DNA from: an uncultured Actinomycetes bacterium
GTDB taxonomy: Bacteria > Actinomycetota > JAICYB01
Length of the DNA: 64,000 bases
Reading direction: 5' to 3'
Assembly: GCA_964560135.1 (NCBI GenBank)
Contig: CAZLKN010000004.1
Span: forward strand, 26,997-90,996
Shown: piece by piece, positions 1 through 64,000 of the stretch
Position numbering within the stretch: the stretch's first letter is position 1
Layout of the letters: each line of letters opens with the position of its first letter
Position numbers and translations under genes: made by a program
Notes under the pieces: model-generated
Database searches by the model: none
What the model saw: only the letters and a program-made list of their open reading frames with translations
What the model was told of the DNA's origin: nothing

Positions 1-17
1 ATCGCGATCTTCGGCAT
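1..17 (-). CDS. 5' end of a gene running off the window (MPKIA...)
   Basis: ATG at 17 on the minus strand, preceded by AAAGGAG RBS just downstream of the ADH stop; only 5 codons visible. Confidence 0.5.
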
Positions 18-39
18 GTTCTCGATCTCCTTTCAGGCT

Positions 40-1113
40 TCAGCGGGCCGGTGCCCCGCCCGGTGTGAGCAGCACGCGGATCCCCGCGTCCGGCTCGGCA
101 GCCGCGCGAAATGCGTCCCCCACCTCTTCGAGTGGACGGCGCGATGAGACCAGCGCATCCAGGTCCAGCAGGCCACGTCGGTACAGCCGGAAGTACGCAT
201 CCAGATCGCGGTGCGGCCGGACCGATCCCCGCAGACAGGCCAGGATCCTCCGCTGTCTCACGACGAAGTCGAAGCCGTCCACCCGGAACGACGATCCGAA
301 GGGTGGCGCCCCGATGATCGTGGCGGTCCCACCTCGGCAAGCGAGCCGCACCGCCGCCTCCATCACCTCGGGACGTCCGGATGCTTCGAATACGTGGTCG
401 AACCCGTCCGGGGCGATCTCCCGCAGCCCCGCTTCGGCGCCGTCGGCGGTGTCGGTGGCCCCCAGCCGCGAGGCCAGCTCACGGCGCGCCGCGGCGGGGT
501 CGGCGGCGACGATGCGTTCGGCTCCGGCCACCCGGGCGCCCATCACCACGCTCGCACCAACACCCCCGCATCCGAGGATCGCCACCGTCTCACCCGGCGC
601 GACCCGGGCCACGTTGAACACCGCACCGAGGCCGGTGGTGACCGCGCATCCGGTGACGGCGGCCACCTCCATCGGCACGTCATCGGGTACCGGCACGCAG
701 CCGAGCTCGTGGACCACGGCGACCTCCGCGAACCCGCCGTTGGACGACAGCAGGCCGTCGTCGGCGTAGGGCTGCGGGATGTCGTCCTGCGCCCGGCAGA
801 GGACCGGCATGCCGCGCTCGCACGCCGCGCAGTGTCCGCAGTGCGGGTTCACGACCACCACGCGGTCCCCGGGGGCGACCCTCGTCACGGCGTCGCCCAC
901 GGCTTCCACCGTCCCGGCGAACTCGTGTCCGAGCACTGCGGGGAAGGCGTCCCACAGCGACCCGGAGGCGTAGGCCAGGTCGGTGTGGCACACGCCGCTG
1001 GCGGCCACCGCCACCCACACGTCGTGGGGGCCGGGCGGAGCCAGATCGACGTCGCGGAGGACGGGGCCGGTCGCTGCCCGCTCGACCACCGCGGCCCGGA
1101 TGCGGCGTGTCAT
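40..1113 (-). CDS. Zn-dependent alcohol dehydrogenase (MDR superfamily)
   Basis: GVCHTD, GHEFAG, structural-Zn CGHCAAC...C, GCGGVG Rossmann motif. Confidence 0.92.
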   Translation of the reverse strand: MTRRIRAAVVERAATGPVLRDVDLAPPGPHDVWVAVAASGVCHTDLAYASGSLWDAFPAVLGHEFAGTVEAVGDAVTRVAPGDRVVVVNPHCGHCAACERGMPVLCRAQDDIPQPYADDGLLSSNGGFAEVAVVHELGCVPVPDDVPMEVAAVTGCAVTTGLGAVFNVARVAPGETVAILGCGGVGASVVMGARVAGAERIVAADPAAARRELASRLGATDTADGAEAGLREIAPDGFDHVFEASGRPEVMEAAVRLACRGGTATIIGAPPFGSSFRVDGFDFVVRQRRILACLRGSVRPHRDLDAYFRLYRRGLLDLDALVSSRRPLEEVGDAFRAAAEPDAGIRVLLTPGGAPAR

Positions 1114-1126
1114 CGCGTCGCCCGGA

Positions 1127-1984
1127 TCAACCGGCGAAGGCGTTCACGGGGGCGCCGGTGGCGCCGGGGCGACAACGGAACAGCGACCCTCCGAGCTCGT
1201 CGGCGCCGGCAGCGGAGGTGATGTAGAGGTCGCCGAGGTCCTCACCGCCGAACGCGCAACTCGTGATGTGCGGCGTCGGGAGCTCCACCACGCCGACCAG
1301 GGTCCCGTCGGGTGCGTAGCGGCGCACCGACGAACTGTTGTAGACCGCGACCCACAGGAAGCCATCGGCGTCGAGGGTCATCCCGTCGGGGAGCCCGTCC
1401 TCCGGTGCGATGTCCACGAGCCTGCGGCGGTTGGTGACGCCGCCCGTATCGAGGTCGTAGTCGAAGACGTCCACCCCGTGGGCCATGCTGTCGATGTAGT
1501 ACATCGTGCTGCGGTCGGTGGTCCAGTCCATGCCGTTGGAGATCGTCACGCCCTCGAGGATCGTCGTGACCGACAGGTCGGGATCCAGCCGGTACAGAGC
1601 CCCGGCGCCGGCGGAGGCGTCGAAGGCCATCGTCCCCGCCCAGAACCGGCCGGCAGGGTCGACCTTGCCGTCGTTCATCCGGACGCTGGGGTCGTCCGCG
1701 CCCACCTCGACCAGCATCTCGATCTTCTTCGCACCGGGATCGAGGGAGGCGAACCCATCCACCACGGCGACGACGAGACCCCCGGAGGCGCGTCTGACCA
1801 CGGCGCCCACCGGCTTGCCCACGTCGAGCACGGTGTCCGCGCCGGTCCGCGGGTCGTAGCGGTGAACCGCCCCACCGATGATGTCCACCCACCACAGGAC
1901 GCCCTCGTCGACGTCCCAGAGGGGTCCCTCCCCGGGCTCGGCCTTCGCTTCGACCACGAGTTCCACGTCGGTCCAGGTATCCAC
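1127..1984 (-). CDS. SMP-30/gluconolactonase/LRE family lactonase
   Basis: GEGPLWD, RMNDGKVDPAGRFWAGTM, SNGMDW, PDGMTLD; start reassigned to GTG 1984 behind AAGGAGG. Confidence 0.92.
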   Translation of the reverse strand: MDTWTDVELVVEAKAEPGEGPLWDVDEGVLWWVDIIGGAVHRYDPRTGADTVLDVGKPVGAVVRRASGGLVVAVVDGFASLDPGAKKIEMLVEVGADDPSVRMNDGKVDPAGRFWAGTMAFDASAGAGALYRLDPDLSVTTILEGVTISNGMDWTTDRSTMYYIDSMAHGVDVFDYDLDTGGVTNRRRLVDIAPEDGLPDGMTLDADGFLWVAVYNSSSVRRYAPDGTLVGVVELPTPHITSCAFGGEDLGDLYITSAAGADELGGSLFRCRPGATGAPVNAFAG

Positions 1985-2090
1985 CGGCTCCTCCTTGTCC
2001 CTCGACACCCGAGGCTGGCCCCGCCTCAGCCCTGAGTGTAGGTTAGCTGATAAGTGGTCTGTATCGGACCGACGATCAGGGCTTGGGCCG

Positions 2091-3077
2091 TCAGCCGGCA
2101 TCCGCGGCGATGCGCTCGAGGATCTCGAGGTCGGCGGCCGCCTCACGCAGTCCCGATGTGGGGGCCCGGCCCCCGGTCACGGCCTCGTGCAGGTCGCGCC
2201 AGGCGCGGCGCACCGGGCCCTCGTGGGGAACGATCGCGTGCCGTACTCCGTCGGCGTCCATCCGCATCGCACCGCCGGTATCACCGGTGAGCATGGGCTC
2301 GGCCAACGAGATGTCCACGTAGGCGTCCGGGGCGACGAGCTCGAGACGGCGCAGCGCGCGCGGGGCCGCCTGCGCGACGAGCGTCACGTGGACGGATACC
2401 TCCCCGCAGTGCAGGACGGCCTCGACCCCACCGTCGAACGTCGCGGCGTGCGTCACGTCGTCCACGCCCCCGAACACCAACCGGAGGACGGCCGCGATCC
2501 CGGCCCCCGGCCCCCGGAGCCGTTCGCGGACGCCCGCTCCCGGATCGGACGGCGTCCACAGCTCTTCGGGTCTGATGCCCACCGGCTGCGTCTGCGCGTC
2601 GACCAGCCCCCACGGGGGCCCCACCACGAACGTGAGGGTCGCCAGCGACGCATCCCGGACGAGGTCGCCTGCCAGTTCGATGCCGCCGGCCAGGGCCGGA
2701 TCGTGGGCCGGCGCGCTGCACACGCCGACCCGGAGCTCCCGTTCTTCGGCCCTACCCGCGAGGTCCCGGGCCTGTCCGGCGTCCTGCGCCGGAGGGTCGT
2801 CCACCATGATGCCCCGGACACCGTCCCCGATGGATCGCAGAGCCTCGGTGCGATCGGGGGGCGGTCCTGTGACGCATACGACATCGGAGCGGAAGGCGAT
2901 CTCGTGTGGCTCCATGGCGGGAACGCCCAACCGCTCGGCGACGGCGGCAGCCCGGGCGGGATCCGGATCGGAGACGCCGCTGACGGCATAGCGCTCCGGG
3001 AGCGACACGAGGGCAGGCAGGTGGGCGGCCTGCACGGACGGCCCGGCCCCCAGCAGGCCCACCCGCAGCCTCGTCAC
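2091..3077 (-). CDS. Gfo/Idh/MocA-like oxidoreductase, divergent (EKP motif replaced by DDP)
   Basis: RVGLLGAG...HLPAL N-terminus resembles the adjacent paralog; GTGA overlap with the upstream stop. Confidence 0.7.
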   Translation of the reverse strand: MTRLRVGLLGAGPSVQAAHLPALVSLPERYAVSGVSDPDPARAAAVAERLGVPAMEPHEIAFRSDVVCVTGPPPDRTEALRSIGDGVRGIMVDDPPAQDAGQARDLAGRAEERELRVGVCSAPAHDPALAGGIELAGDLVRDASLATLTFVVGPPWGLVDAQTQPVGIRPEELWTPSDPGAGVRERLRGPGAGIAAVLRLVFGGVDDVTHAATFDGGVEAVLHCGEVSVHVTLVAQAAPRALRRLELVAPDAYVDISLAEPMLTGDTGGAMRMDADGVRHAIVPHEGPVRRAWRDLHEAVTGGRAPTSGLREAAADLEILERIAADAG

Positions 3078-4132
3078 CGCGGCTCCCACCGCCGGTCCGC
3101 CTCCTCGGCGACCCGCAGCGCGAACGCCACGTCCTCGGATCCTTCCAGCGCCGGGGTGAGCGGCTCCGCCTCACCGCGGGCGACGGCGGCGACGTGCCGC
3201 CACTCGGCCCGGTAGCCGGTCTCGTGGGCATCGCCGAAGCGCTCCTCGTGGACGATCCCGTTCGCCGAGCGCACGAGCCGGGCCGACGCCGATTTCGTCG
3301 GAACGTACCCGGGAGGGAACACGACCCCGGCGTAGGCGTCCGGCGACCACATCTCGAAGGTCCAGGACACGCGCGGGATCCGGTGGAGGAACCCGGACAG
3401 CTGCGCGATCCGCCCATCCGAACGAAGGCTCGCCTCGTATCCGGAGGCCCCGAGGGGCAGGGCGACGTCCACGGATTCCGGATGCGGCAGCGCAAGACGG
3501 ACGAGCGGGGCATGATGGATGAACAGCCCGAGCATGAGTCCGCGGAACATGAGCAGTTCGATCGGGGGGGCCTGTCCGGACGGCTGCGCCGACGGTGCAA
3601 CCGCGCCGGCGGACGCGGCCACCGGCTCGGTGGCGAGCGCGACGAGGTCGGCGTTGGGCATGACCTGGATGGTGGACCGGATCAGGCGGGCACGGGATGG
3701 CAGGTCGTCCCAGCGTCGTTCGAGTGCGCGCAGGGCAGGGTCGTAGCGGTGCATGGTCGCGACGATCACCGGCACCCCCGTCTCGGCGGAAGCCTGGACC
3801 ACGGCCCGGGTCCCGTCCATGGTGTCGGCCAGCGGCTTCTCGCAGAGCACCGCGCGCTTGCCGGCATGGCATGCGGCGACGACCTGCTCGGCGTGGAACC
3901 GGTCGGGAGAACAGACCACGACCACGTCGACGTCCGCGTCGTCGAGTGGCGCCGCGGGGTCCGCCGAGGACCGGGCTCCGACGCGGCCGGCCACGCGTGC
4001 GGCCAGCTCGGCGTCGGGGTCGGCGCAGTGCACGACCCCGAAGAGCTCCGGGAGGCTCGCCAGCGCGGGAAGATGGATCGCCTGTGCGGCTGCGCCGCAT
4101 CCCAGGATCCCCACGCCAAGCCGATCCGCCAC
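3074..4132 (-). CDS. Gfo/Idh/MocA family oxidoreductase
   Basis: GILGCG, VDVVVVCSPDRFH, VLCEKPLA; AGGAGG RBS. Confidence 0.92.
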   Translation of the reverse strand: MADRLGVGILGCGAAAQAIHLPALASLPELFGVVHCADPDAELAARVAGRVGARSSADPAAPLDDADVDVVVVCSPDRFHAEQVVAACHAGKRAVLCEKPLADTMDGTRAVVQASAETGVPVIVATMHRYDPALRALERRWDDLPSRARLIRSTIQVMPNADLVALATEPVAASAGAVAPSAQPSGQAPPIELLMFRGLMLGLFIHHAPLVRLALPHPESVDVALPLGASGYEASLRSDGRIAQLSGFLHRIPRVSWTFEMWSPDAYAGVVFPPGYVPTKSASARLVRSANGIVHEERFGDAHETGYRAEWRHVAAVARGEAEPLTPALEGSEDVAFALRVAEEADRRWEPR

Positions 4133-4198
4133 CTGTCCCTCCTGGAGCCTCGAAGACCAGTGCGCTAACTTATCAGAGAACTAGACATCGGAAGGAGC

Positions 4199-5062
4199 GT
4201 GAGCGCCGTGCAGGCTGAAGTCGCCGCCACCGGACTCGGTTTCCCGGAGGGCCCGGTGGTCCTCCCCGACGGCCGCGTCGCCGTCTGCGAGGAGTATGCC
4301 GGGCGGATCAGCGTCTTCGACGGAACCGCACTGGCCCCCGTGGCGGACACCGGCGGGTCCCCGAACGGCGCCACGCTCGGGTCCGACGGCCACCTGTACG
4401 TCGCCCAGAACGGCGGCGTGGTCGGCGCCTGGAGGTCCGAACAGCCGATCCAGCCCGGCATCCAGCGCGTCGCCCTCGACGGGACCGTCGAGCGGATCCT
4501 CACCGAGGTGGCCGGTATCGCACTCGAGGCCCCCAACGACATCTGCTTCGGTCCGGACGGACGTCTGTACTTCACCGACCCCGCCTACGCCTACGATCCT
4601 GGCGACACGCAGGACGGACGGATCTTCGCCGTCGGCGGCAACGGCGGCGAAGTGTTCCACGCACCGGGTCGCGTGTACAACAACGGACTCGGCTTCCTGC
4701 CCGACGGTCGGCTGTGCTGGGTGGAGTCCTACACCCGCAACGTGATGGTGTTGGAGGACGGCGTGGGCCGGAAGCTGTGCACGCTACCCGACGGCCACAT
4801 CCCCGACGGCTTCGCCGTCGCCTCCGACGGACGCATCTTCGTCGCGACCTACATCTCCCACGGGATCGACGTCGTTTCGCCCGGCGGGGAGCACCTCGAC
4901 CATCTGCTGCTCGACGAACGTGCCACCTGCACGAACTGCGCGTTCCAGGGCTCGGTGCTCTGGGTGACCGACGTCGGCGAGGACGGCAAGCTCGACGGCG
5001 GGCGGCTGTGGCGCGTGGAGACCGACGCCGCCGGACTCCCGATGCACGCCGGTGCCCTCTGA
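4199..5062 (+). CDS. SMP-30/gluconolactonase family protein
   Basis: FPEGPV, PNGA, APNDICFGPDGRLYFTDP, NNGLGF, PDGFAV; AAGGAG RBS. Confidence 0.9.
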   Translation: MSAVQAEVAATGLGFPEGPVVLPDGRVAVCEEYAGRISVFDGTALAPVADTGGSPNGATLGSDGHLYVAQNGGVVGAWRSEQPIQPGIQRVALDGTVERILTEVAGIALEAPNDICFGPDGRLYFTDPAYAYDPGDTQDGRIFAVGGNGGEVFHAPGRVYNNGLGFLPDGRLCWVESYTRNVMVLEDGVGRKLCTLPDGHIPDGFAVASDGRIFVATYISHGIDVVSPGGEHLDHLLLDERATCTNCAFQGSVLWVTDVGEDGKLDGGRLWRVETDAAGLPMHAGAL

Positions 5063-5081
5063 CAGCCCGCGACGTGGCGTT

Positions 5082-5096
5082 TCTCGCTCTGCGAGA
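5082..5096. promoter_or_regulatory. Palindrome TCTCGC-tct-GCGAGA, candidate IclR operator
   Basis: Perfect 6-3-6 inverted repeat just upstream of the IclR gene and its -10 hexamer TAGACT (5100-5105). Confidence 0.6.
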
Positions 5097-5110
5097 TGCT
5101 AGACTGCGCC

Positions 5111-5881
5111 GTGCTCTCCTCCGTCGCCAACGCCTTCCGGGTCGTGGACCTGCTCGCCGAACGCGGTGAGCTGGGCGTATCGGAGATCGGTCGCCGCCTC
5201 GACCTCACCACCGCCACAGCTCACCGATTGGTTTCCACGCTCGTGGGCACCGGTCTGGTCGAGCGCAACCCGGACACCCGCAGGTACCGCCTGGGGACGA
5301 AGGTCCTCGTGCTCGCCCAGCAGGTGCGCGGCCGCCTGGGGGTGCGGGACGCACTGCGGCCGATGCTCGAGAAGCTGGCTGCGGACACCAACGAGACCGT
5401 CAACCTCGGGGTGCTGCGCGACGGCGACATCGTGTACCTGGAGAAGATCGACTCCAACGAGCTGTTCCGGATCGAGATCCAGGTGGGGGCCAAGGTCCCC
5501 GCATACTGCACCGGGCTCGGGAAGGCGATCCTCGCCTCCCTGCCCGCTGATGAGCTGGGGGCCTACCTCACCGATCTCAAACCCACAGCCCACACACCGG
5601 CGACGATCACGTCGAAGCGTCGGCTCAAAGAGGAGCTGGACGCGGTCCGGAAGCAGGGATACGCGGTCGACCGCGGCGAGCTCCTCGCCGACGTGTGGTG
5701 CGTGGCCGTCCCGATCGTCGATGCCGACGGCCGCCCGGTGGCGGCCCTCAGCGTCTCGGCCCCCAGATCACGCTTCGAAGCCCGTTCGGAGCGGTTCGTG
5801 CGAGCCGCCCTGCGGCACGCCGCCGATGCCTCCGAGGCGGTCGCCGGCTTCGGCCCCCCCGACGGCCGCATCGCGCTGTAG
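5111..5881 (+). CDS. IclR family transcriptional regulator
   Basis: wHTH (SVANAFRVVDLL...ATAHRLVSTL), ETVNLGV, PAYCTGLGKAILA, GYAVDRGE; probable leaderless GTG at 5111 (ATG 5096 is an alternative). Confidence 0.95.
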   Translation: MLSSVANAFRVVDLLAERGELGVSEIGRRLDLTTATAHRLVSTLVGTGLVERNPDTRRYRLGTKVLVLAQQVRGRLGVRDALRPMLEKLAADTNETVNLGVLRDGDIVYLEKIDSNELFRIEIQVGAKVPAYCTGLGKAILASLPADELGAYLTDLKPTAHTPATITSKRRLKEELDAVRKQGYAVDRGELLADVWCVAVPIVDADGRPVAALSVSAPRSRFEARSERFVRAALRHAADASEAVAGFGPPDGRIAL

Positions 5882-5901
5882 ATCGCCTTCCTGCCGGCTG
5901 C

Positions 5902-6912
5902 TCACGCTCCGGAGCGGTCGGCCAGGCACACGGCGACGTCGACGATCATGTCCTCCTGGCCCCCGACGACTTGTCGGCGTCCGAGCTCGACGAGGATGTC
6001 CTTGACGCCGACTCCGAAGCGCTCCGCGGCACGCTCGGCGTGGAGCAGGAAGGAGGAGTACACGCCCGCGTAGCCCAGCAGCAGTCCGGCCCGGTCGACG
6101 ACCTGGGGACGGTGCATGATCGGCCGGACGATCTCCTCCGCGACGTCCATGATGGACAGTGGATCCACGCCCGTCGGGATCCCGAGCTTGTCGCACACGG
6201 CCACCAGAACCTCCGTCGGACAGTTGCCTACTCCGGCCCCCAGACCGCAGGTGCAGCCGTCGATCTGTGTCGCGCCCTCCTCGAGCGCGGCCAACGAGTT
6301 GGCGACGCCGAGGCCCAGGTTGTGGTGGGCGTGGAAGCCCACCTCACAGTCGAGCGCCTCGCGCAACGCCGCCACCCGGGCGCGGGCGTCGGGGATGGTC
6401 ATCGCGCCGGCGGAGTCGACGACGTACACGCAGTCCGCACCGGCGGCCTCCATGATCCTGGCCTGGTCGGCGAGCCGGTCGGGTGGGGTCATGTGCGACA
6501 TCATCAGGAACCCGACGGCTTCCATCTCCAGCCGCTTGGCCGTGGCGATGTGCTGGCGGGAGATGTCCGCCTCTGTCGAGTGCGTCGCGATCCGCGCGAC
6601 CGACGCTCCCAGGTCGCGGACGGCGACCAGATCGTCGGCCATGCCGATCCCCGGGAGCAGCAGGACGGCGAGCCGGGCGCGCTCGATCGCCTCCGACGCC
6701 GCCCGGATCAGCTCACGCTCGTCGTGGGCGGAGAAACCGTAGTTGAACGACGATCCCCCGAGGCCGTCACCGTGGGACACCTCGATCACCGGGACCCCGG
6801 CGGCGTCCAGCCCGGCCGCCACCCGCCGCACCTCGTCGGGGGAGAAGCGGTGCGACACCGCGTGCGATCCGTCCCGGAGGGTCGAGTCGGTGAGCCGGAA
6901 CCCGGGGGTCAC
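5902..6912 (-). CDS. dmpG: 4-hydroxy-2-oxovalerate aldolase
   Basis: [67 protein letters not shown]. Confidence 0.96.
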
Positions 6913-7823
6913 GACCCCACCTGGGTCGGATGCCGGGTCGCCAGTGCCTCGCCGACGCGGACGGCGGCCGCGGTCATGATGTCGAGGTTGCCCGCGTACG
7001 GCGGAAGGTGGTCTCCGGCGCCGGTCACCTCCAGCAGCACGGTCACCCGTCGCGCCGCCGCGCCTCCGGGGGTCGCGAACGGGCCGTCGTCGAAGACCGG
7101 GCGACCGGCCAGCCGGTAGCCGGGGACGTAGCGGGCGACCTCGGCGACCATCTCCTGTACGGATGCCTCGACCGCGTTCCGGTCGGCGCCGTCGGGCAGC
7201 GCGCAGTAGACGGTGTTGCGCATCACGATCGGCGGTTCGGCGGGGTTGAGGACGATGATCGCCTTGCCGCAGGACGCACCCCCGATCTCCTCCAGAGCGC
7301 GGGCGGTGGTGCGGGTGAACTCGTCGATGTTGTTCCGGGTGCCCGGGCCCGCGGACCTCGAAGCCACGGTGGACACGATCTCCGCGTAGGGCACGTCGCA
7401 GATCCGCCGTACCGCGGCGACGATGGGCACCGTGGCCTGGCCCCCACAGGTGACGAGGTTGAGGTTGGACACGCCGGCATGCGCCTCGAGGTTCACAGGC
7501 GGGACGACGCCGGGCCCGAGTGCCGCGGGCGTGAGATCGACGGCCGTGAGGCCGGCTTCCCGGTAGCGCGGAGCGTTGGCGGTGTGCACGGAGGCCGACG
7601 TCGCCTCGAACACGATCCGCGCGCCGCGATCATGGTCCAGGAGCCAGCCCACACCCTCGTGGGTGGCCTCGACACCGTGCTCGCGTGCCTCGGCCAGGCC
7701 CCGGCTGTCCGGCTCGATCCCGACGAGCGCGACGAGCTCCAGCGCCTCGGACCGCAGCACCTTGTGCATGAGATCGGTCCCGATGTTCCCCGAACCCACG
7801 ATCGCGCAGCCGAGCTTCTCCAT
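6909..7823 (-). CDS. dmpF: Acetaldehyde dehydrogenase (acylating)
   Basis: [11 protein letters not shown], catalytic [30 protein letters not shown]; true start ATG 7823. Confidence 0.96.
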
Positions 7824-7846
7824 GGATCTCCCGACACCGATGCCCT

Positions 7847-7861
7847 TATCTCGCAGCGAGA
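7847..7861. promoter_or_regulatory. Candidate IclR operator in the dmpF/hpcH divergent promoter
   Basis: TATCTC-gca-GCGAGA (reverse complement TCTCGC-tgc-GAGATA) matches the site at 5082. Confidence 0.5.
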
Positions 7862-7913
7862 ATCTATCACACATGGCGGAAAACGATGCCCTCGGAACGT
7901 GTACGCTCAGAGG

Positions 7914-8696
7914 ATGGTGGACGACCCCACAGCTGCCGGTTCGCGACCCCCGTTGCCCCAGCGCCTGGCCGACGGTCCGCCGCTGCTCGGCACGCTGACG
8001 ATCGTGCCCTCGCCGGAGATGACCGAGGTGCTGGCACTCGCGGGCTTCGAGGTCGTCGTCGCCGACACCGAGCACGGATCCTTCGGCACCGAAGCCCTCC
8101 CGCCGCTGATCCTGGCCGCTCGCACGCGCGGGGCCTACGCCATGGTGCGCGTACGGACCGCCGAGGCCTCGCTCATCTCCTCCGCTCTCGATGCCGGGGC
8201 AGACGGCGTGATCGTGCCCCAGATCTCCTCGGTCGATGCAGCGCGTGCGGCCGTCGCAGCGGCACGCTTCTCCCCCCGCGGCACCCGCGGCGCGAACCCG
8301 TTCGTGCGCGCCGCCGGCTACCGCGGCAACGAGGACTGGTACGCCCACGCGAACGAGACCACCGCCGTCGTCGTCATGATCGAGGGACCCGCGGGCATCG
8401 AGACTCTCCCCGAGATCCTGCGCGTCGACCATCTCACCGGTGTGCTGGTCGGCCCCTTCGATCTCTCGCATGCTCTCGGCATCCCTGGACGCACCGAGGA
8501 CCCCGCCGTGATCGCGGCGGTGGAGAGGGTCATCGAGCAGGCCGGCAGGGCGGGGGTCTCCAGCGGCGTCTTCGCCCCGACACCGGCCGCGGCACGCCGG
8601 TGGATGAAGGCCGGCGCGTCCTTCGTGATCTTCGGCGTCGACACGGCGTTGACGCTCGAGGGCGTCGGCCGCCTCGTCGGCGAGGCCCTGCCGTGA
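7914..8696 (+). CDS. HpcH/HpaI family class II pyruvate aldolase
   Basis: [38 protein letters not shown]; ATG 7914 lies 6 nt after TACGCT. Confidence 0.93.
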
Positions 8697-8772
8697 CCGT
8701 CCGCAGCTACGTCCGGTAGACGCGCAGGATGGCGGTGTCGTGAACCGTAAAACCACATCACGAGGAGGCTCC

Positions 8773-9972
8773 ATGCCGATGAACGTGACCGCCGTTGAGA
8801 CGATCCGTGTGGAAGAGTTCCCCAACATCGTCTGGGTGCAGGTGCACACCGACGGCGGTCTCACGGGCCTCGGAGAGACGTCGTTCATGCCGGCCCCCGT
8901 CGAAGCCCACATCCACGAGACGATCGCACCGTATCTCCTCGGCAGCGATCCGCTGCAGATCGATCGTCACTGGCGGTCCGGTGTCCAGCACGTCGCCTTC
9001 GCCGGGACGGGGGCCGAGATGCGGGCGAGGTCCGCCTTGGACATCGCCCTGTGGGACCTGTTCGGCAAGGCCACCGGACAGCCCGTGTACCAGCTGCTCG
9101 GCGGCCTGAGCCACGATCGGATCCGCACCTACAACACGTGCGCCGGGTACGGGTACATCCGGTCGGGGGCGCAGTCCGTCGCCAACTTCGGCCTCGAGGC
9201 GGACGGTGGCCCCTACGAGGATCTCGACGCGTTCCTGCACCGCGCCGACGAGCTCGCCCACTCGCTGCTCGCCGAGGGCATCACCGCGATGAAGATCTGG
9301 CCCTTCGACGCCGCGGCGGAGGAGTCGGGGGGCCACCGCATCGAACGCAACGCCCTGCGAACGGCTCTCGAACCGTTCCGCCGCATCCGCGAGGCCGTCG
9401 GCGACCGCATCGACATCCTGGTCGAGATGCACGGTCTGTGGGACCTGCCCTGCGCGGTCCAGATCGCGCACGCCACCGAGGAGTACGAGCCGTACTGGTT
9501 CGAGGATCCGATCAGGATGCACGACCTCGGCGCGCTCCGCGAATTCTCCCTGCGCACGAAGACCCGCACCACCGCGAGCGAAACCCTCGCCGGACGCTGG
9601 GGCTTCCGGGATCTCCTCGAGCAGCGCGCAGCGTCGGTGATCATGTTCGACCCCGCGTGGTGCGGTGGCATCTCCGAAGCCAGGAAGATCGCGGCGATGG
9701 CCGAGGCCTACCAGCTCCCGGTCGCACCGCACGACTGCCTCGGCCCGGTCGAGTTCCTCAGCGCGCTGCACGTGTCGTTCAACGCCCCCAACACGCTCGT
9801 CCAGGAGTCGGTTCGGGCGTTCTACACCGGCTGGTACACCGAGCTCGTGACCCACGTGCCGCGACCGGTGGACGGCTGGTTCGCTCCGCCCCCGGGGCCG
9901 GGCCTCGGCACCGGACTCGACCCCGATCGCTTCGCCGCTGCCGACGTTCACCGACGCATCTCCGCCCGATAG
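8773..9972 (+). CDS. Mandelate racemase/muconate lactonizing enzyme family (probable acid-sugar dehydratase)
   Basis: [34 protein letters not shown]; GAGGAGG RBS. Confidence 0.92.
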
Positions 9973-9997
9973 ACTGGTTCCCTTATCTGAGATAGCA

Positions 9998-10012
9998 TCT
10001 CGCTATACGATA
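9998..10012. promoter_or_regulatory. Candidate IclR operator
   Basis: TCTCGC-tat-ACGATA, one mismatch from 13047-13061. Confidence 0.5.
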
Positions 10013-10027
10013 CAGAGCGGAGGAGCG

Positions 10028-11935
10028 ATGCGCTTCCAGCCCCTGGGGCCCTGCGGCGGCTACATCAAGAGCTTCGCGACCGACGACGACGGCCGCGTGT
10101 ACGCGGGAGGCGACGACTCATCAGGGATCTGGGCCTCCGACGACGACGGCCTCACCTGGCGCCTGACCACGGGGAGCTTCCCAGACGCCACCGGATGGCA
10201 GCTCGTCACCGGGCCCGGAACCGTGTACGCCGTCGACCACTACGGGCGCTGGCCGCTGCTGGTCACCACCGATCGGGCACAGACGTGGACCCCCTTCGGC
10301 TCCGACCTCCCGTCGCCGGACGCCAGACGCTTGTCCTGCCTGGCGACCGCCGCGGACGACCCGGACACCCTGCTGGTCGGGACCGGCTTCAACGAGCCCC
10401 GTCCCGGTGACGGGATCTGGCGGTCCGCGGACGGCGGACGCACGTGGCAACACCTCGCTTTCGCCGGGCACACGGTCCCCCACCTGATCCGGGTGGAGGA
10501 TGTGTTCTACGCCACCGTGCTCGGAGGCCCGGACGCCCCGGTGCTCGGGCTGCGCAGATCAGCCGACGGAGGACGCACGTGGGAGCCCGCCGGTGACCTC
10601 ACGAACCAGACCGGTATCAGCGTCCTCGCGGACCTCGGCGACGGGATGGTGGCCGCGGGGATCCCGCGCCCCGAGGCGGCGTTGTGGATCAGCCGCGACG
10701 GGGAGGCCTGGGAGCCGATCGGCCTCGCGGGGTCGGTGGTCTGGGATCTGATCCGGGCCGACGGCGCCTTGATCGCGGGAACCGTCCTCGGGGGCCGGGG
10801 CGTGCTCCGCAGCGAGGACGACGGGCAGACGTGGCACCCCTCGGCGGGCCTGCCCAGCCCCACCGTGATGGGCCTCGGGCGCAACCCCCAGACCGGGACG
10901 GTCTTCGCCAGCACGTTCTCGAACTCGGGCGCCTGGCGCAGCGAGGACGGCGGTGGCACCTTCTCGTCGTCCGACGACGGGCTCCACGCCAGCTACATCA
11001 CCGGCCTGTCCGCCGGGCCCGAACGCGGGCGGATCGTCGTCAGCCTCCTCGGCACCTACGAGGTCGTCCCCGACGGCAACGCCGACGCCCTGGCGGAGAC
11101 GCGGGACGGCGGACGGACCTGGCAGCGGATCGGTGGCCTCAGAGCGCACGGGCTGTGCGTGGCACGCGACCCGGGCGACCCGTCCCGCATCCTCCTCGGA
11201 ACCTTCCGGCAGGGTCTGTGGCTCAGCACCGACGACGGTCGGACGTTCCGTCGGATCTTCAACGAGGCGGTCGTCCAAGCCGTCGGATTCGGTGCCGGTG
11301 GCGCCGTGGCCAGCCGGCTCGACCTCCTCCCCGAACCTCACACCGCCCTCCTGCACAGCTCCGACGGCGGCGAGTCCTGGGTGGTCGCCGCCGACGGCCT
11401 GCACGCCACGTGCTTGGCCCCCGGGGTCGACGCCGCGATCTGGGCGGCCGGATCGGCGGGCATCGCCAGGTCGCCGGACGGGGGCCGCAGCTGGGAGGTC
11501 GTGCGCCGCGAGCCGGCCATCTGCGTGGCTCCCGATCCCACCGATCCCGGCCGGTGCCTGGCGGGCACCCCGGGCGCCGAGGTGCTGGAGACCCGCGACG
11601 GTGGAGCCGGGTGGACAAAGATCGGACCGGAGGTGCCACCCGGCACGACGCGGGGCGTGTACCGGATCGCCGTCGACGGCGACCGTGTGTACGTCGGTCT
11701 CGCGGGGGCCGAGGAAGGCGAGCACATGGACACCGCCGGAGGGTTCTTCGTCTCCGAGGATCGCGGCCGGTCGTGGACGGCCGTGCGCGACGGACTCAGC
11801 ACCACCCACGTCTGGGCGCTGGACATCGACGTCGACGGGGCGGTACTCGCCGGCACCTACGGCGGCGGCGTCCGCCGGCTGCCCAGGGAACCGGGGCCGG
11901 CAGGGTCGGCTTCGAGGACGGGAGCCACACGATGA
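10028..11935 (+). CDS. Asp-box (BNR) repeat beta-propeller protein, GH74/VPS10/YCF48-like fold
   Basis: 13 S/T-x-D-x-G-x-T/S-W-type repeats; no signal peptide; GGAGGAG RBS. Confidence 0.85.
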   Translation: MRFQPLGPCGGYIKSFATDDDGRVYAGGDDSSGIWASDDDGLTWRLTTGSFPDATGWQLVTGPGTVYAVDHYGRWPLLVTTDRAQTWTPFGSDLPSPDARRLSCLATAADDPDTLLVGTGFNEPRPGDGIWRSADGGRTWQHLAFAGHTVPHLIRVEDVFYATVLGGPDAPVLGLRRSADGGRTWEPAGDLTNQTGISVLADLGDGMVAAGIPRPEAALWISRDGEAWEPIGLAGSVVWDLIRADGALIAGTVLGGRGVLRSEDDGQTWHPSAGLPSPTVMGLGRNPQTGTVFASTFSNSGAWRSEDGGGTFSSSDDGLHASYITGLSAGPERGRIVVSLLGTYEVVPDGNADALAETRDGGRTWQRIGGLRAHGLCVARDPGDPSRILLGTFRQGLWLSTDDGRTFRRIFNEAVVQAVGFGAGGAVASRLDLLPEPHTALLHSSDGGESWVVAADGLHATCLAPGVDAAIWAAGSAGIARSPDGGRSWEVVRREPAICVAPDPTDPGRCLAGTPGAEVLETRDGGAGWTKIGPEVPPGTTRGVYRIAVDGDRVYVGLAGAEEGEHMDTAGGFFVSEDRGRSWTAVRDGLSTTHVWALDIDVDGAVLAGTYGGGVRRLPREPGPAGSASRTGATR

Positions 11936-11998
11936 CCAGGGACGACGGCGTCTTCTTCGATGGGAACTGCGATTCTGGAGCTTGAGGGATTCCGGTGA
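11932..11998 (+). pseudogene. Possible hollowed gene remnant (MTRDDGVFFDGNC.../...AILELEGFR*)
   Basis: ATGA-coupled to the upstream stop and GTGA-coupled to the next ORF; ends weakly resemble amidohydrolase termini. Confidence 0.3.
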
Positions 11999-12780
11999 AC
12001 CACCTCGCGCAGGAGTGGAAGGATGACAACCTCATGATCACGGACAAGGAACGCTACCTGTTCGACTGCAACGGGTACCTGGTGCTCCGCGGTGCCCTGT
12101 CGTCTGAGGAACTTGCTCGGCTGAACACGCTCGTCGACCAGAACCTGGGTCCCGAGCCCGAGCCTTCGCAGCCCGGGCGCCGTTTCCAGTTCCTCGAGTG
12201 GGATCAGGCCTTCCGGGACCTCCTCGATCACCCCCGGATCTTCTCCCACCTCCAGGAGTGGCTCGGCGACGCGCTGCGTGTCGATCACTGCTACGGGATC
12301 GCCTCGGCTGAGGGGACCCCCCGGCACGACCTCCACCTCGGCGCGACGCCCTACATCCCGGCGTGCTCCTATCACGTCCGGAACGGACGGATCTTCAGCG
12401 GACTCACCGTCGTCACGTGGGCGCTGACCGATCACGCTCCGGGCCAGGGAACGTTCGCGTGCGTCCCCGGAAGCCATAAAGCGAACTTCCCCTGCCCCGA
12501 CGACATCGCCCGCTTCGAAGGCGACGACCCGACGGTGGCGCAGGTCGCGATGAAGGCTGGGGACGTCCTCATCTTCACCGAGGCTCTCACCCACGGAGCA
12601 TGGCCGTGGACCGCGCCCTGGAACCGTCGGGCGCTGCTCTACAAGTACACGCCAGGCCATATGGCCTGGAGCAGTCGCGCCACGTGGCCCGACGCGATCC
12701 TCGATGGATGCACCGAGCGGCAGCGGAAGCTGTTCGATCCGCCGTACGTCTACAGTGTCGAGCGGAACGCTTTGAGATAA
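11995..12780 (+). CDS. Phytanoyl-CoA dioxygenase (PhyH)-like Fe(II)/2-oxoglutarate oxygenase
   Basis: FDCNGYLVL, LHLG, WALTD, VPGSHK, AGDVLIFTEALTHG, RRALLYKY; start may be ATG 12034. Confidence 0.88.
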   Translation: MNHLAQEWKDDNLMITDKERYLFDCNGYLVLRGALSSEELARLNTLVDQNLGPEPEPSQPGRRFQFLEWDQAFRDLLDHPRIFSHLQEWLGDALRVDHCYGIASAEGTPRHDLHLGATPYIPACSYHVRNGRIFSGLTVVTWALTDHAPGQGTFACVPGSHKANFPCPDDIARFEGDDPTVAQVAMKAGDVLIFTEALTHGAWPWTAPWNRRALLYKYTPGHMAWSSRATWPDAILDGCTERQRKLFDPPYVYSVERNALR

Positions 12781-12995
12781 GAGTCGGGTTCATCGGGTGC
12801 CCCGGCGCTGCCTCGGCCGATGCGCTCGACAAGCTCGCCGCTGAGGCCCAAACCGCCGGGCGGGTGTCGAGGTGCTCGGAATGCGCGAGTCGGTCTACAT
12901 CGACAACCTCGACACCTGCGTGCACCGTCCGGCCGGGGGCGCGGACCCTTCGAGTCGCCGAGTCCCTCCTCGGAGCGACCACGCCCAGTGGATGA
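12774..12995 (+). pseudogene. Fragmented Gfo/Idh/MocA oxidoreductase remnant
   Basis: IRVGFIGC (N-terminal motif), ALDKLAAEAQTAGRV, then VEVLGMRESVYIDNLDTC in another frame, then TLRVAESLL (C-terminal-like helix). Confidence 0.5.
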
Positions 12996-13046
12996 GGATC
13001 TTGCCGGTCCGATCCCCGTCGGTCGATTTCTCTTTAAGATATAGGC

Positions 13047-13061
13047 TCTCGCCATACGATA
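13047..13061. promoter_or_regulatory. Candidate IclR operator
   Basis: TCTCGC-cat-ACGATA in an AT-rich patch upstream of the GH151-like gene. Confidence 0.5.
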
Positions 13062-13123
13062 AGCATGGGACACGATCACAGGCCGAGGCAGCGAAGGTCC
13101 AGCCCGGCACGGAGGAGCTTCAC

Positions 13124-15265
13124 ATGACCGAGTCACGGTACATCGCCGGGCGCCGGCGGATGCTCGTCGACATGCACATCACCGACTCCGATCCGTCCTT
13201 CCTGGCCGCCTACGACCCCGGGCGGATGGCCGAGCTCTACGAGCGCGCCGAACTCACCAGCGTGATGTTCTACTGCAACTCCCACGTCGGGCTGTGCAAC
13301 TGGCCATGCTCCGAGGGGAAGATGCACGCCGGGCTTGGCGGCCGCGACGTCGTCGGTGAGCTGCTCGGGCATCTGCGCGAGCGCGGCATGGGAACCTGCG
13401 CCTACTACAGCGTGGTCTACGACAACTGGGCGTTCCTCGAGCATCCCGAATGGCGGCTCGAGCCCATCGCGCGCGGGGACCAGGGCGGCGCCTTCCAGTT
13501 CGCCGGTTCCAGGTACGGACTCGTGTGTCCCAACAATCCCGACTACCGCGCCTTCACCAGGCGTCGCATGGCGGATCTCCTCGGGCGCTACGACTTCGAC
13601 TGCCTGTTCTACGACATGACCTTCTGGCCGCGGATCTGCGGCTGCGGGCACTGCCGGGCCCGGTGCCGCGAGGAGACCGGCGCCGACATCCCCGAGATCG
13701 TCGACTGGACCGACCCCGCCTGGTGCGCCTTCGTCGCCGCCCGCGAGGACTGGATCCTGGACTTCGTCCGCACGATCGTCGGCTACGCCAAGGAAGTGCG
13801 TCCCGACCTTCCCGTGTACGTCAACTTCGCCCTCGCCTTCTACACGTGGGCGTTCGGCTTCCCGCTGTCAGCCGCCCGCGAGATCGACTTCTGCGGTGGC
13901 GATCTGTACGGTGACCGCGTCGAGCAGCTCTTCGCCAGCAAGCTCATGACCCATCTCAGCACGCGGCGGCCTCCCGAGTTCATGACCAGCCGCTGCATCA
14001 ACCTCAAGGACCACGTGCGCCTCAAGGGCCACCATGAGATGGAGCTCCAGGCCTTCGCCGCCACCGCCCTCGGATCGGCCTTCCTGTTCATCGACGCCAT
14101 CGATCCCGTGGGCACCGTCAACGAGGCGGTCTACGACCGGATCGGTTCGATCTACCGGCGCACGGCCCCCTACGAGCGGTTCGCCGGCGGCGAGCCCGTG
14201 GAGGACGTGGCGGTCTACCACTCCAGCGAGTCCCGGATGGACCCGGCCGAGAACGGGACGCCGGTGGCCGACGTGCACGCCACCTTCAGGCCCCCGCCCC
14301 ACCAGGCAGCGGCCAAGGGGGCGGTCCGGATGCTCCAGCGGGCCCACATCCCGTTCGGGGTGATCACCCGCAAGCAGCTCGGCGAACTCGACCGGTGGCG
14401 TGTCGTGATCCTCCCGGAGGTCGTCCGCATGGACGACGAGGAGGTCGAGGCCGTGCGATCCTACGTCGCCCGTGGGGGCCGCATCTACGCGAGCCGCTCG
14501 ACGTCGATCCTCGGTACCGACGGCACCGCGCATCCCGACCTCCGGCTCGCCGACGTCTTCGGCTGCCACCTCGACGGCAAGGAGGAGGGCCCCGTGGTGT
14601 TCGTGAAGCCGGTAGACACCGAGCTCGCCGACCTGGTGGCTCCCCAGGACTACATCAGCCAGATGCCGCCGATGTCGGGGATGAGCGTGTCCCGCAACCC
14701 GGTCCGGGTTCCACGACTGCGCCCGGGTGCCGGACGGACCCTCGCGACCCTGAGCCTGCCCTACGGCTATCCGGAGGCGGGCACCGTGCTCGACGAACAC
14801 TGGTCCAGCATCCATTCCGCCCCGCCCCACACCGACACCGACCATCCGGTCATCGTCGAGCACCGCACCGGCGACGGCGTGAGCGTGTACTCGGCCATCG
14901 ACCTCGAGGCCACCCCGAGCGAGGTCAACGAGCGGGTCTTCGTCGGCATCGTCCGGCGCCTGCTCGGACGCGAGCCGTCCGCCTCGGCCCGTGCGCATCC
15001 GGCGGTCTGGATGAACGTCTTCGACCATCCCGACGAAGACCGGATGTCGGTGACCCTCCTCAACTACCAGGCCGACCTGCCGGCCGTCCCGGTCCGCGAC
15101 GTGCTGGTCGAGCTGGACGCCGGGCCCGGGAAGCGGTTCACGTCCCTGACCCGGGCCCCCGACGGCGCCCCGATGGGCTTCGAGGTCACCGGCGGACGAC
15201 TCCGGACGACCCTGGAGGAGCTAGACGTGTTCGAGATGCTCGTCGCCGCATACGCGGCGGAGTGA
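13124..15265 (+). CDS. GH151/GHL6-like glycoside hydrolase (alpha-L-fucosidase-like) with beta-galactosidase trimerisation-like domain
   Basis: RRMLVDMHI...SVMFYCNSHVG...HAGL...AYYSV, CPNNPDYR, FYDMTF, CGCGHC; ATG 13124 after GGAGGAG. Confidence 0.75.
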   Translation: MTESRYIAGRRRMLVDMHITDSDPSFLAAYDPGRMAELYERAELTSVMFYCNSHVGLCNWPCSEGKMHAGLGGRDVVGELLGHLRERGMGTCAYYSVVYDNWAFLEHPEWRLEPIARGDQGGAFQFAGSRYGLVCPNNPDYRAFTRRRMADLLGRYDFDCLFYDMTFWPRICGCGHCRARCREETGADIPEIVDWTDPAWCAFVAAREDWILDFVRTIVGYAKEVRPDLPVYVNFALAFYTWAFGFPLSAAREIDFCGGDLYGDRVEQLFASKLMTHLSTRRPPEFMTSRCINLKDHVRLKGHHEMELQAFAATALGSAFLFIDAIDPVGTVNEAVYDRIGSIYRRTAPYERFAGGEPVEDVAVYHSSESRMDPAENGTPVADVHATFRPPPHQAAAKGAVRMLQRAHIPFGVITRKQLGELDRWRVVILPEVVRMDDEEVEAVRSYVARGGRIYASRSTSILGTDGTAHPDLRLADVFGCHLDGKEEGPVVFVKPVDTELADLVAPQDYISQMPPMSGMSVSRNPVRVPRLRPGAGRTLATLSLPYGYPEAGTVLDEHWSSIHSAPPHTDTDHPVIVEHRTGDGVSVYSAIDLEATPSEVNERVFVGIVRRLLGREPSASARAHPAVWMNVFDHPDEDRMSVTLLNYQADLPAVPVRDVLVELDAGPGKRFTSLTRAPDGAPMGFEVTGGRLRTTLEELDVFEMLVAAYAAE

Positions 15266-15315
15266 CGGCGGCCGTCACAGAACGATAACTTCCCTTCGAA
15301 GTCGCTCAAGGAGGT

Positions 15316-16110
15316 GTGGGATTGCGGGTGGTCGCCGATGAGCTCGGATTCACCGAAGGGCCGGTCGTGCTGCCCGACGGCTCCTACGCGATCGTCGGAC
15401 TCGCGCGGATCCTGCGCATCACTCCGGGCGGCGAGGTGTCGACGCTCACCGAGGACGTGGACGGACCGAACGGGCTCGCTGTGGCGTCCGACGGGTCGAT
15501 CCTGATCGCCGACAACGGGCGGGTGTGGGAACCGGACCGGACGACCCGCGGATCGATCCGCCGTCTCGAGGCGGGGTCCGGCACCGCCACCGTGCTGCAT
15601 GCCGACCTCGACGCACCGAACGACCTCTGCCTGGACACCGACGGAAGCCTGGTGTTCACCGACCCCCGCCAGTCCTGGTTCGCCGAAGATACGGTGCCGG
15701 GGCGTGTGTACCGTGTCGTCTCCTCCGGCTTGGAGCTCCTGCATGAAGGTCTGCGCTATCCCAACGGGATCGGTGTCCACCCGGATGGACGCCTGATGGT
15801 GGCCGAGTCGCGGACACGCAGGCTGGTCGTGCTCCATGACGGAAGAGCCGAGCCGTGGGGCGGGACGCTGGAAGGCACACCCGACGGGTTCGCCTTCGAC
15901 GCCGGCGGACGCGGCTTCATCTGTCTGTTCGACTCCGGCTTCGTACAGGTCATGGAGTCCGACGGCCGGCAGGGCGACCGGATCACCACCGGCCCGGGAT
16001 CCTGGCCCACGAACTGCACCATCACCCCCGACGGTTCCCTGCTCGTGACCGACGCCCAGGGTGGGAAGCTGCTGTCCTTCGATCTCGGTCTCGAACCATG
16101 CGGTACGTGA
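15316..16110 (+). CDS. SMP-30/gluconolactonase family protein
   Basis: FTEGPV, PNGLA, APNDL, FTDP, YPNGI, PDGFAFD, PTNC; AAGGAGG RBS. Confidence 0.9.
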   Translation: MGLRVVADELGFTEGPVVLPDGSYAIVGLARILRITPGGEVSTLTEDVDGPNGLAVASDGSILIADNGRVWEPDRTTRGSIRRLEAGSGTATVLHADLDAPNDLCLDTDGSLVFTDPRQSWFAEDTVPGRVYRVVSSGLELLHEGLRYPNGIGVHPDGRLMVAESRTRRLVVLHDGRAEPWGGTLEGTPDGFAFDAGGRGFICLFDSGFVQVMESDGRQGDRITTGPGSWPTNCTITPDGSLLVTDAQGGKLLSFDLGLEPCGT

Positions 16111-16829
16111 TCTCCGGAGCGGGCATGCTCGGACGCGCCCTCGGCGGTCGTTTGCGTCGCGACGGACACGCGGTCGTCCTCGTCGACGCTGCCGCCGGCG
16201 ACGGCGTCGTGCGGGCCGATCTCCGCGATCCGGTGACGCTGACCGGTGTCCTCGACGGCGCCGACGGTCTCTTCCACACCGCCGCTCTGCACGGCTTCCG
16301 TACGGCCCCGCCCCGTGCATTCTTCGACACCAACGTCGTCGGCACGTGGAACCTGCTCGAAGCCGCCGAGGCCGCCGGCGTGGACAAGGTCGTCTACTCG
16401 AGCACGATCGGCGTCTACGGCGACACCCATCCGACCGCCATCGGACCCGCCACCGACCCCGTCGCCACCACCGACACCTACGGCGTCACGAAGCTCATGG
16501 CCGAACAGGCGCTCCGCTCCTTCGCCGGACGCGGGATGCACGTCGTCGCGTTGCGCTATGGCGGCTTCGCGCAGGTCATCCGCCGGCGGTACGGCGCGGT
16601 GCCGTGGGCCTGGGGCGCCTCGGGCTCGGTCGTGGACCTGACGGACGTCGTCCGTGCCAACATCCACGCCATGGAACGGCTGCCGCTGCCTCGCTTCGGG
16701 TACGTCGTGGCGCCCAGCGGGGGCTCGGAGAACACCCCGTACCGGGTCGACGCCTCGGCCACGGAGCAGGACCTCGGGATGCGCTTCGCCCACGACTACG
16801 CCACCATGCTCGCCTGGACGGGCGTGTGA
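16098..16829 (+). CDS. NAD-dependent epimerase/dehydratase (extended SDR)
   Basis: ISGAGMLG, HTAA, NVVGTWNLLEAA, SSTIGVYG, YGVTK; start ATG 16098. Confidence 0.88.
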   Translation: MRYVISGAGMLGRALGGRLRRDGHAVVLVDAAAGDGVVRADLRDPVTLTGVLDGADGLFHTAALHGFRTAPPRAFFDTNVVGTWNLLEAAEAAGVDKVVYSSTIGVYGDTHPTAIGPATDPVATTDTYGVTKLMAEQALRSFAGRGMHVVALRYGGFAQVIRRRYGAVPWAWGASGSVVDLTDVVRANIHAMERLPLPRFGYVVAPSGGSENTPYRVDASATEQDLGMRFAHDYATMLAWTGV

Positions 16830-16855
16830 CGCATGAGAAGACGGGAGGGTCGTGC

Positions 16856-17896
16856 ATGACCGAGGTGCTCATCGTCGGCGCCGGAGGGATCGCCGACCGG
16901 CATGTCGCCGGCTTCCGCGCCGGCGGCGCGACCGTGGCCGGCGTGTCCTCCCGGAACCTCGATCGGGCTCGCGCCTTCGCCGACGCCATGGACATCCCCC
17001 ACGCCTACGCCAGCCACCGCGAAGCACTCGAGCGCTGCGACGCCGAGATCGTCACCGTCGCCACGCCCCCTGCGAGCCACGCCGAGATCACCATCGACGC
17101 GCTGGAGTCCGGACGTCACGTGCTGTGCGAAAAACCCTTCGCGATGGACGCCGCCGAGGCCCGCTCGATGGTGGCGGCTGCGCAGCGTTCCGGACGGACG
17201 CTCGGATGCTGGTCGTCCCGGCACCTGTTCATGTGGGGCCTCGACAACGCCGTGACCACGGCCCGCGACGGCGGCTTCGGCCGTGTGGTCCACGTCCACG
17301 TCGACTTCCAGTGGCGGGATCTCGTCCCGGGATTGTCCTTCCAGCCCGAGAGTCCCTGGTTCCTGGACTCGCGCTGGAACGGCGGCGGCGTGCTGGCGGA
17401 CTGGGGGTCGTACTGGATCGACATGGTGATGGCCGTCCTGCCGCCCGACGACCGGCCCGTCAGCGTGCTCGGGTCGACGTTCCTCGGCATGGACGACCGC
17501 ACTCCGCCGGAGGGGTTCGTCCGGGACGCCGAGGAGCTGGCGCTGGCCATGGTGACCTTCCGCAGCGGAGCCTCAGCGGTCCTCCAGCTCGCTTCCCGGG
17601 TGCATCAGGAAACCCGGCACACGATGCGCGTCTGGGGCACGCAAGCCGGCGCGGCGTTCAACCCGTTCGACGCCGGACCGGAGGCCACCTTCACCCTGTC
17701 CACCGACGACGGTCGCACCGAGATCCTCGAGGCACCGGGTCCGCGTTCCATGCACGACGGACCGGCCATCGACTTCCTGGCCGCGGTACGGGAGGGAAGG
17801 GAGCCCGCGACGCCTGGCGGTCGCGCCGCCCTCGTGGTCGAGATCTGCGACGCGATCTACACCTCTGCCCGGGCCGGCCGGGCCGTGGAGCTGTAG
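16856..17896 (+). CDS. Gfo/Idh/MocA family oxidoreductase
   Basis: IVGAGGIA, VATPPASH, HVLCEKP, GGGVLADWGSYWID; ATG 16856 after GGGAGGG. Confidence 0.92.
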   Translation: MTEVLIVGAGGIADRHVAGFRAGGATVAGVSSRNLDRARAFADAMDIPHAYASHREALERCDAEIVTVATPPASHAEITIDALESGRHVLCEKPFAMDAAEARSMVAAAQRSGRTLGCWSSRHLFMWGLDNAVTTARDGGFGRVVHVHVDFQWRDLVPGLSFQPESPWFLDSRWNGGGVLADWGSYWIDMVMAVLPPDDRPVSVLGSTFLGMDDRTPPEGFVRDAEELALAMVTFRSGASAVLQLASRVHQETRHTMRVWGTQAGAAFNPFDAGPEATFTLSTDDGRTEILEAPGPRSMHDGPAIDFLAAVREGREPATPGGRAALVVEICDAIYTSARAGRAVEL

Positions 17897-17900
17897 TCCC

Positions 17901-18893
17901 TCAGGACGACACGTAGCCCGCGAGCTGCTCCCGCCAGGCCTGCCAACCGGCCTTGGGACGACGGTCGTGGGTACGGATCCCGTTGGAGGTCAGGAAGGCG
18001 AGGAACTCCTCATTGCCGTCGAAGAAGGGGAACTGGTGACGGACGTACTCGCGCAGCGGTTCCACCGGCCAGTCGTCGACGCAGAGCCAGATGGCCCCCA
18101 CGACCCGGTCGCGGGAGCGGCCCGACAGGACCTCGAACATCTCGGTCACGCGACGGGCCTGGATCTGTTCGGAGGAGTCGAGGATCTCCGCCGCCGGGAG
18201 CCCGATCTCCTTGATCAGGACGGGCTTGTCGCCCGCGGCCTCCTCCATGCGGTCGACCACCTCGGCCATATCGGACAACCCCGGAAGCTTGAAATCGGGG
18301 GCCGGACCGAGCTCGTACCAGGTGAACGCCGCCAGATCGGTGGAGGCGTTCAGCGCGCGGACGAGATCGGGGCGCTTGCTGATCGTGTCGTACGTGCAGG
18401 TGTTCACGACGCGGGCACCGGGAGCGTGCCGGCGGATCGCGTCGGCGCCGGCGGCCAGGAACCCCAGGACCGCATCCAGCTCGTCGGGATGGGAGTCGGC
18501 GAAGATGTTCACCTCGTTGCCGATGACCACGATGGGGGACGAGTCCTTCCATCCGGCCCGCTCCGCAGCCTGAGCCACGAACCCCTCGAAGCGCTCCAGC
18601 ATCTGCGCCGAATCGAACGGCACAGTGCGCAGGTCGGCCGGAAGGGGCCCGCGCTCGTTCATGTGCACCGGGTAGAGGGTGAAGACCTGTTGCGGGAGGC
18701 TCCCGAGCTCCTCCCGGAGCTGCTGCCACCACTCCAGTGCCGACCAGTCGAACGCGCCTGCGTCGGACTCCACGGTTCCCCAGTTCAGATGGGTCACCGT
18801 GATCTCCACACCGAGATCGCGCACCACCTGCGTGGCGTCGGCAACCTCCGTACCGTGGATCTGGACCCCGACCAACGGGCGTTCGCTCGACAT
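17901..18893 (-). CDS. Clan GH-A TIM-barrel glycoside hydrolase of unclear family
   Basis: WGTVE...FDW, acid/base-like IGNEVN, nucleophile-like KPVLIKEIG; AAGGAG RBS. Confidence 0.7.
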   Translation of the reverse strand: MSSERPLVGVQIHGTEVADATQVVRDLGVEITVTHLNWGTVESDAGAFDWSALEWWQQLREELGSLPQQVFTLYPVHMNERGPLPADLRTVPFDSAQMLERFEGFVAQAAERAGWKDSSPIVVIGNEVNIFADSHPDELDAVLGFLAAGADAIRRHAPGARVVNTCTYDTISKRPDLVRALNASTDLAAFTWYELGPAPDFKLPGLSDMAEVVDRMEEAAGDKPVLIKEIGLPAAEILDSSEQIQARRVTEMFEVLSGRSRDRVVGAIWLCVDDWPVEPLREYVRHQFPFFDGNEEFLAFLTSNGIRTHDRRPKAGWQAWREQLAGYVSS

Positions 18894-18982
18894 GATCTCT
18901 CCTTCGCGATACGGTCTACTCTTAATAGAAGTTGTCGTATCCTCATGTCAACGTGGGGTCAGGGGAGGAACACTCGAGGGGG

Positions 18983-19480
18983 ATGCAGATGCTCAGGCGC
19001 GCGGCGCGCAGACTCGGGGTTCTGCTCCTCGGTGCCGGTGTGCTCGGTCTGGCGTTCGTCCTCGCGCTGCTTCTCATCAACGCTGCCGGCGCAGCAGGTC
19101 TGTTCATGGTCGTGGTGACCCTCGGCCTTGGTGCGGCAGTGGGCTGGGCGGCGATCCGGTGGGCGGAACCACGGATCGCCGAGCGTGCCTTCGCCATCGT
19201 GACCACGGTCGTGGGCTTCGTCGCCGCTTCGATCGCACTCAGCATCACGCTGGCCACGACATCGTGGGAGTGGCAGGCCTACACCCGGACCCTTCCCCAC
19301 CCCGGACGGTCGCTGATCAGCTTCGCGCTGTTCGGGATCGTGTTCCTCGGGATCGGCATCCCACGGGTCCGCAAGCTGCATGAGGATGGACGGATCCTTC
19401 CCCGGCCGGATGCCCCCGAACGGGCACCGATCCGTCCCGGCCGTACAGACCCGGGTGGCGGACGGTATCGAGCCCGCTGA
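18983..19480 (+). CDS. Hypothetical membrane protein (about 4 TM)
   Basis: Four hydrophobic segments; GAGGGGG upstream of ATG. Confidence 0.6.
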   Translation: MQMLRRAARRLGVLLLGAGVLGLAFVLALLLINAAGAAGLFMVVVTLGLGAAVGWAAIRWAEPRIAERAFAIVTTVVGFVAASIALSITLATTSWEWQAYTRTLPHPGRSLISFALFGIVFLGIGIPRVRKLHEDGRILPRPDAPERAPIRPGRTDPGGGRYRAR

Positions 19481-19486
19481 CCCTCC

Positions 19487-20722
19487 TCAGCCGTGGAGGA
19501 CGACGCGGTAGTAGGACTCGGCAGACTGCCGGGCCACCAGGACGGCTCCCCGCACGTCCGCGTCCTGGTCGAGCGCGGACCGGACGATCGACAGGCCCTC
19601 GACCGCCTGGGGAAGCGCGAGTTCGAGGATCGTTTCCCGTAACGGCCCGAGGAACGGCTCCCCCGCCCCCGCGAGTCCTCCACCCACCACGACCATCCGG
19701 GGGTTGAAGAGGTTCACGAGCCAGGAGGCCGCCACGCCGAGCTCACGTCCCGCCTGCGAGAGGATGTGGAGCGCCAGCTCATCGCCGCCGGCGGCGGCCG
19801 CAGCCACGTCCTCGGCCTGGATCCGTCCGCTGTGGGCCAACTCCGTGAGGACCGAGCCGTCCTTCCCCGCCTCCCGGATGGCCGCCCGGGCGATGGCGGG
19901 ACCCGAGGCCACGGTCTCCAGACAGCCCACCTTGCCGCAGTTGCACTGCTCTTCGGATCCGGGGACCCGGCAGTGGCCGATCTCCCCGGCGAAGCCGTCC
20001 CCGCCCCGGTAGATGCGACCGTGGGACACGATGCCGGCCCCGATCCCGGTGCCCGCGTAGAGGAAGATCAGATCCTCGACCTCCTGGGCGGCTCCCTCCA
20101 GGTTCTCGGCGACGGCAGCGGCCTGGGACACGTTGTGCACGTAGATCGGGACCTTCAGGAGCTTCTCGAGCGGCACGCTGATCGGTACGTCCCGCCAGCC
20201 GAGGTTCGGCGCCAGCCGGCAGATACCCGCATCGATGTCGACGAGACCGGGCACACACACCCCGACGGCCGCGAGTCGCTTCATCTTGGCCCCCGTGGCC
20301 GCCATCGCCTCCGTCACCAGGCCGGCAACCTTCTTCAGAGCCTCCCCTGGACGTCCGCGCGGCGTCGGCTTCTGGAGCCGGCCGACCTCCTCGCCGACCG
20401 CGTCGGACACGACGATCGTGGTCCTCCGCACGCCGAGATGGACTCCGACGAGAAACTGCGACCGCGCATTGAACTCCAACAGGATCGGCGGCCGGCCGCC
20501 GCCCTGGTTGGGCCGGCCGACACCGATCTCCCGGGCGAGCCCCTCCCCGATGAGCTCGTCGACGATGGCCGACACCGTGGGCTTGGCCAGCGTCGTCACC
20601 TTGGCGATCGATGCGCGTGAGATCGGACTCTGCTGCCGGAGAAGATCCAGGATGAGGGAGCGGTTCAACTCCCGCATCACGCTGTGATCGGCACCTGATG
20701 TCTTCGGTCGCTCTCTGGGCAT
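19487..20722 (-). CDS. ROK family transcriptional repressor (NagC/XylR-like)
   Basis: N-terminal HTH (NRSLIL...ISRASIA...PTVSAIV, GGRPP), GTGIGAG, AGEIGH, CNCGKVGCLE. Confidence 0.95.
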   Translation of the reverse strand: MPRERPKTSGADHSVMRELNRSLILDLLRQQSPISRASIAKVTTLAKPTVSAIVDELIGEGLAREIGVGRPNQGGGRPPILLEFNARSQFLVGVHLGVRRTTIVVSDAVGEEVGRLQKPTPRGRPGEALKKVAGLVTEAMAATGAKMKRLAAVGVCVPGLVDIDAGICRLAPNLGWRDVPISVPLEKLLKVPIYVHNVSQAAAVAENLEGAAQEVEDLIFLYAGTGIGAGIVSHGRIYRGGDGFAGEIGHCRVPGSEEQCNCGKVGCLETVASGPAIARAAIREAGKDGSVLTELAHSGRIQAEDVAAAAAGGDELALHILSQAGRELGVAASWLVNLFNPRMVVVGGGLAGAGEPFLGPLRETILELALPQAVEGLSIVRSALDQDADVRGAVLVARQSAESYYRVVLHG

Positions 20723-20826
20723 GGTCACCGCGCGATGCGGTTGCTCCTCCCTGGATCCGGCCGGAAATGGACCGGTCCGATCCGGAACCACTTTCCTCCC
20801 CGGCGATCTTCGTTCATCATCTTAAC

Positions 20827-21195
20827 GTGCAGAAGACGACGTACGGACGAACCATCGCGTTTTTCGTCGGCTCGGGCCGCCGGGCTGCCGCCGGGGCCGC
20901 CGTCCTCGCTCTGGCCGCCTCGGCGTGCTTCTTCAACCAACCCCGTGTGTTCACCGACGATCTCGTGCCCGTGCCCGACATGTCGGGGATGGAGGTCCGC
21001 GAGGCCCGCCAGGAGCTCGAAGCACTCGGGTTCATCGTCCAGGTGGTGCCGGAGGGTGCGACGCCGCCCCCGCCGGTACTCGAGACCGATCCCCCCGTAT
21101 TCTGCCCGGACGGCGTCGTCGTCGCGCAGGACCCGCCTCCGGACGAGGACGTGCTGCAGGCCTCGACGGTCGTGCTCGCCGCGCGCGACTGCTAG
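20827..21195 (+). CDS. Small PASTA-domain lipoprotein
   Basis: Lipobox-like AASAC; VPDMSGM...ARQELEALGF...GVVVAQDP PASTA pattern; start uncertain. Confidence 0.75.
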   Translation: MQKTTYGRTIAFFVGSGRRAAAGAAVLALAASACFFNQPRVFTDDLVPVPDMSGMEVREARQELEALGFIVQVVPEGATPPPPVLETDPPVFCPDGVVVAQDPPPDEDVLQASTVVLAARDC

Positions 21196-21590
21196 CGGGT
21201 CACCAGGACGAAGACCACAGCGAACAGGATCGCCATCCCCATCCTGACGTAGGAGCCGATCCCCAGCGCTCTCGCTTCGCCCCAGTCGGACCCGTACCGC
21301 TGGTAGGCGATGGCGATCTTCCGCAGGTACTCCTTCAGCGCGACGATCCCACCCACGCCCAGCGCCAGCGACGCGAACGTCAGGAGCGTGAAGTTCCACC
21401 GCCCGAACAGGGCGGTCACGACCACGAAGGTCACGAGGAATCGTGCGACCTCCCGGAGGAGCCAGCCGGTCGAACGGATGTCACGCTCGACCCACGGGAG
21501 CCAGGTCGGCGGGATCCGGATCTCCCAGAGGTAGTAGCGCATCTCCAGCGGCCTCGGTGGCGCCTGCAGCGCGTGTTCTTCTGCCTTCAC
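21192..21590 (-). CDS. Small hypothetical membrane protein (about 3 TM)
   Basis: Hydrophobic segments; last co-oriented gene of the minus-strand operon. Confidence 0.65.
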   Translation of the reverse strand: MKAEEHALQAPPRPLEMRYYLWEIRIPPTWLPWVERDIRSTGWLLREVARFLVTFVVVTALFGRWNFTLLTFASLALGVGGIVALKEYLRKIAIAYQRYGSDWGEARALGIGSYVRMGMAILFAVVFVLVTR

Positions 21591-21619
21591 GTCCCCACGA
21601 TACCGCGAAGTGGGGGCTC

Positions 21620-23329
21620 CTATCTGAGGAAGAGCTCCCGCGGGACCACCATCCCGGTGGCCACGCTCGACACGCTGTCCACCGCGGAGCCCACGGTGGT
21701 GGAGTTCACGAGGTACAGACGGGCCCCGTAGGCGATCGGGATCAGCGGCATCTCACCGCAGACCATGTTCTCGAGCACCTGGTACATCTCGATCTGGTCC
21801 TCTTCGGCGATCGCCCTCCGTGCTTCCTTCTCGAGGATGCGATCGAAGTCCCGGTCGGAGAAGCGGGTGAAGTTGTTCTGTCCGATGCTGCCCGAGTCGA
21901 ACAGCGGGACGATGTAGCGGCTGGGAGCCGGGTACTGCGGTGCCCACGACATGCGGAATGGTCCCTCGAACCCGGGCTGCTGCAGGCCCGCGTCCAGATA
22001 GCTGTCCCATCCCAGCGGGACCGCTTCGACCTCCACCCCGAGGGCCTCGTTCCACTGCTGTGAGATCTCCTCGACCAGTTCCGCGTGGCCGAATTCGTCG
22101 TTGAAGGTCAGGCTGATGGTCTGGCCTTCGAGGTCCACACCCGCTCCCTGCAGACTCTGCCGTGCGGCTGCGACGTCCGCTGTGAGCGGTGTGTGTTCCG
22201 CGCAGGCGTTGTCGCGGTGAAAGGACCCCAACGCCGGCGGCAGGACGCCCTGCGCCGGTTGCCGGACACCACCGTAGACGGATTCGACGATACGGGTCCG
22301 GTCGAGAGCCTGGCTGAGCGCGATCCTGACCCCCCGCTGGTCGAAGGGCTCCTGGCTCACGGGGAGCCCGATGTACTCGAGGGTCGGAGTGGGGGCGGCC
22401 ACGAGGTCGTCCCCCAGCCGTCGCAGCTCCTCGAGCCGCTCCTGGGGGGCATGCGCGACGTCGATCTCTCCGGCCTCGAAGGCCGCCACCTGGGCGTCAC
22501 GGTCCTCGTAGAACCTGAACTCGATCTCATCCGGGTAACCCACGCCACCCTCGGTATGGGCCATGTTCGCCCCATAGTAGTCCTCGAAACGCTCCACGCG
22601 GATCGAGGCGTCGCCGGGCGTCCACGGCTCGGTCATCTGGTAAGGACCCGTACAGATCGGCTGGCGCGAGAATGCGTCGGGATCGTCCTCGATCTCCTGC
22701 TTGGGGACCGGGGCGGAGGCCGGGTGCGAGAGGACCCGGAAGAAGTCGGAGAGATCCTGCGTGAGCCGGATCTCGAAGCTGAACGGCTCGATCACCCGCA
22801 TCCCAGCGAACTGGCGACGCTGGCGCTCGTCGTCCACCTCGGCCGTGCCGTGCACCTGGTCGTAGCCGATCACCGGCTGGAAGATGGAGGCGACGGGGCT
22901 CGCGAAGTCGCGGTCGGCCACCCTCGAGAGCGCGAAGACGACGTCCTCGGCCACCACCTCGCGACCGTTGTGGAACCGGACACCCTTCTTGAGACGGATG
23001 TTGATGCGTTCGCCCCCGTCGCCGATCTGCCAGGAGTCGGCGATCCCCGGACGGACCTCCCCGGTCACCGGGTCGATGGTGACCAGCGTGTCGCAGATCG
23101 TCGACGTGAGGAGGCTCTGTGCGGGTTCGAGCGCGTCCGTGGCCGGAGGGTCGATCGTCAACGGCTCGTTGATCCCGATACGCAGCGTCCCGCCCGGGGC
23201 CGCCTCGGGACTCGCCTCGCGGAACTCGAGCACCTCGTCGCCTGCGCACGCCGCAGCGACGACCGAGAGCAGCCCGGCCGCAGCGATCGCGCGGCGGAAC
23301 CGGCCGTGGTTCTTCCGGCCCTCAGGCAC
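21620..23329 (-). CDS. ABC substrate-binding lipoprotein, family 5 (OppA/DppA-like)
   Basis: Lipobox VVAAAC, TIDP, PGIADSW, LKKGVRFHNG, TGPY, VRIALSQALDR; GTG 23329 overlaps the upstream stop. Confidence 0.92.
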   Translation of the reverse strand: MPEGRKNHGRFRRAIAAAGLLSVVAAACAGDEVLEFREASPEAAPGGTLRIGINEPLTIDPPATDALEPAQSLLTSTICDTLVTIDPVTGEVRPGIADSWQIGDGGERINIRLKKGVRFHNGREVVAEDVVFALSRVADRDFASPVASIFQPVIGYDQVHGTAEVDDERQRRQFAGMRVIEPFSFEIRLTQDLSDFFRVLSHPASAPVPKQEIEDDPDAFSRQPICTGPYQMTEPWTPGDASIRVERFEDYYGANMAHTEGGVGYPDEIEFRFYEDRDAQVAAFEAGEIDVAHAPQERLEELRRLGDDLVAAPTPTLEYIGLPVSQEPFDQRGVRIALSQALDRTRIVESVYGGVRQPAQGVLPPALGSFHRDNACAEHTPLTADVAAARQSLQGAGVDLEGQTISLTFNDEFGHAELVEEISQQWNEALGVEVEAVPLGWDSYLDAGLQQPGFEGPFRMSWAPQYPAPSRYIVPLFDSGSIGQNNFTRFSDRDFDRILEKEARRAIAEEDQIEMYQVLENMVCGEMPLIPIAYGARLYLVNSTTVGSAVDSVSSVATGMVVPRELFLR

Positions 23330-24407
23330 CGGGAAGCCCCGGCTCCGTGTTGATGATCGATTCACGCTGCGTCTCCACCTCCGCTCCGTCCACGACCCCC
23401 TCCGCCAGGCGCGTCTCCTTCACGGAAAGGCCCCCGAACTGCGTCGCGAACGCGTGGCTCTCCTCGAAGGAGATGTCGTTGGTGGGCGACACCAACCGGC
23501 CGTTGAAGATCTGGATGTTCCAGGCATCGATGAACACGCCGCAGGCGTCCACCCGGACCTTGTGGTTCTCCACCGTCGGCTCGTCGTCGCCGTCTTCCTC
23601 GCCGAGAGGATCGTCGGGGATGGGTCCCGTGTCCTCCTCTGTGGACTCTCCGATCATGGCGTCGAAGCTGAGCACCGTCTGACCGTTGCTCGCCGTCGAG
23701 GCCACGGACCACTCGGCCCCCGACTCGGCGGGGAAGGGCATCATCTTGACCGGCGGGTTCCAGTTGAACGCGGAGGTGTCGTCACCCTCGGTGACCTCGG
23801 TGCGGGTGAGGTAGATGCCCTGCAGGTCGGCGACATCGTGATTGGGGATCACCGAGTAGCTCGTGGTCGTGGTGCGGGAATCCATCTGCTCCACCACCTC
23901 GAAGCTGTACACGCCGTCGTCGTCCGGCGGCTCAACGTTCTGGACCGTCCGGGTGACCTCCTCCGGGAAGAGTTCGACATCGTCACCGCTCGACGTATGT
24001 CCGCTGGTCCGGAACGCGTAGCTCTCCTCTACCGGCGGCTGCGACGCGCGGTTCGAGGCCACCTCCCGAGGTGCACTGAGCGGATCGGCCGAGGGGCAGT
24101 CGTGGATCACCGGAGGCGGAGGGGGAGGCGGCGGCGGTTGCACGGGCTGCTGGACCCGCCGCACCACCCGGACCACGGGGTTGGGCTCGGTCACCAGCGC
24201 TCCGGGATCTTCGAAGTCCGACGACTGGATCCCGAGCAGCACATCACTCGGGAACTCTTTGACCCCCACGGCCACGGGGGTCCGGGGGCCGGCACATGCG
24301 CTCCCGAGCAGGAGCATCGTGAGTAGCAGCGTGAGCCCGACGGTCGGACGACGCCGCCTGGTATTCCTCGATCGATTCGACCGTCGATGCTCCCTGCTCT
24401 TCTTCAT
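23322..24407 (-). CDS. Uncharacterised lipoprotein with poly-Pro linker
   Basis: Basic N-region, lipobox LLGSAC, run of 8 Pro, acidic beta-rich C-domain. Confidence 0.75.
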   Translation of the reverse strand: MKKSREHRRSNRSRNTRRRRPTVGLTLLLTMLLLGSACAGPRTPVAVGVKEFPSDVLLGIQSSDFEDPGALVTEPNPVVRVVRRVQQPVQPPPPPPPPPVIHDCPSADPLSAPREVASNRASQPPVEESYAFRTSGHTSSGDDVELFPEEVTRTVQNVEPPDDDGVYSFEVVEQMDSRTTTTSYSVIPNHDVADLQGIYLTRTEVTEGDDTSAFNWNPPVKMMPFPAESGAEWSVASTASNGQTVLSFDAMIGESTEEDTGPIPDDPLGEEDGDDEPTVENHKVRVDACGVFIDAWNIQIFNGRLVSPTNDISFEESHAFATQFGGLSVKETRLAEGVVDGAEVETQRESIINTEPGLPGA

Positions 24408-24429
24408 CTCACCCTCCATTGTACGGCTG

Positions 24430-27408
24430 TTATTCGGGCGCGCCCCTTCGCGGATCGGTTGCCCCGGCGATGGGGCCACGCAGCTCCTCCCCCCGTTGGA
24501 ACGCCAGGAGTGAAGCGAAGATACGGTCGGCGTCCTCGAATCCCTGTCTCGCGATGAAGATCTCGTAGTACTCCATGCGCGGCGGGAACCAGAGGAAGAT
24601 CCGCTGCTCTGGGAGGCGTTGCACGTGGATGCGCTCGTTGCCGATCCGGGTCAGCTCGAAGGTACCCGTGCCGATGCTGCCCAGCACACCTTCGCGCAGC
24701 TCCTTCTGGGTGGCCTCCAGGCCGGGCTTGAACGCACCGACCTGAAGCGCCCCGAGGACCCCCTCGTCGTCGCGGACGGTGTACACCTGGCCGACGGCGA
24801 CGAGGCTCTCCTCACCGGCGAGCTCGAAGGCGCGCTCGGCCCCCGGCTCCCGCTGGAAGCGCAGTCCCTCGAACTCGCTGGGGGCGACCTCCTCGGGCAT
24901 CACCGGCTCGACGAGCTGCGCGGTTGGCTGACGGTCCTCGGCGCTGAGCCGTCCACAGGCCCCGCTGGTGAGCAGCAGGAGCACGATCATCCCGCCGACG
25001 GGGAGCGCGCGGCGGGCCCGGCGGAACCTCCCCAGCGGCGACAGCCGCCGGAGGCCACGGAGCCGCTCCCGCAGGGTCGTGCGCGGCCACAGGTTCGGGA
25101 TCTCCCGCGTATAGGGGTCCCGCAGCGAGACCCGCGACCCGAAGGCGATCACCCGGGTGATCGAGGGCTGTGCACGGCGCAGCCGGCGGGACACCGATCG
25201 GGCCATGTCCTCGGCGACCTCGGCGTCCTCGGGATGCAGGTCCCGCCTGAGGTCGCCCCAGAAGGCACGGGTGACCAGCCAGGCCAGCTCAGCATGCTCC
25301 AGATCCGGATCGACCGCCTGCAGGAACTCGAGTGGGGTCGCCGAGTTGTACCCGACGTTCAGATCCGATGCGGCGTCGCGGAAATCGCCGTAGGCGACCA
25401 TGATCCGCTCGAAGGCGCCCTGGTCCGCCGCCCAGCGACGGCGACGGAACCGGCGTGCCACCTTCACGACGCCCGGATACAGGGAGTACACGAACAACAG
25501 GCCGGCCAGGAACGGAAGCGTGACGGCCAGCCAGTAGCGGACGATGACGAACAGGAGCTGGATGCTCTGGAGGCGGATCGGGACGTAGATGACGAGGGCC
25601 AGGTCCTCGGTGGGCCTGATCTCGGGATCCTGCTCCTCGTCGTCCTGGGACAGGCTGGCCTGCGCCCGCGGAGGTGTCCCCACGATCGGCACCCAGCCGT
25701 AGCCGTGGAAGTAGGCCTCCAGCCACGTCGAGCCGTGGCGGGGACGCACCTCCCAGGTCTGAGCCTCGGGATCCTCCTTGTTGCCGGCGAAGAACCCGTA
25801 TCCGATCCGTGAGGGGATGCCCGCCCACCGGGCGAGCATGGCTTCGGCGGCGGTGATCTCGTAGGGCGTCGCGGGCTCTTCGTCCAGCATCTCCGCGACA
25901 CGCGCCGGCGGCACGTCGACCGGGTTCCCGGCCCCCTTGGCGATCACCTTCTCGTAGAAGGTGTTGCGGACGAACTGGAGTCGCTCGAACATGTTGTCTT
26001 CCGGCGCCTCGTTGAGGATCGCCACGACCTCGCTCGGCGGCGGCGGCATGCCCTCGAGGAACAGCTCCCGGATCTCCTGCGGAGGCGGCGGCGCCTCCGC
26101 CAGCTCCTCGCCCGATGGCGGCATCGGCGCCTCGACGGTGTAGGTCATGCCCCGCCTGGCGCGGGAGTCGGGCAACCGGAACATCTGCGTACGAGGATCG
26201 AAGGTGAGCTCGAAGTCGCTCTCGCGCTGCACCCGTTTGGCGTCGGCGATGATGGGGAGCACGTGCCCTTCGACGTCGAAGATCTCGAAGGTGGCCACGA
26301 ACGTGCCGTCGTCCTCGCGCTCGACCGGCTGCTCCGGTTCGCCGATCGACGGCGGGATCACGCCCGTCGGCTCGATGTCGATGAGGCGTGCGGTGGTGTA
26401 CGGCGGCAGGAGCCAGGCCACCTCCTCGTAGACGTCGAGTACCCCCAGCCGCCACGGGCCGGGGCGGTCCGCCTCGACGGTGAAAATGACCCGGTCCTCC
26501 TGGGGAGGCTGCACCTCCGGCCGCTTCGGTGGGATCTCCTGGTCGCGGTCGGTCTCCGGGAACAGGAACCCGGCCTGGCTGAGCGCGAACAGCACCACCA
26601 GCAGGAGGCCAACCATCCCGATGCCCTTGCCGAGACGGCGCATCTCGAACTGTCCGGAGGTGGCACCCTCGCGGGCCAGCTCGACCCCGTACGCCACGGC
26701 CATGGAGCCGACCAGCAGGGCCAGGGCCACACCCGTGGTGAGCATCGTGCCTTCCTGCGGCTGGATCAGCGCCGCAGCGAAAACCAGCGGCACCGGCATG
26801 AAGATGCCGAGCTTCGGACGGTCGAGGCTGGTGGCCAGCGATGCCGCGGCGGTGGCCAGGACGGCGGTGAGGACGACGAGGATGAACCTCCAGCCCGGAT
26901 CGAAGGGGATCGGCGGCTGGGCCACGCCTCCGGTCCGGATCGCCTCGGCGACGAGACCGGGAAGGTTGGCCGTTCCCCCCGTGGCATCCGGGATGATCAG
27001 GATCGCGCCCACCAGCAGGGCCGCCGGCAGCGCCAGGTACTGCACGATGCTGGGTCTGCGGGTGCGATAGGAGAAGGCGACCATGCCGGCCCCCAGCAGG
27101 GGGCCGATGAGGGCAACGGCCTTCGGGAAGAGGCCGCGGAACAGCCCCGCACACATCCAGGCGGCGGCGGTGGCGGAGAGGAACACCGCCAGCGAGGTGA
27201 GCAACGGGTCGGCGGGCTGATGCTCGGGTCCTTCCTGGGCTTCCCGGCGCTCGGCCTCCGTCAGCTCCTCGTCTTCGAGGATGCGTGGCTCCTCCTCCGT
27301 CTCCGTTGGAGTGACGGGGAGTTCGGTGGTGCGATCGGGGGCTTCGATACTCACCGAGATCGTGTCCTTGCCGTCATCGTCGTCATCTCTCCGTCCATCG
27401 AACTCCAC
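24430..27408 (-). CDS. Multi-TM transglutaminase-like (TgpA/DUF3488-type) protein, catalytic triad absent
   Basis: N-terminal TM bundle; AMLARWAGIPSRIGYGF and WLEAYFHGYGWVP match the TGase-like core; follows MoxR-DUF58. Confidence 0.85.
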   Translation of the reverse strand: MEFDGRRDDDDDGKDTISVSIEAPDRTTELPVTPTETEEEPRILEDEELTEAERREAQEGPEHQPADPLLTSLAVFLSATAAAWMCAGLFRGLFPKAVALIGPLLGAGMVAFSYRTRRPSIVQYLALPAALLVGAILIIPDATGGTANLPGLVAEAIRTGGVAQPPIPFDPGWRFILVVLTAVLATAAASLATSLDRPKLGIFMPVPLVFAAALIQPQEGTMLTTGVALALLVGSMAVAYGVELAREGATSGQFEMRRLGKGIGMVGLLLVVLFALSQAGFLFPETDRDQEIPPKRPEVQPPQEDRVIFTVEADRPGPWRLGVLDVYEEVAWLLPPYTTARLIDIEPTGVIPPSIGEPEQPVEREDDGTFVATFEIFDVEGHVLPIIADAKRVQRESDFELTFDPRTQMFRLPDSRARRGMTYTVEAPMPPSGEELAEAPPPPQEIRELFLEGMPPPPSEVVAILNEAPEDNMFERLQFVRNTFYEKVIAKGAGNPVDVPPARVAEMLDEEPATPYEITAAEAMLARWAGIPSRIGYGFFAGNKEDPEAQTWEVRPRHGSTWLEAYFHGYGWVPIVGTPPRAQASLSQDDEEQDPEIRPTEDLALVIYVPIRLQSIQLLFVIVRYWLAVTLPFLAGLLFVYSLYPGVVKVARRFRRRRWAADQGAFERIMVAYGDFRDAASDLNVGYNSATPLEFLQAVDPDLEHAELAWLVTRAFWGDLRRDLHPEDAEVAEDMARSVSRRLRRAQPSITRVIAFGSRVSLRDPYTREIPNLWPRTTLRERLRGLRRLSPLGRFRRARRALPVGGMIVLLLLTSGACGRLSAEDRQPTAQLVEPVMPEEVAPSEFEGLRFQREPGAERAFELAGEESLVAVGQVYTVRDDEGVLGALQVGAFKPGLEATQKELREGVLGSIGTGTFELTRIGNERIHVQRLPEQRIFLWFPPRMEYYEIFIARQGFEDADRIFASLLAFQRGEELRGPIAGATDPRRGAPE

Positions 27409-27435
27409 TGCTCACGGAATGGTTCCTTGGTGTGG

Positions 27436-28740
27436 TCAGAACTTGCGGATCGCACCGACGAGCACCTTCCGGAAGACACCCTCGAGCGCCTGGCTCGCGG
27501 AAACCTCGACGACGTTGCATCCCAGCACACCGGCGCGATGCAGGCTGGCCGGATCGGAATCGTCGTGGACCACCATCACCAGCAGGATCGAGACCCCCCG
27601 GTCGATGAGGAGCCTGAGGCGGGTCGCCGCCGCCTGATCGAGGTGCGGTGTGGCGACGACGATGTGGGTGTCCCGGCGGGGGTCGGTGAGGACACGGTTC
27701 AGCAGCTCCTCCAGCGACTTCTTGCCGCGTTCGACCCGTGCCAGTTCGTCGAGCAGGCGGATCCGGTTCCGCAAACCACGGAGCTGCTCGGCGATCTTCC
27801 GTTCGTTGGTGTCCACGGACACCGCGAAACCGTCCTTGATGTGCTTCGCCCCGAGCGATGCCACGACCCGCACGGCGGTCTCGAAGGTCTCGCTGGGCTC
27901 ACCCGGGGAATGCTCGGACCCGTCGGTATCGAGGATCATCCCCACCCGGTCGGTGATCCCCTGCTCGGACTCCCGCACCAGGAGGCGATCGTTGGCGGGG
28001 TCGTCCGGGTCGAGCGTCCGGGCCGTGGCCCGCCACACGATGCGACGGGGGTCGTCCCCGGGCACGTACTCGCGCATCCCGTAGAACTCGAAGCCTGCCG
28101 GCCAGGGCTTGGAGACGGGCGGACGGATCGGCGGATCCTCCCATTCCCGGCTGAGGACCCGGTCCTGCACGGGCTCGGTGCTCGGGTGCACGATGATCTG
28201 TTCCGGCTCGATCAGCCGCTGGGTCTGGCGGGTGAGCCCGAAGGGGTCGCTCCACGCCGCGATCAGCGGCCCCACGCTGTACACACCGCGGAGGCGCGGC
28301 GTGAAGCTGTAGAGGTGCGACACTTCCTGCCCCGAGGGCAGGATCGGGATCGGAACCCGCACGTCGTTGCCGAGATGGTTGTGCAGCTCCTCCTCCAGCA
28401 CGATGGTGCTGAGACGCCGCTTCGCGGTGAGGGTCAGCTCCACGTCAACGAGCTGCCCCTGCCGCACGCGGGTGGGGAGTTCCGAGCGGACGGCTGCCAC
28501 GGACAGCTTCCGCCGCCCCATCACCCAGGAGATCACGAGCACCACGATGAGGCCGTACACGAGGAGGAACATCGCCCGGCTCCCGAGCAGCCGCGCGAGG
28601 ATCCAGCCGGCGATGGCGAACACGATCACCAGCAGCCCGCTGGGGGTGAGGCCCAGCTTCCGCTCGATGAACGCGAGGATGCCGGATCCGAGGACGGCTG
28701 CCCCGGATCGCTTCTGTCCCTTGGCCCGTGGTGGGCTCAT
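27436..28740 (-). CDS. DUF58 domain membrane protein
   Basis: Two N-terminal TMs, RGVY...GP...SDPFGL, EFYGMREYVPGDDPRRIVWRATAR. Confidence 0.93.
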   Translation of the reverse strand: MSPPRAKGQKRSGAAVLGSGILAFIERKLGLTPSGLLVIVFAIAGWILARLLGSRAMFLLVYGLIVVLVISWVMGRRKLSVAAVRSELPTRVRQGQLVDVELTLTAKRRLSTIVLEEELHNHLGNDVRVPIPILPSGQEVSHLYSFTPRLRGVYSVGPLIAAWSDPFGLTRQTQRLIEPEQIIVHPSTEPVQDRVLSREWEDPPIRPPVSKPWPAGFEFYGMREYVPGDDPRRIVWRATARTLDPDDPANDRLLVRESEQGITDRVGMILDTDGSEHSPGEPSETFETAVRVVASLGAKHIKDGFAVSVDTNERKIAEQLRGLRNRIRLLDELARVERGKKSLEELLNRVLTDPRRDTHIVVATPHLDQAAATRLRLLIDRGVSILLVMVVHDDSDPASLHRAGVLGCNVVEVSASQALEGVFRKVLVGAIRKF

Positions 28741-28759
28741 GCTCTCCCTGCTCCCTGCA

Positions 28760-29794
28760 TCAGGCGCTCGCGGCCTGCGCGGTCTTCCCAGAGCCCATCG
28801 GCACCTTCACCCGCGTGACGATGCGGTCCACGACGGCCTCCACGGTCTCGTCGCGCAGCATCGCGTCGGGCGTCAGGATCAACCGGTGAGCGAGGACCGG
28901 CATCGCGAGGCTCTTGACGTCGTCGGGAAGCACGTCCTCGCGGCCCTGCGAGGCGGCCAGGACCCGCGATGCCCGCTGGAGTGCCAGCGCGGCACGGGTA
29001 CTGCCCCCGATCAACAGCCCCGGGTCGGTTCGCGTCGCCTGCACGAGATCGACGATGTAGAGCTTCACGGCCTCGGAGACCGTGACGTCGGCGGCCCAAT
29101 CGACCATGGCCACGACCTCGTCGCGGGAGACCGCCGAGCCGATGTCCTCGATGGCCTCGGTCTTGCGGTTCGCGTCCAGCACCTCGACCTCTGCCAGCCG
29201 GTCCAGGTAGCCGAGGGACAGCTTGAACAGGAACCGGTCGAGCTGGGCCTCCGGCAGTGGGAACGTACCTGCGAGCTCCACCGGGTTCTGGGTGGCGAGC
29301 ACGAAGAACGGCTTCGGGAGCGGGTGGGTGATGCCGTCGATCGTGACGTTGCGCTCCTGCATGGCCTCCAGCAGCGCCGCCTGCGTCTTCGGAGTGGCAC
29401 GGTTGATCTCGTCGGACAGGAACACGCTGGCGAAGATCGGGCCGGGCCGGAACACGAACTCGCCGGTCTTCCGGTCGAGGACGGGCGATCCGGTGACGTC
29501 ACCGGGCAGGAGGTCCGGGGTGCACTGGATCCGCGAGTACTCGGCGTCGATCGTCTTGGAGATCGCCCGGCAGAGCATCGTCTTACCGGTGCCGGGGAGG
29601 TCCTCGAACAACAGATGCCCGTTGGCGAACAGGCACGTCATCGCCAGCCGGACGATCTCGTCCTTGCCCTTGATGACCTGCTCGATGTTGTCCACGATCA
29701 ACTCGAAGCGGTCCCGGAACGCCTGACGGCTCAGACCCGCCTGGGCCTTCCCCTTCTTCGGTGACTTACGGGTACTCACAGCCACACCGATCAC
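28760..29794 (-). CDS. moxR: MoxR family AAA+ ATPase
   Basis: EDLPGTGKT, RIQCTPDLLPGDVTG, DEINRATPKTQAALLEAM, ATQNPVE, LPEAQLDRF; start may be GTG 29785. Confidence 0.96.
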   Translation of the reverse strand: MIGVAVSTRKSPKKGKAQAGLSRQAFRDRFELIVDNIEQVIKGKDEIVRLAMTCLFANGHLLFEDLPGTGKTMLCRAISKTIDAEYSRIQCTPDLLPGDVTGSPVLDRKTGEFVFRPGPIFASVFLSDEINRATPKTQAALLEAMQERNVTIDGITHPLPKPFFVLATQNPVELAGTFPLPEAQLDRFLFKLSLGYLDRLAEVEVLDANRKTEAIEDIGSAVSRDEVVAMVDWAADVTVSEAVKLYIVDLVQATRTDPGLLIGGSTRAALALQRASRVLAASQGREDVLPDDVKSLAMPVLAHRLILTPDAMLRDETVEAVVDRIVTRVKVPMGSGKTAQAASA

Positions 29795-29795
29795 C

Positions 29796-32700
29796 TCACC
29801 TCGTCTTCTTACGGTCGTTGGTCGACCTGGTCGTGTTCTTCTTCTTCTTCTTCTTCGCCTTCGCCGCCGGCTCGTCGTCCTCGTCGTCGTTGCCGGAAGT
29901 CGCGGGGGCCTCGACGCCGAGCATCGCCGCCAGACCCTTCCCGCCCGACCGTGAGACCACGGACTCCGACGCCGCCATGTAGGACTGCATGACCCGCGGG
30001 TCGTTCACGACCTCCCGCGGCGGACCCGTGGTCACCACCGCGCCGAGCTCCATGGCGATCATCCGGTGGGAGATGGAGGTGATCAGCGGCATATCGTGCT
30101 CGATGACCAGCAGCCCGGCCCCCGTCTCCTTGGCCAGCCGGACGAGCACCGGACCGAGCTCCTCGGTCTCCGCCTGGGCCAGACCGGAGGACGGCTCGTC
30201 CAGCAGCAGGATCCTGGGCTGGGCGGCCATGACACATGCGATGTCCACCGCACGACGGCTTCCGGTGGACAGCTCGTTGACGAACTTGTCGGCGTAGGCC
30301 TGGAGGCCGAGCAACTCGATCAATCCGTCGGCGCGCCGGTAGGCGCGGCGCTCGGCCTGGCGGAGCTTCGGCGCCCACACCGCGGCCATGAGGGGATTCT
30401 TGGCTTTCAGATGGCGCTCGAGGGCCACCACGATGTTCTCCCGGACCGTCATCGACGGGAACAGCCGGGTGTTCTGGAAGGACCGGCCGAGGCCGAGACG
30501 CGCCCGGGCGTCGGGTGAGAGCGTGGTGACGTCGGTGGCCTCGAGGAGGACCGAGCCGGTGTCGGGCGTGACGAACCCGGAGATCGCGTCGAACAGCGTG
30601 GTCTTCCCGGCCCCGTTGGGACCGATGATCCCCACGATCTCGGCGGCGCCGACGTCGAGACCCACGTCCCTGAGGGCGTGCACCCCGCCGAAGCTCACGC
30701 TCACGCCCTCCACGGTGAGGAGCCGCTCACGCTCTTCGCTGGCCTGCTGGTGAGCGCCGGATGTCCGGACGGGCCCTCCACTGGCGGTGCCGGAGACCGC
30801 GCCGCCCATGAACACCGCACGCACGAGCTCCGGGCGCCGCATGAGCTCCTCGGTGGAGCCGTCGAAGCGGATCTCACCCTTCTCCATGAACACCGCCCGC
30901 TCGGCGATGGTCACGGCCACGTTCAGCGACTGTTCGACGAGCAGGACCGTGGTGCCCTGCTCGTGGATCTGACGGAGGGTGTCCAGGAGCTGCTCCACGA
31001 TCTGCGGGGCGAGTCCGAGGGAGAGCTCGTCGATCATCAGCAGGCGCGGGCGCATCAGGAACGCCTGACCGAGCGCGACCATCTGCTGCTCACCACCGGA
31101 CAGGTTCCCCGCCGGCTGATGCAGCCGCTCGCGCAGGATCGGGAAGAAGTCGAGGACCTGTTCAGTCCTCTCCTTCACGTAGGACTCTTCGCTGCGGTAC
31201 ATCCAGGCCGCCGTGCGCAGGTTCTCCTCGACGGTGAGCGTGGGGAACACGGCGTGGCCACCGGGCACCATGACGATGCCGTTGGCGGCGTTCTCGTGCG
31301 GCGGCACATGGGTGATGTCGTGGCCGTCGAGGAAGATCGCGCCGTTGGAGGCCTCCTGGATACCGGCGATCGCACGCAGGAGGGTCGACTTCCCGGCACC
31401 GTTGGTTCCCATCACGGCGACGATCTCGCCTTCCTCCACGTCGAAGTCCACGCTGAAGAGCACCTGGACGCTGTCGTAGGTGACGTCCACGTCGCGGCAG
31501 ATGATCATCTTGCGCCGGCCCCGGGCCTTGGCCCGGCGGGCCTCCTCGTCGGCCATGCTGGCCGCCCGGGCCGCCCGGATGTCCCGATCGACGCCGAACG
31601 ACGAGGTGCTGAGGATGAACGCCCCGATCAGGTACACGGGGATGAACATCAGCATCCCGCGGCGAAGCCCCCAGTTGTCGACCATCGGCGCGATGAACAT
31701 GATGTTGAACAGCAGCCCGATGATCTGCCAGGGCGCGATGGTCTGGAGACCGAGCCCCCGGATCCGGGGCGGGACCACCAGGGAGATCAGCGTGGCCAGG
31801 GCGGGCTGGAAGGCGGTGCCGATGAAGCCGATCGGCAGGCTCACGATGATCGAGAGCCAGAGGTTGCCGGAGAACGCGAGCACGGCCACCGTGCCGGCGT
31901 TGAGCACGAGCAGCCCGCCGAGGAACGCCATCACGCGACCGGGCTTGAAGGCGAGGAGCCGGTCGGCCAGCGGGCCGGCGAACAGGAGTCCGGTGATGGA
32001 GAAGAGCCCGGACCCGGTGGCGATGTAGCCACGTGCCCGGGGGCCGAGCCCGAACTCCTCGGCAAAGTACAACCCGACGAACAACCCGATCACCGTCCCG
32101 GAGATCTGGAGGAACGGGGTCGCGTACCACAGGCGCCGCAGGGTGGTGATCGACTTCGCGGCGCGCCAGGCCTCCGCCCAGCTCACGGGCTTCTGCTCGG
32201 TGGTGGCGACCTCCTCGTCGGCCCCCATCTCCTTGCGCTCCTGGTAGCCGCGGACCGGTTCCTTGAGGAAGAAGAGCGCGAAGGTCACGGCTGTCGCGAT
32301 GGCACCGAGGGCGATGACCGACACCCGCCAGGTGAACCACTCGGCGAGGTTCCCGGCGATCGTCGGGCCCAGCAGCGCACCCACACCGCCCATCAGGCCG
32401 AGGAATGCGAACACGCGGGCGCGGCTGCGCGACGGGAAGTAGTCGGCCAGCAGCGGGAAGCCCGCCGGTCCCGCCACAGACGCTCCGACGCCGGCCAGGG
32501 TGCGACCAGCCACGAGCTGGGGAACGCTGCCGGCCGCCCCCTGCAGGACCGAGGCGGCGTTGGCGACCAGGTTCCCGATCCGCAGCATCCACACGCGGGA
32601 CACCCGGTCGGCCATGAATCCCAGCGGCGGGGCGAGCAGGATCATCACGATGCCGAGGAGCGATCCCAGCGTGATGAGGAACTGGAGGCTGAAGGCGAAC

Positions 32701-33107
32701 TCGGCGCGCATCTCGGGCAGGAGGACGTCCAGGGCGATGTTGTCCCACTGGGTGATCATCCCCATGAGCCCGAGCAGGATCAGCGGCATCTTGGGCCCGC
32801 CGATCTTCCGGGGGTCGAGGTCGGCGATGAGGCCGGCGATGGTTTCCTTCAGCGGCTTCCGCGGCGCGTCGCCCTCGATCGGCGTGAACTCGTAGTCCTC
32901 GGCCCGGACGCCGAGCTCCTGCTCCCGTTCCGACGGCACCAGGTTGCGAGGCCGCACCGAGGCCGCCAGCTCCTGGTCGACACCCCCGGTCACCGCGGTG
33001 TCGGCTTCGGCCAGGGCGTCGGCCTCCACGTGTCGGGGAAGCGGCTCCGATCCGAGACCGCCGGTCTCCTCGACCGGGCGAGTCAGGTCTTCTTTCCCTT
33101 TAGACAC
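29796..33107 (-). CDS. Fusion protein: MFS transporter + LivF-type ATPase + LivG-type ATPase
   Basis: MFS motif-A-like GFMADRVSR and GPLADRL, about 12 TMs; NBD1 GTNGAGKST/LSGGEQQ/LLMIDE/VEQ; NBD2 GPNGAGKTT/LSTGSRR/LLLDEP/IEHD. Confidence 0.9.
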   Translation of the reverse strand: MSKGKEDLTRPVEETGGLGSEPLPRHVEADALAEADTAVTGGVDQELAASVRPRNLVPSEREQELGVRAEDYEFTPIEGDAPRKPLKETIAGLIADLDPRKIGGPKMPLILLGLMGMITQWDNIALDVLLPEMRAEFAFSLQFLITLGSLLGIVMILLAPPLGFMADRVSRVWMLRIGNLVANAASVLQGAAGSVPQLVAGRTLAGVGASVAGPAGFPLLADYFPSRSRARVFAFLGLMGGVGALLGPTIAGNLAEWFTWRVSVIALGAIATAVTFALFFLKEPVRGYQERKEMGADEEVATTEQKPVSWAEAWRAAKSITTLRRLWYATPFLQISGTVIGLFVGLYFAEEFGLGPRARGYIATGSGLFSITGLLFAGPLADRLLAFKPGRVMAFLGGLLVLNAGTVAVLAFSGNLWLSIIVSLPIGFIGTAFQPALATLISLVVPPRIRGLGLQTIAPWQIIGLLFNIMFIAPMVDNWGLRRGMLMFIPVYLIGAFILSTSSFGVDRDIRAARAASMADEEARRAKARGRRKMIICRDVDVTYDSVQVLFSVDFDVEEGEIVAVMGTNGAGKSTLLRAIAGIQEASNGAIFLDGHDITHVPPHENAANGIVMVPGGHAVFPTLTVEENLRTAAWMYRSEESYVKERTEQVLDFFPILRERLHQPAGNLSGGEQQMVALGQAFLMRPRLLMIDELSLGLAPQIVEQLLDTLRQIHEQGTTVLLVEQSLNVAVTIAERAVFMEKGEIRFDGSTEELMRRPELVRAVFMGGAVSGTASGGPVRTSGAHQQASEERERLLTVEGVSVSFGGVHALRDVGLDVGAAEIVGIIGPNGAGKTTLFDAISGFVTPDTGSVLLEATDVTTLSPDARARLGLGRSFQNTRLFPSMTVRENIVVALERHLKAKNPLMAAVWAPKLRQAERRAYRRADGLIELLGLQAYADKFVNELSTGSRRAVDIACVMAAQPRILLLDEPSSGLAQAETEELGPVLVRLAKETGAGLLVIEHDMPLITSISHRMIAMELGAVVTTGPPREVVNDPRVMQSYMAASESVVSRSGGKGLAAMLGVEAPATSGNDDEDDEPAAKAKKKKKKNTTRSTNDRKKTR

Positions 33108-35430
33108 TCTCGGTCTCCGTGCTCGACGATGGCCCGAAGGTCCGCTGCTCTTCCTGTTCTGCTTCGGCTTCCTTGCGTTCCTCGGTGCCGTCGCGGTGGA
33201 GGTTCGCGTGGAGGACGGTCTCTCCGGTCAGGCCCAGCGCCCACTGGTCCTCGAGCCGGTACCTGCTGGGGACGAACACCGCTCCTCCACCGGGACGCAT
33301 CTTCGGAGCGATCGCGGCACGCTCGGACAGCAGCACCTCGGCCTTCTGGTCGGCCACGAGGCTCGGTACGAGGATCCGGTACCGCTTGGCCACGCGGCGG
33401 AGCAGCGAGTCGCGGAGTCCGAAGACGAGCGACGACAGGCCGCCGGGGATGAGCATCAGCACGATCAGACCGCCTCCACCGCTGGCGATGAAGATGACGA
33501 TCGGGTTCGAGGTGAACAGCGTCAGCGCGGCGAAATAGGTGGTCCCGAGCAGCGGTCCGGCGACGGCGCCGAACCCACCGATCACCGCGATCAGGAACAT
33601 CGTCACGCTCTGTTCCGGCGGGTAGGCGGTGGCCTGGACGCCGAACTGCGAGTACGCGAAGAGCGCACCAGCGAGGGCCGCGACGAACCCCGAGATCGCG
33701 AAGGCTCCGAGCCGGGCCCGGACGAGGTTGATCCCGAAGGATTGGGCGGCCTGTTCGTTGTCACGCGACGCGATCAGTGCACGGGCGGTGCGGCTGCGGC
33801 GCAGGCCGACGATGGCCGCCACGACCGCCACGAGGAAGAACATCGTGAAGTAGTAGAAGACCCGCTGGTCCTCCATCTCCATGCCGAGGAGCGTCGGTCG
33901 CTCGAGGCTGTCGGGCAGGTGCTTGCCGAGGAACCGGGGGTTGAGAAGGATCGCGGAGGTACTCAGCGCGAAGGCGAGCGTCATGATCGCCAGATGCAAG
34001 CCCCGGAGCTTGAGGGCGGGGAGACCGATCAGCACCGCCACAACGGCCCCCGCCAGCGCCGCGGCCACGATGGCCAAGGGCCAGGGCCAGCCCAGGTATG
34101 CGGCGACGTAGCCGCCGACGGCGGCGAAGGCGAACTGTCCGAGGCTGATCTGACCGGCCCATCCCGTGAGCACGAGCAGGGACAAACCGATCATCCCGTA
34201 GATCATGTACACGGCCATGAGGTTGGTCTGGCTCGGAGACAGCACCCACGGCAGCCCGAGCGCGACGACCACCAGGACCGCCCAGCCGTTGCGGACCCAT
34301 CGTTTGACCACAGCCAGGTGGGCCAGTTCCTTAGGGATCGGCCGGATCTCACGATCCGCCTTCCACGCGCTCGCCTGCTCGATCTCCGCCCGGGAGGCCT
34401 GGTAACGCTGCAGCAGAAGCACGGTGGCGAGGATCAGCAGGAAGACCCCGTCGAGGGCGACCGTGGACCCGAACGACCACAGCACCGACTGCTCGAGGAC
34501 CCCGAAGACCACCGCCGCCGCCGCGGTCATGGGCAGGCTCACCATCCGGGCGATCACAGCCACGGCCAGGATCTTGACCATCGTGCTCACGTTCAGCGAC
34601 GACTCGCCCTGGGCCCCCACCGACATCGCCGTCAGCAGGCCCGCGGTCGCCGACAGCGCACCCGCGGCGATCCACACGCGGCTCGTGACCTTGTCGACGT
34701 TCACCCCGAGGGTGGCGACCCGGCTCGGGTTCTCGGCAGCGGCCCGGATCGCGATGCCGGTGCTCGACCGCCGGAAGTAGAGCATCAGACCGCCGATGAA
34801 CAGCAGCCCGATGAGGACCGTGAGGATGTCGGGGGTGTGGAAGGTCGCGGGAGAGATCTCGACCTGCCAGTCGAATGGGGCCCCCACCGCTCCGAGCTGG
34901 AGGCCGGCCTCCTGCTGCTCCTCGGTCGTGAGCTGGTTGGGGATCATGCCCTGGAAGCCGCCGAGGAGCTGCGCCAGGAAGATCGTGGCCACGGTGAGGA
35001 CCAGGCGTGGAGCGTTGGAGAACCGCTTCACCACGAAGACGTAGATCGCGTACGCGAGGACGAGCGCGAGGACGAAGGACAGGATGAGGGAGAAGTAGTA
35101 GTTGAACCGGTACAGCCCCGGCGTGACCCGCTCGATGCACGGCGGGCAGACCGCCCTCACCAGCCGGAACAGCGGCATGTACTGGACCATCACCACGAAG
35201 AAGGTCGCGGCGACGACACCGATCTGCACTTGGGCGAAGTTGATGATCCGGTTCGCGCGGTAGACGAGGACCACACCGATCGCGTGGAGGGCGATCGTCG
35301 CGCCTCCCACGACCCCGAGTGCCCTGATCCCCGGTGGAACGCCGCCCTCGAAGAACTGGATGCTCAGCAGGATGACGACGAGCGCCAGGACGTCGTTGCG
35401 CTCCCGGAGGATCCTCAGCGCCTGGACCAT
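33100..35430 (-). CDS. Fused LivH-LivM (HAAT/branched-chain amino acid-type) ABC permease
   Basis: IGVVLVYRANRIINFAQ, GIAIRAAAEN...TLGVN (LivH half); LTGWAGQISLGQ, LRGLHLAIMTLAF, RDNEQAAQSFGIN (LivM half). Confidence 0.93.
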   Translation of the reverse strand: MVQALRILRERNDVLALVVILLSIQFFEGGVPPGIRALGVVGGATIALHAIGVVLVYRANRIINFAQVQIGVVAATFFVVMVQYMPLFRLVRAVCPPCIERVTPGLYRFNYYFSLILSFVLALVLAYAIYVFVVKRFSNAPRLVLTVATIFLAQLLGGFQGMIPNQLTTEEQQEAGLQLGAVGAPFDWQVEISPATFHTPDILTVLIGLLFIGGLMLYFRRSSTGIAIRAAAENPSRVATLGVNVDKVTSRVWIAAGALSATAGLLTAMSVGAQGESSLNVSTMVKILAVAVIARMVSLPMTAAAAVVFGVLEQSVLWSFGSTVALDGVFLLILATVLLLQRYQASRAEIEQASAWKADREIRPIPKELAHLAVVKRWVRNGWAVLVVVALGLPWVLSPSQTNLMAVYMIYGMIGLSLLVLTGWAGQISLGQFAFAAVGGYVAAYLGWPWPLAIVAAALAGAVVAVLIGLPALKLRGLHLAIMTLAFALSTSAILLNPRFLGKHLPDSLERPTLLGMEMEDQRVFYYFTMFFLVAVVAAIVGLRRSRTARALIASRDNEQAAQSFGINLVRARLGAFAISGFVAALAGALFAYSQFGVQATAYPPEQSVTMFLIAVIGGFGAVAGPLLGTTYFAALTLFTSNPIVIFIASGGGGLIVLMLIPGGLSSLVFGLRDSLLRRVAKRYRILVPSLVADQKAEVLLSERAAIAPKMRPGGGAVFVPSRYRLEDQWALGLTGETVLHANLHRDGTEERKEAEAEQEEQRTFGPSSSTETESV

Positions 35431-35599
35431 CGGTCCCTAACCCCGTCCGACCCCATCTTCACAGCTCCCGACCCTCTCGACCATTGAATCCTGGACGATC
35501 CGATCCGATCCCATGTGGCACGCGCCCTTCGAGGCCGGCCACCTCTCCCCTCGCCGGGACCGCCCGCCCTCTCGACGCCCGTCGAGACGACCTGCCGAC

Positions 35600-35720
35600 C
35601 CCGATTACATGTCCACTAATGATAGAAGATGATATAGGCTCCCGCGGCGGTTGGCGAGTCCGACCTTCCGCCCACCGCAGCGGCCCCGCTCCGATTTAGT
35701 TCATATACCATCCCAATCCC
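35600..35720 (-). promoter_or_regulatory. AT-rich probable promoter region of the livHM-MFS/ABC-moxR operon
   Basis: AT-rich patches (ACTAATGATAGAAGATGATATAG; TTTAGTTCATATACC) in a 347-bp intergenic gap. Confidence 0.4.
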
Positions 35721-35777
35721 GTTCCGCGAGGCGCGCGCGCGGCCCTCGAGCCTAGCCACACGGCATATACGGGCGCC

Positions 35778-37544
35778 TCAGGCGCGCAGGTCCTCGGCCA
35801 GCATCGGGTCGTCCACGGACCGTACCCATCGGGCGAACGCGCCCCCCGCGGCCATGAGTTCCGCCGGAGACCCGGCCTCCAGGATGCGGCCCCCCTCGAG
35901 CATCACGACGCGGTCGGCGCGCAGCGCCGTGCGGAGACGGTGAGCGATGACGACCGCCGTCCTGCCGGCCAGCAGCGTCCGCAGGGCCTCCTCCACCACG
36001 GCCTCGGTGGCGGGATCCAGGCTCGAGGTCGCCTCGTCCAGGATCAGGATCCGGGGACCGGCGAGGAAGGCCCGGGCAAGCGCCACGAGCTGGCGCTGCC
36101 CGGCCGAGAGCGACAGCCCCCGGTTGGCCACCTCGGTGTCCAGTCCGCCGGCGAGGGACGCCAGGGCCCGCTCGAGCCCGATCGCCGAAGCGGCCTCCTC
36201 GATCTCCTCGTGCGCGGCCTCGGGACGGGCGGCGGCGATGTTGTCGGCGATGGTTCCGTCGAACAGGAACCCTTCCTGGGGGACGAGCGCCAAGTGGCGC
36301 CGAAGCGACTCGCCGGTGACGCGGCTGACGTCCTGGCCGTCGATCAGGATGCGGCCGGAGGTGAGCTCGTAGAAACGCGCCATCAGCTTGGCGATCGTGG
36401 ACTTCCCGGCGCCGCTCCCGCCGACCAGCGCGACCCGCTCGCCGGGCGCGATCGTGAGGTCCACGTCCTGGATGACCAGTGGCTGACCGGGCCCGTACCG
36501 GAACGAGACTCCCTCGAGGCGCACTTCGCCAGGGCCGGGCTCCAGCGGCCGGGCGTCGGCGGCGTCGGAGACGCGTGGTTGCTCGTCCTGGAAGGCGAAC
36601 ACCTTGGCGAAGGACGCCGCCGCCGCTTGGAGGAGGTGCGCGAGCTCCGTGAACTGCTGGATCGGCTGGAAGAGCCGTCCGACGTAGAGGGTGAACGCCA
36701 CCACGACACCGACGGGGACCCGTCCGTCCACCGCGAGCAGGGCGCCGTAGCCGAGCACCGCCGCGAGGGCCACCGGGTGGAGGAACTCCACGATCGGGTA
36801 ATAGCGGGCGCTCACGCGGGCCATGCCCATCCGGGCGCGGTAGGCGTCCTCGTTGACCTCCCCGAAGGCCCGGCGCTGGGCTTCCTCCACGTTGTAGGCC
36901 TGGACGACCCGGATCCCGATCAGCGACTCGTTGAGCCGGGTCAGAAGGTTGGCGACGCTGTCCCGCACTTCGAGCTGGGCCGCGAACGCCTGCCGCTGGA
37001 ACACGATCGTGGCCATGAGGAGCGGCGGCACGATCAGCAGGGCCACCAGCGTCAGGGGGACCGAGAGCGTAACCATCAACACGATCGTGAGCACCAGGAC
37101 GAGGAGGGCCTCCACGAGCAGCGCCAGACCGCCGCCCACGAACTGCTGGAGGTTCTCGACATCAGAGGTGAGGCGTGAGACGAGCCGGCCGGAGCGCTCC
37201 CGCGTGAAGAAGTCGAGATCGAGCGCGAACAGGTGGTCGAGGAGACGGCTGCGCAGATCCCGCATGTACTCCTGCGCGAAGCGGCCCATCGTCCGCACCT
37301 GCACGTAGACCGCTCCGCCCTGGACCAGGAGCAGACCGAGGTAGGCGAGAGCGGACCCGAGTATCCAGATCCCCTGGCCGGCGACCACGCCGCGGTCGAT
37401 CGCGACCCCCACGAGAACCGGGGTGAGCGACGCGCAGACCGTCTGGACCACCGTGGCACCCACGCCGAGTCCCGCGGTGCGTCGGTACGGCCGGAACTCG
37501 GCCAGCACCCGCTTGAGGGGAGGCTTCCTCGGGAAGTCGGTCAC
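35778..37544 (-). CDS. Type IV ABC exporter half-transporter (TMD+NBD)
   Basis: TMD, GGSGAGKST, LSAGQRQ, LILDEATS, IAHR. Confidence 0.93.
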   Translation of the reverse strand: MTDFPRKPPLKRVLAEFRPYRRTAGLGVGATVVQTVCASLTPVLVGVAIDRGVVAGQGIWILGSALAYLGLLLVQGGAVYVQVRTMGRFAQEYMRDLRSRLLDHLFALDLDFFTRERSGRLVSRLTSDVENLQQFVGGGLALLVEALLVLVLTIVLMVTLSVPLTLVALLIVPPLLMATIVFQRQAFAAQLEVRDSVANLLTRLNESLIGIRVVQAYNVEEAQRRAFGEVNEDAYRARMGMARVSARYYPIVEFLHPVALAAVLGYGALLAVDGRVPVGVVVAFTLYVGRLFQPIQQFTELAHLLQAAAASFAKVFAFQDEQPRVSDAADARPLEPGPGEVRLEGVSFRYGPGQPLVIQDVDLTIAPGERVALVGGSGAGKSTIAKLMARFYELTSGRILIDGQDVSRVTGESLRRHLALVPQEGFLFDGTIADNIAAARPEAAHEEIEEAASAIGLERALASLAGGLDTEVANRGLSLSAGQRQLVALARAFLAGPRILILDEATSSLDPATEAVVEEALRTLLAGRTAVVIAHRLRTALRADRVVMLEGGRILEAGSPAELMAAGGAFARWVRSVDDPMLAEDLRA

Positions 37545-39331
37545 GTCACCAGCCGGTGCTCGGTGGTGTCCAAGCCCAGGGCCCGCCGGTAGACGGGGAT
37601 CCGCAACAGATCCTGGTGGGCCCCCTGCTCGACGATCCGTCCGCGTTCCATCAGCACCACCCGGTCGGCCAGGGCCAGGGTCTCCACGCGGTGGGCGACG
37701 ATGATCGTCGTCCGCCCGCGCATCACCTCCTGCAGGCCGCGGCGGATCGCCTCGTCGGTCGCCGGGTCCACGGCGCTCGTGGCGTCGTCGAGGATGAGCA
37801 CCCGCGGGTCCCGAAGGATCGCGCGCGCGATCGCCAGCCGCTGGCGCTGTCCGCCGGACAGGGTGGCGGCCTGCTCCCCCACGACCGTGTCGTAGCCGTA
37901 GGGCAGCTCGCGGATGAAACCGTCGGCCTGGGCCAGCTCGGCGGCCCGTAGCACCTCCGCATCAGTGGCGTGGGGACGTCCGATCGTGATGTTCTCCCGG
38001 ACGGTCCCCGAGAAGATGACCGTGTCCTCGAACACGATCGACACCTTCCGCCGCAGCTCGCGGACCGACAGCTCGATCACGGGGGCCCCGTCGAGCAGCA
38101 CCCGGCCCTCCCACGGGTCGTAGAACCGTGGGATCAGCCGCGCGACGGTGGACTTGCCGCAGCCGGTCATCCCCACCAGCGCCACCGACGACCCCCCAGG
38201 GATCTCGAGCGAGAAGTCGCGCAGCACCGGTCCCCGCGGCTCGTAGCCGAAGTTCACGCCCTCGAACCGGACGGTACCCGGGCCCGGGGGCAGCGTCATC
38301 GGATGTTGGGGGCTCGTCAGGTCGGGTCTGGCCACGAGCACCTCGGCGATCCGGGCGGACGAGGCCATCGACTGCGGCCAGATCACGAGTGCCTGCGCGC
38401 CGATGAGCACCGGTGCCACCAGAGCCCCCAGGTACTGCATGAAGGCGAACAGGCCGCCGGGGGTCATCCGTCCGCCGAGCGCGAGCCAGCCGCCGAACCC
38501 GATCACCACGAGCATCGCGGCGCCGGGGATCGCGATGAACGTGCCGAGGAAACGTCCGCGGAGCGCCGCCACCTTGACCCCGTGCTCGTGCACCCGGCCG
38601 GCGAGATCGGCCCCCTGGGACCCGTGCACGGCCTCCAGACCGTGACCCTTCACGACGCGGATCCCGCCCACGCGCTGTTCCACGAACTGCGCGAAGACGC
38701 CGACCTCCTCCTGCATCCGGACCGAAACCCGGTGGATCGGCCGGGCCTGACTCACGGTGAGCGCGGACAGCACCACGACCACGGCGAACACGGCGGCGGC
38801 GAGGGCGGGCTGGAGGACGAACAGGATCACCACGCCACCGACGGCCAGCAGGACCGACTGGGCGAGGAACGGGATCATCGCCACCGCGGCCTCCATCAGC
38901 GTCACATCGGACGACGCCCGGGACATCAGCTGCCCGGTTCCGAGGCGGTCGTGGTAGCTGAAGGACAGCCGCTGGAGGTGCTGGAAGATTCGGTCCCGCA
39001 CGTCGTTGCCCGCAGCGGCCATCATCTTGCCCGCCTGGTACTTGCGGATCCCGCCGAAGATCGCACGCATGAGGCCGAGACCGAACAACACGAACACGTA
39101 CCAGATGATGTCCTCGACACGGCCGCCGAGGATCGCATCGTCCACCGCACGCTTCCCGACGATCGGGATCGCGAGCAGTGCGGCGAGATACAGGAACGCC
39201 GCGACCAGCGAGATGACGAAGGCTCGCCGCTGACGTCCGACCGTCTCGAAGATCAGTCTGCGGGCGGCCTTCACCGATCCCGGGGAAGGGGAGGTGGTAT
39301 CTGGGGGCTCGGAGGCGGAACGCTCAGACAA
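37541..39331 (-). CDS. Type IV ABC exporter half-transporter, partner subunit
   Basis: TMD, GMTGCGKST, LSGGQRQR, degenerate Walker B LILDD; GTGA-coupled to its partner; start uncertain. Confidence 0.93.
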   Translation of the reverse strand: MSERSASEPPDTTSPSPGSVKAARRLIFETVGRQRRAFVISLVAAFLYLAALLAIPIVGKRAVDDAILGGRVEDIIWYVFVLFGLGLMRAIFGGIRKYQAGKMMAAAGNDVRDRIFQHLQRLSFSYHDRLGTGQLMSRASSDVTLMEAAVAMIPFLAQSVLLAVGGVVILFVLQPALAAAVFAVVVVLSALTVSQARPIHRVSVRMQEEVGVFAQFVEQRVGGIRVVKGHGLEAVHGSQGADLAGRVHEHGVKVAALRGRFLGTFIAIPGAAMLVVIGFGGWLALGGRMTPGGLFAFMQYLGALVAPVLIGAQALVIWPQSMASSARIAEVLVARPDLTSPQHPMTLPPGPGTVRFEGVNFGYEPRGPVLRDFSLEIPGGSSVALVGMTGCGKSTVARLIPRFYDPWEGRVLLDGAPVIELSVRELRRKVSIVFEDTVIFSGTVRENITIGRPHATDAEVLRAAELAQADGFIRELPYGYDTVVGEQAATLSGGQRQRLAIARAILRDPRVLILDDATSAVDPATDEAIRRGLQEVMRGRTTIIVAHRVETLALADRVVLMERGRIVEQGAHQDLLRIPVYRRALGLDTTEHRLVT

Positions 39332-39433
39332 CGGCGGGGGACCCTTACGTCAACTTCTATGGTTAGTTAACCTACAAGCTACAGGTTCGCGGGCCGCCCG
39401 GCTCGCGGCGCCCCCCAGAAGGGAGCCTAGGCG

Positions 39434-40219
39434 ATGACAGAGCGGATCGGCCTCCTGCCCACCTGCGTCGTCGACTCGGTCGCGCCGCACGTCGGTGCCT
39501 CGGTCGTCCGGGTGCTGCGGGCCGCGGGCTACGAGGTGTCGGTCCCGAAGGAGGCCACCTGCTGCGGGCAGCCGGCCTGGAACGCCGGCTTCGCCGAGGA
39601 GGCGGCCACCGTGGCCCGTACGACGCTGGCCGCACTGGAGGCCGAGCCCGCCGAGACCATCTGCGTCCCCGCCGGGAGCTGCGCCACGATGATCCGTGTG
39701 TTCTGGCCGGAACTGTTCCACGTGGTCGGCGACGAGGACGCCCGCCGCCGGGCCGAGCGTCTCGGCGGGCGCATCATGGAGTTCTCGGAGGTCTGCGCGG
39801 CGCGCAGCGACCGCCTCGGGGGCACCTTCCGGGGGACGGTTGCCTACCATCACTCCTGCCACATGTTCCGTGAGCTGCGCATCGCCGAGGAGCCCGAGTC
39901 GCTCCTGGACAACCTCGACGGGTGCGAGCGGCGCGGCTGGACCTCGGCCGACCGATGCTGCGGGTTCGGGGGCCTGTTCTCGGTGAAACAGCCCGAGATG
40001 TCGGTGGCGATGGCCGACGACAAGGTCGACTCCCTGCTCGCTTCGGGCGCCGACGCGCTCGTGGGCTGCGACCAGTCCTGCCTGATGCACCTCGAGGGCC
40101 GCCTGCGGCGCCGGGACGAGGATCTTCCGGTCCGGCACCTCGCCGAGGTGCTGGACGAGGCGCTGCGGGCGAGGGAAAGAACACCGGCCCCCGGGACCCA
40201 GGACGGTGAGAGCCGATGA
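39434..40219 (+). CDS. lutA: L-lactate utilization Fe-S protein A (CCG domains)
   Basis: TCVVD, TCCGQPAWNAG, GSCATM, YHHSCH, CCGFGGLFSVK. Confidence 0.92.
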   Translation: MTERIGLLPTCVVDSVAPHVGASVVRVLRAAGYEVSVPKEATCCGQPAWNAGFAEEAATVARTTLAALEAEPAETICVPAGSCATMIRVFWPELFHVVGDEDARRRAERLGGRIMEFSEVCAARSDRLGGTFRGTVAYHHSCHMFRELRIAEEPESLLDNLDGCERRGWTSADRCCGFGGLFSVKQPEMSVAMADDKVDSLLASGADALVGCDQSCLMHLEGRLRRRDEDLPVRHLAEVLDEALRARERTPAPGTQDGESR

Positions 40220-41604
40220 GCGACATGCTGCGCGGAACCTCACTGCGCGGACGGGCACGCGACGCCGTCGGCAACGACGGCCTCCGGCGGGCGCTCGCGC
40301 TGGCCACCGACAACATGGCGGCCAAACGCACCGGCGCCGGGGCTCAACAGGTCACGAACTACGAGGAGCTGCGCGAGGCCGCACGGTGGATCCGCAGCAG
40401 GGTGCTCGCCAACCTGCCGGACGTGCTCGGGGAGCTGGCCGACAATGTGGAGCGGCGCGGCGGGCATGTGCACTGGGCCACCACCGCGGAGGACGCCTCC
40501 GGCTACGTGGCCGAGGTCGCCGCCCGGACGGGGGCCAAGCTCGCCGCGAAGTCGAAGTCGATGGCCTCCGAGGAGATCCACCTGAACGATGTGCTTCAGT
40601 CCGGCGGCGTGGAGGTCATCGAGACCGACCTCGGCGAGTGGATCATCCAACTCGCGGGCGAAACCCCCTCCCACATCATCGCCCCGGCGATCCACAAGAC
40701 CCGCGGGGACGTGGCGCGACTCTTCGAGGAGGTCGCCGGACGGCCGCTGTCCGAGGTGCCCGAGGAGCTGTGCGAATTCGCCCGCACCACGCTGCGGGAA
40801 TCGTTCCTCCGGGCCGATCTCGGGATCTCCGGTGTGAACTTCGGGATCGCCGAGACGGGCTCCGTCGCGATCGTCACCAACGAGGGCAACGGCCGCATGG
40901 TCACCTCGATCCCGAAGGTGCACGTGGCGATCATGGGCATGGAACGCGTCCTGCGGACCTGGGAGGAGTTCGACGTGCTGCTGGCCCTCCTCCCCCGCGC
41001 GGCGACGGGCCAGGAGATCACCTCCTACATGACCGCCGTGACCGGCCCCCGGCGGCCCGGCGAGGTGGACGGACCCGACGAGTTCCACCTCGTGATCCTC
41101 GACAACGGACGCTCCGACGTGCTCGGGACCGAGTTCCAGGAGATCCTGCACTGCATCCGCTGTGGGGCGTGCCTGAACGTGTGTCCCGTGTACCGGCAGA
41201 TCGGTGGCCACGCCTACGGGTGGGTGTATTCGGGACCGGTGGGTGCCGTCCTCACGCCGCTGCTGAACCGGGCCGAGGAAGCCGGCGAGCTGTCGGGGGC
41301 CTCGAGCCTGTGCTCGGCGTGCTGGGATGCCTGCCCCGTCAAGATCCCGCTCCAGGACCTGCTGCTCGGACTGCGCCGCAAGAAGTCCGCCGACGCCTCG
41401 ATCACCGAGCGTGCGGCGTGGCGTGCCTGGGCGGCGGCGTGGAGCCGGCCGTCCGTGTACCGCGCCAGCACCACGGGGGCCGCGAGCGCCACCCGGCTGC
41501 TGCCGGAGCGCTTCGCGCCGAACCGGTGGACCGACGGCCGCACGCTCCCCCGCCCTCCGAAGGGCAGGGGGTTCCGCGCCCGGTGGGAACGAGGGGAACT
41601 GTGA
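40216..41604 (+). CDS. lutB: L-lactate utilization Fe-S protein B
   Basis: KSKSMASEE, ETDLGEWIIQL, TNEGN, ILDNGRS, CIRCGACLNVCPVY, CPVKI. Confidence 0.96.
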   Translation: MSDMLRGTSLRGRARDAVGNDGLRRALALATDNMAAKRTGAGAQQVTNYEELREAARWIRSRVLANLPDVLGELADNVERRGGHVHWATTAEDASGYVAEVAARTGAKLAAKSKSMASEEIHLNDVLQSGGVEVIETDLGEWIIQLAGETPSHIIAPAIHKTRGDVARLFEEVAGRPLSEVPEELCEFARTTLRESFLRADLGISGVNFGIAETGSVAIVTNEGNGRMVTSIPKVHVAIMGMERVLRTWEEFDVLLALLPRAATGQEITSYMTAVTGPRRPGEVDGPDEFHLVILDNGRSDVLGTEFQEILHCIRCGACLNVCPVYRQIGGHAYGWVYSGPVGAVLTPLLNRAEEAGELSGASSLCSACWDACPVKIPLQDLLLGLRRKKSADASITERAAWRAWAAAWSRPSVYRASTTGAASATRLLPERFAPNRWTDGRTLPRPPKGRGFRARWERGEL

Positions 41605-42260
41605 CCGACCGGCAAACCTTCCTCGACCGCGTGCGGTCCCGTCTGACGACCGAGCCGCACGAGAACCTCCCGCATCCGCTGGTGGAGGTGGCCGAGATCC
41701 CGCTCGTCGGATACGTCCGGCAGCTCGACGACCTGCCCGCCGCGTTCACCGACGCCGCCGAGCGCGTGGGGGTCCGGGTGGTGCGCATCGCCGACACCGA
41801 GGCGCTCCGGGAGGTATTGGCCGGCCTCACCGAGGAGCACGGGATCCGCTCGGCCGTGGCGTCCGGCGACCCGGAGACGGCGGCCGCCGTCTCACACCTC
41901 GAGGCCCTGGGGGTGGGGATCCGGCCCTTCGACGGGCCCGCAGCCTGCGCGGACGCCGACCTCGGTGTCACCGGGGCGGCGTGGGCGATCGCCGCCACGG
42001 GGACCCTCGTCGCGGAGGCGGGGCGCGCCGGCGGCCGCACCGCCTCCCTGCTGCCGCCGGTGCATCTGGCCGTCGTCCCGGTCCAGCGTCTGGTGCCCAC
42101 GGCCGGTGACCTGTTCCGCCGCATGGCCGAGATCCATCCGGAGGGGCCCCCGTCGCAACTCGTGTTGATCACCGGACCCAGCCGGTCGGGGGACATCGAG
42201 ATGCAGATCACCGTCGGCGTGCACGGGCCGAAACACGTCATCGTCGTGCTCGTAGGATGA
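41601..42260 (+). CDS. lutC: L-lactate utilization protein C (LUD domain)
   Basis: GVTGA...TGTL, SLLPPVH, ITGPSRSGDIE...GVHGP; GTGA-coupled. Confidence 0.92.
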   Translation: MTDRQTFLDRVRSRLTTEPHENLPHPLVEVAEIPLVGYVRQLDDLPAAFTDAAERVGVRVVRIADTEALREVLAGLTEEHGIRSAVASGDPETAAAVSHLEALGVGIRPFDGPAACADADLGVTGAAWAIAATGTLVAEAGRAGGRTASLLPPVHLAVVPVQRLVPTAGDLFRRMAEIHPEGPPSQLVLITGPSRSGDIEMQITVGVHGPKHVIVVLVG

Positions 42261-42988
42261 TGACAGCAGGAAACGAGGAGGGAACGACGCTGCGACCGCT
42301 CACCATGCTCATCGCCATGCTGCTGCTCGTCGCCGGCTGCGCGAACGCCGAGGAGACCGACCACCGGCTGGGACGCATCGTCGTCTCCGACGTGGGCACC
42401 GGCTACGAGGTCGTGGAGCCGCCGGCCTCCGGTCCGATGAACCTGGACGCCGCGGCGAGTGCCACGTCGGCCGGGGGCAGCCGCCTGCGGCGGCAGCTCA
42501 GTACCACCGGCTTCCAGGAGGGCTACTCTCGCGTGTGGCGGAAGGCCAACGACGACTTCGTCGCGGTCCTCGTCTTCCAGTTCCTGACCCAACGCCGGGC
42601 CGAAGAGCTCGTGGAGTTCATGGGCCTCGAGCACGAGGACAAGCGCAGCGCCCAGAGGTTCGCGATCGCCCGGATCCCCGGTGCCGTGGGCTACATCCTC
42701 AACGCCCGCACCCCGGGGGCAGCCACGTCGCTGTTCTGCAACATGGCCTGGTTCCCGCAGGACAACATGACCTTCGAGGTGAGGACGTGCACCGCGCAGC
42801 CCGGGTCCACCGAGCCGACGGTGGATCTCGCGATCAGGCAGTTCGAAGCCGTGGGCGGCACACCGCTGAGCCCCGAGGAGGCCGAGGAGCTGCTGGAGCG
42901 CGAAGAGGAGTCTCCGGAGGAACAGTCTCCGGAGGAGCCGGCCGGGGACGGCGACCCGGCACCACCAGAAGACGCACCTCCGGACTAG
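42257..42988 (+). CDS. Hypothetical lipoprotein
   Basis: Lipobox LLVAGC, acidic Pro/Glu-rich tail. Confidence 0.7.
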   Translation: MMTAGNEEGTTLRPLTMLIAMLLLVAGCANAEETDHRLGRIVVSDVGTGYEVVEPPASGPMNLDAAASATSAGGSRLRRQLSTTGFQEGYSRVWRKANDDFVAVLVFQFLTQRRAEELVEFMGLEHEDKRSAQRFAIARIPGAVGYILNARTPGAATSLFCNMAWFPQDNMTFEVRTCTAQPGSTEPTVDLAIRQFEAVGGTPLSPEEAEELLEREEESPEEQSPEEPAGDGDPAPPEDAPPD

Positions 42989-42992
42989 ACCT

Positions 42993-43925
42993 TCAGGGCG
43001 TGAGCACGGCCTTCACGACGTCGGTGCGGCCGCGCATCAGCTCCAGGAAGATGTCCACGCCCTCCTCGATGGGATAGCTGGTCACCCAGCCGGCGTCGAC
43101 GGTGCCGGCCAGGTCGATCGCCCCACGGAAGTCGGGATCCGTGTAGCAGAAGCTGCCCTGGACTCGCTTCTCCATCCGCACCAGGTGCTGGGAGTCGAAC
43201 TCGGCCTGCTCCCCGATGAGCCCCAGCCACACGGCCACGCCACCCGGGCGGATCCGGTCCACGGATGCGCGGTGGGTCGCGCTCACCCCGACGGCGTCGA
43301 AGATCACGTCGAACTCGCCCTCCAGGGCCGGACCTGTGGTGGCGCCGAGCCGTCGGGCCACCTCGAGGCGCTCCTCGGAGAGATCCGCCACAGCGACATC
43401 GGCGACCCCGCGGGCCTGGGCCACGAGCTGGCAACACAGGCCGATCGTCCCCGCTCCGATGACACCGACCCTGCGGGGGGCCGGGTCGCCCGCGATCCGC
43501 CATGCGTGCACGGCGTTGGCGATCGGCTCGATGATCGACGCCCGCTCCCAGTTCATCTGCTCGGGCACGTCGTAGAGGTTCGCCTCCGGTACGGCCACGC
43601 GTTCCGCGAATCCACCCGAGCGATGGATCCCGACGATCGCGCGCTCACGACAGAGGTTGAACATCCCCCGGAGGCACAGGTCGCACCCCCGGCAGGGCAC
43701 GAGGGGGTTCACGACCACGCGGCGGCCGTCCGGGGTGGTTCCCGCGAACTCGTGACCCATGATCAACGGGGGCTGGCGGAAACCCGGGGTCTGGATCCCG
43801 TGAAGCTCGCTGCCGCAGATCCCGCTGGCCGCGACCTGGAGCACCGCCTCGCCGGGCTGCGGCTCCGGCTCTTCGACGTCGAGCAGCTCGACCGTGCTCG
43901 GGGCGGTGAACACCATGGCCCTCAT
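42993..43925 (-). CDS. Zn-dependent MDR dehydrogenase (sugar/keto-deoxy-acid dehydrogenase-like)
   Basis: GICGSE, GHEFAG, CRGCDLC...C, GAGTIG; ATG 43925 after AGGAGG. Confidence 0.9.
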   Translation of the reverse strand: MRAMVFTAPSTVELLDVEEPEPQPGEAVLQVAASGICGSELHGIQTPGFRQPPLIMGHEFAGTTPDGRRVVVNPLVPCRGCDLCLRGMFNLCRERAIVGIHRSGGFAERVAVPEANLYDVPEQMNWERASIIEPIANAVHAWRIAGDPAPRRVGVIGAGTIGLCCQLVAQARGVADVAVADLSEERLEVARRLGATTGPALEGEFDVIFDAVGVSATHRASVDRIRPGGVAVWLGLIGEQAEFDSQHLVRMEKRVQGSFCYTDPDFRGAIDLAGTVDAGWVTSYPIEEGVDIFLELMRGRTDVVKAVLTP

Positions 43926-44112
43926 GCGCTTCCCTCCTGTGACGTCGCCGGGGGTCAAGACTCCCACGTCCGGGCCCCCGGCGTCGAACACCTCTCACAG
44001 AAGTAGGCCGGACGGATACCCTGGACCCGGACCGTCCGGTGGAAGGAGAACCGCAACGAGGCCACCGCCGCGGAGGTCGATCGGCTCCTGCCACTTCTGA
44101 CCGGATAGCGAC

Positions 44113-45291
44113 TCAGAGTGCGTACTCGGTTCCGCCGGTGCGGTTGCGCTCGATGAAGTCCCAGTCGAAGGTCACACCGAGCCCGGGCCCGGAGGGCGGT
44201 TCCACGCAGCCGTCCGGGCCGACGGCCTCGAGATCGTCGCGGTAGTCGCAGGCATACACCGGTCCCACCCCCGCCAGGGTCCCGAAGCCGGGGTGGACGA
44301 GCCCCATCTCGTAGTAGTTCGTGTTCGGGATCGCGGAGATCAGGTGCCGCCACGCGGGTCCGCACATGTGCAGTTCGATGTCGAGGCCGAACCCCTCCGC
44401 GACGTGCGCGAGCTTCATCACGCCGGTGATCCCGCCGTCGAAGACGGGATCGCCCCGGACGTAATCGGTGCCTCCGGACACCAGCAGGTCGACCTTCGCC
44501 TCGATACCGCGGATGTGCTCTCCGATGAGCAGCGGCGTGGAGATCAGCTCCCGCAGCTTGCGGTGGGCCTGGGCGGAGACGCCGCCCTCCTTGAAGGGAT
44601 CCTCGTACCAGAAGTAGCGGTGGTCGTCGCAGGCCCGCCCCACGCGCCACGCGTCGCCGAAGGTCTCGAGCGCGCAGGCGGGGTCCATCATCAACGTCAT
44701 CCGGTCCCCCACCCGTTCGCCCACCGCCCGGACGACCTCCTCCTGCCGCGCCACCGGGCCCACGTACCAGGGATGGATCTTGAACGCCCGGTAGCCGATC
44801 TCGTAGCAGCGCTCGGCGAAGTCGGCGTAGGCCTCGGGGGTGTCGAGGCCCCCGGGCACCTCGTCGCCGATGTAGGTGCTCGCGTAGCAGGGGATGCGCT
44901 GGCGGTGTCCCCCGAGCAGCTCGTAGACCGGCGCGTCGTAGTACTTGCCCGCGATGTCCCACAGCGCGGCGTCGATGATGCCTGCGCCCAGGCGGGCGGC
45001 CTGACGGGTGGCGTGCTTGGCCCGGCGGTAGATCCGCTCCCGGTCGAGCGCGTCCTGGCCGAGCAATGCGTGCAGGAACGCCGGCACCAGGGTGAGCTCG
45101 TGTCCGTACCCACCGACGTACTCGCCCGTGACACCCTGGTCGGTGTGGATCCGCACCGCCGTCGATCCCGACCGCGCGGTGGCTCCGGGGCTGAACCGCA
45201 GTACCCCCTCCTCGGGCCAGCGCTCCATGTCCTGCACGTCGAAGGCGTAGCCGATCACCTCGATCTTCGTGATCTTCGGACGGTCGCTCAC
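44113..45291 (-). CDS. Enolase superfamily (MR/MLE) acid-sugar dehydratase
   Basis: IDAALWDIAGK, YAST, FKIH, MMD, WYEDP, GEH; GTG 45291 coupled to the upstream stop. Confidence 0.9.
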   Translation of the reverse strand: MSDRPKITKIEVIGYAFDVQDMERWPEEGVLRFSPGATARSGSTAVRIHTDQGVTGEYVGGYGHELTLVPAFLHALLGQDALDRERIYRRAKHATRQAARLGAGIIDAALWDIAGKYYDAPVYELLGGHRQRIPCYASTYIGDEVPGGLDTPEAYADFAERCYEIGYRAFKIHPWYVGPVARQEEVVRAVGERVGDRMTLMMDPACALETFGDAWRVGRACDDHRYFWYEDPFKEGGVSAQAHRKLRELISTPLLIGEHIRGIEAKVDLLVSGGTDYVRGDPVFDGGITGVMKLAHVAEGFGLDIELHMCGPAWRHLISAIPNTNYYEMGLVHPGFGTLAGVGPVYACDYRDDLEAVGPDGCVEPPSGPGLGVTFDWDFIERNRTGGTEYAL

Positions 45292-46154
45292 GTTTTCTCC
45301 TCTCCAAGACGGTCCCGCAACGCGTAGACCCTGGTGGCCGTCCCACCGTAGACGGCATCGATCTCCTCCGGTGACCGCCTCCCCATCGCCTCTCGCATCC
45401 CCGTCCACACCTTCGTGTAGTCGCCCGCGAGCAGGCATACCGGCCAGTCGCTGCCGACCATGAGCCGGTCGGCCCCGAAGCACCGGAAGGCCACCTCGAC
45501 GTAGGGGGCCAGGTCCGCCGCCGTCCACTGCTCGTGGTCGGCGGCGGTGTTGAGGCCGGACAGCTTCGCGTGGACGTTCGGGTGCCGGGCCGCGTCGGCG
45601 AGCTGCGACGCCCAGGGCTCGATCGCGCGCTCCCGGATCGGCGGCTTGGCGAGATGGTCGATCACGATCCGCAGATCCGGCACCGCCTGCGTGAGAACCG
45701 GCACCAGCCCCAGGTGCCGGGGGAACTCCGCGGGGATCTCGAAGACCAGTCCGAGGTCTGCCAGCATCCGCAGGCTCTCGAGCACCGCCGGCCGGACGAG
45801 CCAGTCGGGGTCCGGTTCGACCTGCACCAGATGGCGCACGCCCCGGAAGGACCGGTCGGCAGTGAAGCGACGCAGGGCGCGGCGCACCTCCCCGGGATCC
45901 TCCAGCGGCACCCATCCGACGACACCCGCCACCCACGGGTTCTCCTTCGCGGCCCTGAGCATGAGCTCGGTGTCCTCGTATTCGTTGGCCGCCTGCACGA
46001 TGATCGTGCGGTCCACATCGAGGGCTCGGAGCTCCGGCTCGAGATCCGCCGGAGCGTAGTCGCGGTACAGGACGCCCATCTCCGGTCGGATCCAACGGTA
46101 CGCCTCGGCCTCCAGCGACCAGAAGTGCTGGTGCGCATCGATCACCGCTGCCAC
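45288..46154 (-). CDS. Amidohydrolase_2 lactonase (L-fucono-/L-rhamnono-lactonase-like, COG3618)
   Basis: IDAHQHFW, VQA, GVVGWV, GVRH, IDHLAKP, KLSG, GSDWPV; start GTG 46154 or 46145. Confidence 0.9.
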   Translation of the reverse strand: MAAVIDAHQHFWSLEAEAYRWIRPEMGVLYRDYAPADLEPELRALDVDRTIIVQAANEYEDTELMLRAAKENPWVAGVVGWVPLEDPGEVRRALRRFTADRSFRGVRHLVQVEPDPDWLVRPAVLESLRMLADLGLVFEIPAEFPRHLGLVPVLTQAVPDLRIVIDHLAKPPIRERAIEPWASQLADAARHPNVHAKLSGLNTAADHEQWTAADLAPYVEVAFRCFGADRLMVGSDWPVCLLAGDYTKVWTGMREAMGRRSPEEIDAVYGGTATRVYALRDRLGEEKT

Positions 46155-46262
46155 GAGTGGTCCTTCCAACCGACGGCGGACGTCGCAGCGGATTTGACCA
46201 CATCCCTGCCTATCTCGTCCTACTGAGACCCGTGTGAGGTCGTCGAGCGGCGAGGTGAGGCG

Positions 46263-47276
46263 ATGCGAGGATTGCAGGGTCGCGAGTTGGAGGCGCGCAT
46301 CGGCAGCGTCCACGACGTGCTCGGCCCCCGGACGTCGGTGCTGGACGGCGGCCCCGAACACGGATGCCGCATCGTCACCCTCCGCTCCGGGACCGGCCTG
46401 GAGGCAACGGTCAACCTCGACCGGGGGATAGACGTGCGAGACGCCTGGTGGAAGGGGAACCCGCTGGCATTCGCCTCTTCGTCCGGCGACGCTCACCCGA
46501 CGGCCTACGAAACCTCCTGGATGGGCTGGCTGCGAACCTGGCCCGGCGGGCTCGTGGCGACCTGCGGTCTGCGCAACGTCGGCCCGCCCGCGGACATCGA
46601 CGGCGAACACTTCGGCATGCACGGCCGCGCCGGGCATCTGGCCGCACGGGATGTGGGCGTGGCGGGCTCCTGGGAGGATGGCGCGTTCGTGTCCACGGTC
46701 ACCGGCACCATCCGGGAGGCGCGCCTGTTCGGTGAACACCTCGAGTGCCGGAGGACCTGGCGGCTGGTGGCAGGAACCTCACGGCTCGAGCTGCGCGACG
46801 AGATCCGCAACGTGGGGTTCGCACCGGAGCCGGTGCTCGTCCTGTACCACGTCAACCTCGGATGGCCGCTGCTCGACGAGGGCTGCTCGGTGGAGATCGC
46901 AGGCACGGCCGAACCGCGGGACGATCGCGCCCGCGAGGGTCTGGACGGCTGGCGCGGGATCCACGAACCCGTGCCCGGCTACACCGAGCAGGTCTTCTTC
47001 CACGACGTGCCCCCCTCCGAGGACGGGTGGGCCCGCGCGCGCCTCGTGAACCCTCACCTCGAGGGCGGGACGACCTTCACGGTGGCCTGGCGTCCCTCCC
47101 AGCTGGAGCGTTTCACGCAGTGGCGCAGCCTGGGGGCCGGCGCTTACGCGCTCGGCTTCGAACCCGCCAACTGTCTCCCGCTCGGCCGGCCCACGGAGCT
47201 GGAGGCGGGGCGCGGTGACGTCCTCGAGCAGGGGGAGACGAAGGCGATCGACCTCGTGCTGACCGTCGAGGGTTGA
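46263..47276 (+). CDS. Aldose 1-epimerase-like protein (DUF4432-type)
   Basis: DRGIDV, TCGLRNVGPP, MHGR, LYHVNLGWPLL, LGFEP. Confidence 0.85.
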   Translation: MRGLQGRELEARIGSVHDVLGPRTSVLDGGPEHGCRIVTLRSGTGLEATVNLDRGIDVRDAWWKGNPLAFASSSGDAHPTAYETSWMGWLRTWPGGLVATCGLRNVGPPADIDGEHFGMHGRAGHLAARDVGVAGSWEDGAFVSTVTGTIREARLFGEHLECRRTWRLVAGTSRLELRDEIRNVGFAPEPVLVLYHVNLGWPLLDEGCSVEIAGTAEPRDDRAREGLDGWRGIHEPVPGYTEQVFFHDVPPSEDGWARARLVNPHLEGGTTFTVAWRPSQLERFTQWRSLGAGAYALGFEPANCLPLGRPTELEAGRGDVLEQGETKAIDLVLTVEG

Positions 47277-47283
47277 GGTGAGG

Positions 47284-48792
47284 TCAGCGTCTCCGGCCCC
47301 GGCGGCGGCGGCGGCGGCGGGCGCCTTCCGGAGCCGGGTCCCACTCCACGACCACCACGCTGCAGGCCGGCAGCTGCACCCGCCACGGCCCGTCGCCGTG
47401 GACATCCGGGCCTTCGCGGACCCCGATCGACTCGGCGCGAGGCAGGGCACGGACCGAAGCCCCCGCCGCCGGGCCGTTGGTGTCGAGGTGATGGCCCGAC
47501 CACACCCCACTGGACCGGGGACGGGCGTGTACGTCGAGTCCTTCCGCATCGAGCTCCACCACCCGCGGATGCTCGAGGTCGCGGTTCACGAGGAAGACGG
47601 CGATCCGCCCCTCGGCCGACCGCGTGGCGACGGCATCGAGGGTCGGCACCCGCACGTCGTCGGACCCCGCTTTCGTGTGGAACACATCCGACGTGATCTG
47701 CACGGCGAGGAGCTCCGTCCCGACGTGGCGTCCGTACAGCGAGAGCAGTGCGTGGTGCACGCTCGGCCACGCCCCCGAGCGGTCCTGCACCAAGCAGGCC
47801 TCCGGGCCCGGTTCCAGAAAGGCCGCGTAGTGCGCCGCCGCCACCAGCGGCTCGCGTAGCAGCGCGTTGACGCATCCGGCGGTGGCCAGACCGGCGGTCA
47901 TGGTTCCGTTCCAGCCGGTGGCCGGCCCGCCGACGCGAACCCCCCACGAGGTCACCGCCACCCCGACCTCCCGCAGCGGAACCGCGGTCTGGACCAGGCC
48001 CAGCAGGGCACGCACCCGGTCGCGGAGGACGAGCGGCGCCGCCACGGTCCGCAGCATCGCGTCCCGGACGACCTCGGGGGTGAGGTCGTCGCCCTCCGGT
48101 TCGTCGACCCGCACCTCCAGCGGCACGGCGACGAAGTCGAGTCCCTCGCCGAGATCCACGAGCATCCGCTCGTTCCAAGGATCCTTCGGATCCGGGAAGA
48201 CCGGCATGCCCACCACGGCCTCGGGCGCCTCGGCCCGCAGCATGCGGAGCTGCGCTGCTGAGCGGGCAGCGTACGACTCGGCGTCCGGGGGCCCGGAGGA
48301 GGCAGCGGGCTTCGGATCCGCGAGTTCCCAGTGCCAGACGGGCGTCCCGTGCGCGCGGGCGTGGCGGCTCCACCCGACGAGGTCCTCAGGGGTCGCCGTC
48401 AGGCCCCCCTGGAACCAGGGACGCGCCCCCGTGGCCGCGCAGAGCTCCAGGACCTCGTCGGTGCCGAACCGGTGCGGGAGTGAGCGTCCCGAGCGCAGAT
48501 CACGGACGCTGGGCCGTGCACCGTGCTCACCGATCCCCCACGTCCAGTCATAGCCCTGGGCGTGACGCCCCGGGAAGCGGATGGACGCGGGCCCGAGACG
48601 GCGCACGAGCTCCACGACCTGGGGGGCCAGGCCGCGCTGGCTCCACATCGCCGGATGGGCGGACGGGTAGGTCCAGTCGACGGTCTGGCCGAGCACCATC
48701 CGGTTCGCTGCGGCGATCACGGTGGGCTCGATCGCCACGCGTCCGCGGAACTCGGCGGCCGAAGAGCGGCGTCCGGACGGTCGCTTCCTCAT
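47284..48792 (-). CDS. GH51 alpha-L-arabinofuranosidase-like protein with degenerate catalytic motifs
   Basis: IRFPG...YDWTWGIG...RP, FGTDEVL, C-terminal LDAVA...VNR...LPACSVVV; GNE and DEW motifs missing. Confidence 0.75.
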   Translation of the reverse strand: MRKRPSGRRSSAAEFRGRVAIEPTVIAAANRMVLGQTVDWTYPSAHPAMWSQRGLAPQVVELVRRLGPASIRFPGRHAQGYDWTWGIGEHGARPSVRDLRSGRSLPHRFGTDEVLELCAATGARPWFQGGLTATPEDLVGWSRHARAHGTPVWHWELADPKPAASSGPPDAESYAARSAAQLRMLRAEAPEAVVGMPVFPDPKDPWNERMLVDLGEGLDFVAVPLEVRVDEPEGDDLTPEVVRDAMLRTVAAPLVLRDRVRALLGLVQTAVPLREVGVAVTSWGVRVGGPATGWNGTMTAGLATAGCVNALLREPLVAAAHYAAFLEPGPEACLVQDRSGAWPSVHHALLSLYGRHVGTELLAVQITSDVFHTKAGSDDVRVPTLDAVATRSAEGRIAVFLVNRDLEHPRVVELDAEGLDVHARPRSSGVWSGHHLDTNGPAAGASVRALPRAESIGVREGPDVHGDGPWRVQLPACSVVVVEWDPAPEGARRRRRRRGRRR

Positions 48793-48986
48793 CGCAGCTC
48801 GCTCCCGGGCCGGAGCGCGTGGATGATGCTGCGTCGCGGGACGAACGTGGAGAGTTGCTTCGTCGAAGCGGTAGTTGAGGACACGAGGCTGAAGATACCG
48901 GAACTCGCATACCCGTCGGCCCGAAGACACCCCTCTTTCGAGCGCCTACACTCGGCTCACCGTCGTCCAGGTGCCGAGGAGGATCC

Positions 48987-50165
48987 ATGTCCACGTTCCG
49001 CGTCGCACTGTCCGTCAGCCCGTTCACGGAGCAGGTCCTGTCCTCGGGAGCGCGCCTCACGGACGGCGAACGCACCGCAGCGTCCGTCCGTGAGGTGCAG
49101 GAGCTGTTCCGTGAGCACGGAGCCACCGAGGTGTTCGTCAGGTTCTGCACCGCGCGCGAGACCGCACCGCAGGTGGACGCGCAGAGCCTGTCCGATGGAC
49201 TCGAACGCTGCCGCATGGCCGCCGACCTCGGACTCGCACTCAACCCGGAGTTCGGCCTGTGGGCGAACTACGGGGACGTGCTCCGTCAGCCCGGACCGGA
49301 CTTCTCCCAGTACCCCGAGCTCGAAGTCCCCGGCCCGTGGGCGGAGTTGACCGTCGACCAGATGTGCCGCGCCCTGCACGGCTACGGTGCCCTGGTCGCG
49401 CGGGAGGTGCGGGAGACGGGCGCGCAGGTGGAGTTCTGGGACATCGGCAACGAAGTCGACCTCGGGATCGCCGGCGTCGCCCCCCGGCCCATCGGAGGGG
49501 CGGAGGCGTCCGGCTACCAGCCTCCGGACCGGGTCGATCCGGAGATCGGGCGCCGCGCCGTCACCGACCTCATCCGGCTCCCCGTCGACGAGCGGATCGA
49601 CTGGCTCCAACGTCACGTGTGGCCGCACGAGGCCCGCCTGCTCGCGGCCTTCGCCGAGGGGATCACCACCGTCGTCCCCGACGCGCGCTTCTCCACCCAT
49701 CTGTCCGGTCTCGGCGCGTCGGACACCACCCTGCCGATGGCCTTCTGGGAGGCGATGCGCGACGGCGGCTACGTGCCCGACGAGATCGGCTACTCCTACT
49801 ACCCCTCGAGCCCGGCTTCCTCGCTCGACACCTTCAAGCAGACCATCACCCGGACCACGGCGGCGACCGACCGTCCGGCGTTCGTCGCCGAGTACGCCTA
49901 CGCAGCCGCACCGATGGAGGGTGAGCACCTGTTCGCCGACTGGGACACCCCGGAGGGCGACTACCCGATCTCCGAGGAGGGCCAGGCGCGGCTGCTGGAG
50001 GACCTGACCCGCTGGGGGGTGGAGAACCGGGTCACCGGGATCCGTCCCTGGGCCCCCGACCTCGCGTGGGGGCTGTGGGCACCGATGGCGCTGTTCCGCG
50101 CCGAGGGGATGACCGGGGAGGCCCGGCCGGCCCTCGACGCGATGCGCCGGGCCCTGTCGACCTGA
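48987..50165 (+). CDS. GH53-like (clan GH-A) glycoside hydrolase
   Basis: WDIGNEVD, STHLS, IGYSYYP, FVAEYAY, YPISEEGQ, WAP; GAGGAGG RBS. Confidence 0.75.
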   Translation: MSTFRVALSVSPFTEQVLSSGARLTDGERTAASVREVQELFREHGATEVFVRFCTARETAPQVDAQSLSDGLERCRMAADLGLALNPEFGLWANYGDVLRQPGPDFSQYPELEVPGPWAELTVDQMCRALHGYGALVAREVRETGAQVEFWDIGNEVDLGIAGVAPRPIGGAEASGYQPPDRVDPEIGRRAVTDLIRLPVDERIDWLQRHVWPHEARLLAAFAEGITTVVPDARFSTHLSGLGASDTTLPMAFWEAMRDGGYVPDEIGYSYYPSSPASSLDTFKQTITRTTAATDRPAFVAEYAYAAAPMEGEHLFADWDTPEGDYPISEEGQARLLEDLTRWGVENRVTGIRPWAPDLAWGLWAPMALFRAEGMTGEARPALDAMRRALST

Positions 50166-50177
50166 ACGAGGTCTACG

Positions 50178-50634
50178 TCAGGCGTCGGACAGGACCACGC
50201 CGACGGTGTGGGGCAGAACCACGAGTCCGACGTGCTCCGGGACCGAACGGCACACCTCGCCCAGCGACTCGGCGAAGCGGTGACTGGCCGCGGCGATCTG
50301 CGCGTAGTCGTGCTCGTCGTCCCGGACCCGACGGCCGGGCACCCCGGGATCCGGGAAGCAGTGGTGAAGCGAGAGCTGATCGACCTCGGAGACGGCCTCG
50401 GCCAGCATCGGCTCGTTCCAGGCGACGCCGCCGGACGGGTTGAGCATGCCGACCGCGATCAGCGTGATCTCCGGGTCGACCGCGCGCATCGCGCTCGAGA
50501 ACTCCCGAAACCGGCGGCCGTACTCCTCAGGTGGACCGTGCCCGATCTCCCACGGCCCGTAAGTCTCGTTGCCGATGAACCAGTGCTTCACACGTCCGGA
50601 CGTGTACCGCACTCACCAGCCGTGTGTCACTCAC
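50178..50634 (-). pseudogene. Internally deleted GH51 arabinofuranosidase remnant
   Basis: Coupled GTG 50634 (VSDTRLVSAVHVR), frame change, VKHWFIGNETYGPWEIGH...MRAVDP...LSLH core, then C-terminal-like LPHTVGVV. Confidence 0.7.
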
Positions 50635-51854
50635 CTCCGCTCATCCCGGAGGCTCGACGTCCTGACAGTGGCGTCTTCCCGTTTCCAGAGCTCCGGGTGG
50701 AGCGTGGTCCCTAGACCGGAGCCCTCGAGTGGACGCAGGTAGCCCTTCTCGAAGCCCGGCAGTTCGGTCACGATCTCCGGATACCAATCCGAGTAGTAGG
50801 CGCGCACCATCTCCATCAGCACCGCATTGGGCTGACTGACCGTGAAGTGCACCCCGAGCGCGAAGTTGATCGGACCGGTGCAGTCATGGGGAGCCACCGG
50901 CAGGTGGTAGGCGTCGGCCATCGCCGCGATCTTCCTCGCCTCCGTGAGCCCTCCGCACCAGCCGAAATCGAACATGATGTACCCGAAGCATTGCTGCTCC
51001 AGGAGCTCGCGGAACCCGTACTTCCCGGACACCAGCTCGGAGGCGGTCGTGGGAATCGGCGTGGAGCGGGCGAACTCGGCCAGGGCGTCGATGTTGTCGA
51101 TCCGCAGCGGATCCTCGAACCACATTGGCTCGTACTCTTCGGCGGCCCGGGCGATCTTCTTGGCCGCCGTGAGCGACCATCGGCTATGCATCTCCAGGGC
51201 GACGTCGATCCGGCCGCCGACGGCCTCTCGGATCTTCCGGAACGGCTCCAGTCCCTTGTCGAGGTCGCCGGGCAGCAGCGCGTGGCCGTCGGTGGGCACG
51301 GCGTAGGTGTCCAGCGGCCAGATCTTCATGGCCGTGAAGCCTTCCTCGAGAAGCGAGTGCGCGAGCTCGTCCGCACGGTGGAGGAAAGCCTCGAGGTCCT
51401 CGTAGGGTCCCCTGCCCGCACCGGTGTTCGACCACTCGTCGTTGTCGAGCGTCCCCGCGATCGGTCGGCGCGCGTAGCCGTACCCGCCACAGGTGTTGTA
51501 GGCGCGGACCCGTTCCCGGGTGCGGCCGCCGATCACCTCGTACAGCGGCTTGCCACAGGACCCCGCGAAGAGGTCCCAGAGGGCGATGTCGAGGGCAGAA
51601 GCGCCGCGGGTCTCGGCTCCCAGTCCCCGGAAGCGGAGGTAGTAGCCGTAGAGCTCCCGCCAGTGGTGCTCGATCCGCAGTGGATCCTCGCCCAGGAGGT
51701 AGGGCGCGGCCGTCTCATGGATGTAGGCGGCGACGGCCTCGGGCCCGAAAAACGTCTCGCCGACGCCCCGCAAGCCCTCGTCGGTCTCGATCTCAACCCA
51801 CAGCAGGTTCGGGAACGACGCCAGGCTCAACGTCCGGATCTCGGTGATCTTCAC
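50631..51854 (-). CDS. Mandelate racemase/MLE family dehydratase (paralog of 8773-9972)
   Basis: [52 protein letters not shown]. Confidence 0.92.
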   Translation of the reverse strand: MKITEIRTLSLASFPNLLWVEIETDEGLRGVGETFFGPEAVAAYIHETAAPYLLGEDPLRIEHHWRELYGYYLRFRGLGAETRGASALDIALWDLFAGSCGKPLYEVIGGRTRERVRAYNTCGGYGYARRPIAGTLDNDEWSNTGAGRGPYEDLEAFLHRADELAHSLLEEGFTAMKIWPLDTYAVPTDGHALLPGDLDKGLEPFRKIREAVGGRIDVALEMHSRWSLTAAKKIARAAEEYEPMWFEDPLRIDNIDALAEFARSTPIPTTASELVSGKYGFRELLEQQCFGYIMFDFGWCGGLTEARKIAAMADAYHLPVAPHDCTGPINFALGVHFTVSQPNAVLMEMVRAYYSDWYPEIVTELPGFEKGYLRPLEGSGLGTTLHPELWKREDATVRTSSLRDERR

Positions 51855-51921
51855 CCGCTACCCCCACAGGAGAGCTACTAACCAGCTTGGTCTCGAAGTC
51901 GCCACATCGTATCGACATTTA

Positions 51922-52159
51922 TCAGCTTGTGACCTCGGTGTGGTCGACGCGATATCGCTCGGCCCGCTCTGCGAACGCCCCGAGCAGGTCACGGCTCGGG
52001 GCGACACCGACCACCCGCCCCGTATGGAGCAGCAGACCCCAGGTCGCCGCTCCGGCGCGGAACTCGAAGGGTGAGGCGGGAGCACGCTCCATGATCGCCG
52101 GAGGGATCGCCCAGCCTTCGAGGCTCTCCTTTCCAGCGCCGCGCGGCGTCGGCGATCAT
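51922..52159 (-). pseudogene. Degraded class I SAM methyltransferase-like remnant
   Basis: MIADAARRW, frameshift, ESLEGWAIPPAIMERAPASPFEF...GAATWGL...VVGVAPSRDLLGAFAERAE...HTEV; recognised from memory only. Confidence 0.4.
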
Positions 52160-52219
52160 GGTGCCAACCGTAGCGCACGTGGAGCGAACCTTCTCGGGGG
52201 TGGCGTCGCGTGTGTGCAT

Positions 52220-52240
52220 CTAGGCGTGGACGACGCCTAG
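52220..52240. repeat. Inverted repeat CTAGGCGT-ggacg-ACGCCTAG
   Basis: Perfect 8-bp stem with 5-nt loop in a non-coding or decayed region. Confidence 0.5.
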
Positions 52241-52694
52241 GGCTTAGTGCCCACGTTGAAGGTGGACATGCTCGGTAACCTCCTCGCCACAGTGCTCCAG
52301 CTGACGCTTTAGCGGGTCTGCGTCGACGGGTCTACCCCACCCGGATCGGTCGTCAGGATCCCCCATGTTCGTCGACGGCCCTGCAGCAGAGGATCACCGG
52401 AATGAACGTCGTTCCCGCCCGCCAGCCGCCGACAAGCCCAGTTGCCGAGGTCGGCGAACATGGACGAAGCCCGGGGCCCGTGGCCGTGAAGACGGCTGCA
52501 TTCCTCCAGGGCCCTCCCCGACGGCATCCATTGCGACTCACCCCGTACCTGTCCGACCCCGGCCGATGAACCCCGATCATAGAAGCGAGCCAGCACACCG
52601 TGAATGCCCCAGTCTGAGGGGAACCTTTCCGTTCTTACCATCGGCGACGACACGCTGCTCGCCATCCCCGCCTTCCGGTCACCGGCGCGAGACC

Positions 52695-54152
52695 TCAGCC
52701 GGCAACGACGGCCAGTTCGATCTCCAGCAGGTCGGCGACTTTCTGGAGCGCCGCTCCCTGGGAGCCGACGCCGAGAGCCACGTGGTGGGTAGGAGCAGCC
52801 AGACACCAGGTATCGACGAACTCTGCGGGATCGACGCCGAAACGGATCCGGCTGTTCGTGTTCCCGATGCTCAGCGTCGGTCCGGCGACGCTTTCACCCT
52901 CCGCGGTGACCATCTTCAGCCGCCCCTGAACCGTCTGGGTGAGCCCGAGGATCGAAACCGGTCCGAGCTTCACCCGGAACTCCACCGACACCCCGAAACC
53001 CGCCTTCCCGTGGTACAGCTTCAGCTTCCGCAAGGTCGGTCGTTCGTCGGAGATCGCGATGTGGCCCGGTCCGTCGTGGCCCATCAACACGATGCCGTCG
53101 TCGAAATCCATCGCGTACAGCTCCGTGTAGCTGCCACCGGCACCGAGGCGGTCCATGACGAACATGGCTGCCGCGTTCTTGAGATCACCCTCACCCGAAC
53201 ACGGCACCCCCTGCCCGGTCAGCAGGGTCAAACCGGGGATCATGCCCGCGGTCACCCGTTCGGCCTCGTTGTCCAGACCTCGATAGTAGTACGCCAATCC
53301 GTCGAGCCCGAAGTCATCGACCAGGCGATCCAGCCCCACAGCCACACGGGCCGCCCAGTCGAGGTCGGCACCTTCGATCTCGGCGGCGATGGGATCGGAC
53401 CCCGGATCGGCGAGGACGAACGCGTCCAGGAGTTCCTCATGCTTGGCCTTGACCTCCACATCGGATGCCCCCATCACCCGTGCGATCAGGTCATCGACCT
53501 CCAGTACCTCGACGTGCACTCCGAGCTGCGCCTGGTGCTGGGTGAAGTCCGAGTACATGTCCAGCATCCCCGGGTAGGTGTGTCCGAGGAAGCCCATGCG
53601 AGCCTCCCGGAGGGAGCGAACGACGCCCGCAGCCCGCACCCACTCCCCGATCCGCTCCCATGCCCGGGCCCCGGCGGCACCGTGTTCCTCGAAGAGCAAC
53701 CCGGAGACCGACCGGAATCGTATGCCGGCCCGCGCCAAGGCATTCGAGATCTCGGGGACACAGCAAGCAGAGCAGGCTTCGAGCCACTTCCCGGTCCCCG
53801 TCTGCGGATAATCGAGCGCGGACACCGGCTGCAGGTTGAGGACCAGGGTCGGCGCTCCGGCACGTTGGATCGCCGGCAGCACTTGTGAGGACGTTGCGTA
53901 CGTCCCCACGTAGCACACCAGGAGGTCGACCCCGGCACCGGCCAAACGGTCTCCCGCCTCCCGGGCACCCTGTGGGGTGTCAACAAGCCCCGCAGAGACG
54001 ACGTCCGCGCCCATGCTGCGGAGCTGATCTTCGACGTGGCGCTGGAAGCCTTCCAGGGTCTCCCGGAGCCCGTCGAACTGCGGCCAGTACGCCGCGAGCC
54101 CGATCCCGAAGACCCCGACCTTCGCCGGCAGGACGTTCCGCTTGCGCTGCAT
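52695..54152 (-). CDS. L-fucose/L-arabinose isomerase family protein
   Basis: GIGLAAYWPQF, ACCVPE, YPGMLDMYSD, GEGDL, ELYAMDF, MGHDGPGH, IGNTNSR, PTHH. Confidence 0.88.
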   Translation of the reverse strand: MQRKRNVLPAKVGVFGIGLAAYWPQFDGLRETLEGFQRHVEDQLRSMGADVVSAGLVDTPQGAREAGDRLAGAGVDLLVCYVGTYATSSQVLPAIQRAGAPTLVLNLQPVSALDYPQTGTGKWLEACSACCVPEISNALARAGIRFRSVSGLLFEEHGAAGARAWERIGEWVRAAGVVRSLREARMGFLGHTYPGMLDMYSDFTQHQAQLGVHVEVLEVDDLIARVMGASDVEVKAKHEELLDAFVLADPGSDPIAAEIEGADLDWAARVAVGLDRLVDDFGLDGLAYYYRGLDNEAERVTAGMIPGLTLLTGQGVPCSGEGDLKNAAAMFVMDRLGAGGSYTELYAMDFDDGIVLMGHDGPGHIAISDERPTLRKLKLYHGKAGFGVSVEFRVKLGPVSILGLTQTVQGRLKMVTAEGESVAGPTLSIGNTNSRIRFGVDPAEFVDTWCLAAPTHHVALGVGSQGAALQKVADLLEIELAVVAG

Positions 54153-54173
54153 GCTGTTCCTCTCCCTCTCGCG

Positions 54174-54779
54174 TCAGCAGCCGGTCCGCGTAACGTCCCC
54201 GAATCGGGTCGATGCACAGCCGACCGCGGCCTCGACGTCTCCCTCGATCACCGCCGCCGCCAGCCTCTCGTGATACGCGACGCTGGCCATGACATCCTCT
54301 CGCTCCGGACACGTGAATGCGAACCCATGATCCACAGCCAAGGGCGACTGGAACACCTCGTACAGCGCCTCGAGCATGAGGGCGGTGGCTCGATTCCGGG
54401 ACAACCCAACGAGTGCGATGTGGAAACGGGCATCGTGATGTGTGAAAGCCCGAGAGGAGCGCGCGAACCGCATCCCATGCAGATGCGGCTGGAGAAGCGC
54501 TCGCTTGGCATCAGCGTCCGGGAAGGCTGCCGCGGCGGCCACGGCTTCCAGCTCAAGGCACTCCCGGCATGCACGCAGATCCGCGGCGTCGATACCGTCC
54601 AGATGCGTGTGCATCAGGAGCACCGACGCGAAGGCGCGTGGTCCGGTTTCGCCCGGAAGATCGGACGAGAACCCCAGACGCCAGCGACCTCTGAAATCTC
54701 CAGCCAGATGCGTCACGAGAAAGTCGCGCGCCTCCCCGCTGCCTGATGTGCGAACTTGTGAATAGACTCGATATAGCAC
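54174..54779 (-). pseudogene. GntR/FadR FCD-domain remnant without an intact HTH
   Basis: DLRACRECLELEAVAAAA, DARFHIALVGLSRN, HERLAAAVIEGDVEAA; no wHTH in frame; 5' boundary uncertain. Confidence 0.6.
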
Positions 54780-54854
54780 ATCGTACGAGAGCGGGACAAG
54801 CTCACCCCGAAAGAGCTTCCCGCGTACGACCTACGCCGTGGTAAGGAAACTGGC

Positions 54855-55613
54855 ATGACGGTGAGCGGAAATCTCGACGGCGAAGAACGGCTGGCTTGGC
54901 TGCGGGCGCAACTGAACACCGCTGGCAAGGTGCGTATCGCCACTGCGGCCTCGGAACTCAACGTCAGCGAAATGACCATCCGCCGTGATCTCCAGGAGCT
55001 CGAGGAGGCGGGGCTCTTACGGCGCGTCCGAGGGGGGGCCGTCGCCACCGGACCTCTGCCTTTCGAAGAGCGGCACCGCCGCCGCGCCCGGGCAAAGTCG
55101 CAGATCGCCGCGAAGCTCGCACCTCTGGTTCCCGAAACCGGTGCGGTCGGGATCGATGCCTCCTCGACGATGCTGCGACTGGCGTCCACGATCGAATCTG
55201 CTCGCGGCCTGTCCGTGTTGACCAACAGCATCGAAACGTTCCAGGCCCTCCAGGGCAAACAGGGTCTCACAGCGCTGCTCACCGGAGGCGAACTCGACCC
55301 TCGCACGGGCAGCCTCGTCGGGCCGCTGGCCTCACGTCCAACCAACGACCTGCTCCTCCGGAGGCTGTTCGTGTCAGCGGCGGCCGTCGACCACGAGATC
55401 GGCGCCAGTGAAGCCTGCCTGGAGGAGGCCGAGGTGAAGCGGGCGCTCGCGAGCGTCGCCGGAGAGGTCGTCCTGGCGGTCGACTCCTCGAAGCTCGACG
55501 CTCGGGCGAACGCGGTCGGGCTCGGATGGGACCTCATCACGATGTTCGTCACCGAACTGGATCCCGAAGACGTACGCTTGGACCCTTATCGGACGCTCGC
55601 CAAGATCCTGTGA
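54855..55613 (+). CDS. DeoR/GlpR family transcriptional regulator
   Basis: LNVSEMTIRRDLQELE...RVRGGA, IDASST, TNS, TGGEL, DSSK. Confidence 0.95.
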   Translation: MTVSGNLDGEERLAWLRAQLNTAGKVRIATAASELNVSEMTIRRDLQELEEAGLLRRVRGGAVATGPLPFEERHRRRARAKSQIAAKLAPLVPETGAVGIDASSTMLRLASTIESARGLSVLTNSIETFQALQGKQGLTALLTGGELDPRTGSLVGPLASRPTNDLLLRRLFVSAAAVDHEIGASEACLEEAEVKRALASVAGEVVLAVDSSKLDARANAVGLGWDLITMFVTELDPEDVRLDPYRTLAKIL

Positions 55614-55656
55614 TCGCTGGGCCCACGCGTGTGGAGATAGAGCTCCGCGACGATCC

Positions 55657-55977
55657 TCAGTCCAGGTGGAACACCTCGTCGAGCGGCCACATCTTGGGGG
55701 ACGCGTCCGGTTCGCACTCCATGTAAGGCTCGAGCTCCTTCCACCACCGTTGTGTCACCGGATCGACTTTCCGGCCTTCGCTTCCCGCCGGATTCGGACC
55801 GTCTCCCTCGCTCTCCAGATAGGCGAACAGGTCCAGCCCGCGCCGGAAGATCGAATAGTTCCTCACCCCTGACGACCGGATGTTCTCGACCAGCTCCGGC
55901 CAGATGTTGTCGTGGAACTCCTTGTACTTCTCTTCTCCCCCGGGCTTCAGGCGCATCATCCAGGCAACCCTGGCCAT
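55657..55977 (-). CDS. rhaM: L-rhamnose mutarotase family protein
   Basis: YKEFHDNIWPEL, GVRNYSIF, LFAYLE, QRWW, EVFHLD. Confidence 0.88.
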   Translation of the reverse strand: MARVAWMMRLKPGGEEKYKEFHDNIWPELVENIRSSGVRNYSIFRRGLDLFAYLESEGDGPNPAGSEGRKVDPVTQRWWKELEPYMECEPDASPKMWPLDEVFHLD

Positions 55978-55989
55978 CGTGTCCCCTTC

Positions 55990-56082
55990 CTAGCTCGACG
56001 CGGCAACCGACATGAGCAACCCGGACGGCGAGCCAGTACACCACCAACCGGTGCCAATGACCCCGATCCGGGCTCTCTTCAT
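55990..56082 (-). pseudogene. 30-residue hollowed Gfo/Idh/MocA remnant (MKRARIGVIGTGWWCT-GSPSGLLMSVAASS*)
   Basis: Clear Rossmann N-terminus; ATGA-coupled to the upstream stop; its TAG adjoins the rhaM RBS. Confidence 0.7.
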
Positions 56083-56987
56083 GCCGGAGTCCTCTCCGAG
56101 AGCTCCGTGAGGCCGAGGTCGAGTTCCGCGAGCAACTCCTCGTCGATTGCTTCATGCGGCGATCGGAGCTTCGCAGATGCCAGGATGCCCTCCCGCCGGA
56201 GCAACTCCTTGAAGACGAAGAACGCTACGTCCATGCTCCGCAAGGCAAGACTCAACAGTGGCAGGTACCGGTAGAACAGTTCCCGCGCCTCCGGGATCCT
56301 GTCGTCCTGATAGAGGCTCTGCACTCGGACGAACATCTCAGCCCAAGCGACGAAGGGGACGGTCCCGTGGCCACCGCGCCTCAGCTCGTGCACGAAGTCG
56401 ACACCTCCCGAACCCCCGAGGATGGAAACTTCGTCTCCGAGCAATCCGGCCACTTCGCCGATCTTGCGTGTGGCCTGGGGCGTCTCGATCTTGAGAGCGA
56501 TGATCTCCGGGACATCCTCAACGAGTCGAGCGAGGAAGGCCGGCGGCATCTGGACACCGGTCATGCCCGGCGCATCCTGGATCACCAACGGCAAACCGGT
56601 CCGTCGCGCCACCTCCGCGCAGCAGCCGGACACCATCTCCAGCGACGTAGCACCGGTCGGAGGACGCATCATCAGCACATCAACACCGGAATCGCGCACG
56701 AGGTCGGCCTGCTTCAGCAACGCAACCACACTGGCGCCACCGACCGTACCCATGACCTCGGATCGACCCGACGCATACGTCGTCACTGCCCGCATCGCGT
56801 CGAACAGTTCACCCTCGGTCAGCTTCGGGATCTCACTGCCGAAACCGAACCCCACCGCCCTGACCCCCGTGCCTTCCAGAAAGTCCACCTGGTTGCGAAG
56901 TCCCTCGTGGTCGATCTCCTCGTCGTCATCGAACGGCATGGACAGGATGGGCGTGATCCCGTCGAGACGCATCCTTCGTTGCGTCAT
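56079..56987 (-). CDS. DapA/NAL family class I aldolase or dehydratase
   Basis: GITPILSMPF, GFGSE, IQDAP, Schiff-base LKIE; ATG 56987 coupled. Confidence 0.9.
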   Translation of the reverse strand: MTQRRMRLDGITPILSMPFDDDEEIDHEGLRNQVDFLEGTGVRAVGFGFGSEIPKLTEGELFDAMRAVTTYASGRSEVMGTVGGASVVALLKQADLVRDSGVDVLMMRPPTGATSLEMVSGCCAEVARRTGLPLVIQDAPGMTGVQMPPAFLARLVEDVPEIIALKIETPQATRKIGEVAGLLGDEVSILGGSGGVDFVHELRRGGHGTVPFVAWAEMFVRVQSLYQDDRIPEARELFYRYLPLLSLALRSMDVAFFVFKELLRREGILASAKLRSPHEAIDEELLAELDLGLTELSERTPA

Positions 56988-57214
56988 ACGGCCGGCCCCA
57001 TCCAGATCTCGTCGATGAGATCCACAAGTTGTTGGCGCATCTGTTCGTTCTCCTTCCGGGGGTCCTCGATGTCGTCCTGCCCTCGCCACGAACTTGCAAC
57101 ATACTCCGTCGTGAGCGCTCCCTCATACGAGTCCAGGATGGCGTCTTCCAGGCGGCGCGCCGTGTCCAGGCGCATTCTGTGCCACATCGTGGAACAGGTC
57201 GCCGCCCTCAACAC
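56984..57214 (-). pseudogene. Short ORF, probable remnant of a sugar-phosphate isomerase/epimerase TIM barrel
   Basis: SYEGALTTEYV resembles the GYxGxxxxE C-terminal motif; stop ATGA-coupled to the DapA-like gene. Confidence 0.45.
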
Positions 57215-57232
57215 GTGTGACCTGCTCGAAGG

Positions 57233-58366
57233 TCAGATACGCCATGTTCGCCCTCCGATCTGGGTCGCCAAGATGCGATCCCAGTCGTACTCCACGCCGA
57301 GTCCGGGGCCCTCCGGCGCGTAGACAAACCCGTTCTTGTCGACGGCATCAAACCCATCTCGGTACTCGTGAGCCACTGCCGAAGCGGTCGATGTGATCTC
57401 GTACTGCGGATGAAGCAGGCCCATCTCGTAGTAGTTGGAGTTCCGCATCGCGCACATCAGGTGTCGATGCGCCGGCCCGCAGAAGTGCAGTTCAACATCT
57501 GCACCAAGGCCCTCCGCAGCATGGGCGATCTTCATGACACCGGTGATTCCCCCATCGTAGTCAGGGTCGGCGCGAAGGAAGTCTGTCCCTCCCGCGACAA
57601 GGAAGTCGATCTTCGGCTCCAAACTCCGGAGATGTTCGGTCATGAGAAGCGGTGTGCGGATGCGCTCGCGCAACCGAGCGTGCGCCTGTGCCGAGATGCC
57701 GCCATCACGGAATGGGTCCTCGTACCAGAAGTAGCCGTACTCATCGAGCACGCGGCCGAGCTTCACGGCCGCACCGAACGTCGACAGCAGGCTGGAGACG
57801 TCATCCATGAGGTCCATCCGGTCCCCAACCCGCTCTGCGACCACCCGTGCCGTTTCGATCTCCCGCCGGAGGTTCTCCTGGAACCATCCGTGGATCTTGA
57901 ACGCCGGGTATCCGCGCTCCAGACACCGCTCTGCGAAGTTCGCATATGCCTCTGGGGTGCCCAGCCCGTCGGGATCGTCATCTGCCAGTACGGTCGAGGC
58001 ATACGCGGGCAACGGTCGGGACACGGCCCCCAGAAGCTCGTACACCGGTACCCCGTACCACTTTCCGGCAAGATCCCACAACGCGACATCGATCACGCTG
58101 AACCCAATACGCCCAGCTTGGCGCATGGCATGCTTGCATGCGTTGTAGACGCCTTCGCGGTCCAGAGCGTTGCGACCGAGCACCCAGCGGATACACTCGT
58201 CGATCGAAACGTGGTCCTCCCGCCATCCGCCCACGTACTCCCCGGTCACGCCTTGGTCGGTTTCGATACGGATCGCGTAGCCGGATCGGGAGCCCCGCTC
58301 CATTCCAGGGTTGGTGAACGAAAACTCGATCGCCTCGATCGTCGTTACAACAGGCTTCTCTCCCAC
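57233..58366 (-). CDS. Enolase superfamily (MR/MLE) dehydratase (paralog of 44113-45291)
   Basis: TDQGVTGEYVGG, IDVALWDLAGK, YAST, FKIHGW, WYEDPF, YYEMGLLHP; GTG 58366. Confidence 0.9.
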   Translation of the reverse strand: MGEKPVVTTIEAIEFSFTNPGMERGSRSGYAIRIETDQGVTGEYVGGWREDHVSIDECIRWVLGRNALDREGVYNACKHAMRQAGRIGFSVIDVALWDLAGKWYGVPVYELLGAVSRPLPAYASTVLADDDPDGLGTPEAYANFAERCLERGYPAFKIHGWFQENLRREIETARVVAERVGDRMDLMDDVSSLLSTFGAAVKLGRVLDEYGYFWYEDPFRDGGISAQAHARLRERIRTPLLMTEHLRSLEPKIDFLVAGGTDFLRADPDYDGGITGVMKIAHAAEGLGADVELHFCGPAHRHLMCAMRNSNYYEMGLLHPQYEITSTASAVAHEYRDGFDAVDKNGFVYAPEGPGLGVEYDWDRILATQIGGRTWRI

Positions 58367-58549
58367 AGTGCACCTCTCCCATCGCTTGGAACATCCATCC
58401 ACCGACACCGGAATGAGGGTCAGCGTACAGGCGAGGAAATGTCGCCGGAAGACGGGGCGCCAAACAAGGGCGTCCTGCTCTCGCTCGTGCACGGGCCATG
58501 CCCTCGGGTATGGTTAGTCCTGGTTAGGCCAACCTGATAGGAGTTCACC

Positions 58550-59593
58550 ATGACGTCCCTGGACCGCACGTCTTCGCTGGAACCGCTCGTGGTTGGAGGC
58601 AGCCAAACGTACCTCACCACCACGATGGGCCAGCCGGTGGTCGCCTGGGGCTTCAATTACGACCGTGACCGCGAGATGCGCCTCTTGGAGGAATACTGGG
58701 ACCGCGAATGGCCCAAGGTCGTCAACGATCTCCGGCTCATGCGTTCCCACGATGCGAACATCGTCCGCATCCACCTCCAGACCGCCGCGTTCATCGACGC
58801 GGACGGTCATCCTCGCCACGCTGCTCTCGACCGGCTCGTGGAACTCGTCGCCGTCGCCGAGGAGCTCGACATGTACCTCGACATCACGGGCCTTGCCTGC
58901 TACCGAAGCGACGATCCCGGGCTGTCCTGGTTCAACAGCCTGACAGAAGGCGAACGGTGGGAGATCCAGGCCCGGTTCTGGACGGCGGTCGCCACCGCCG
59001 TCCGCGGACGAAGCGCTGTTGCCTTCTTCGACCTGATCAATGAGCCCGCCGTGCCGGCGGCCAGGACCGACAGCTGGTATGCGGGGAAGCTCGGTCCGTT
59101 CTCCTACTGCCAATTCCTGGTTCGTGACCTCGCCGGCCGCGACCGTAGCACCGTGGCCTCCGACTGGACCCACAAGATGACAGAGGCGATCCGTGGGGCG
59201 GATCCCGACCGATCGGTGACCATCGGTTTGTTGCCGAACTCCGCTGCCGCCGGGGTTGACCCCGTCGCCGTGGCGCCGCATCTTGATCTGCTCGCGGTGC
59301 ACGTCTATCCCGACCCCGGCGAGGTCTCCGCCGCCGTGGAGATCGTCCGGGACCTCGCCGCACTCGGGAAGCCGGTGATCGTCGAAGAGCTGTTTCCGTT
59401 GCGCTGCTCGATCCAGGAACTCCGCGAGTTCATCACGCAGACCCGGCCCTATGCCTGCGGGTGGATCGGTTTCCACTGGGGCGAAGCCCCCGCAAGAAGC
59501 GGACACCCGGACAACAAGGGCCTGATCGACCGCTGGCTCGCGCTCTTCGATGACCTCGGCCCGGAGGTGACACGACCCGCAGCCGGTACCTGA
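58550..59593 (+). CDS. GH5-like (clan GH-A) glycoside hydrolase
   Basis: WGFNYD, NIVRIHLQ, FDLINEP, VHVYP, KPVIVEELFP; AGGAG RBS. Confidence 0.8.
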   Translation: MTSLDRTSSLEPLVVGGSQTYLTTTMGQPVVAWGFNYDRDREMRLLEEYWDREWPKVVNDLRLMRSHDANIVRIHLQTAAFIDADGHPRHAALDRLVELVAVAEELDMYLDITGLACYRSDDPGLSWFNSLTEGERWEIQARFWTAVATAVRGRSAVAFFDLINEPAVPAARTDSWYAGKLGPFSYCQFLVRDLAGRDRSTVASDWTHKMTEAIRGADPDRSVTIGLLPNSAAAGVDPVAVAPHLDLLAVHVYPDPGEVSAAVEIVRDLAALGKPVIVEELFPLRCSIQELREFITQTRPYACGWIGFHWGEAPARSGHPDNKGLIDRWLALFDDLGPEVTRPAAGT

Positions 59594-59598
59594 AGCAC

Positions 59599-62500
59599 CT
59601 AGATCTCCAGCCGTTCTCCAGCGGCGACGCGGAGCATCCGGACGGGCCCCAGGATGCCGGACACCGTCTGCCCGGGAAGTACGTATGGGGTGTTCGTCCA
59701 TTCCTGCAGGTACGGCCCGAGCGTGTTGCACACGAGGAGTTCGATCTTGTTGCGTCCCACCCGGATCAGATCGTCGACGCCGATCCGGTACGGAGACCAC
59801 AGGAGCGTTCCCGCCAGCCGGTCGTTGACGGATACCTCAACCGTGCCGCGCACGTGCCCGAGATCCAGCGTCCACGATCCCCGGTCGACCTCGGAGAGCT
59901 CCACCTCCTGGACGTACCGGACGGCACCGGAGTACCCGGACAGCCCCTGGGTGCACCAGTCACCGAGAAGGATCGATCCCTCAGAGGTCTCGAAGATCGG
60001 TGGACCGTGCCATAGCCGTCCGCCCGACCGGCCGCCGCCGGTCTCCACACGGATCTCGGCCCTGCAGGCCCATCGTTGCGTTTGGGGAAGGAACACCTTG
60101 CCTTCGACGCACGGTATCTCTCGGCCGTCGAGCAGGACGGACACCGAACCCGACACCGGCAGCTCCATGCTCCTGGTCCCCGGAGGCACAGTCACACGGA
60201 ACCACTCCACAGCCGGCTCTTTGGCCTCCGGACGGGTTTCGACGTTCACGTAATCGGCGCTCGGTGTGGCGGGTCCGGTCAACCACTCGGCCTCCGGGAG
60301 CGGGTGCGATCGTCGCCACAGATGCGCCCACGACGGGTCGTACCAGGGTGTGAGCCTGGCCCGGACGGGCGCCGGCCTCCCGTCACGTTCGCCGGCCCAG
60401 CCCGGCATCGTCGCGATCGTCGTCCGGGTGCCGTCGGCATGCCGCGCGAGCGCATCGAGAAAGACTCCAGTGGCCCGACCCGGGTCGTGGATCTCGATGC
60501 GCACCTCGTTGAGACCTGCGCGGAACGCGCTCGTGGCCTCGTATCGGATCACCATCGGAAAGGGAGCGTTCTCGTACGGGAAGAACTCGCCCTGGCGTGC
60601 GATTACCACGTCGTTCACGAGAAGGGTGGCAGGTCCGTCGCTGCCGAAGTGCAGCGTCACCTCATCGGGGGCCGAAGACAAGCTGATGCTCCGTGTCATC
60701 GTGAACGTCGAACCCCGGGCGGGCTCGTCGTCGGGGACCAGCACCTCCGGACGCGCGAAAGCCTCTGGATCACGAACCAACGTGTAGAAACCACGGGCTC
60801 CCAACGCCGGTGATCCCAGGAGGCGCGCAGCGTCGGTCACCGAGTCGGCGTCCGCGATCATGCGGATCTCCAGCAGGTTGTCGCCGCTTCTGACGTGAAC
60901 CGGCGAGATCGTCAGGTACCGGTCGTCGTCGGTGGTGACCTCTTGGCCGTTCCACCAGACGCGACGCCGGGTCCGTGCACCGACAGCCAGATACGCGTCC
61001 TCTTCCCGTCCGGCGCGGAGGACCGTGCGGAACTGGACGGCCTGACCCGCGTCGAGCGCCCCGAGGTCGAGAAACTCTTCAGGGACGAATCCCTTTTGGC
61101 CGTGCTGTGCCTGGCTCCGCAGGATCCGATCTCCGCGGATCCCGCGGGAAGGTGACCAGTCCACCGGGTGCCAGTCTTCTCCAGCCCGGAACGCCGACAC
61201 GTCGGACAGCGGTTCGGGCGCCGAGTCCGGCGCGCACGGTCCCGTCGTCCATCCCCCGGTTCCGAAGGTCGCGCGGACGGGGCCCCATTCCGCCGCCGGA
61301 GCGCCATCGTCATCGACGTCATATCCGGGTCGGCGGTGATGGTCCATCGACCACACCGCGAGGGGTGGATGCCCATCGTAGGGCGGCATGTCCAGATCGC
61401 CCCACCGATTGTCCATCGTCGGCTCGATCGCCGACGACCATGATTCGGCCAAATCGATCTCCTCGAGGATCCCGCCGGTCACAGGAGAGGGCCCCTCGTC
61501 CACGTCGTCTCCACCGAAGACGACGAGTGCTGCCGGGCCGTCGTCGAACGGGATCTGAACGCGAACCCGTCCGTTCTCGATGGCGTGCGCGAGTCGTCGC
61601 GTCCGCCCCGTCGTCGGATCCCAGAGGTAGACGGGCCCGCCGACGTCCGCGACCGTGACCTCGGCCGCCTCCAGATACCGTCGCGGATCGAACGTATAGG
61701 TGAACTGCCCCGGACTGCCGGCGTCGACCTGTGTGGCACGCGGATATACAGCGGGAACGAATAGGACGTGGCGATCGCCAACCTGGCGCAACAGTGTCGG
61801 AACGGGCGCCTCCACACGGCGAGCCAGACCACCGAGACCGGTACCGGGCAGCTCGTCTGGTTCCTGCACCAGGATCGCCCGGCCCTCACCGAACAGCCGG
61901 CGCAGCCGCTCCACGGCTGCCTGGTCCCCGGCCGCGGCCAGTCTCGGCTCGGCGCCGACGGCCACCAGCGTTCCTCCGGCTTCCACGAACTCGACGAGCA
62001 CCCGAGCGGTCTCCGCCTCCAGCACCTCGCAGCCGGGAAGGACGAGCGCTCGATACGTCTCGCCGGAGACCCGAAAGGCTCCCTCGGCCACCTCTCCGCG
62101 CACCAGCGAGTCGTCGTCCACGACATCGAAATCGCGTCCGTCCGCATCGAGCACACCGGGATAGGTCTGCGGCCAATCCCGGGTGCCGACGATCCGGCGG
62201 TACAGATCATCTGCACGTCGCGCCCGATCCTGGGCGCCGTCCAGCGTGGTGTAGGCCTGGACAGTGGTCGACGGGAACACGACGGCGACATCGCAGCGAT
62301 GCACGCCACTGGAGAGCACGGCACACAGGCGGGCCACCGTGTCCGCGAACAACTTGTAGTGGCGCCAGTACGGCTGCCGCCAGCAGGTCGAGGGCGGCGC
62401 CCACTCCCACCATCCGCCGAGCGTCGAGTAGTACACGGCGTGCGGGTCGTACAAGGTCGCGCCGTCACGGAGGTACGGCAGCAGCCAGTCGAAGGTCTCC

Positions 62501-63591
62501 TCCAGCGAGCCGCCCCATCCGGTCGAGTGGAAAGCCTCCAGCCAGACGTGACGGTGTCCGTACAGATGTGCCAGGGACGAATGGGGTTTTGTGTCGCCAC
62601 CGTGGTCGCTCCCGGGGGCACCGAACCATCGGTGTGTACGCAGATAGTCCGCATACAGGCGGACGCAGGCCGTGGGCTGTCCGGCACGGCTCAGGCCCTG
62701 CTGGTCGAACCCGCAAACCATGTCGCGCTCCGCATGCCAGGCATTGAGCGGCCTGAAGAACGCATCCTCGGCGAGCTTCCCCCGGGTGAGCTGATAGTCG
62801 ACCCGCACCTGCTCGGCCCCCGGGACGTCCTCCCAGAGGGCGGCCAGGTGGCGTTCGATCCGGTATCCACGGCCGTGGGCGAAGGCATCCTCGAAACCTG
62901 GCCCCCAGGACGGCATGTGCGGGAGTTCGTCCTGGAAAGAACCGACGATGACGTCGCCCAAGTACCCCCCGAGCCGGCGTTCGAACTCTCCGTGAACGAG
63001 ATCCATGAGGGCACCGCAGGCCGCCGGGTCGAAGTAGTTGAACCCGGTCGGACGGGCATAGGCGAGCATGACGCGGCCGGATCCCTCGTACGCGAGCCTT
63101 CCATCGACCAGCGGCACCTCCACCGGCTCGACGCCCAACTCGAACGCGGCGATCGGCCGGGCACCAGACGGAGGGACGAGCACGCACGAACCGGTTGCGG
63201 TGAGGCGCTCGATGACCTCACCACGGAAGCGGGGATGGTCGCGGACCAGGTGACCCTGCAGGTTCGCACCCGAGAACCCGAGCTGGTCGTAGAACCAGAT
63301 CCTGAAACCGACCCTTCGGGCGTGGTCACAGACGCCACGAAAGATCTCCCACCATGCGTCGGACTGGAAGACCGGATCGTCGGAGCGGGATCCGTACAGC
63401 GGGCCCGTGGGAGCGAGATTGATGACGACGGCATTGTGGATGCCTCCCTCGATCAGGCGGTCCATCTGCCAGCACAGCCGTCCGGCATCGAGGGGTTCGC
63501 CCGACCACCACCACAAGGGAACCGGCGAACGGTCCGCCGGAGGCTTCGAGAACAGGTCGTGCAGGTCCTCGTGAGGTACGTCCAGGCTCAC
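59599..63591 (-). CDS. Large GH106-like (alpha-L-rhamnosidase-like) glycoside hydrolase with C-terminal beta-sandwich domains
   Basis: PVPLWWWSG, WFYD, GSFQDELP, WLEAFHSTGWG, PPSTCWRQPYW, C-terminal LDLGHV...VND...PY; GTG 63591. Confidence 0.75.
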   Translation of the reverse strand: MSLDVPHEDLHDLFSKPPADRSPVPLWWWSGEPLDAGRLCWQMDRLIEGGIHNAVVINLAPTGPLYGSRSDDPVFQSDAWWEIFRGVCDHARRVGFRIWFYDQLGFSGANLQGHLVRDHPRFRGEVIERLTATGSCVLVPPSGARPIAAFELGVEPVEVPLVDGRLAYEGSGRVMLAYARPTGFNYFDPAACGALMDLVHGEFERRLGGYLGDVIVGSFQDELPHMPSWGPGFEDAFAHGRGYRIERHLAALWEDVPGAEQVRVDYQLTRGKLAEDAFFRPLNAWHAERDMVCGFDQQGLSRAGQPTACVRLYADYLRTHRWFGAPGSDHGGDTKPHSSLAHLYGHRHVWLEAFHSTGWGGSLEETFDWLLPYLRDGATLYDPHAVYYSTLGGWWEWAPPSTCWRQPYWRHYKLFADTVARLCAVLSSGVHRCDVAVVFPSTTVQAYTTLDGAQDRARRADDLYRRIVGTRDWPQTYPGVLDADGRDFDVVDDDSLVRGEVAEGAFRVSGETYRALVLPGCEVLEAETARVLVEFVEAGGTLVAVGAEPRLAAAGDQAAVERLRRLFGEGRAILVQEPDELPGTGLGGLARRVEAPVPTLLRQVGDRHVLFVPAVYPRATQVDAGSPGQFTYTFDPRRYLEAAEVTVADVGGPVYLWDPTTGRTRRLAHAIENGRVRVQIPFDDGPAALVVFGGDDVDEGPSPVTGGILEEIDLAESWSSAIEPTMDNRWGDLDMPPYDGHPPLAVWSMDHHRRPGYDVDDDGAPAAEWGPVRATFGTGGWTTGPCAPDSAPEPLSDVSAFRAGEDWHPVDWSPSRGIRGDRILRSQAQHGQKGFVPEEFLDLGALDAGQAVQFRTVLRAGREEDAYLAVGARTRRRVWWNGQEVTTDDDRYLTISPVHVRSGDNLLEIRMIADADSVTDAARLLGSPALGARGFYTLVRDPEAFARPEVLVPDDEPARGSTFTMTRSISLSSAPDEVTLHFGSDGPATLLVNDVVIARQGEFFPYENAPFPMVIRYEATSAFRAGLNEVRIEIHDPGRATGVFLDALARHADGTRTTIATMPGWAGERDGRPAPVRARLTPWYDPSWAHLWRRSHPLPEAEWLTGPATPSADYVNVETRPEAKEPAVEWFRVTVPPGTRSMELPVSGSVSVLLDGREIPCVEGKVFLPQTQRWACRAEIRVETGGGRSGGRLWHGPPIFETSEGSILLGDWCTQGLSGYSGAVRYVQEVELSEVDRGSWTLDLGHVRGTVEVSVNDRLAGTLLWSPYRIGVDDLIRVGRNKIELLVCNTLGPYLQEWTNTPYVLPGQTVSGILGPVRMLRVAAGERLEI

Positions 63592-63680
63592 GTTCCAACC
63601 CCCCCTAGATTGACGTTCTCGGCGATGACCATAGACGCCGCCGAATACTGGTGGAGCGACAACAGCGCGCCGGCGCTCAA
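63588..63680 (-). pseudogene. 30-residue mini-ORF coupled to the GH106-like gene, possible hollowed remnant
   Basis: TTG...LSLHQYS...GGVGT*; stop overlaps the GTG of the next gene (GTGA). Confidence 0.3.
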
Positions 63681-63701
63681 CGGCGTTCCGGCCGTCTCCC
63701 G

Positions 63702-64000
63702 TTAGGAATGTGCGTCGGCGCTGCGCAGATCCACGACCTCGAGCTGTCCCTCCCCGAGCCGGGTACGGAGGGCCTTCTTGTCGAACTTGCCGACGCTCGT
63801 CTTGGGGATCTCCTCGACGACCGCCCACCGTTCCGGCAGCCACCACTTCGCAACCCGGTCGGCGAGGAACGCCTGCAGCGCCTCGGGCGTGATCCCGCTG
63901 CCGGTCTTGGCGACGACGCAGGCGAGCGGCCTCTCCTGCCACCGCTCATCGGCAACCGCGATGACCGCCGCCTCGGCGACGTCGGGATGCACCGGATGGG
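63702..64000 (-). CDS. C-terminal part of an acyl-CoA ligase (AMP-binding_C), running off the window
   Basis: [11 protein letters not shown]...[27 protein letters not shown]. Confidence 0.85.

What the first reader, a model, noticed from the sequence alone, without database searches (positions are those of the whole stretch)
21192..35430. Candidate undescribed envelope system: LIV-type ABC with MFS-fused ATPases, co-transcribed with MoxR, DUF58, a dead transglutaminase and lipoproteins
Seen: eight co-oriented genes that overlap or are separated by under 30 bp: LivH-LivM fusion, MFS-LivF-LivG fusion, MoxR, DUF58, triad-less TGase-like membrane protein, Pro-rich lipoprotein, family-5 binding protein, small membrane protein. 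Established: MoxR-DUF58-TGase trios (e.g. the Pseudomonas tgpA locus) and LIV importers are each known, normally as unrelated loci, and LIV systems use a LivK-type binding protein, which is absent here. Inference: the modules form one machine, for example a MoxR-assembled membrane complex in which the inactive TGase fold and the lipoproteins capture or scaffold substrate for a hybrid primary/secondary transporter. I know of no characterised example, but could not search.
Basis: partly seen in the sequence, partly recalled or inferred. Interest (0 to 1): 0.85.

Follow-up and report, generated by a model that had tools for sequence, protein, structure and literature searches.

The report
MoxR-linked LIV-type ABC transporter cluster
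An uncultured soil actinobacterium carries a gene cluster, kept together in many distant relatives, that joins an unusual nutrient-type ABC transporter to a chaperone-like MoxR module, an inactive transglutaminase-like membrane protein and lipoproteins, and nobody has yet studied what it does.

Summary
In detail: eight co-oriented, tightly packed minus-strand genes (21192-35430) encode a LivH-LivM fusion, an MFS-LivF-LivG fusion, MoxR, DUF58, a triad-less TgpA-like membrane protein, a Pro-rich lipoprotein, a family-5 binding protein and a small membrane protein.

The link between the transporter and the MoxR half is conserved. Of 80 loci found with the TgpA-like protein, 68 carry the transporter in one of two permuted gene orders. 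Eleven of the other 12 are cut by a contig end. Flanking genes are not conserved (0-2 of 80).

- The same genome holds a second copy in the other order.
- One lipoprotein domain is fused to the TgpA-like protein in the window's order and is encoded behind the transporter in the other.
- Catalytically intact TgpA trios in the same phylum lack the transporter.

- The MFS-fused transporter also exists without the MoxR module.
- It has its own very divergent LivK-type binding proteins.
- The small membrane protein is not part of the conserved set.

The family-5 binding protein has no Opp/Dpp-type partner detectable in this genome.

Function and physical assembly remain inferred. I found no publication on it.

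The parts
35629..35657 (-). Only sigma-70-like promoter match in 20500-36500, about 200 bp upstream of the first gene
   Evidence: One site was found against 0.9 expected in shuffles, so it is weak on its own. Its position fits a single transcription unit.
33100..35430 (-). Fused LivH-LivM-type permease (776 aa, two BPD_transp_2 halves)
   Evidence: Pfam. NCBIfam gives LivM/UrtC and LivH/UrtB hits below their cut-offs. Hydropathy shows about 19 hydrophobic segments. Always adjacent to the MFS-ABC gene in related loci.
29796..33107 (-). MFS (DHA-like) domain fused to LivF-like and LivG-like ATP-binding domains (1103 aa)
   Evidence: Pfam. NCBIfam: UrtE 336 bits, LivG 327.5, LivF 268. The nearest solved relatives of the MFS part are EfpA (E 8.7e-8) and NorA. 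MFS motif A is conserved (D167 83/84, R168 81/84, R171 83/84), and Walker A/B and signature motifs are conserved in 82-84 of 84 homologues.
28760..29794 (-). MoxR-type AAA+ ATPase (344 aa)
   Evidence: Pfam AAA_3 (E 7.9e-61) and AAA_lid_2 (E 6.3e-21). It starts 1 bp after the MFS-ABC stop codon.
27436..28740 (-). DUF58 protein with an N-terminal hairpin of two hydrophobic segments (434 aa)
   Evidence: Pfam DUF58 (E 6.6e-8). Hydrophobic segments at 35-53 and 56-74. Always lies between MoxR and the TgpA-like gene in related loci.
24430..27408 (-). Catalytically dead TgpA-like polytopic membrane protein (992 aa) fused to a C-terminal lipoprotein-like domain
   Evidence: AlphaFold2 model, mean pLDDT 81.3. 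It shows a TM bundle at 68-277, an ectodomain at 295-594, a TM helix from 616, a cytoplasmic helical domain at 643-763, a TM helix at 792-820 and a C-domain at 835-975. The triad is replaced in 36 of 36 homologues.
25627..26526 (-). Ectodomain (residues 295-594) with the TgpA periplasmic-domain fold
   Evidence: Foldseek hit 6g49: E 3.2e-8, TM-score on target 0.62. VIA-align hit 6g4h: Z 18.5, rmsd 4.1, 251 residues aligned.
24484..24906 (-). C-terminal extracytoplasmic domain (residues 835-975) with a PsbP/Mog1-like fold, preceded by an internal lipobox (LTSGAC)
   Evidence: VIA-align matches: TP0453 Z 8.0, TM1622 7.8, Mtc28 7.0, LpqN 6.9, PknH ectodomain 6.8. These are middling scores, so the fold is suggested rather than proven. 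The domain is homologous to the separate about 165 aa lipoprotein 'c11', which is encoded behind the transporter in the other gene order. The lipobox Cys is kept in 18 of 28 fused homologues.
23322..24479 (-). Lipoprotein with a Pro-rich linker and a closed beta-barrel domain (385 aa)
   Evidence: No Pfam or NCBIfam family. AlphaFold2 model: pLDDT about 97 over residues 150-376. VIA-align: YmcC-like lipoproteins 4fvs Z 11.2 and 2in5 Z 8.9, LmcA 7n3v Z 7.9, LolA about 7. Foldseek gives LmcA probability 0.97. It directly follows the TgpA-like gene in both gene orders.
21620..23365 (-). Family-5 solute-binding lipoprotein (581 aa)
   Evidence: Pfam SBP_bac_5 (E 4e-65). OppA/GsiB/DppA-like, but below every NCBIfam cut-off. 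Orthologues sit at the same position in 18 of 41 loci with the window's order. No oligo_HPY or OppC_N domain was found in the genome.
21192..21590 (-). Small membrane protein (132 aa, weak DUF5313). It is co-oriented with the cluster but not part of the conserved set.
   Evidence: Pfam 23.1 bits, below the cut-off. No homologue in any of the 80 related loci at E <= 1e-3.

Best explanation
The locus encodes one conserved, co-inherited envelope system made of two halves.

Half 1 is a binding-protein-dependent LIV (HAAT)-type ABC transporter. Its two permeases are fused (LivH-LivM). Its two ATPases (LivF-like, LivG-like) are fused behind a drug/H+-antiporter-like MFS domain that keeps its conformational-switch motif.

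Half 2 is a membrane module with these parts:
- MoxR, an AAA+ ATPase.
- DUF58, a membrane-anchored adaptor. That it is vWA-like is recalled knowledge plus PMC12067865, not tested here.
- A TgpA-like polytopic protein whose transglutaminase triad is gone.
- Two extracytoplasmic lipoprotein modules: a beta-barrel of YmcC/LmcA/LolA type and a PsbP/LpqN-type domain.

A family-5 binding lipoprotein closes the operon and has no Opp/Dpp-type permease to work with in this genome.

Most likely mechanism (inferred):
1. The dead TgpA ectodomain and the two lipoprotein modules form a platform on the outer face of the membrane.
2. That platform, with the binding protein, captures a bulky, peptide-like or hydrophobic envelope-derived ligand and hands it to the LivHM permease for ATP-driven uptake.
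3. MoxR and DUF58 on the cytoplasmic face use ATP to assemble, activate or gate this complex through the TgpA-like protein.
4. The MFS domain adds a second, proton-coupled path (for example export of a product or counter-substrate) or tunes the ATPases.

Shown here: gene content, homology, folds, loss of the catalytic triad, and conservation of the linkage in several gene orders.

Inferred: physical contact, direction of transport, substrate, and the role of MoxR.
For: 1. Linkage. Of 80 loci retrieved with a profile of the TgpA-like protein, 41 have the window's order and 27 the permuted order MoxR-DUF58-TgpA-like-lipoprotein-LivHM-MFS-ABC-small lipoproteins. Of the 12 without a transporter in the locus, 11 have the gene within about 1.8 kb of a contig end.
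2. Flanks have decayed. The DUF5313-like gene is in 0 of 80 loci, the upstream ABC exporter pair in 2 of 80 and the ROK gene in 2 of 80.
3. The window's own genome has a second copy in the permuted order on contig C14.
4. A domain changes partner. The PsbP-like domain is fused to the TgpA-like protein in 42 proteins. In the permuted order it is a separate lipoprotein encoded behind the transporter.
5. In a FastTree of 84 MFS-ABC proteins the gene orders form separate well-supported clades. Two rows with the window's order but without the C-domain group with the MoxR-less clade. So the association is old and survived rearrangements.
6. More distant TgpA-like trios in the same phylum keep the Cys (3 of 5) and His (5 of 5) columns and have no LivHM/MFS-ABC next to them.
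7. Family-5 binding proteins: 4 genes in this genome, 3 of them beside the two MoxR-linked clusters. No oligo_HPY or OppC_N domain was found, and none of the 13 BPD_transp_1 hits lies on contigs C4, C14 or C41. The same holds for relatives G001, G005 and G100.
8. Intact ATPase and MFS motifs.
9. No intergenic terminator-like site.
Against: - No expression data. No RNA run holds the locus, so co-transcription is inferred from spacing only.
- No evidence of physical contact was obtained.
- The transporter family also works without the MoxR module: 9 of 19 loci, plus G000:C16 and C82. MoxR-DUF58-TgpA trios exist without it. Each half can therefore function alone.
- One locus with a full 10 kb upstream flank (L080) has the TgpA-like gene, lipoprotein and family-5 protein but no transporter, next to a 5'-truncated DUF58 gene.
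- The fold matches for the two lipoprotein modules are middling (Z 7-11) and say nothing certain about ligand.
- Absence of Opp/Dpp-type parts rests on a 94.7% complete draft genome and on short domain models.
- All related loci come from metagenome-assembled genomes. Related loci are not independent samples, and seven region pairs were fetched twice under two locus ids (identical rows).
Confidence: 0.5

Rival explanations
1. Two independent systems merely share an operon or neighbourhood for co-regulation. One is a nutrient importer (LivHM/MFS-ABC with its binding protein). The other is a general envelope-maintenance MoxR-DUF58-TgpA-like module with its lipoproteins. They make no physical or mechanistic contact.
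For: Each half occurs alone elsewhere. Transporter plus c3 binding protein without MoxR occurs in 9 of 19 loci and on G000:C16. MoxR-DUF58-TgpA-like trios without the transporter occur in 5 of 5 distant loci. No contact has been shown.
Against: Linkage is kept in 68 of 80 loci, and 11 of the other 12 are contig-end cases, through at least two permuted orders while the flanks decay. The PsbP-like lipoprotein domain is either fused to the TgpA-like protein or encoded behind the transporter. Only the triad-less TgpA subfamily is linked to the transporter. Co-regulation alone rarely keeps seven genes together at 33-45% identity.
Confidence: 0.25
2. The system handles lipid, lipoglycan or lipoprotein rather than importing a nutrient. 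The ABC/MFS part extracts or flips a hydrophobic envelope component. The beta-barrel (LmcA/LolA-like) and PsbP/LpqN-like lipoproteins carry it outward. MoxR, DUF58 and the dead TgpA assemble the route.
For: Fold resemblance of the barrel lipoprotein to LmcA (Foldseek probability 0.97; Z 7.9) and LolA (Z about 7). LmcA is described as an elongated beta-barrel with cavities, suggesting lipid binding (abstract of PMC8972800). The C-domain resembles LpqN, Mtc28, TP0453 and DcrB (Z 5.7-8.0). The MFS part is nearest to EfpA and other exporters. An acyl-CoA dehydrogenase gene follows some permuted-order clusters.
Against: BPD_transp_2 permeases with LivF/LivG ATPases are known only as importers (established knowledge, recalled). 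Binding proteins of two families (SBP_bac_5, and c3 = LivK-type) are conserved in or beside the clusters, which points to uptake. The fold scores are in the range where only a common arrangement may be shared (notes).
Confidence: 0.15
3. The adjacency is an artefact of metagenome assembly or binning, or a chance neighbourhood in one genome.
For: The genome is a 152-contig draft from a soil metagenome. Logan contigs break inside conserved ATPase motifs.
Against: Contigs in three runs bridge the MFS-ABC/MoxR junction (possibly the source samples). The same arrangement is present in dozens of other assemblies from other projects, including contigs of 0.8-4.1 Mb and a complete chromosome record.
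Confidence: 0.01

Closest known systems
LIV-I / HAAT-family ABC importers (LivHMGF with LivJ/LivK; UrtBCDE)
   Same: Two BPD_transp_2 permease domains and LivF/UrtE-like plus LivG/UrtD-like ATPases with intact motifs. The wider transporter family is served by c3 proteins homologous to Peripla_BP_6 binding proteins.
   Different: The permeases are fused. The ATPases are fused to each other and to an N-terminal MFS domain. The LivK-type partners are about 620 aa, membrane-anchored and invisible to Pfam. In this window the binding-protein slot holds a family-5 protein. A MoxR module is built into the cluster.
TgpA of Pseudomonas aeruginosa (PDB 6g49/6g4h) and MoxR-DUF58-transglutaminase trios
   Same: A polytopic N-terminal membrane domain followed by an ectodomain with the TgpA fold (Z 18.5). 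The gene follows MoxR and DUF58.
   Different: The Cys-His-Asp triad is replaced by Pro, Ala/Ser and Ile/Val in 36 of 36 homologues. There is an extra C-terminal TM helix and a PsbP-like domain. The gene is always next to an ABC transporter. I could not verify that the P. aeruginosa tgpA locus itself has MoxR and DUF58: no paper in the library holds both 'TgpA' and 'MoxR'.
PFNA cluster of bifidobacteria (pkb2-fn3-aaa-atp-duf58-tgm) and the mycobacterial moxR1 operon
   Same: A MoxR-family ATPase, a DUF58 protein and a membrane transglutaminase-like protein in one actinobacterial cluster, together with a secreted or surface protein (passages read in PMC8430577, and PMC12067865).
   Different: No Ser/Thr kinase and no FN3 domain appear among the eight genes. 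Instead there are an ABC transporter, a beta-barrel lipoprotein and a binding protein. The transglutaminase fold is inactive.
Opp/Dpp (PepT-family) peptide importers
   Same: The last conserved gene encodes an SBP_bac_5 lipoprotein with OppA/GsiB/DppA-like similarity.
   Different: No BPD_transp_1 permease, OppC_N or oligo_HPY ATPase lies in the cluster, and the last two were not found anywhere in the genome. If the protein feeds a transporter, that transporter is a LIV-type one, a pairing I know of no precedent for (recalled, not searched exhaustively).
Mycobacterial envelope lipoproteins LmcA, LpqN, LppX/LprG-type carriers
   Same: Lipoproteins with a beta-barrel or PsbP-like fold on the outer face of the membrane.
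   Different: Only fold-level resemblance at middling scores, with no sequence similarity. No ligand is known. Here they are encoded with an ABC transporter and MoxR, not with MmpL-type transporters.

Membership tests
HAAT (LIV-type) ABC importer | Two BPD_transp_2 permease domains | tested here: met
   Pfam PF02653, E 2e-53, two stretches in one 776 aa protein.
HAAT (LIV-type) ABC importer | LivF-type and LivG-type ATP-binding domains with Walker A, Walker B and signature motifs | tested here: met
   NCBIfam: UrtE 336 bits (cut-off 285.8), UrtD 307.7 (cut-off 304.1), LivG 327.5 and LivF 268 (both below their cut-offs). Motifs found in the window protein and conserved in 82-84 of 84 homologues.
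HAAT (LIV-type) ABC importer | Cognate LivJ/LivK-type (Peripla_BP_6) binding protein encoded with the transporter | tested here: not met
   None among the eight genes. At the family level, a divergent LivK-type protein (c3; hhalign probability 97.4%, E 1.4e-11) is present in 24 of 41 loci with the window's order and 19 of 27 with the permuted order. The genome has at least 20 c3 places outside the window.
HAAT (LIV-type) ABC importer | ATP-driven uptake of amino acids or related solutes | not testable with these tools
   Needs a transport assay.
Major facilitator superfamily (DHA-like) | MFS_1 domain above cut-off with conserved motif A | tested here: met
   PF07690, 146.3 bits against a cut-off of 33.4. 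D167 83/84, R168 81/84, R171 83/84. Nearest solved chains are EfpA and NorA.
MoxR AAA+ ATPase, MRP-type context | AAA_3 plus AAA_lid_2 domains, and an adjacent DUF58 gene | tested here: met
   for the domains. DUF58 starts 19 bp downstream. Subfamily assignment by phylogeny was not done.
TgpA-type transglutaminase | TgpA periplasmic-domain fold behind a polytopic N-terminal membrane domain | tested here: met
   6g4h Z 18.5, 251 residues aligned. 6g49 Foldseek E 3.2e-8. Model helices at 68-277.
TgpA-type transglutaminase | Catalytic Cys-His-Asp triad | tested here: not met
   In the profile alignment to 6g49 the triad aligns with Pro515, Ser560 and Ile575. Across 36 homologues the three aligned columns read P (36/36), A/S/T (36/36) and I/V/L (36/36). 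No conserved Cys occurs in the ectodomain.
PepT-family (Opp/Dpp) importer | SBP_bac_5 binding protein | tested here: met
   PF00496, E 4e-65.
PepT-family (Opp/Dpp) importer | BPD_transp_1 permeases (OppC_N) and ATPases with an oligo_HPY domain | tested here: not met
   None in the cluster. PF08352 and PF12911 give 0 matches in the 94.7% complete genome, while both ring in 11 of 14 control genomes. The 13 BPD_transp_1 hits lie on other contigs.
PFNA-type cluster (bifidobacteria) | Ser/Thr kinase Pkb2 and FN3-domain protein next to MoxR-DUF58-Tgm | tested here: not met
   No kinase or fn3 domain in the eight proteins at E <= 0.01. The core MoxR-DUF58-Tgm part is present.
DUF5313 | Score above the Pfam gathering threshold | tested here: not met
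   23.1 bits against a cut-off of 27.4.

The most novel reading that the evidence does not exclude
This is a previously unrecognised class of ABC transporter supercomplex. A LIV-type importer with an MFS domain fused to its ATPases is served by a family-5 binding protein (a cross-family pairing). It is physically built around a catalytically dead TgpA scaffold with two lipid-carrier-like lipoproteins. Its assembly or gating is driven by a dedicated MoxR/DUF58 AAA+ module. That would give the long-enigmatic MoxR-DUF58-transglutaminase trio its first defined client.
Probability: 0.3. Interest if true: 0.85.

Novelty: new variant of a known kind. Interest (0 to 1): 0.72.

Why it matters
MoxR-DUF58-transglutaminase trios are widespread, and their clients are unknown. 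In the passages I read, PMC12067865 states that no evidence yet clarifies the role of the DUF58 protein. Here a whole subfamily of the trio is tied to one defined membrane machine, which makes the question 'what does MoxR act on?' directly testable.

The cluster also contains three unusual things for transport biology:
- An MFS domain fused to ABC ATPases with both sets of motifs intact.
- LivK-type binding proteins so divergent that Pfam misses them, expanded to at least 20 places in one 3.6 Mb genome.
- A family-5 binding protein without any Opp/Dpp-type partner.

The system is common in uncultured soil Actinomycetota and is also found in MAGs labelled Dormibacterota, so it may matter for how these abundant soil bacteria feed or build their envelope.

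Tried and rejected
- Complex prediction on the TgpA-like ectodomain (residues 290-600, alignment A3) with the barrel lipoprotein (residues 135-385, alignment A4) gave 'no answer' (score 0.00, controls not run). This is no evidence either way.
- The look-up of sequencing runs listed no RNA holder. Only four DNA soil-metagenome runs of one study hold the stretch, three of them possible sources. Expression therefore could not be examined.
- Sequence searches of solved structures gave nothing significant for the barrel lipoprotein (best E 0.41). For c3 they gave only an insignificant hint to HAAT binding proteins (E 0.18). The c3 question was settled instead by profile-profile comparison.
- Pfam and NCBIfam found no family for the barrel lipoprotein, the C-domain, c3, c8, c11, c12, c13, c10 or c14. 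One c8 protein had a sub-threshold Cupredoxin_1 hit (24 bits against a cut-off of 27), which I did not pursue.
- A metal-insertion role for MoxR (as for NorQ/CoxD, recalled) was considered because of that weak cupredoxin hit. I dropped it for lack of any metal-site evidence.
- The upstream ABC exporter pair (35778-39331) and the downstream ROK regulator were considered as parts. I rejected them because they recur in only 2 of 80 loci each.
- Literature searches found no paper on TgpA plus MoxR (0 papers), none on an MFS-fused LivG/HAAT ATPase (the hits were unrelated, and I checked passages of PMC3924187), and only the PFNA/mycobacterial papers for MoxR+DUF58+transglutaminase. Supplements were closed and not consulted.
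- My first gene-calling pass missed genes in lower-GC loci and was redone. One script wrongly filtered out proteins containing Asn and was redone.
- Counts rest on tblastn thresholds (55-60 bits or more), so divergent small lipoproteins are undercounted.
- Seven region pairs were fetched twice under two locus ids, shown as identical rows: L036=L113, L038=L119, L039=L120, L054=L077, L057=L081, L059=L135, L061=L129. The '80 loci' count uses only L073-L152.
- Genomes flagged unpublished:
  - G004 contributes rows and one row (L046) to alignment A4.
  - G010 and G026 appear only as weak or non-matching rows.
  - G267 is one of the 35 matching genomes.
  - No conclusion depends on any of them.

Full report
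**What is in the window**

The window is contig C4:26997-90996 of a 3.56 Mb, 152-contig, 94.7% complete draft genome. GC is about 69%. DNA runs that hold the stretch are soil metagenomes.

On the minus strand, eight ORFs run head to tail from 35430 to 21192. All have third-position GC of 0.85-0.93.

| Coordinates | Product | Pfam evidence |
|---|---|---|
| 33100-35430 | LivH-LivM fusion | two BPD_transp_2 stretches |
| 29796-33107 | MFS_1 + two ABC_tran domains | the second with a weak LivG-type C-terminal motif |
| 28760-29794 | MoxR | AAA_3 + AAA_lid_2 |
| 27436-28740 | DUF58 protein | DUF58 |
| 24430-27408 | Transglutaminase-like membrane protein | Transglut_core |
| 23322-24479 | Lipoprotein | no family |
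| 21620-23365 | Family-5 binding lipoprotein | SBP_bac_5 |
| 21192-21590 | Small membrane protein | sub-threshold DUF5313 |

Gene spacing runs from a 50 bp overlap to a 29 bp gap. The only promoter-like match lies about 200 bp upstream of the first gene. None of the seven terminator-like matches falls between genes. These are pattern matches, not evidence of function.

Upstream lie two ABC exporter half-transporters. Downstream lie a ROK regulator and a convergent PASTA-domain ORF.

Contigs from three metagenome runs bridge the MFS-ABC/MoxR junction. They may be the source samples, so they are not independent.

**The transporter half is a family of its own**

- NCBIfam places the first ATPase domain with UrtE/LivF and the second with LivG/UrtD. 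The permease goes with LivM/UrtC and LivH/UrtB.
- The MFS part is closest to drug/H+ antiporter-type proteins (EfpA E 8.7e-8, NorA).
- In 84 homologues the MFS motif A residues are conserved (D167 83/84, R168 81/84, R171 83/84). Both sets of Walker and signature motifs are conserved in 82-84 of 84. Both the MFS domain and the ATPases therefore look functional.
- The fusion has many paralogues in the window's bacterial family. That family is the only one of its class in the collection, with 10 species genomes.
- In a sample of 401 genomes of the phylum, 35 had a match at E <= 1e-120. By my reading of the table, 30 of these matches start within the MFS part.
- The window's genome has four such transporters, on C4, C14, C16 and C82.

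**The supposedly missing binding protein**

Next to many of these transporters lies a protein of about 620 aa with one N-terminal membrane anchor and no Pfam or NCBIfam hit. I call it c3.

A profile of 11 c3 proteins matches a profile of five ordinary Peripla_BP_6 proteins from the same genome. hhalign gives probability 97.4% and E 1.4e-11 over 322 columns. c3 is therefore a very divergent LivK-type binding protein.

The genome has at least 20 c3 places. Four sit in tandem beside the C14 cluster, and four sit on C4 outside the window.

The statement 'no LivK-type protein' holds for the window's operon. It does not hold for the transporter family.

**Linkage to the MoxR half**

Searching 41 related genomes with the TgpA-like protein showed its close homologues on the same contigs as MFS-ABC genes, in two orders. 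I mapped fetched loci with the window's proteins.

| Type | Gene order |
|---|---|
| A (window) | [c3] LivHM, MFS-ABC, MoxR, DUF58, TgpA-like with C-domain, barrel lipoprotein, then a family-5 protein or c3 |
| B | MoxR, DUF58, TgpA-like without C-domain, barrel lipoprotein, LivHM, MFS-ABC, then small lipoproteins c8, c11, c12, c13 |
| C | LivHM, MFS-ABC, c3, with no MoxR module |

The window's genome carries a type B copy on C14, with two family-5 genes nearby.

A scan of one genome per species for relatives of the TgpA-like profile returned 80 loci. All are from MAGs. NCBI labels are Actinomycetota for 71, Dormiibacterota for 6, and one each for Acidobacteriota, Chloroflexota and Pseudomonadota. 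MAG labels can be wrong.

- 41 loci are type A and 27 are type B.
- 12 have no transporter in the locus. In 11 of these the TgpA-like gene lies within about 1.8 kb of the contig end.
- The twelfth (L080) has a 5'-truncated DUF58 gene and no transporter within 10 kb.

As an internal control, the window's flanking genes recur in 0 (DUF5313-like), 2 (exporter pair) and 2 (ROK) of the 80 loci.

In a FastTree of 84 MFS-ABC proteins, types A and B form separate well-supported clades. Type C forms a third clade. Two rows in type-A order but lacking the C-domain are its sister (midpoint root only). The association is old and has survived rearrangements.

**The TgpA-like protein**

An AlphaFold2 model built from 36 homologues has mean pLDDT 81.3. 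It shows, in order:
- an N-terminal helical membrane bundle;
- an ectodomain;
- a membrane helix;
- a cytoplasmic helical domain;
- another membrane helix;
- a C-terminal alpha/beta domain.

The ectodomain matches the periplasmic domain of P. aeruginosa TgpA (Foldseek E 3.2e-8; Z 18.5 over 251 residues). TgpA was also the only significant sequence hit in the PDB.

The catalytic Cys, His and Asp of TgpA align with Pro, Ala/Ser/Thr and Ile/Val/Leu in 36 of 36 homologues of both types.

More distant TgpA-like genes of the phylum, one of them in the window's own family, sit in plain MoxR-DUF58-TgpA trios without the transporter. They keep Cys in 3 of 5 and His in 5 of 5 pairwise alignments. It is specifically the inactive subfamily that is tied to the transporter.

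**The lipoprotein modules**

The C-domain (835-975) resembles PsbP/Mog1-type proteins, including TP0453, Mtc28, LpqN, the PknH sensor domain and DcrB (Z 5.7-8.0). The scores are middling.

- It is homologous to the separate lipoprotein c11 of type B.
- It is fused to the TgpA-like protein in 42 called proteins.
- It also occurs as a separate gene right after the TgpA-like gene or after the barrel lipoprotein in a few loci.
- 18 of 28 fused proteins keep a lipobox Cys at the junction.

This wandering domain links the two halves in the manner of a gene-fusion argument.

The Pro-rich lipoprotein has a confidently predicted closed beta-barrel. Its best matches are YmcC-like lipoproteins (Z 11.2 and 8.9), then outer-membrane 12-strand barrels, LmcA (Z 7.9; Foldseek probability 0.97) and LolA. 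The abstract of PMC8972800 describes LmcA as an elongated barrel with cavities and a possible lipid-binding role. The lipoprotein gene directly follows the TgpA-like gene in both orders.

**The family-5 protein**

Orthologues occupy the same slot in 18 of 41 type A loci. c3 is present in 24 of 41.

- The window's genome has four SBP_bac_5 genes, three of them beside the two MoxR-linked clusters.
- It has no oligo_HPY and no OppC_N match.
- Its 13 BPD_transp_1 matches lie on other contigs.
- In the 14 control genomes, these three markers ring in the same 11.
- Relatives G001 (100% complete), G005 and G100 likewise have family-5 genes but no oligo_HPY. G313 and G293 have Opp/Dpp-type loci elsewhere.

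Within the limits of draft genomes, the family-5 protein has no canonical partner. It may feed the LIV-type permease or serve in the extracytoplasmic assembly.

**Interpretation**

The evidence supports a conserved composite system. It leaves the mechanism open.

I favour an uptake machine whose extracytoplasmic side is organised by the inactive TgpA fold and the two lipoprotein modules. In this reading MoxR and DUF58 control its assembly or gating.

The rivals are:
- mere co-regulation of two independent systems;
- an outward lipid or lipoprotein route;
- an assembly artefact, which is contradicted.

No expression data and no contact data could be obtained.

**Known relatives and novelty**

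The nearest described things are:
- LIV/Urt importers;
- TgpA;
- the bifidobacterial PFNA cluster and the mycobacterial moxR1 operon (passages read in PMC8430577 and PMC12067865).

None combines these parts.

Library searches found no paper on an MFS-fused LIV ATPase or on TgpA with MoxR.

I rate it a new variant of known kinds, with a real chance of being more than that.

Noticed in passing
G000 contigs C14:26518-34653, C15, C4:98969-119793 (outside the window), C18, C19 and others: The c3 family (divergent membrane-anchored LivK-type binding proteins, invisible to Pfam) is expanded to at least 20 places in a 3.6 Mb genome that has only four MFS-ABC transporters. Four copies sit in tandem next to the type B cluster. 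This suggests many binding proteins share few transporters.
   Followed up: partly
window 24950-25010 (residues about 800-820 of the 992 aa protein); alignment A3: The TgpA-like/C-domain fusion keeps a lipobox (LTSGAC) in the middle of the protein. 18 of 28 fused homologues keep the Cys. The fusion may be cleaved and lipidated internally, or the motif may be a relic of a recent gene fusion.
   Followed up: partly
L080 (public record JAIVGO010000029.1), locus coordinates 8958-15332: This is the only evaluable exception. It has the TgpA-like gene, barrel lipoprotein and family-5 gene with a 5'-truncated DUF58 gene, and no MoxR, LivHM or MFS-ABC within 10 kb upstream. It looks like a rearranged or decaying copy.
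   Followed up: partly
L053 = G000:C15:20001-36000: A paralogue of the barrel lipoprotein (377 aa, the closest one to the window's within the genome) lies among c3 genes, without any TgpA-like, MoxR or MFS-ABC gene nearby.
   Followed up: no
L035, L037, L039 (type B loci), gene c6: An acyl-CoA dehydrogenase gene (Pfam Acyl-CoA_dh_1/M/N) follows the small lipoprotein genes in several type B loci. It may hint at fatty-acid-like substrates, or it may be an unrelated neighbour.
   Followed up: no
window 35778-39331 (-): Two adjacent ABC exporter half-transporters (ABC_membrane + ABC_tran) lie directly upstream, separated from the cluster by 348 bp. They are not conserved with it (2 of 80 loci).
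   Followed up: yes
window 20698-21195 (+): A 165 aa ORF with a PASTA domain converges on the cluster and overlaps the end of the DUF5313-like gene by 4 bp.
   Followed up: no
window 29044-29577 and 30112-31713: Summed contig depth in the metagenome runs rises two- to four-fold over the MoxR AAA core and the ATP-binding domains, and contigs break there. This is expected where conserved motifs of paralogues and other organisms collapse in assembly graphs.
   Followed up: no
L051 = G000:C16, locus 1567-3609 (+): A 680 aa protein with a C-terminal VWA_2 domain lies about 1.2 kb upstream of the c3 gene of the MoxR-less transporter on C16. I did not examine whether a MoxR partner is near.
   Followed up: no

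Follow-up and report, generated by a model that had tools for sequence, protein, structure and literature searches.

The two largest classes of transporters, MFS carriers and ABC transporters, are taught as mechanistically separate, the former being powered by an ion gradient and the latter by ATP. In the 64,000-nucleotide stretch of actinobacterial DNA analysed here (the window), one gene joins a complete MFS membrane domain to both ATPase domains of a Liv-type ABC transporter. A conserved, multi-copy polypeptide of this kind represents a natural experiment on the question of whether an ATPase can gate or drive an MFS carrier.

A single polypeptide joins a Spinster-type MFS domain to two NBDs

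ORF analysis placed all three domains in one open frame with a GTG start (Table 1), which encodes a genuine single polypeptide composed of a Spinster-type MFS, a LivF-type NBD and a LivG-type NBD. The domain identities were backed by both Pfam and NCBIfam. In Pfam, MFS_1 matched residues 113-452 with 146.3 bits, where the cut-off is 33.4, and ABC_tran matched two stretches with 209 bits. An AlphaFold2 model of residues 108-1050 reached a pLDDT of 90.5 and a pTM of 0.77, and the MFS domain alone was modelled with 12 TM helices at a pLDDT of 94.5, in agreement with an earlier note on this DNA that had claimed a 1103-residue ORF with about 12 TMs. The strings quoted in that note were all found in the translation, including the Ala/Arg-rich linker RDIRAARAASMADEEARRAKAR (residues 508-529) and the tail, in which DDEDDE is followed by KKKKKK. 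Both NBDs indeed carried Walker A/B and signature motifs together with the reported VEQ and IEHD motifs, which place Q726 at the H-loop position of NBD1 and H1004 in the H-loop of NBD2. The latter also contained Q878 in its Q-loop and a weak BCA_ABC_TP_C match at residues 1025-1044. The claim of motif-A-like sequences in both MFS halves held for the first half (GFMADRVSR), where the motif is strongly kept, whereas that of the second half (GPLADRL, residues 378-384), though found in the window protein, is weakly conserved among relatives. Most relatives align from about residue 50-108 onward, and the nearest one (L010) from residue 3.

Table 1 Features of the fusion locus, with positions in the window
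Feature	Position	Strand	Details
Whole fusion gene, MFS - LivF-type NBD - LivG-type NBD	29796..33107	-	1103 aa; GTG start overlaps LivHM stop by 8 nt
N-terminal cytoplasmic extension, residues 1-107	32787..33107	-	acidic, poorly conserved
Spinster-type MFS domain, residues 108-507	31587..32786	-	12 TM helices
Connector, residues 508-532	31512..31586	-	helix from TM12 to residue 528, then 4 residues to first strand of NBD1
NBD1, LivF-type, residues 533-770	30798..31511	-	Walker A 567-575, LSGGE 669-673, Walker B D693/E694
Inter-NBD linker, residues 771-795	30723..30797	-	length varies among relatives; pLDDT ~50
NBD2, LivG-type, residues 796-1050	29958..30722	-	Walker A 829-837, LSTGS 946-950, Walker B D970/E971
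C-terminal low-complexity tail and stop codon	29796..29957	-	acidic run, then poly-Lys
Fused LivH-LivM permease, 776 aa	33100..35430	-	two BPD_transp_2 halves; presumed membrane partner of both NBDs
MoxR-type AAA+ ATPase (AAA_3, AAA_lid_2)	28760..29794	-	start 1 nt past fusion stop codon
DUF58 protein	27436..28740	-	Pfam; two N-terminal hydrophobic helices
TgpA-like membrane protein	24430..27408	-	Transglut_core 471-574; six N-terminal hydrophobic helices; no conserved Cys/His in core
Lipoprotein-like ORF, no assigned family	23322..24479	-	signal peptide and lipobox-like LLLGSAC
Promoter-like hexamers in 347-nt gap upstream of LivHM	35629..35657	-	consensus match only; 1 found vs 0.8 expected

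The fusion is conserved among soil actinobacteria

The source genome is a metagenome assembly of 152 contigs, in which an MFS gene and a LivFG fusion gene might have been merged by an assembly or sequencing error. One paralog in this genome, on contig C82, has NBD2 in another frame, and frameshifted gene calls were seen among database relatives. However, the whole fusion, from the MFS to the end of NBD2, occupied one uninterrupted frame in 71 of 80 related, independent loci, two cultured strains included. Soil contigs from three runs, possibly the source samples themselves, crossed the junction without any difference. Furthermore, a related strain carried a variant of the gene with 36 synonymous and 3 non-synonymous changes, of which 34 out of 39 were at third codon positions and which lay on both sides of the junction. 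An in-frame 3-nt insertion within the C-terminal tail region was also seen in a related strain. The prospect of an artefact is negligible, and for practical purposes this reading is already refuted.

The fusion family is conserved, multi-copy and common among uncultured soil actinobacteria, with seven fusion clusters in one 2.8-Mb genome. PF07690 and PF00005 were both present in all 120 best database matches. Homologs are not always split: fused forms predominate, and none of the four stand-alone relatives examined in other genomes adjoined Liv genes. Across nine close pairs, dN/dS was 0.08-0.36 for the MFS, 0.04-0.26 for NBD1 and 0.07-0.33 for NBD2, with the MFS value exceeding those of both NBDs in eight pairs; the mean pairwise identity was 31% for the MFS and 63% and 57% for the NBDs. 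Database labels of the fusions read only 'MFS transporter' or 'ABC-type branched-chain ... ATPase/MFS permease', and no paper describing an MFS-LivF/LivG fusion was found in literature searches whose scope was the articles without their supplementary files, consistent with the earlier view that such fusions may be annotated but are mechanistically undescribed. One candidate description, PMC3924187, was unrelated.

Both NBDs are predicted to serve the adjacent LivHM permease

Of the 72 loci whose flanks were long enough, 70 have a fused LivHM gene at most 700 nt upstream of the fusion and in the same orientation, and in all four paralogous loci of this genome it lies directly upstream. The product in the window (P0002) matched BPD_transp_2 in two stretches (181.7 bits), with a LivH-like part at residues 39-341 and a LivM-like part at 334-670, and no further NBD gene was found in the operon. 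A second architecture occurred in short-type loci, where the order was [MFS-LivF] > LivHM > LivG in 3/3 cases; in the one with called ORFs (L090), the LivG NBD belongs to the LivHM chain and the LivF NBD to the MFS chain, so that the NBD dimer must join the two membrane parts. Rare single chains of the form LivH-LivM-MFS-NBD-NBD exist as well. As judged from gene order and architecture, both NBDs almost certainly serve the adjacent LivHM fusion, as had been proposed. Because fused LivHM lies directly upstream in nearly all loci, the fusion would be the motor subunit of a HAAT-type ABC transporter (TC 3.A.1.4) with the MFS alongside. The evidence argues strongly that the fusion supplies both ATPase domains of this transporter and, since it would do so, equally strongly that the MFS is held permanently beside LivHM in the membrane.

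Like E. coli LivJ/K-LivHMGF, the system has LivH/LivM-type BPD_transp_2 halves, a LivF-type NBD whose H-loop residue is Gln, a LivG-type NBD with a C-terminal BCA_ABC_TP_C motif and, in related loci, divergent Peripla_BP_6 proteins. It differs in the MFS attached to the LivF-type NBD, in the NBD order (F then G), in having both NBDs in one chain and both permeases in another, in the Gly at the NBD1 Q-loop position and in the absence of a binding-protein gene from the window. Neither NCBIfam equivalog cut-off was reached (LivG, 327.5 vs 362; LivF, 268.4 vs 441). A urea transporter UrtBCDE was rejected: the permease scored 69.7 vs 296 for UrtC and 38.7 vs 250 for UrtB, and the totals for UrtE (336) and UrtD (307.7) pass their cut-offs only because both NBDs match each model. 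At least 20 divergent LivJ-like/Peripla_BP_6 binding-protein genes were present elsewhere in the genome. Next to the fusion, a Peripla_BP_6 gene was present in 23/34 loci of type C and 5/27 of type A but in 0/19 of type B, and the Jiangella binding protein matched its Pfam model with 38.7 bits vs 31.7. The closest solved chain to the full-length model was an MCR-activation A2 component, followed at ranks 2 and 3 by 8j5q_D and 8wdb_D from M. tuberculosis OppABCD/DppABCD, which matched in the NBD half alone (TM-score 0.35-0.39, normalised to the query). These are likewise actinobacterial ABC importers with tandem NBDs in one polypeptide, but they belong to a peptide-importer family, and their ATPase chain lacks a membrane domain.

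The MFS domain retains the Spinster gate but mostly lacks the proton switch

The best PDB profile match of the MFS was the bacterial Spinster homolog 6e8j (1.6e-42; next match 1.7e-26), with which it shares DYYPP and REPxRG in the alignment; PDB searches with single sequences, namely those of the MFS, of LivHM and of a binding protein, gave no matches, and of these approaches only the MFS profile search worked. Foldseek returned TM-scores of 0.65-0.80 between the MFS model and DgoT, HnSpns and SPNS2. Within motif A (residues 163-171), D167 was kept in 70, R168 in 71 and R171 in 72 of 72 relatives; D222 and P284/R286/G287 were invariant or nearly so, and the cytoplasmic gate residues as a whole were kept in 70-72/72. 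The domain thus resembles Spinster transporters (HnSpns 6e8j, mycobacterial MsSpns, human SPNS1/SPNS2) in its fold, motif A and the R122 and D142 equivalents, but only the fusion is covalently joined to two NBDs.

In HnSpns, E129 is the master protonation switch and R42 the substrate Arg, according to PMC9440201. In the fusion family both are mostly unconserved. By HMM alignment, in which a shift of one residue is possible, the E129 equivalent is acidic in 10/72 (A209 in the window protein), the R42 equivalent is Arg in 16/72 (N123) and the D41 equivalent is Asp in 55/72. Because this Asp is so often kept, proton coupling may still operate.

These features bear on a rival reading, that of an ordinary Spinster-type MFS working as a secondary transporter or facilitator. 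It would be driven by the pmf or a gradient without any role for ATP, and fused merely for 1:1 stoichiometry and co-localisation with the importer; it might, for example, export a product, or a carrier, of which the partner compound is imported. The complete fold, with motif A, the charge-relay Asp and mostly also the D41-equivalent Asp retained, fits such a carrier. So do the relatives: close, apparently stand-alone ones matched the MFS profile up to ~1e-130, and the four examined in other genomes had no Liv neighbours. The search of representatives with this profile gave 2804 clusters at E <= 1e-30, in which too many of the short matches were fragments or frameshifted calls to yield a clean ratio of fused to free forms. 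The parts also appear separable, since the ABC core can exist without the MFS in L085, a clean loss nested in clade C beside a fused sister of 83% identity. The loss of the master switch Glu in 62/72 speaks against an independent carrier, as do the connector and NBD1 described below, and overall we regard this explanation as possible but rather doubtful.

A fixed connector and an altered NBD1 suggest coupling

In the AlphaFold2 model, the MFS-NBD1 junction consists of an unbroken helix and a 4-residue turn (pLDDT 89-94). The distance from D509 to Y544 was 35 residues in 61/74 relatives, whereas the inter-NBD linker varied from 28 to 106 residues between fixed columns with no dominant length; a passive tether would not need a helical connector of fixed length. 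Moreover, the Q-loop position of NBD1 was Gly in all 80 loci (G616 in the window protein), which suggests an NBD adapted to its membrane partner. Within this genome, Gly occupied that position in 5/5 membrane-anchored LivF-type NBDs, and Glu or Gln in the six free ones. The substitution need not abolish catalysis, because the Walker B Glu694 is intact. The earlier note had overlooked the missing Gln/Glu at this position. Another LivF-type NBD of the same genome has a different hydrophobic N-terminal anchor.

A membrane domain followed by an NBD in one chain is the arrangement of ABC exporter half-transporters. The fusion resembles them in that the last TM helix extends into the cytoplasm and runs straight to the NBD, and short-type relatives resemble them in having one membrane domain before each NBD. 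However, the membrane domain of the fusion has the MFS fold, and its NBDs would also have to serve LivHM; no coupling helix is known. Since the cytoplasmic motifs that are invariant here, like the Asp that follows TM12, also occur in HnSpns and in apparently stand-alone relatives, they alone are no proof of NBD coupling. What is new here is the fixed connector length, the NBD1 Q-loop Gly, the mostly non-acidic Spinster switch position and the linkage to a MoxR-DUF58-TgpA-like module.

The fusion is linked to a MoxR-DUF58-TgpA-like module

Downstream of the fusion, the AAA_3 (204 bits), DUF58 (32.5 bits) and Transglut_core (36 bits) matches all exceeded their cut-offs in genes arranged in a row. 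Such genes flank 46/80 loci, in two arrangements and in three of four clades. The linkage is reciprocal: in five other genomes, each of the 17 TgpA-like genes of full length lay within ~6 kb of a fusion-type MFS, and with the 2/2 located beside such a fusion in this genome the total is 19/19 over six genomes. The fusion family is the only firm genomic partner of the module found here. Relatives of the lipoprotein-like ORF follow the TgpA-like gene in many loci, and an ESM Atlas search with this ORF returned only unnamed clusters, below 0.9.

Transglutaminase-like enzymes have a canonical Cys-His-Asp catalytic motif. No conserved Cys or His column was found in residues 380-680 of the TgpA-like protein among 43 aligned sequences, indicating that it is probably no thiol enzyme. 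The module resembles known MoxR-DUF58-transglutaminase-like operons, such as P. aeruginosa PA2875-PA2873 with TgpA, in containing an AAA_3 MoxR, DUF58 and a Transglut_core membrane protein in the same order, but that of the window is joined to an ABC transporter operon. The bifidobacterial PFNA cluster also includes MoxR, DUF58 and transglutaminase-like genes, and the role of DUF58 and its relation to MoxR are still described as unclarified in a 2025 review (PMC12067865). An envelope-integrity phenotype is reported for another operon of this kind, R. leguminosarum RL3499-RL3502, as cited in PMC5700661.

PADLOC anti-phage models gave generic ABC/P-loop matches on the fusion only and none on the other five proteins; with no specific model match, a defence system was rejected. 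The operon is preceded by a pair of ABC exporter genes, but these are not conserved as neighbours, and only L059 had full-length matches to them. Terminator-like sites inside the operon were few and within coding sequence (7 found vs 3.6 +/- 1.5 expected). Very long stop-to-stop frames (L019, L030, L061 and others), considered as LivHM-fusion or fusion-MoxR mega-proteins, were rejected as chance GC-rich open frames because the matched pieces occupy different frames. Truly in-frame larger chains are P0017, P0084 and P0043, which could be sequencing errors, and one MFS-NBD-NBD-MoxR single chain exists.

The linkage raises a second alternative, in which the MFS fold transports nothing and acts as a scaffold or ligand sensor that anchors or regulates the ATPase or docks the MoxR-DUF58-TgpA-like membrane proteins. 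The tight, reciprocal association with MoxR and the chain that includes it would agree with this, as would the scarcity of the R42 and proton-switch residues, the relaxed constraint on the MFS relative to the NBDs and the different anchor on another LivF-type NBD here. Nevertheless, clade C keeps the MFS without the MoxR module (8 loci with flanks long enough to exclude it), and motif A and the charge relay, which form the machinery of alternating access and which an anchor alone would not need, are invariant. The dN/dS range given above also indicates selection over the whole MFS domain. We consider a non-transporting role unlikely.

A working model of one machine with two pathways

Our preferred reading, at a probability of roughly 0.4, is one machine with two pathways, in which the MFS gate is coupled to NBD1 and the whole has an envelope task. 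LivHM would take up a solute delivered by divergent LivJ-like binding proteins, with catalysis mainly at the ATP site formed by the Walker A/B, Q-loop and H-loop of NBD2 and the LSGGE of NBD1. The MFS would move a second compound which, by analogy with Spinster transporters, is probably amphipathic or lipophilic, and its cytoplasmic gate would be coupled to NBD1 by the helix that prolongs TM12 at a fixed length. The proton master switch of Spinster proteins, absent from most members of the family, would not be used for coupling. In the window, the transporter would be co-transcribed with MoxR, DUF58, the Cys-less TgpA-like membrane protein and the lipoprotein, which points to a cell-envelope task and not to plain amino-acid nutrition. 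The roles proposed earlier for the MFS, namely coupled import/export, product efflux or sensing, are guesses, and no result obtained here speaks for one over the others.

A bolder version, which we hold to be a long shot, is that the family represents the first primary-active MFS. ATP-driven NBD closure would, via the rigid TM12 extension, open and close the cytoplasmic gate of a Spinster-type carrier whose proton master switch is lost, one ATPase cycle would drive LivHM and the MFS in fixed phase, and the MoxR-DUF58-TgpA-like module would assemble or remodel the machine. One example of such coupling would be an envelope precursor or a breakdown product taken up as an amphipathic partner is flipped or exported. 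The two cultured carriers of the fusion are Jiangella asiatica 5K138 and Actinospongicola halichondriae Hal317, which make the questions of MFS gating and of the MoxR module directly testable.

The fusion is a genuine and conserved single polypeptide

The proposed joining of an MFS carrier to both Liv-type ATPases in one polypeptide is real, conserved and under selection. The minus-strand ORF runs without interruption, contains all sequence strings quoted in the earlier note, and carries a Pfam MFS_1 domain (residues 113-452) plus two ABC_tran domains. NCBIfam models assigned NBD1 (about 533-770) to the LivF/UrtE-type ATPases, and the NBD2 region (about 796-1050) fell among those of LivG/UrtD/LptB type. 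Neither domain reached the LivF or LivG equivalog cut-off. A search in a collection of 5.8 billion proteins found PF07690 and PF00005 together in all 120 best matches, one of which was the window's own protein. In the other 119, which were 50-68% identical to it, the annotation did not go beyond 'MFS transporter' or 'ABC-type branched-chain ... ATPase/MFS permease'. A full-text literature search found no description of an MFS-LivF/LivG fusion, in agreement with the earlier view that such proteins may be annotated but are not known to be mechanistically described.

A scan with one genome per GTDB species yielded 172 relatives, and 80 loci were retained. A fusion was scored as uninterrupted when a single tblastn match extended from query residue 135 or before (MFS start) to 1040 or beyond (NBD2 end), as was the case in 71/80 loci. 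Of the remaining nine, eight were truncated at a contig end or gave two separate matches, and one (L085) lacked the MFS. The earlier note had named homologs that are always split as evidence against the fusion; MFS and LivF as a separate gene pair were never seen among the loci examined. Junction-spanning matches were also read in 39 of 400 sampled other genomes of the phylum (best three candidates per genome; two of the 39, G073 and G272, are unpublished). The long type, as distinct from the short type described below, accounted for 31/39 of these genomes and for 9/9 same-family genomes.

In nine close pairs, dN/dS was 0.08-0.36 for the MFS, 0.04-0.26 for NBD1 and 0.07-0.33 for NBD2. In one soil-metagenome study, contigs from three runs covered positions 31220-33200, and with them the MFS-NBD junction at about 31505, without difference; the assembly may itself derive from these runs, which are not independent. 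A related strain in a fourth run differed by 39 substitutions (36 synonymous, 34 at third codon positions) and by a single in-frame 3-nt insertion within the Lys-rich tail.

The window genome, a 3.56-Mb MAG of 152 contigs, encodes four paralogous fusions with 40-48% identity. In the fourth, on contig C82, NBD2 lies in a different frame from MFS-NBD1 with an overlap of about 100 nt, reflecting either an assembly frameshift or a natural split.

Coordinates of the fusion locus and of related features (window positions unless a contig or locus is named)
Feature	Position	Strand	Product
MFS-NBD1-NBD2 fusion	29796-33107	-	1103 aa
Fused LivH-LivM permease (LivHM)		-	776 aa
TgpA-like membrane protein	24430-27408	-	992 aa
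Lipoprotein-like ORF with poly-Pro run	23322-24479	-	
Family-5 solute-binding protein (SBP_bac_5, peptide/nickel type)	21620-23365	-	
Two ABC exporter half-transporters (ABC_membrane + ABC_tran)	35778-39331	-	588 and 596 aa
Fourth paralog, contig C82	L009:3250-6173		
Canonical Liv system in apparent single frame	C5:57688-60987	-	1322 aa
Membrane-anchored LivF-type NBD	C11:7783-9531	+	
LivHM and LivF-LivG without MFS	L085:8010-11629		
Relative of lipoprotein-like ORF	L007:13426-14730		434 aa

The MFS domain is of the Spinster type

A profile of 72 fusion MFS domains matched the bacterial Spinster homolog HnSpns (PDB 6e8j) at 1.6e-42 among solved structures, with the next match at 1.7e-26, and the DYYPP and REPxRG motifs were common to both in the alignment. 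The AlphaFold2 model of the domain (residues 108-528, alignment of 72 sequences) had 12 transmembrane helices and a pLDDT of 94.5, and gave TM-scores of 0.65-0.80 against DgoT, HnSpns and SPNS2. Residues discussed for HnSpns in PMC9440201 were mapped onto the 72 sequences. The counts indicate an invariant cytoplasmic gate and a variable buried proton/substrate site, and the loss of the proton switch is a new finding. Mean pairwise identity was 31% for the MFS, 63% for NBD1 and 57% for NBD2. A second rival reading of such a domain is a scaffold or sensor without transport.

HnSpns residues in the fusion MFS domains (n = 72)
HnSpns residue	Window residue	Conservation
Motif A Asp / Arg / Arg	D167 / R168 / R171	kept in 70 / 71 / 72
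Charge-relay D142	D222	kept in 72
R122	R202	kept in 59
D41	D122	kept in 55
Substrate Arg R42	N123	Arg in 16
'Master switch' E129	A209	Glu in 5, Asp in 5

A connector of fixed length leads to an unusual NBD1

The distance from D509, directly after TM12, to Y544 in NBD1 was exactly 35 residues in 61/74 sequences (26 in six, 31 in three and 33-36 in four), and the NBD1-NBD2 linker ranged from 28 to 106 residues, with any one length in at most eight sequences. HnSpns and stand-alone-looking relatives share the Asp after TM12, which is not fusion-specific. In the AlphaFold2 model of residues 108-1050 (pLDDT 90.5, pTM 0.77), TM12 continues as one helix up to residue 528, and four residues separate its end from the first NBD1 strand; the pLDDT was 89-94 at this junction versus about 50 in the inter-NBD linker. 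The nearest solved chains were tandem-NBD subunits, including DppD and OppD of M. tuberculosis, and the structure comparison found none spanning MFS plus NBDs.

The Q-loop residue is Gln in ABC ATPases and Glu in free LivF proteins, whereas NBD1 of the fusions has Gly ('PG' in 79/80 loci, 'LG' in one). Within the window genome, all four fusions carry Gly, as does one further membrane-anchored LivF-type NBD, and six free LivF-type NBDs have Glu or Gln. NBD2 retains Q878, D970/E971 and H1004; its signature is LSTG(S/T/L/Q), versus LP(F/Y/H)G in four of the free LivG-type NBDs of the genome. The Gly Q-loop in NBD1 beside the retained NBD2 residues makes the two ATP sites unequal, and the MFS is attached to the less canonical of the two NBDs. 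Both the fixed connector length and the NBD1 Q-loop signature are new.

We infer that the fusion serves a HAAT-type ABC transporter as its motor subunit and carries a Spinster-type MFS as built-in second membrane module. With modest confidence we favour a single machine, in which the MFS gate would be coupled to NBD1 via the rigid connector. In the main rival reading, the MFS would be an independent carrier, tethered for stoichiometry alone; no Liv genes adjoin four stand-alone Spinster-like relatives (31-35% identity) from other genomes.

On contig C11, a LivF-type NBD with a Gly Q-loop follows about 170 hydrophobic residues that are not MFS-like, and its gene lies directly behind a LivHM gene. 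Given this case, anchoring of LivF in the membrane may be more widespread.

LivHM is the regular partner, and architectures vary around it

The end of the LivHM gene lies 8 nt inside the fusion start. LivHM was located at most 700 nt upstream in 70 of the 72 loci with enough flank, showing regular partnership, and upstream of all four paralogs in the window genome.

A second, new architecture, the short type (30-35% identity), showed the order [MFS-LivF] > LivHM > LivG in 3/3 loci (L090, L091 and L092, from genomes G110, G096 and G405), with no MoxR module (MoxR, DUF58 and TgpA-like genes) within their flanks. In L090 it comprises two chains, MFS-NBD (735 aa) and then LivH-LivM-NBD (936 aa), adjoined by a divergently transcribed Peripla_BP_6 gene. 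Since an NBD heterodimer is then possible only between the chains, the MFS is necessarily next to LivHM. Rare single chains in the database, LivH-LivM-MFS-NBD-NBD (P0017, P0084) and MFS-NBD-NBD-MoxR (P0043), may be genuine or sequencing errors.

L085 is a natural MFS deletion, in which 30 nt separate LivHM from the LivF-LivG that follows it. The L085 NBD1 shares 83% identity with the NBD1 of the fused sister L075 and retains the Gly Q-loop; L085 nests next to this sister within clade C and is a case of secondary MFS loss.

Divergent LivJ-type (Peripla_BP_6) genes were adjacent in 23/34 loci of type C, 5/27 of type A and 0/19 of type B (types defined below); the Peripla_BP_6 match of the LivJ-type protein in Jiangella scored 38.7 bits. 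At least 20 genes of this kind occur in the window genome, all of them outside the window. They form arrays on contigs C15 (five), C14 (four, a few kb away from the fusion locus on that contig), C4 (five, outside the window), C18 and C19, giving about two LivJ-type genes per Liv-type permease locus. The single frame on contig C5 reads LivH-LivM-LivG-LivF (NBD order G, F), and Liv-part fusions seem common in this genome.

The fusion is linked to a MoxR-DUF58-TgpA-like module

Four genes closely packed 3' of the fusion on the same strand encode a MoxR AAA+ ATPase, a DUF58 protein, the TgpA-like protein and the lipoprotein-like ORF. Among the 80 loci, the module lay downstream in 27 (type A), upstream of LivHM in 19 (type B), and was not found in 34 (type C), 8 of which have flanks long enough for its exclusion. 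A tree of 74 fusions, omitting nine incomplete loci and the C82 paralog, gave a new clade structure of four well-supported clades, A1 (17 rows, window included) being sister to B (21) and A2 (10) to C (26). Conversely, a fusion-type MFS was encoded no more than about 6 kb from 17/17 full-length TgpA-like genes in five other genomes and from 2/2 TgpA-like genes in the window genome. This direction of the test is stronger than the fusion-to-module counts, and the linkage is reciprocal.

MoxR-DUF58-transglutaminase triads have been described in the bifidobacterial PFNA cluster and in moxR operons of mycobacteria, where PMC12067865 gives the role of DUF58 as unknown. Mutation of a Rhizobium operon of this type caused envelope defects (as cited in PMC5700661). 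The transglutaminase-like core of the TgpA-like protein had no conserved Cys/His in 43 sequences. The protein's sole invariant His, H705, is part of a conserved D-x-E-H-x-E-L-A-W-L block C-terminal to the core. Residues about 801-822 form a second signal/lipobox-like stretch, and in some other loci the portion past it matches separately, about 1 kb off.

The lipoprotein-like ORF had no family in Pfam, NCBIfam or Atlas; relatives, such as that in L007, come after the TgpA-like gene in many loci. The SBP_bac_5 gene starts inside its last 44 nt and may share its transcript, and no matching Opp/Dpp permease was noticed nearby. The exporter pair lies directly upstream of the operon, and L059 alone carries full-length relatives of the pair upstream of its fusion locus.
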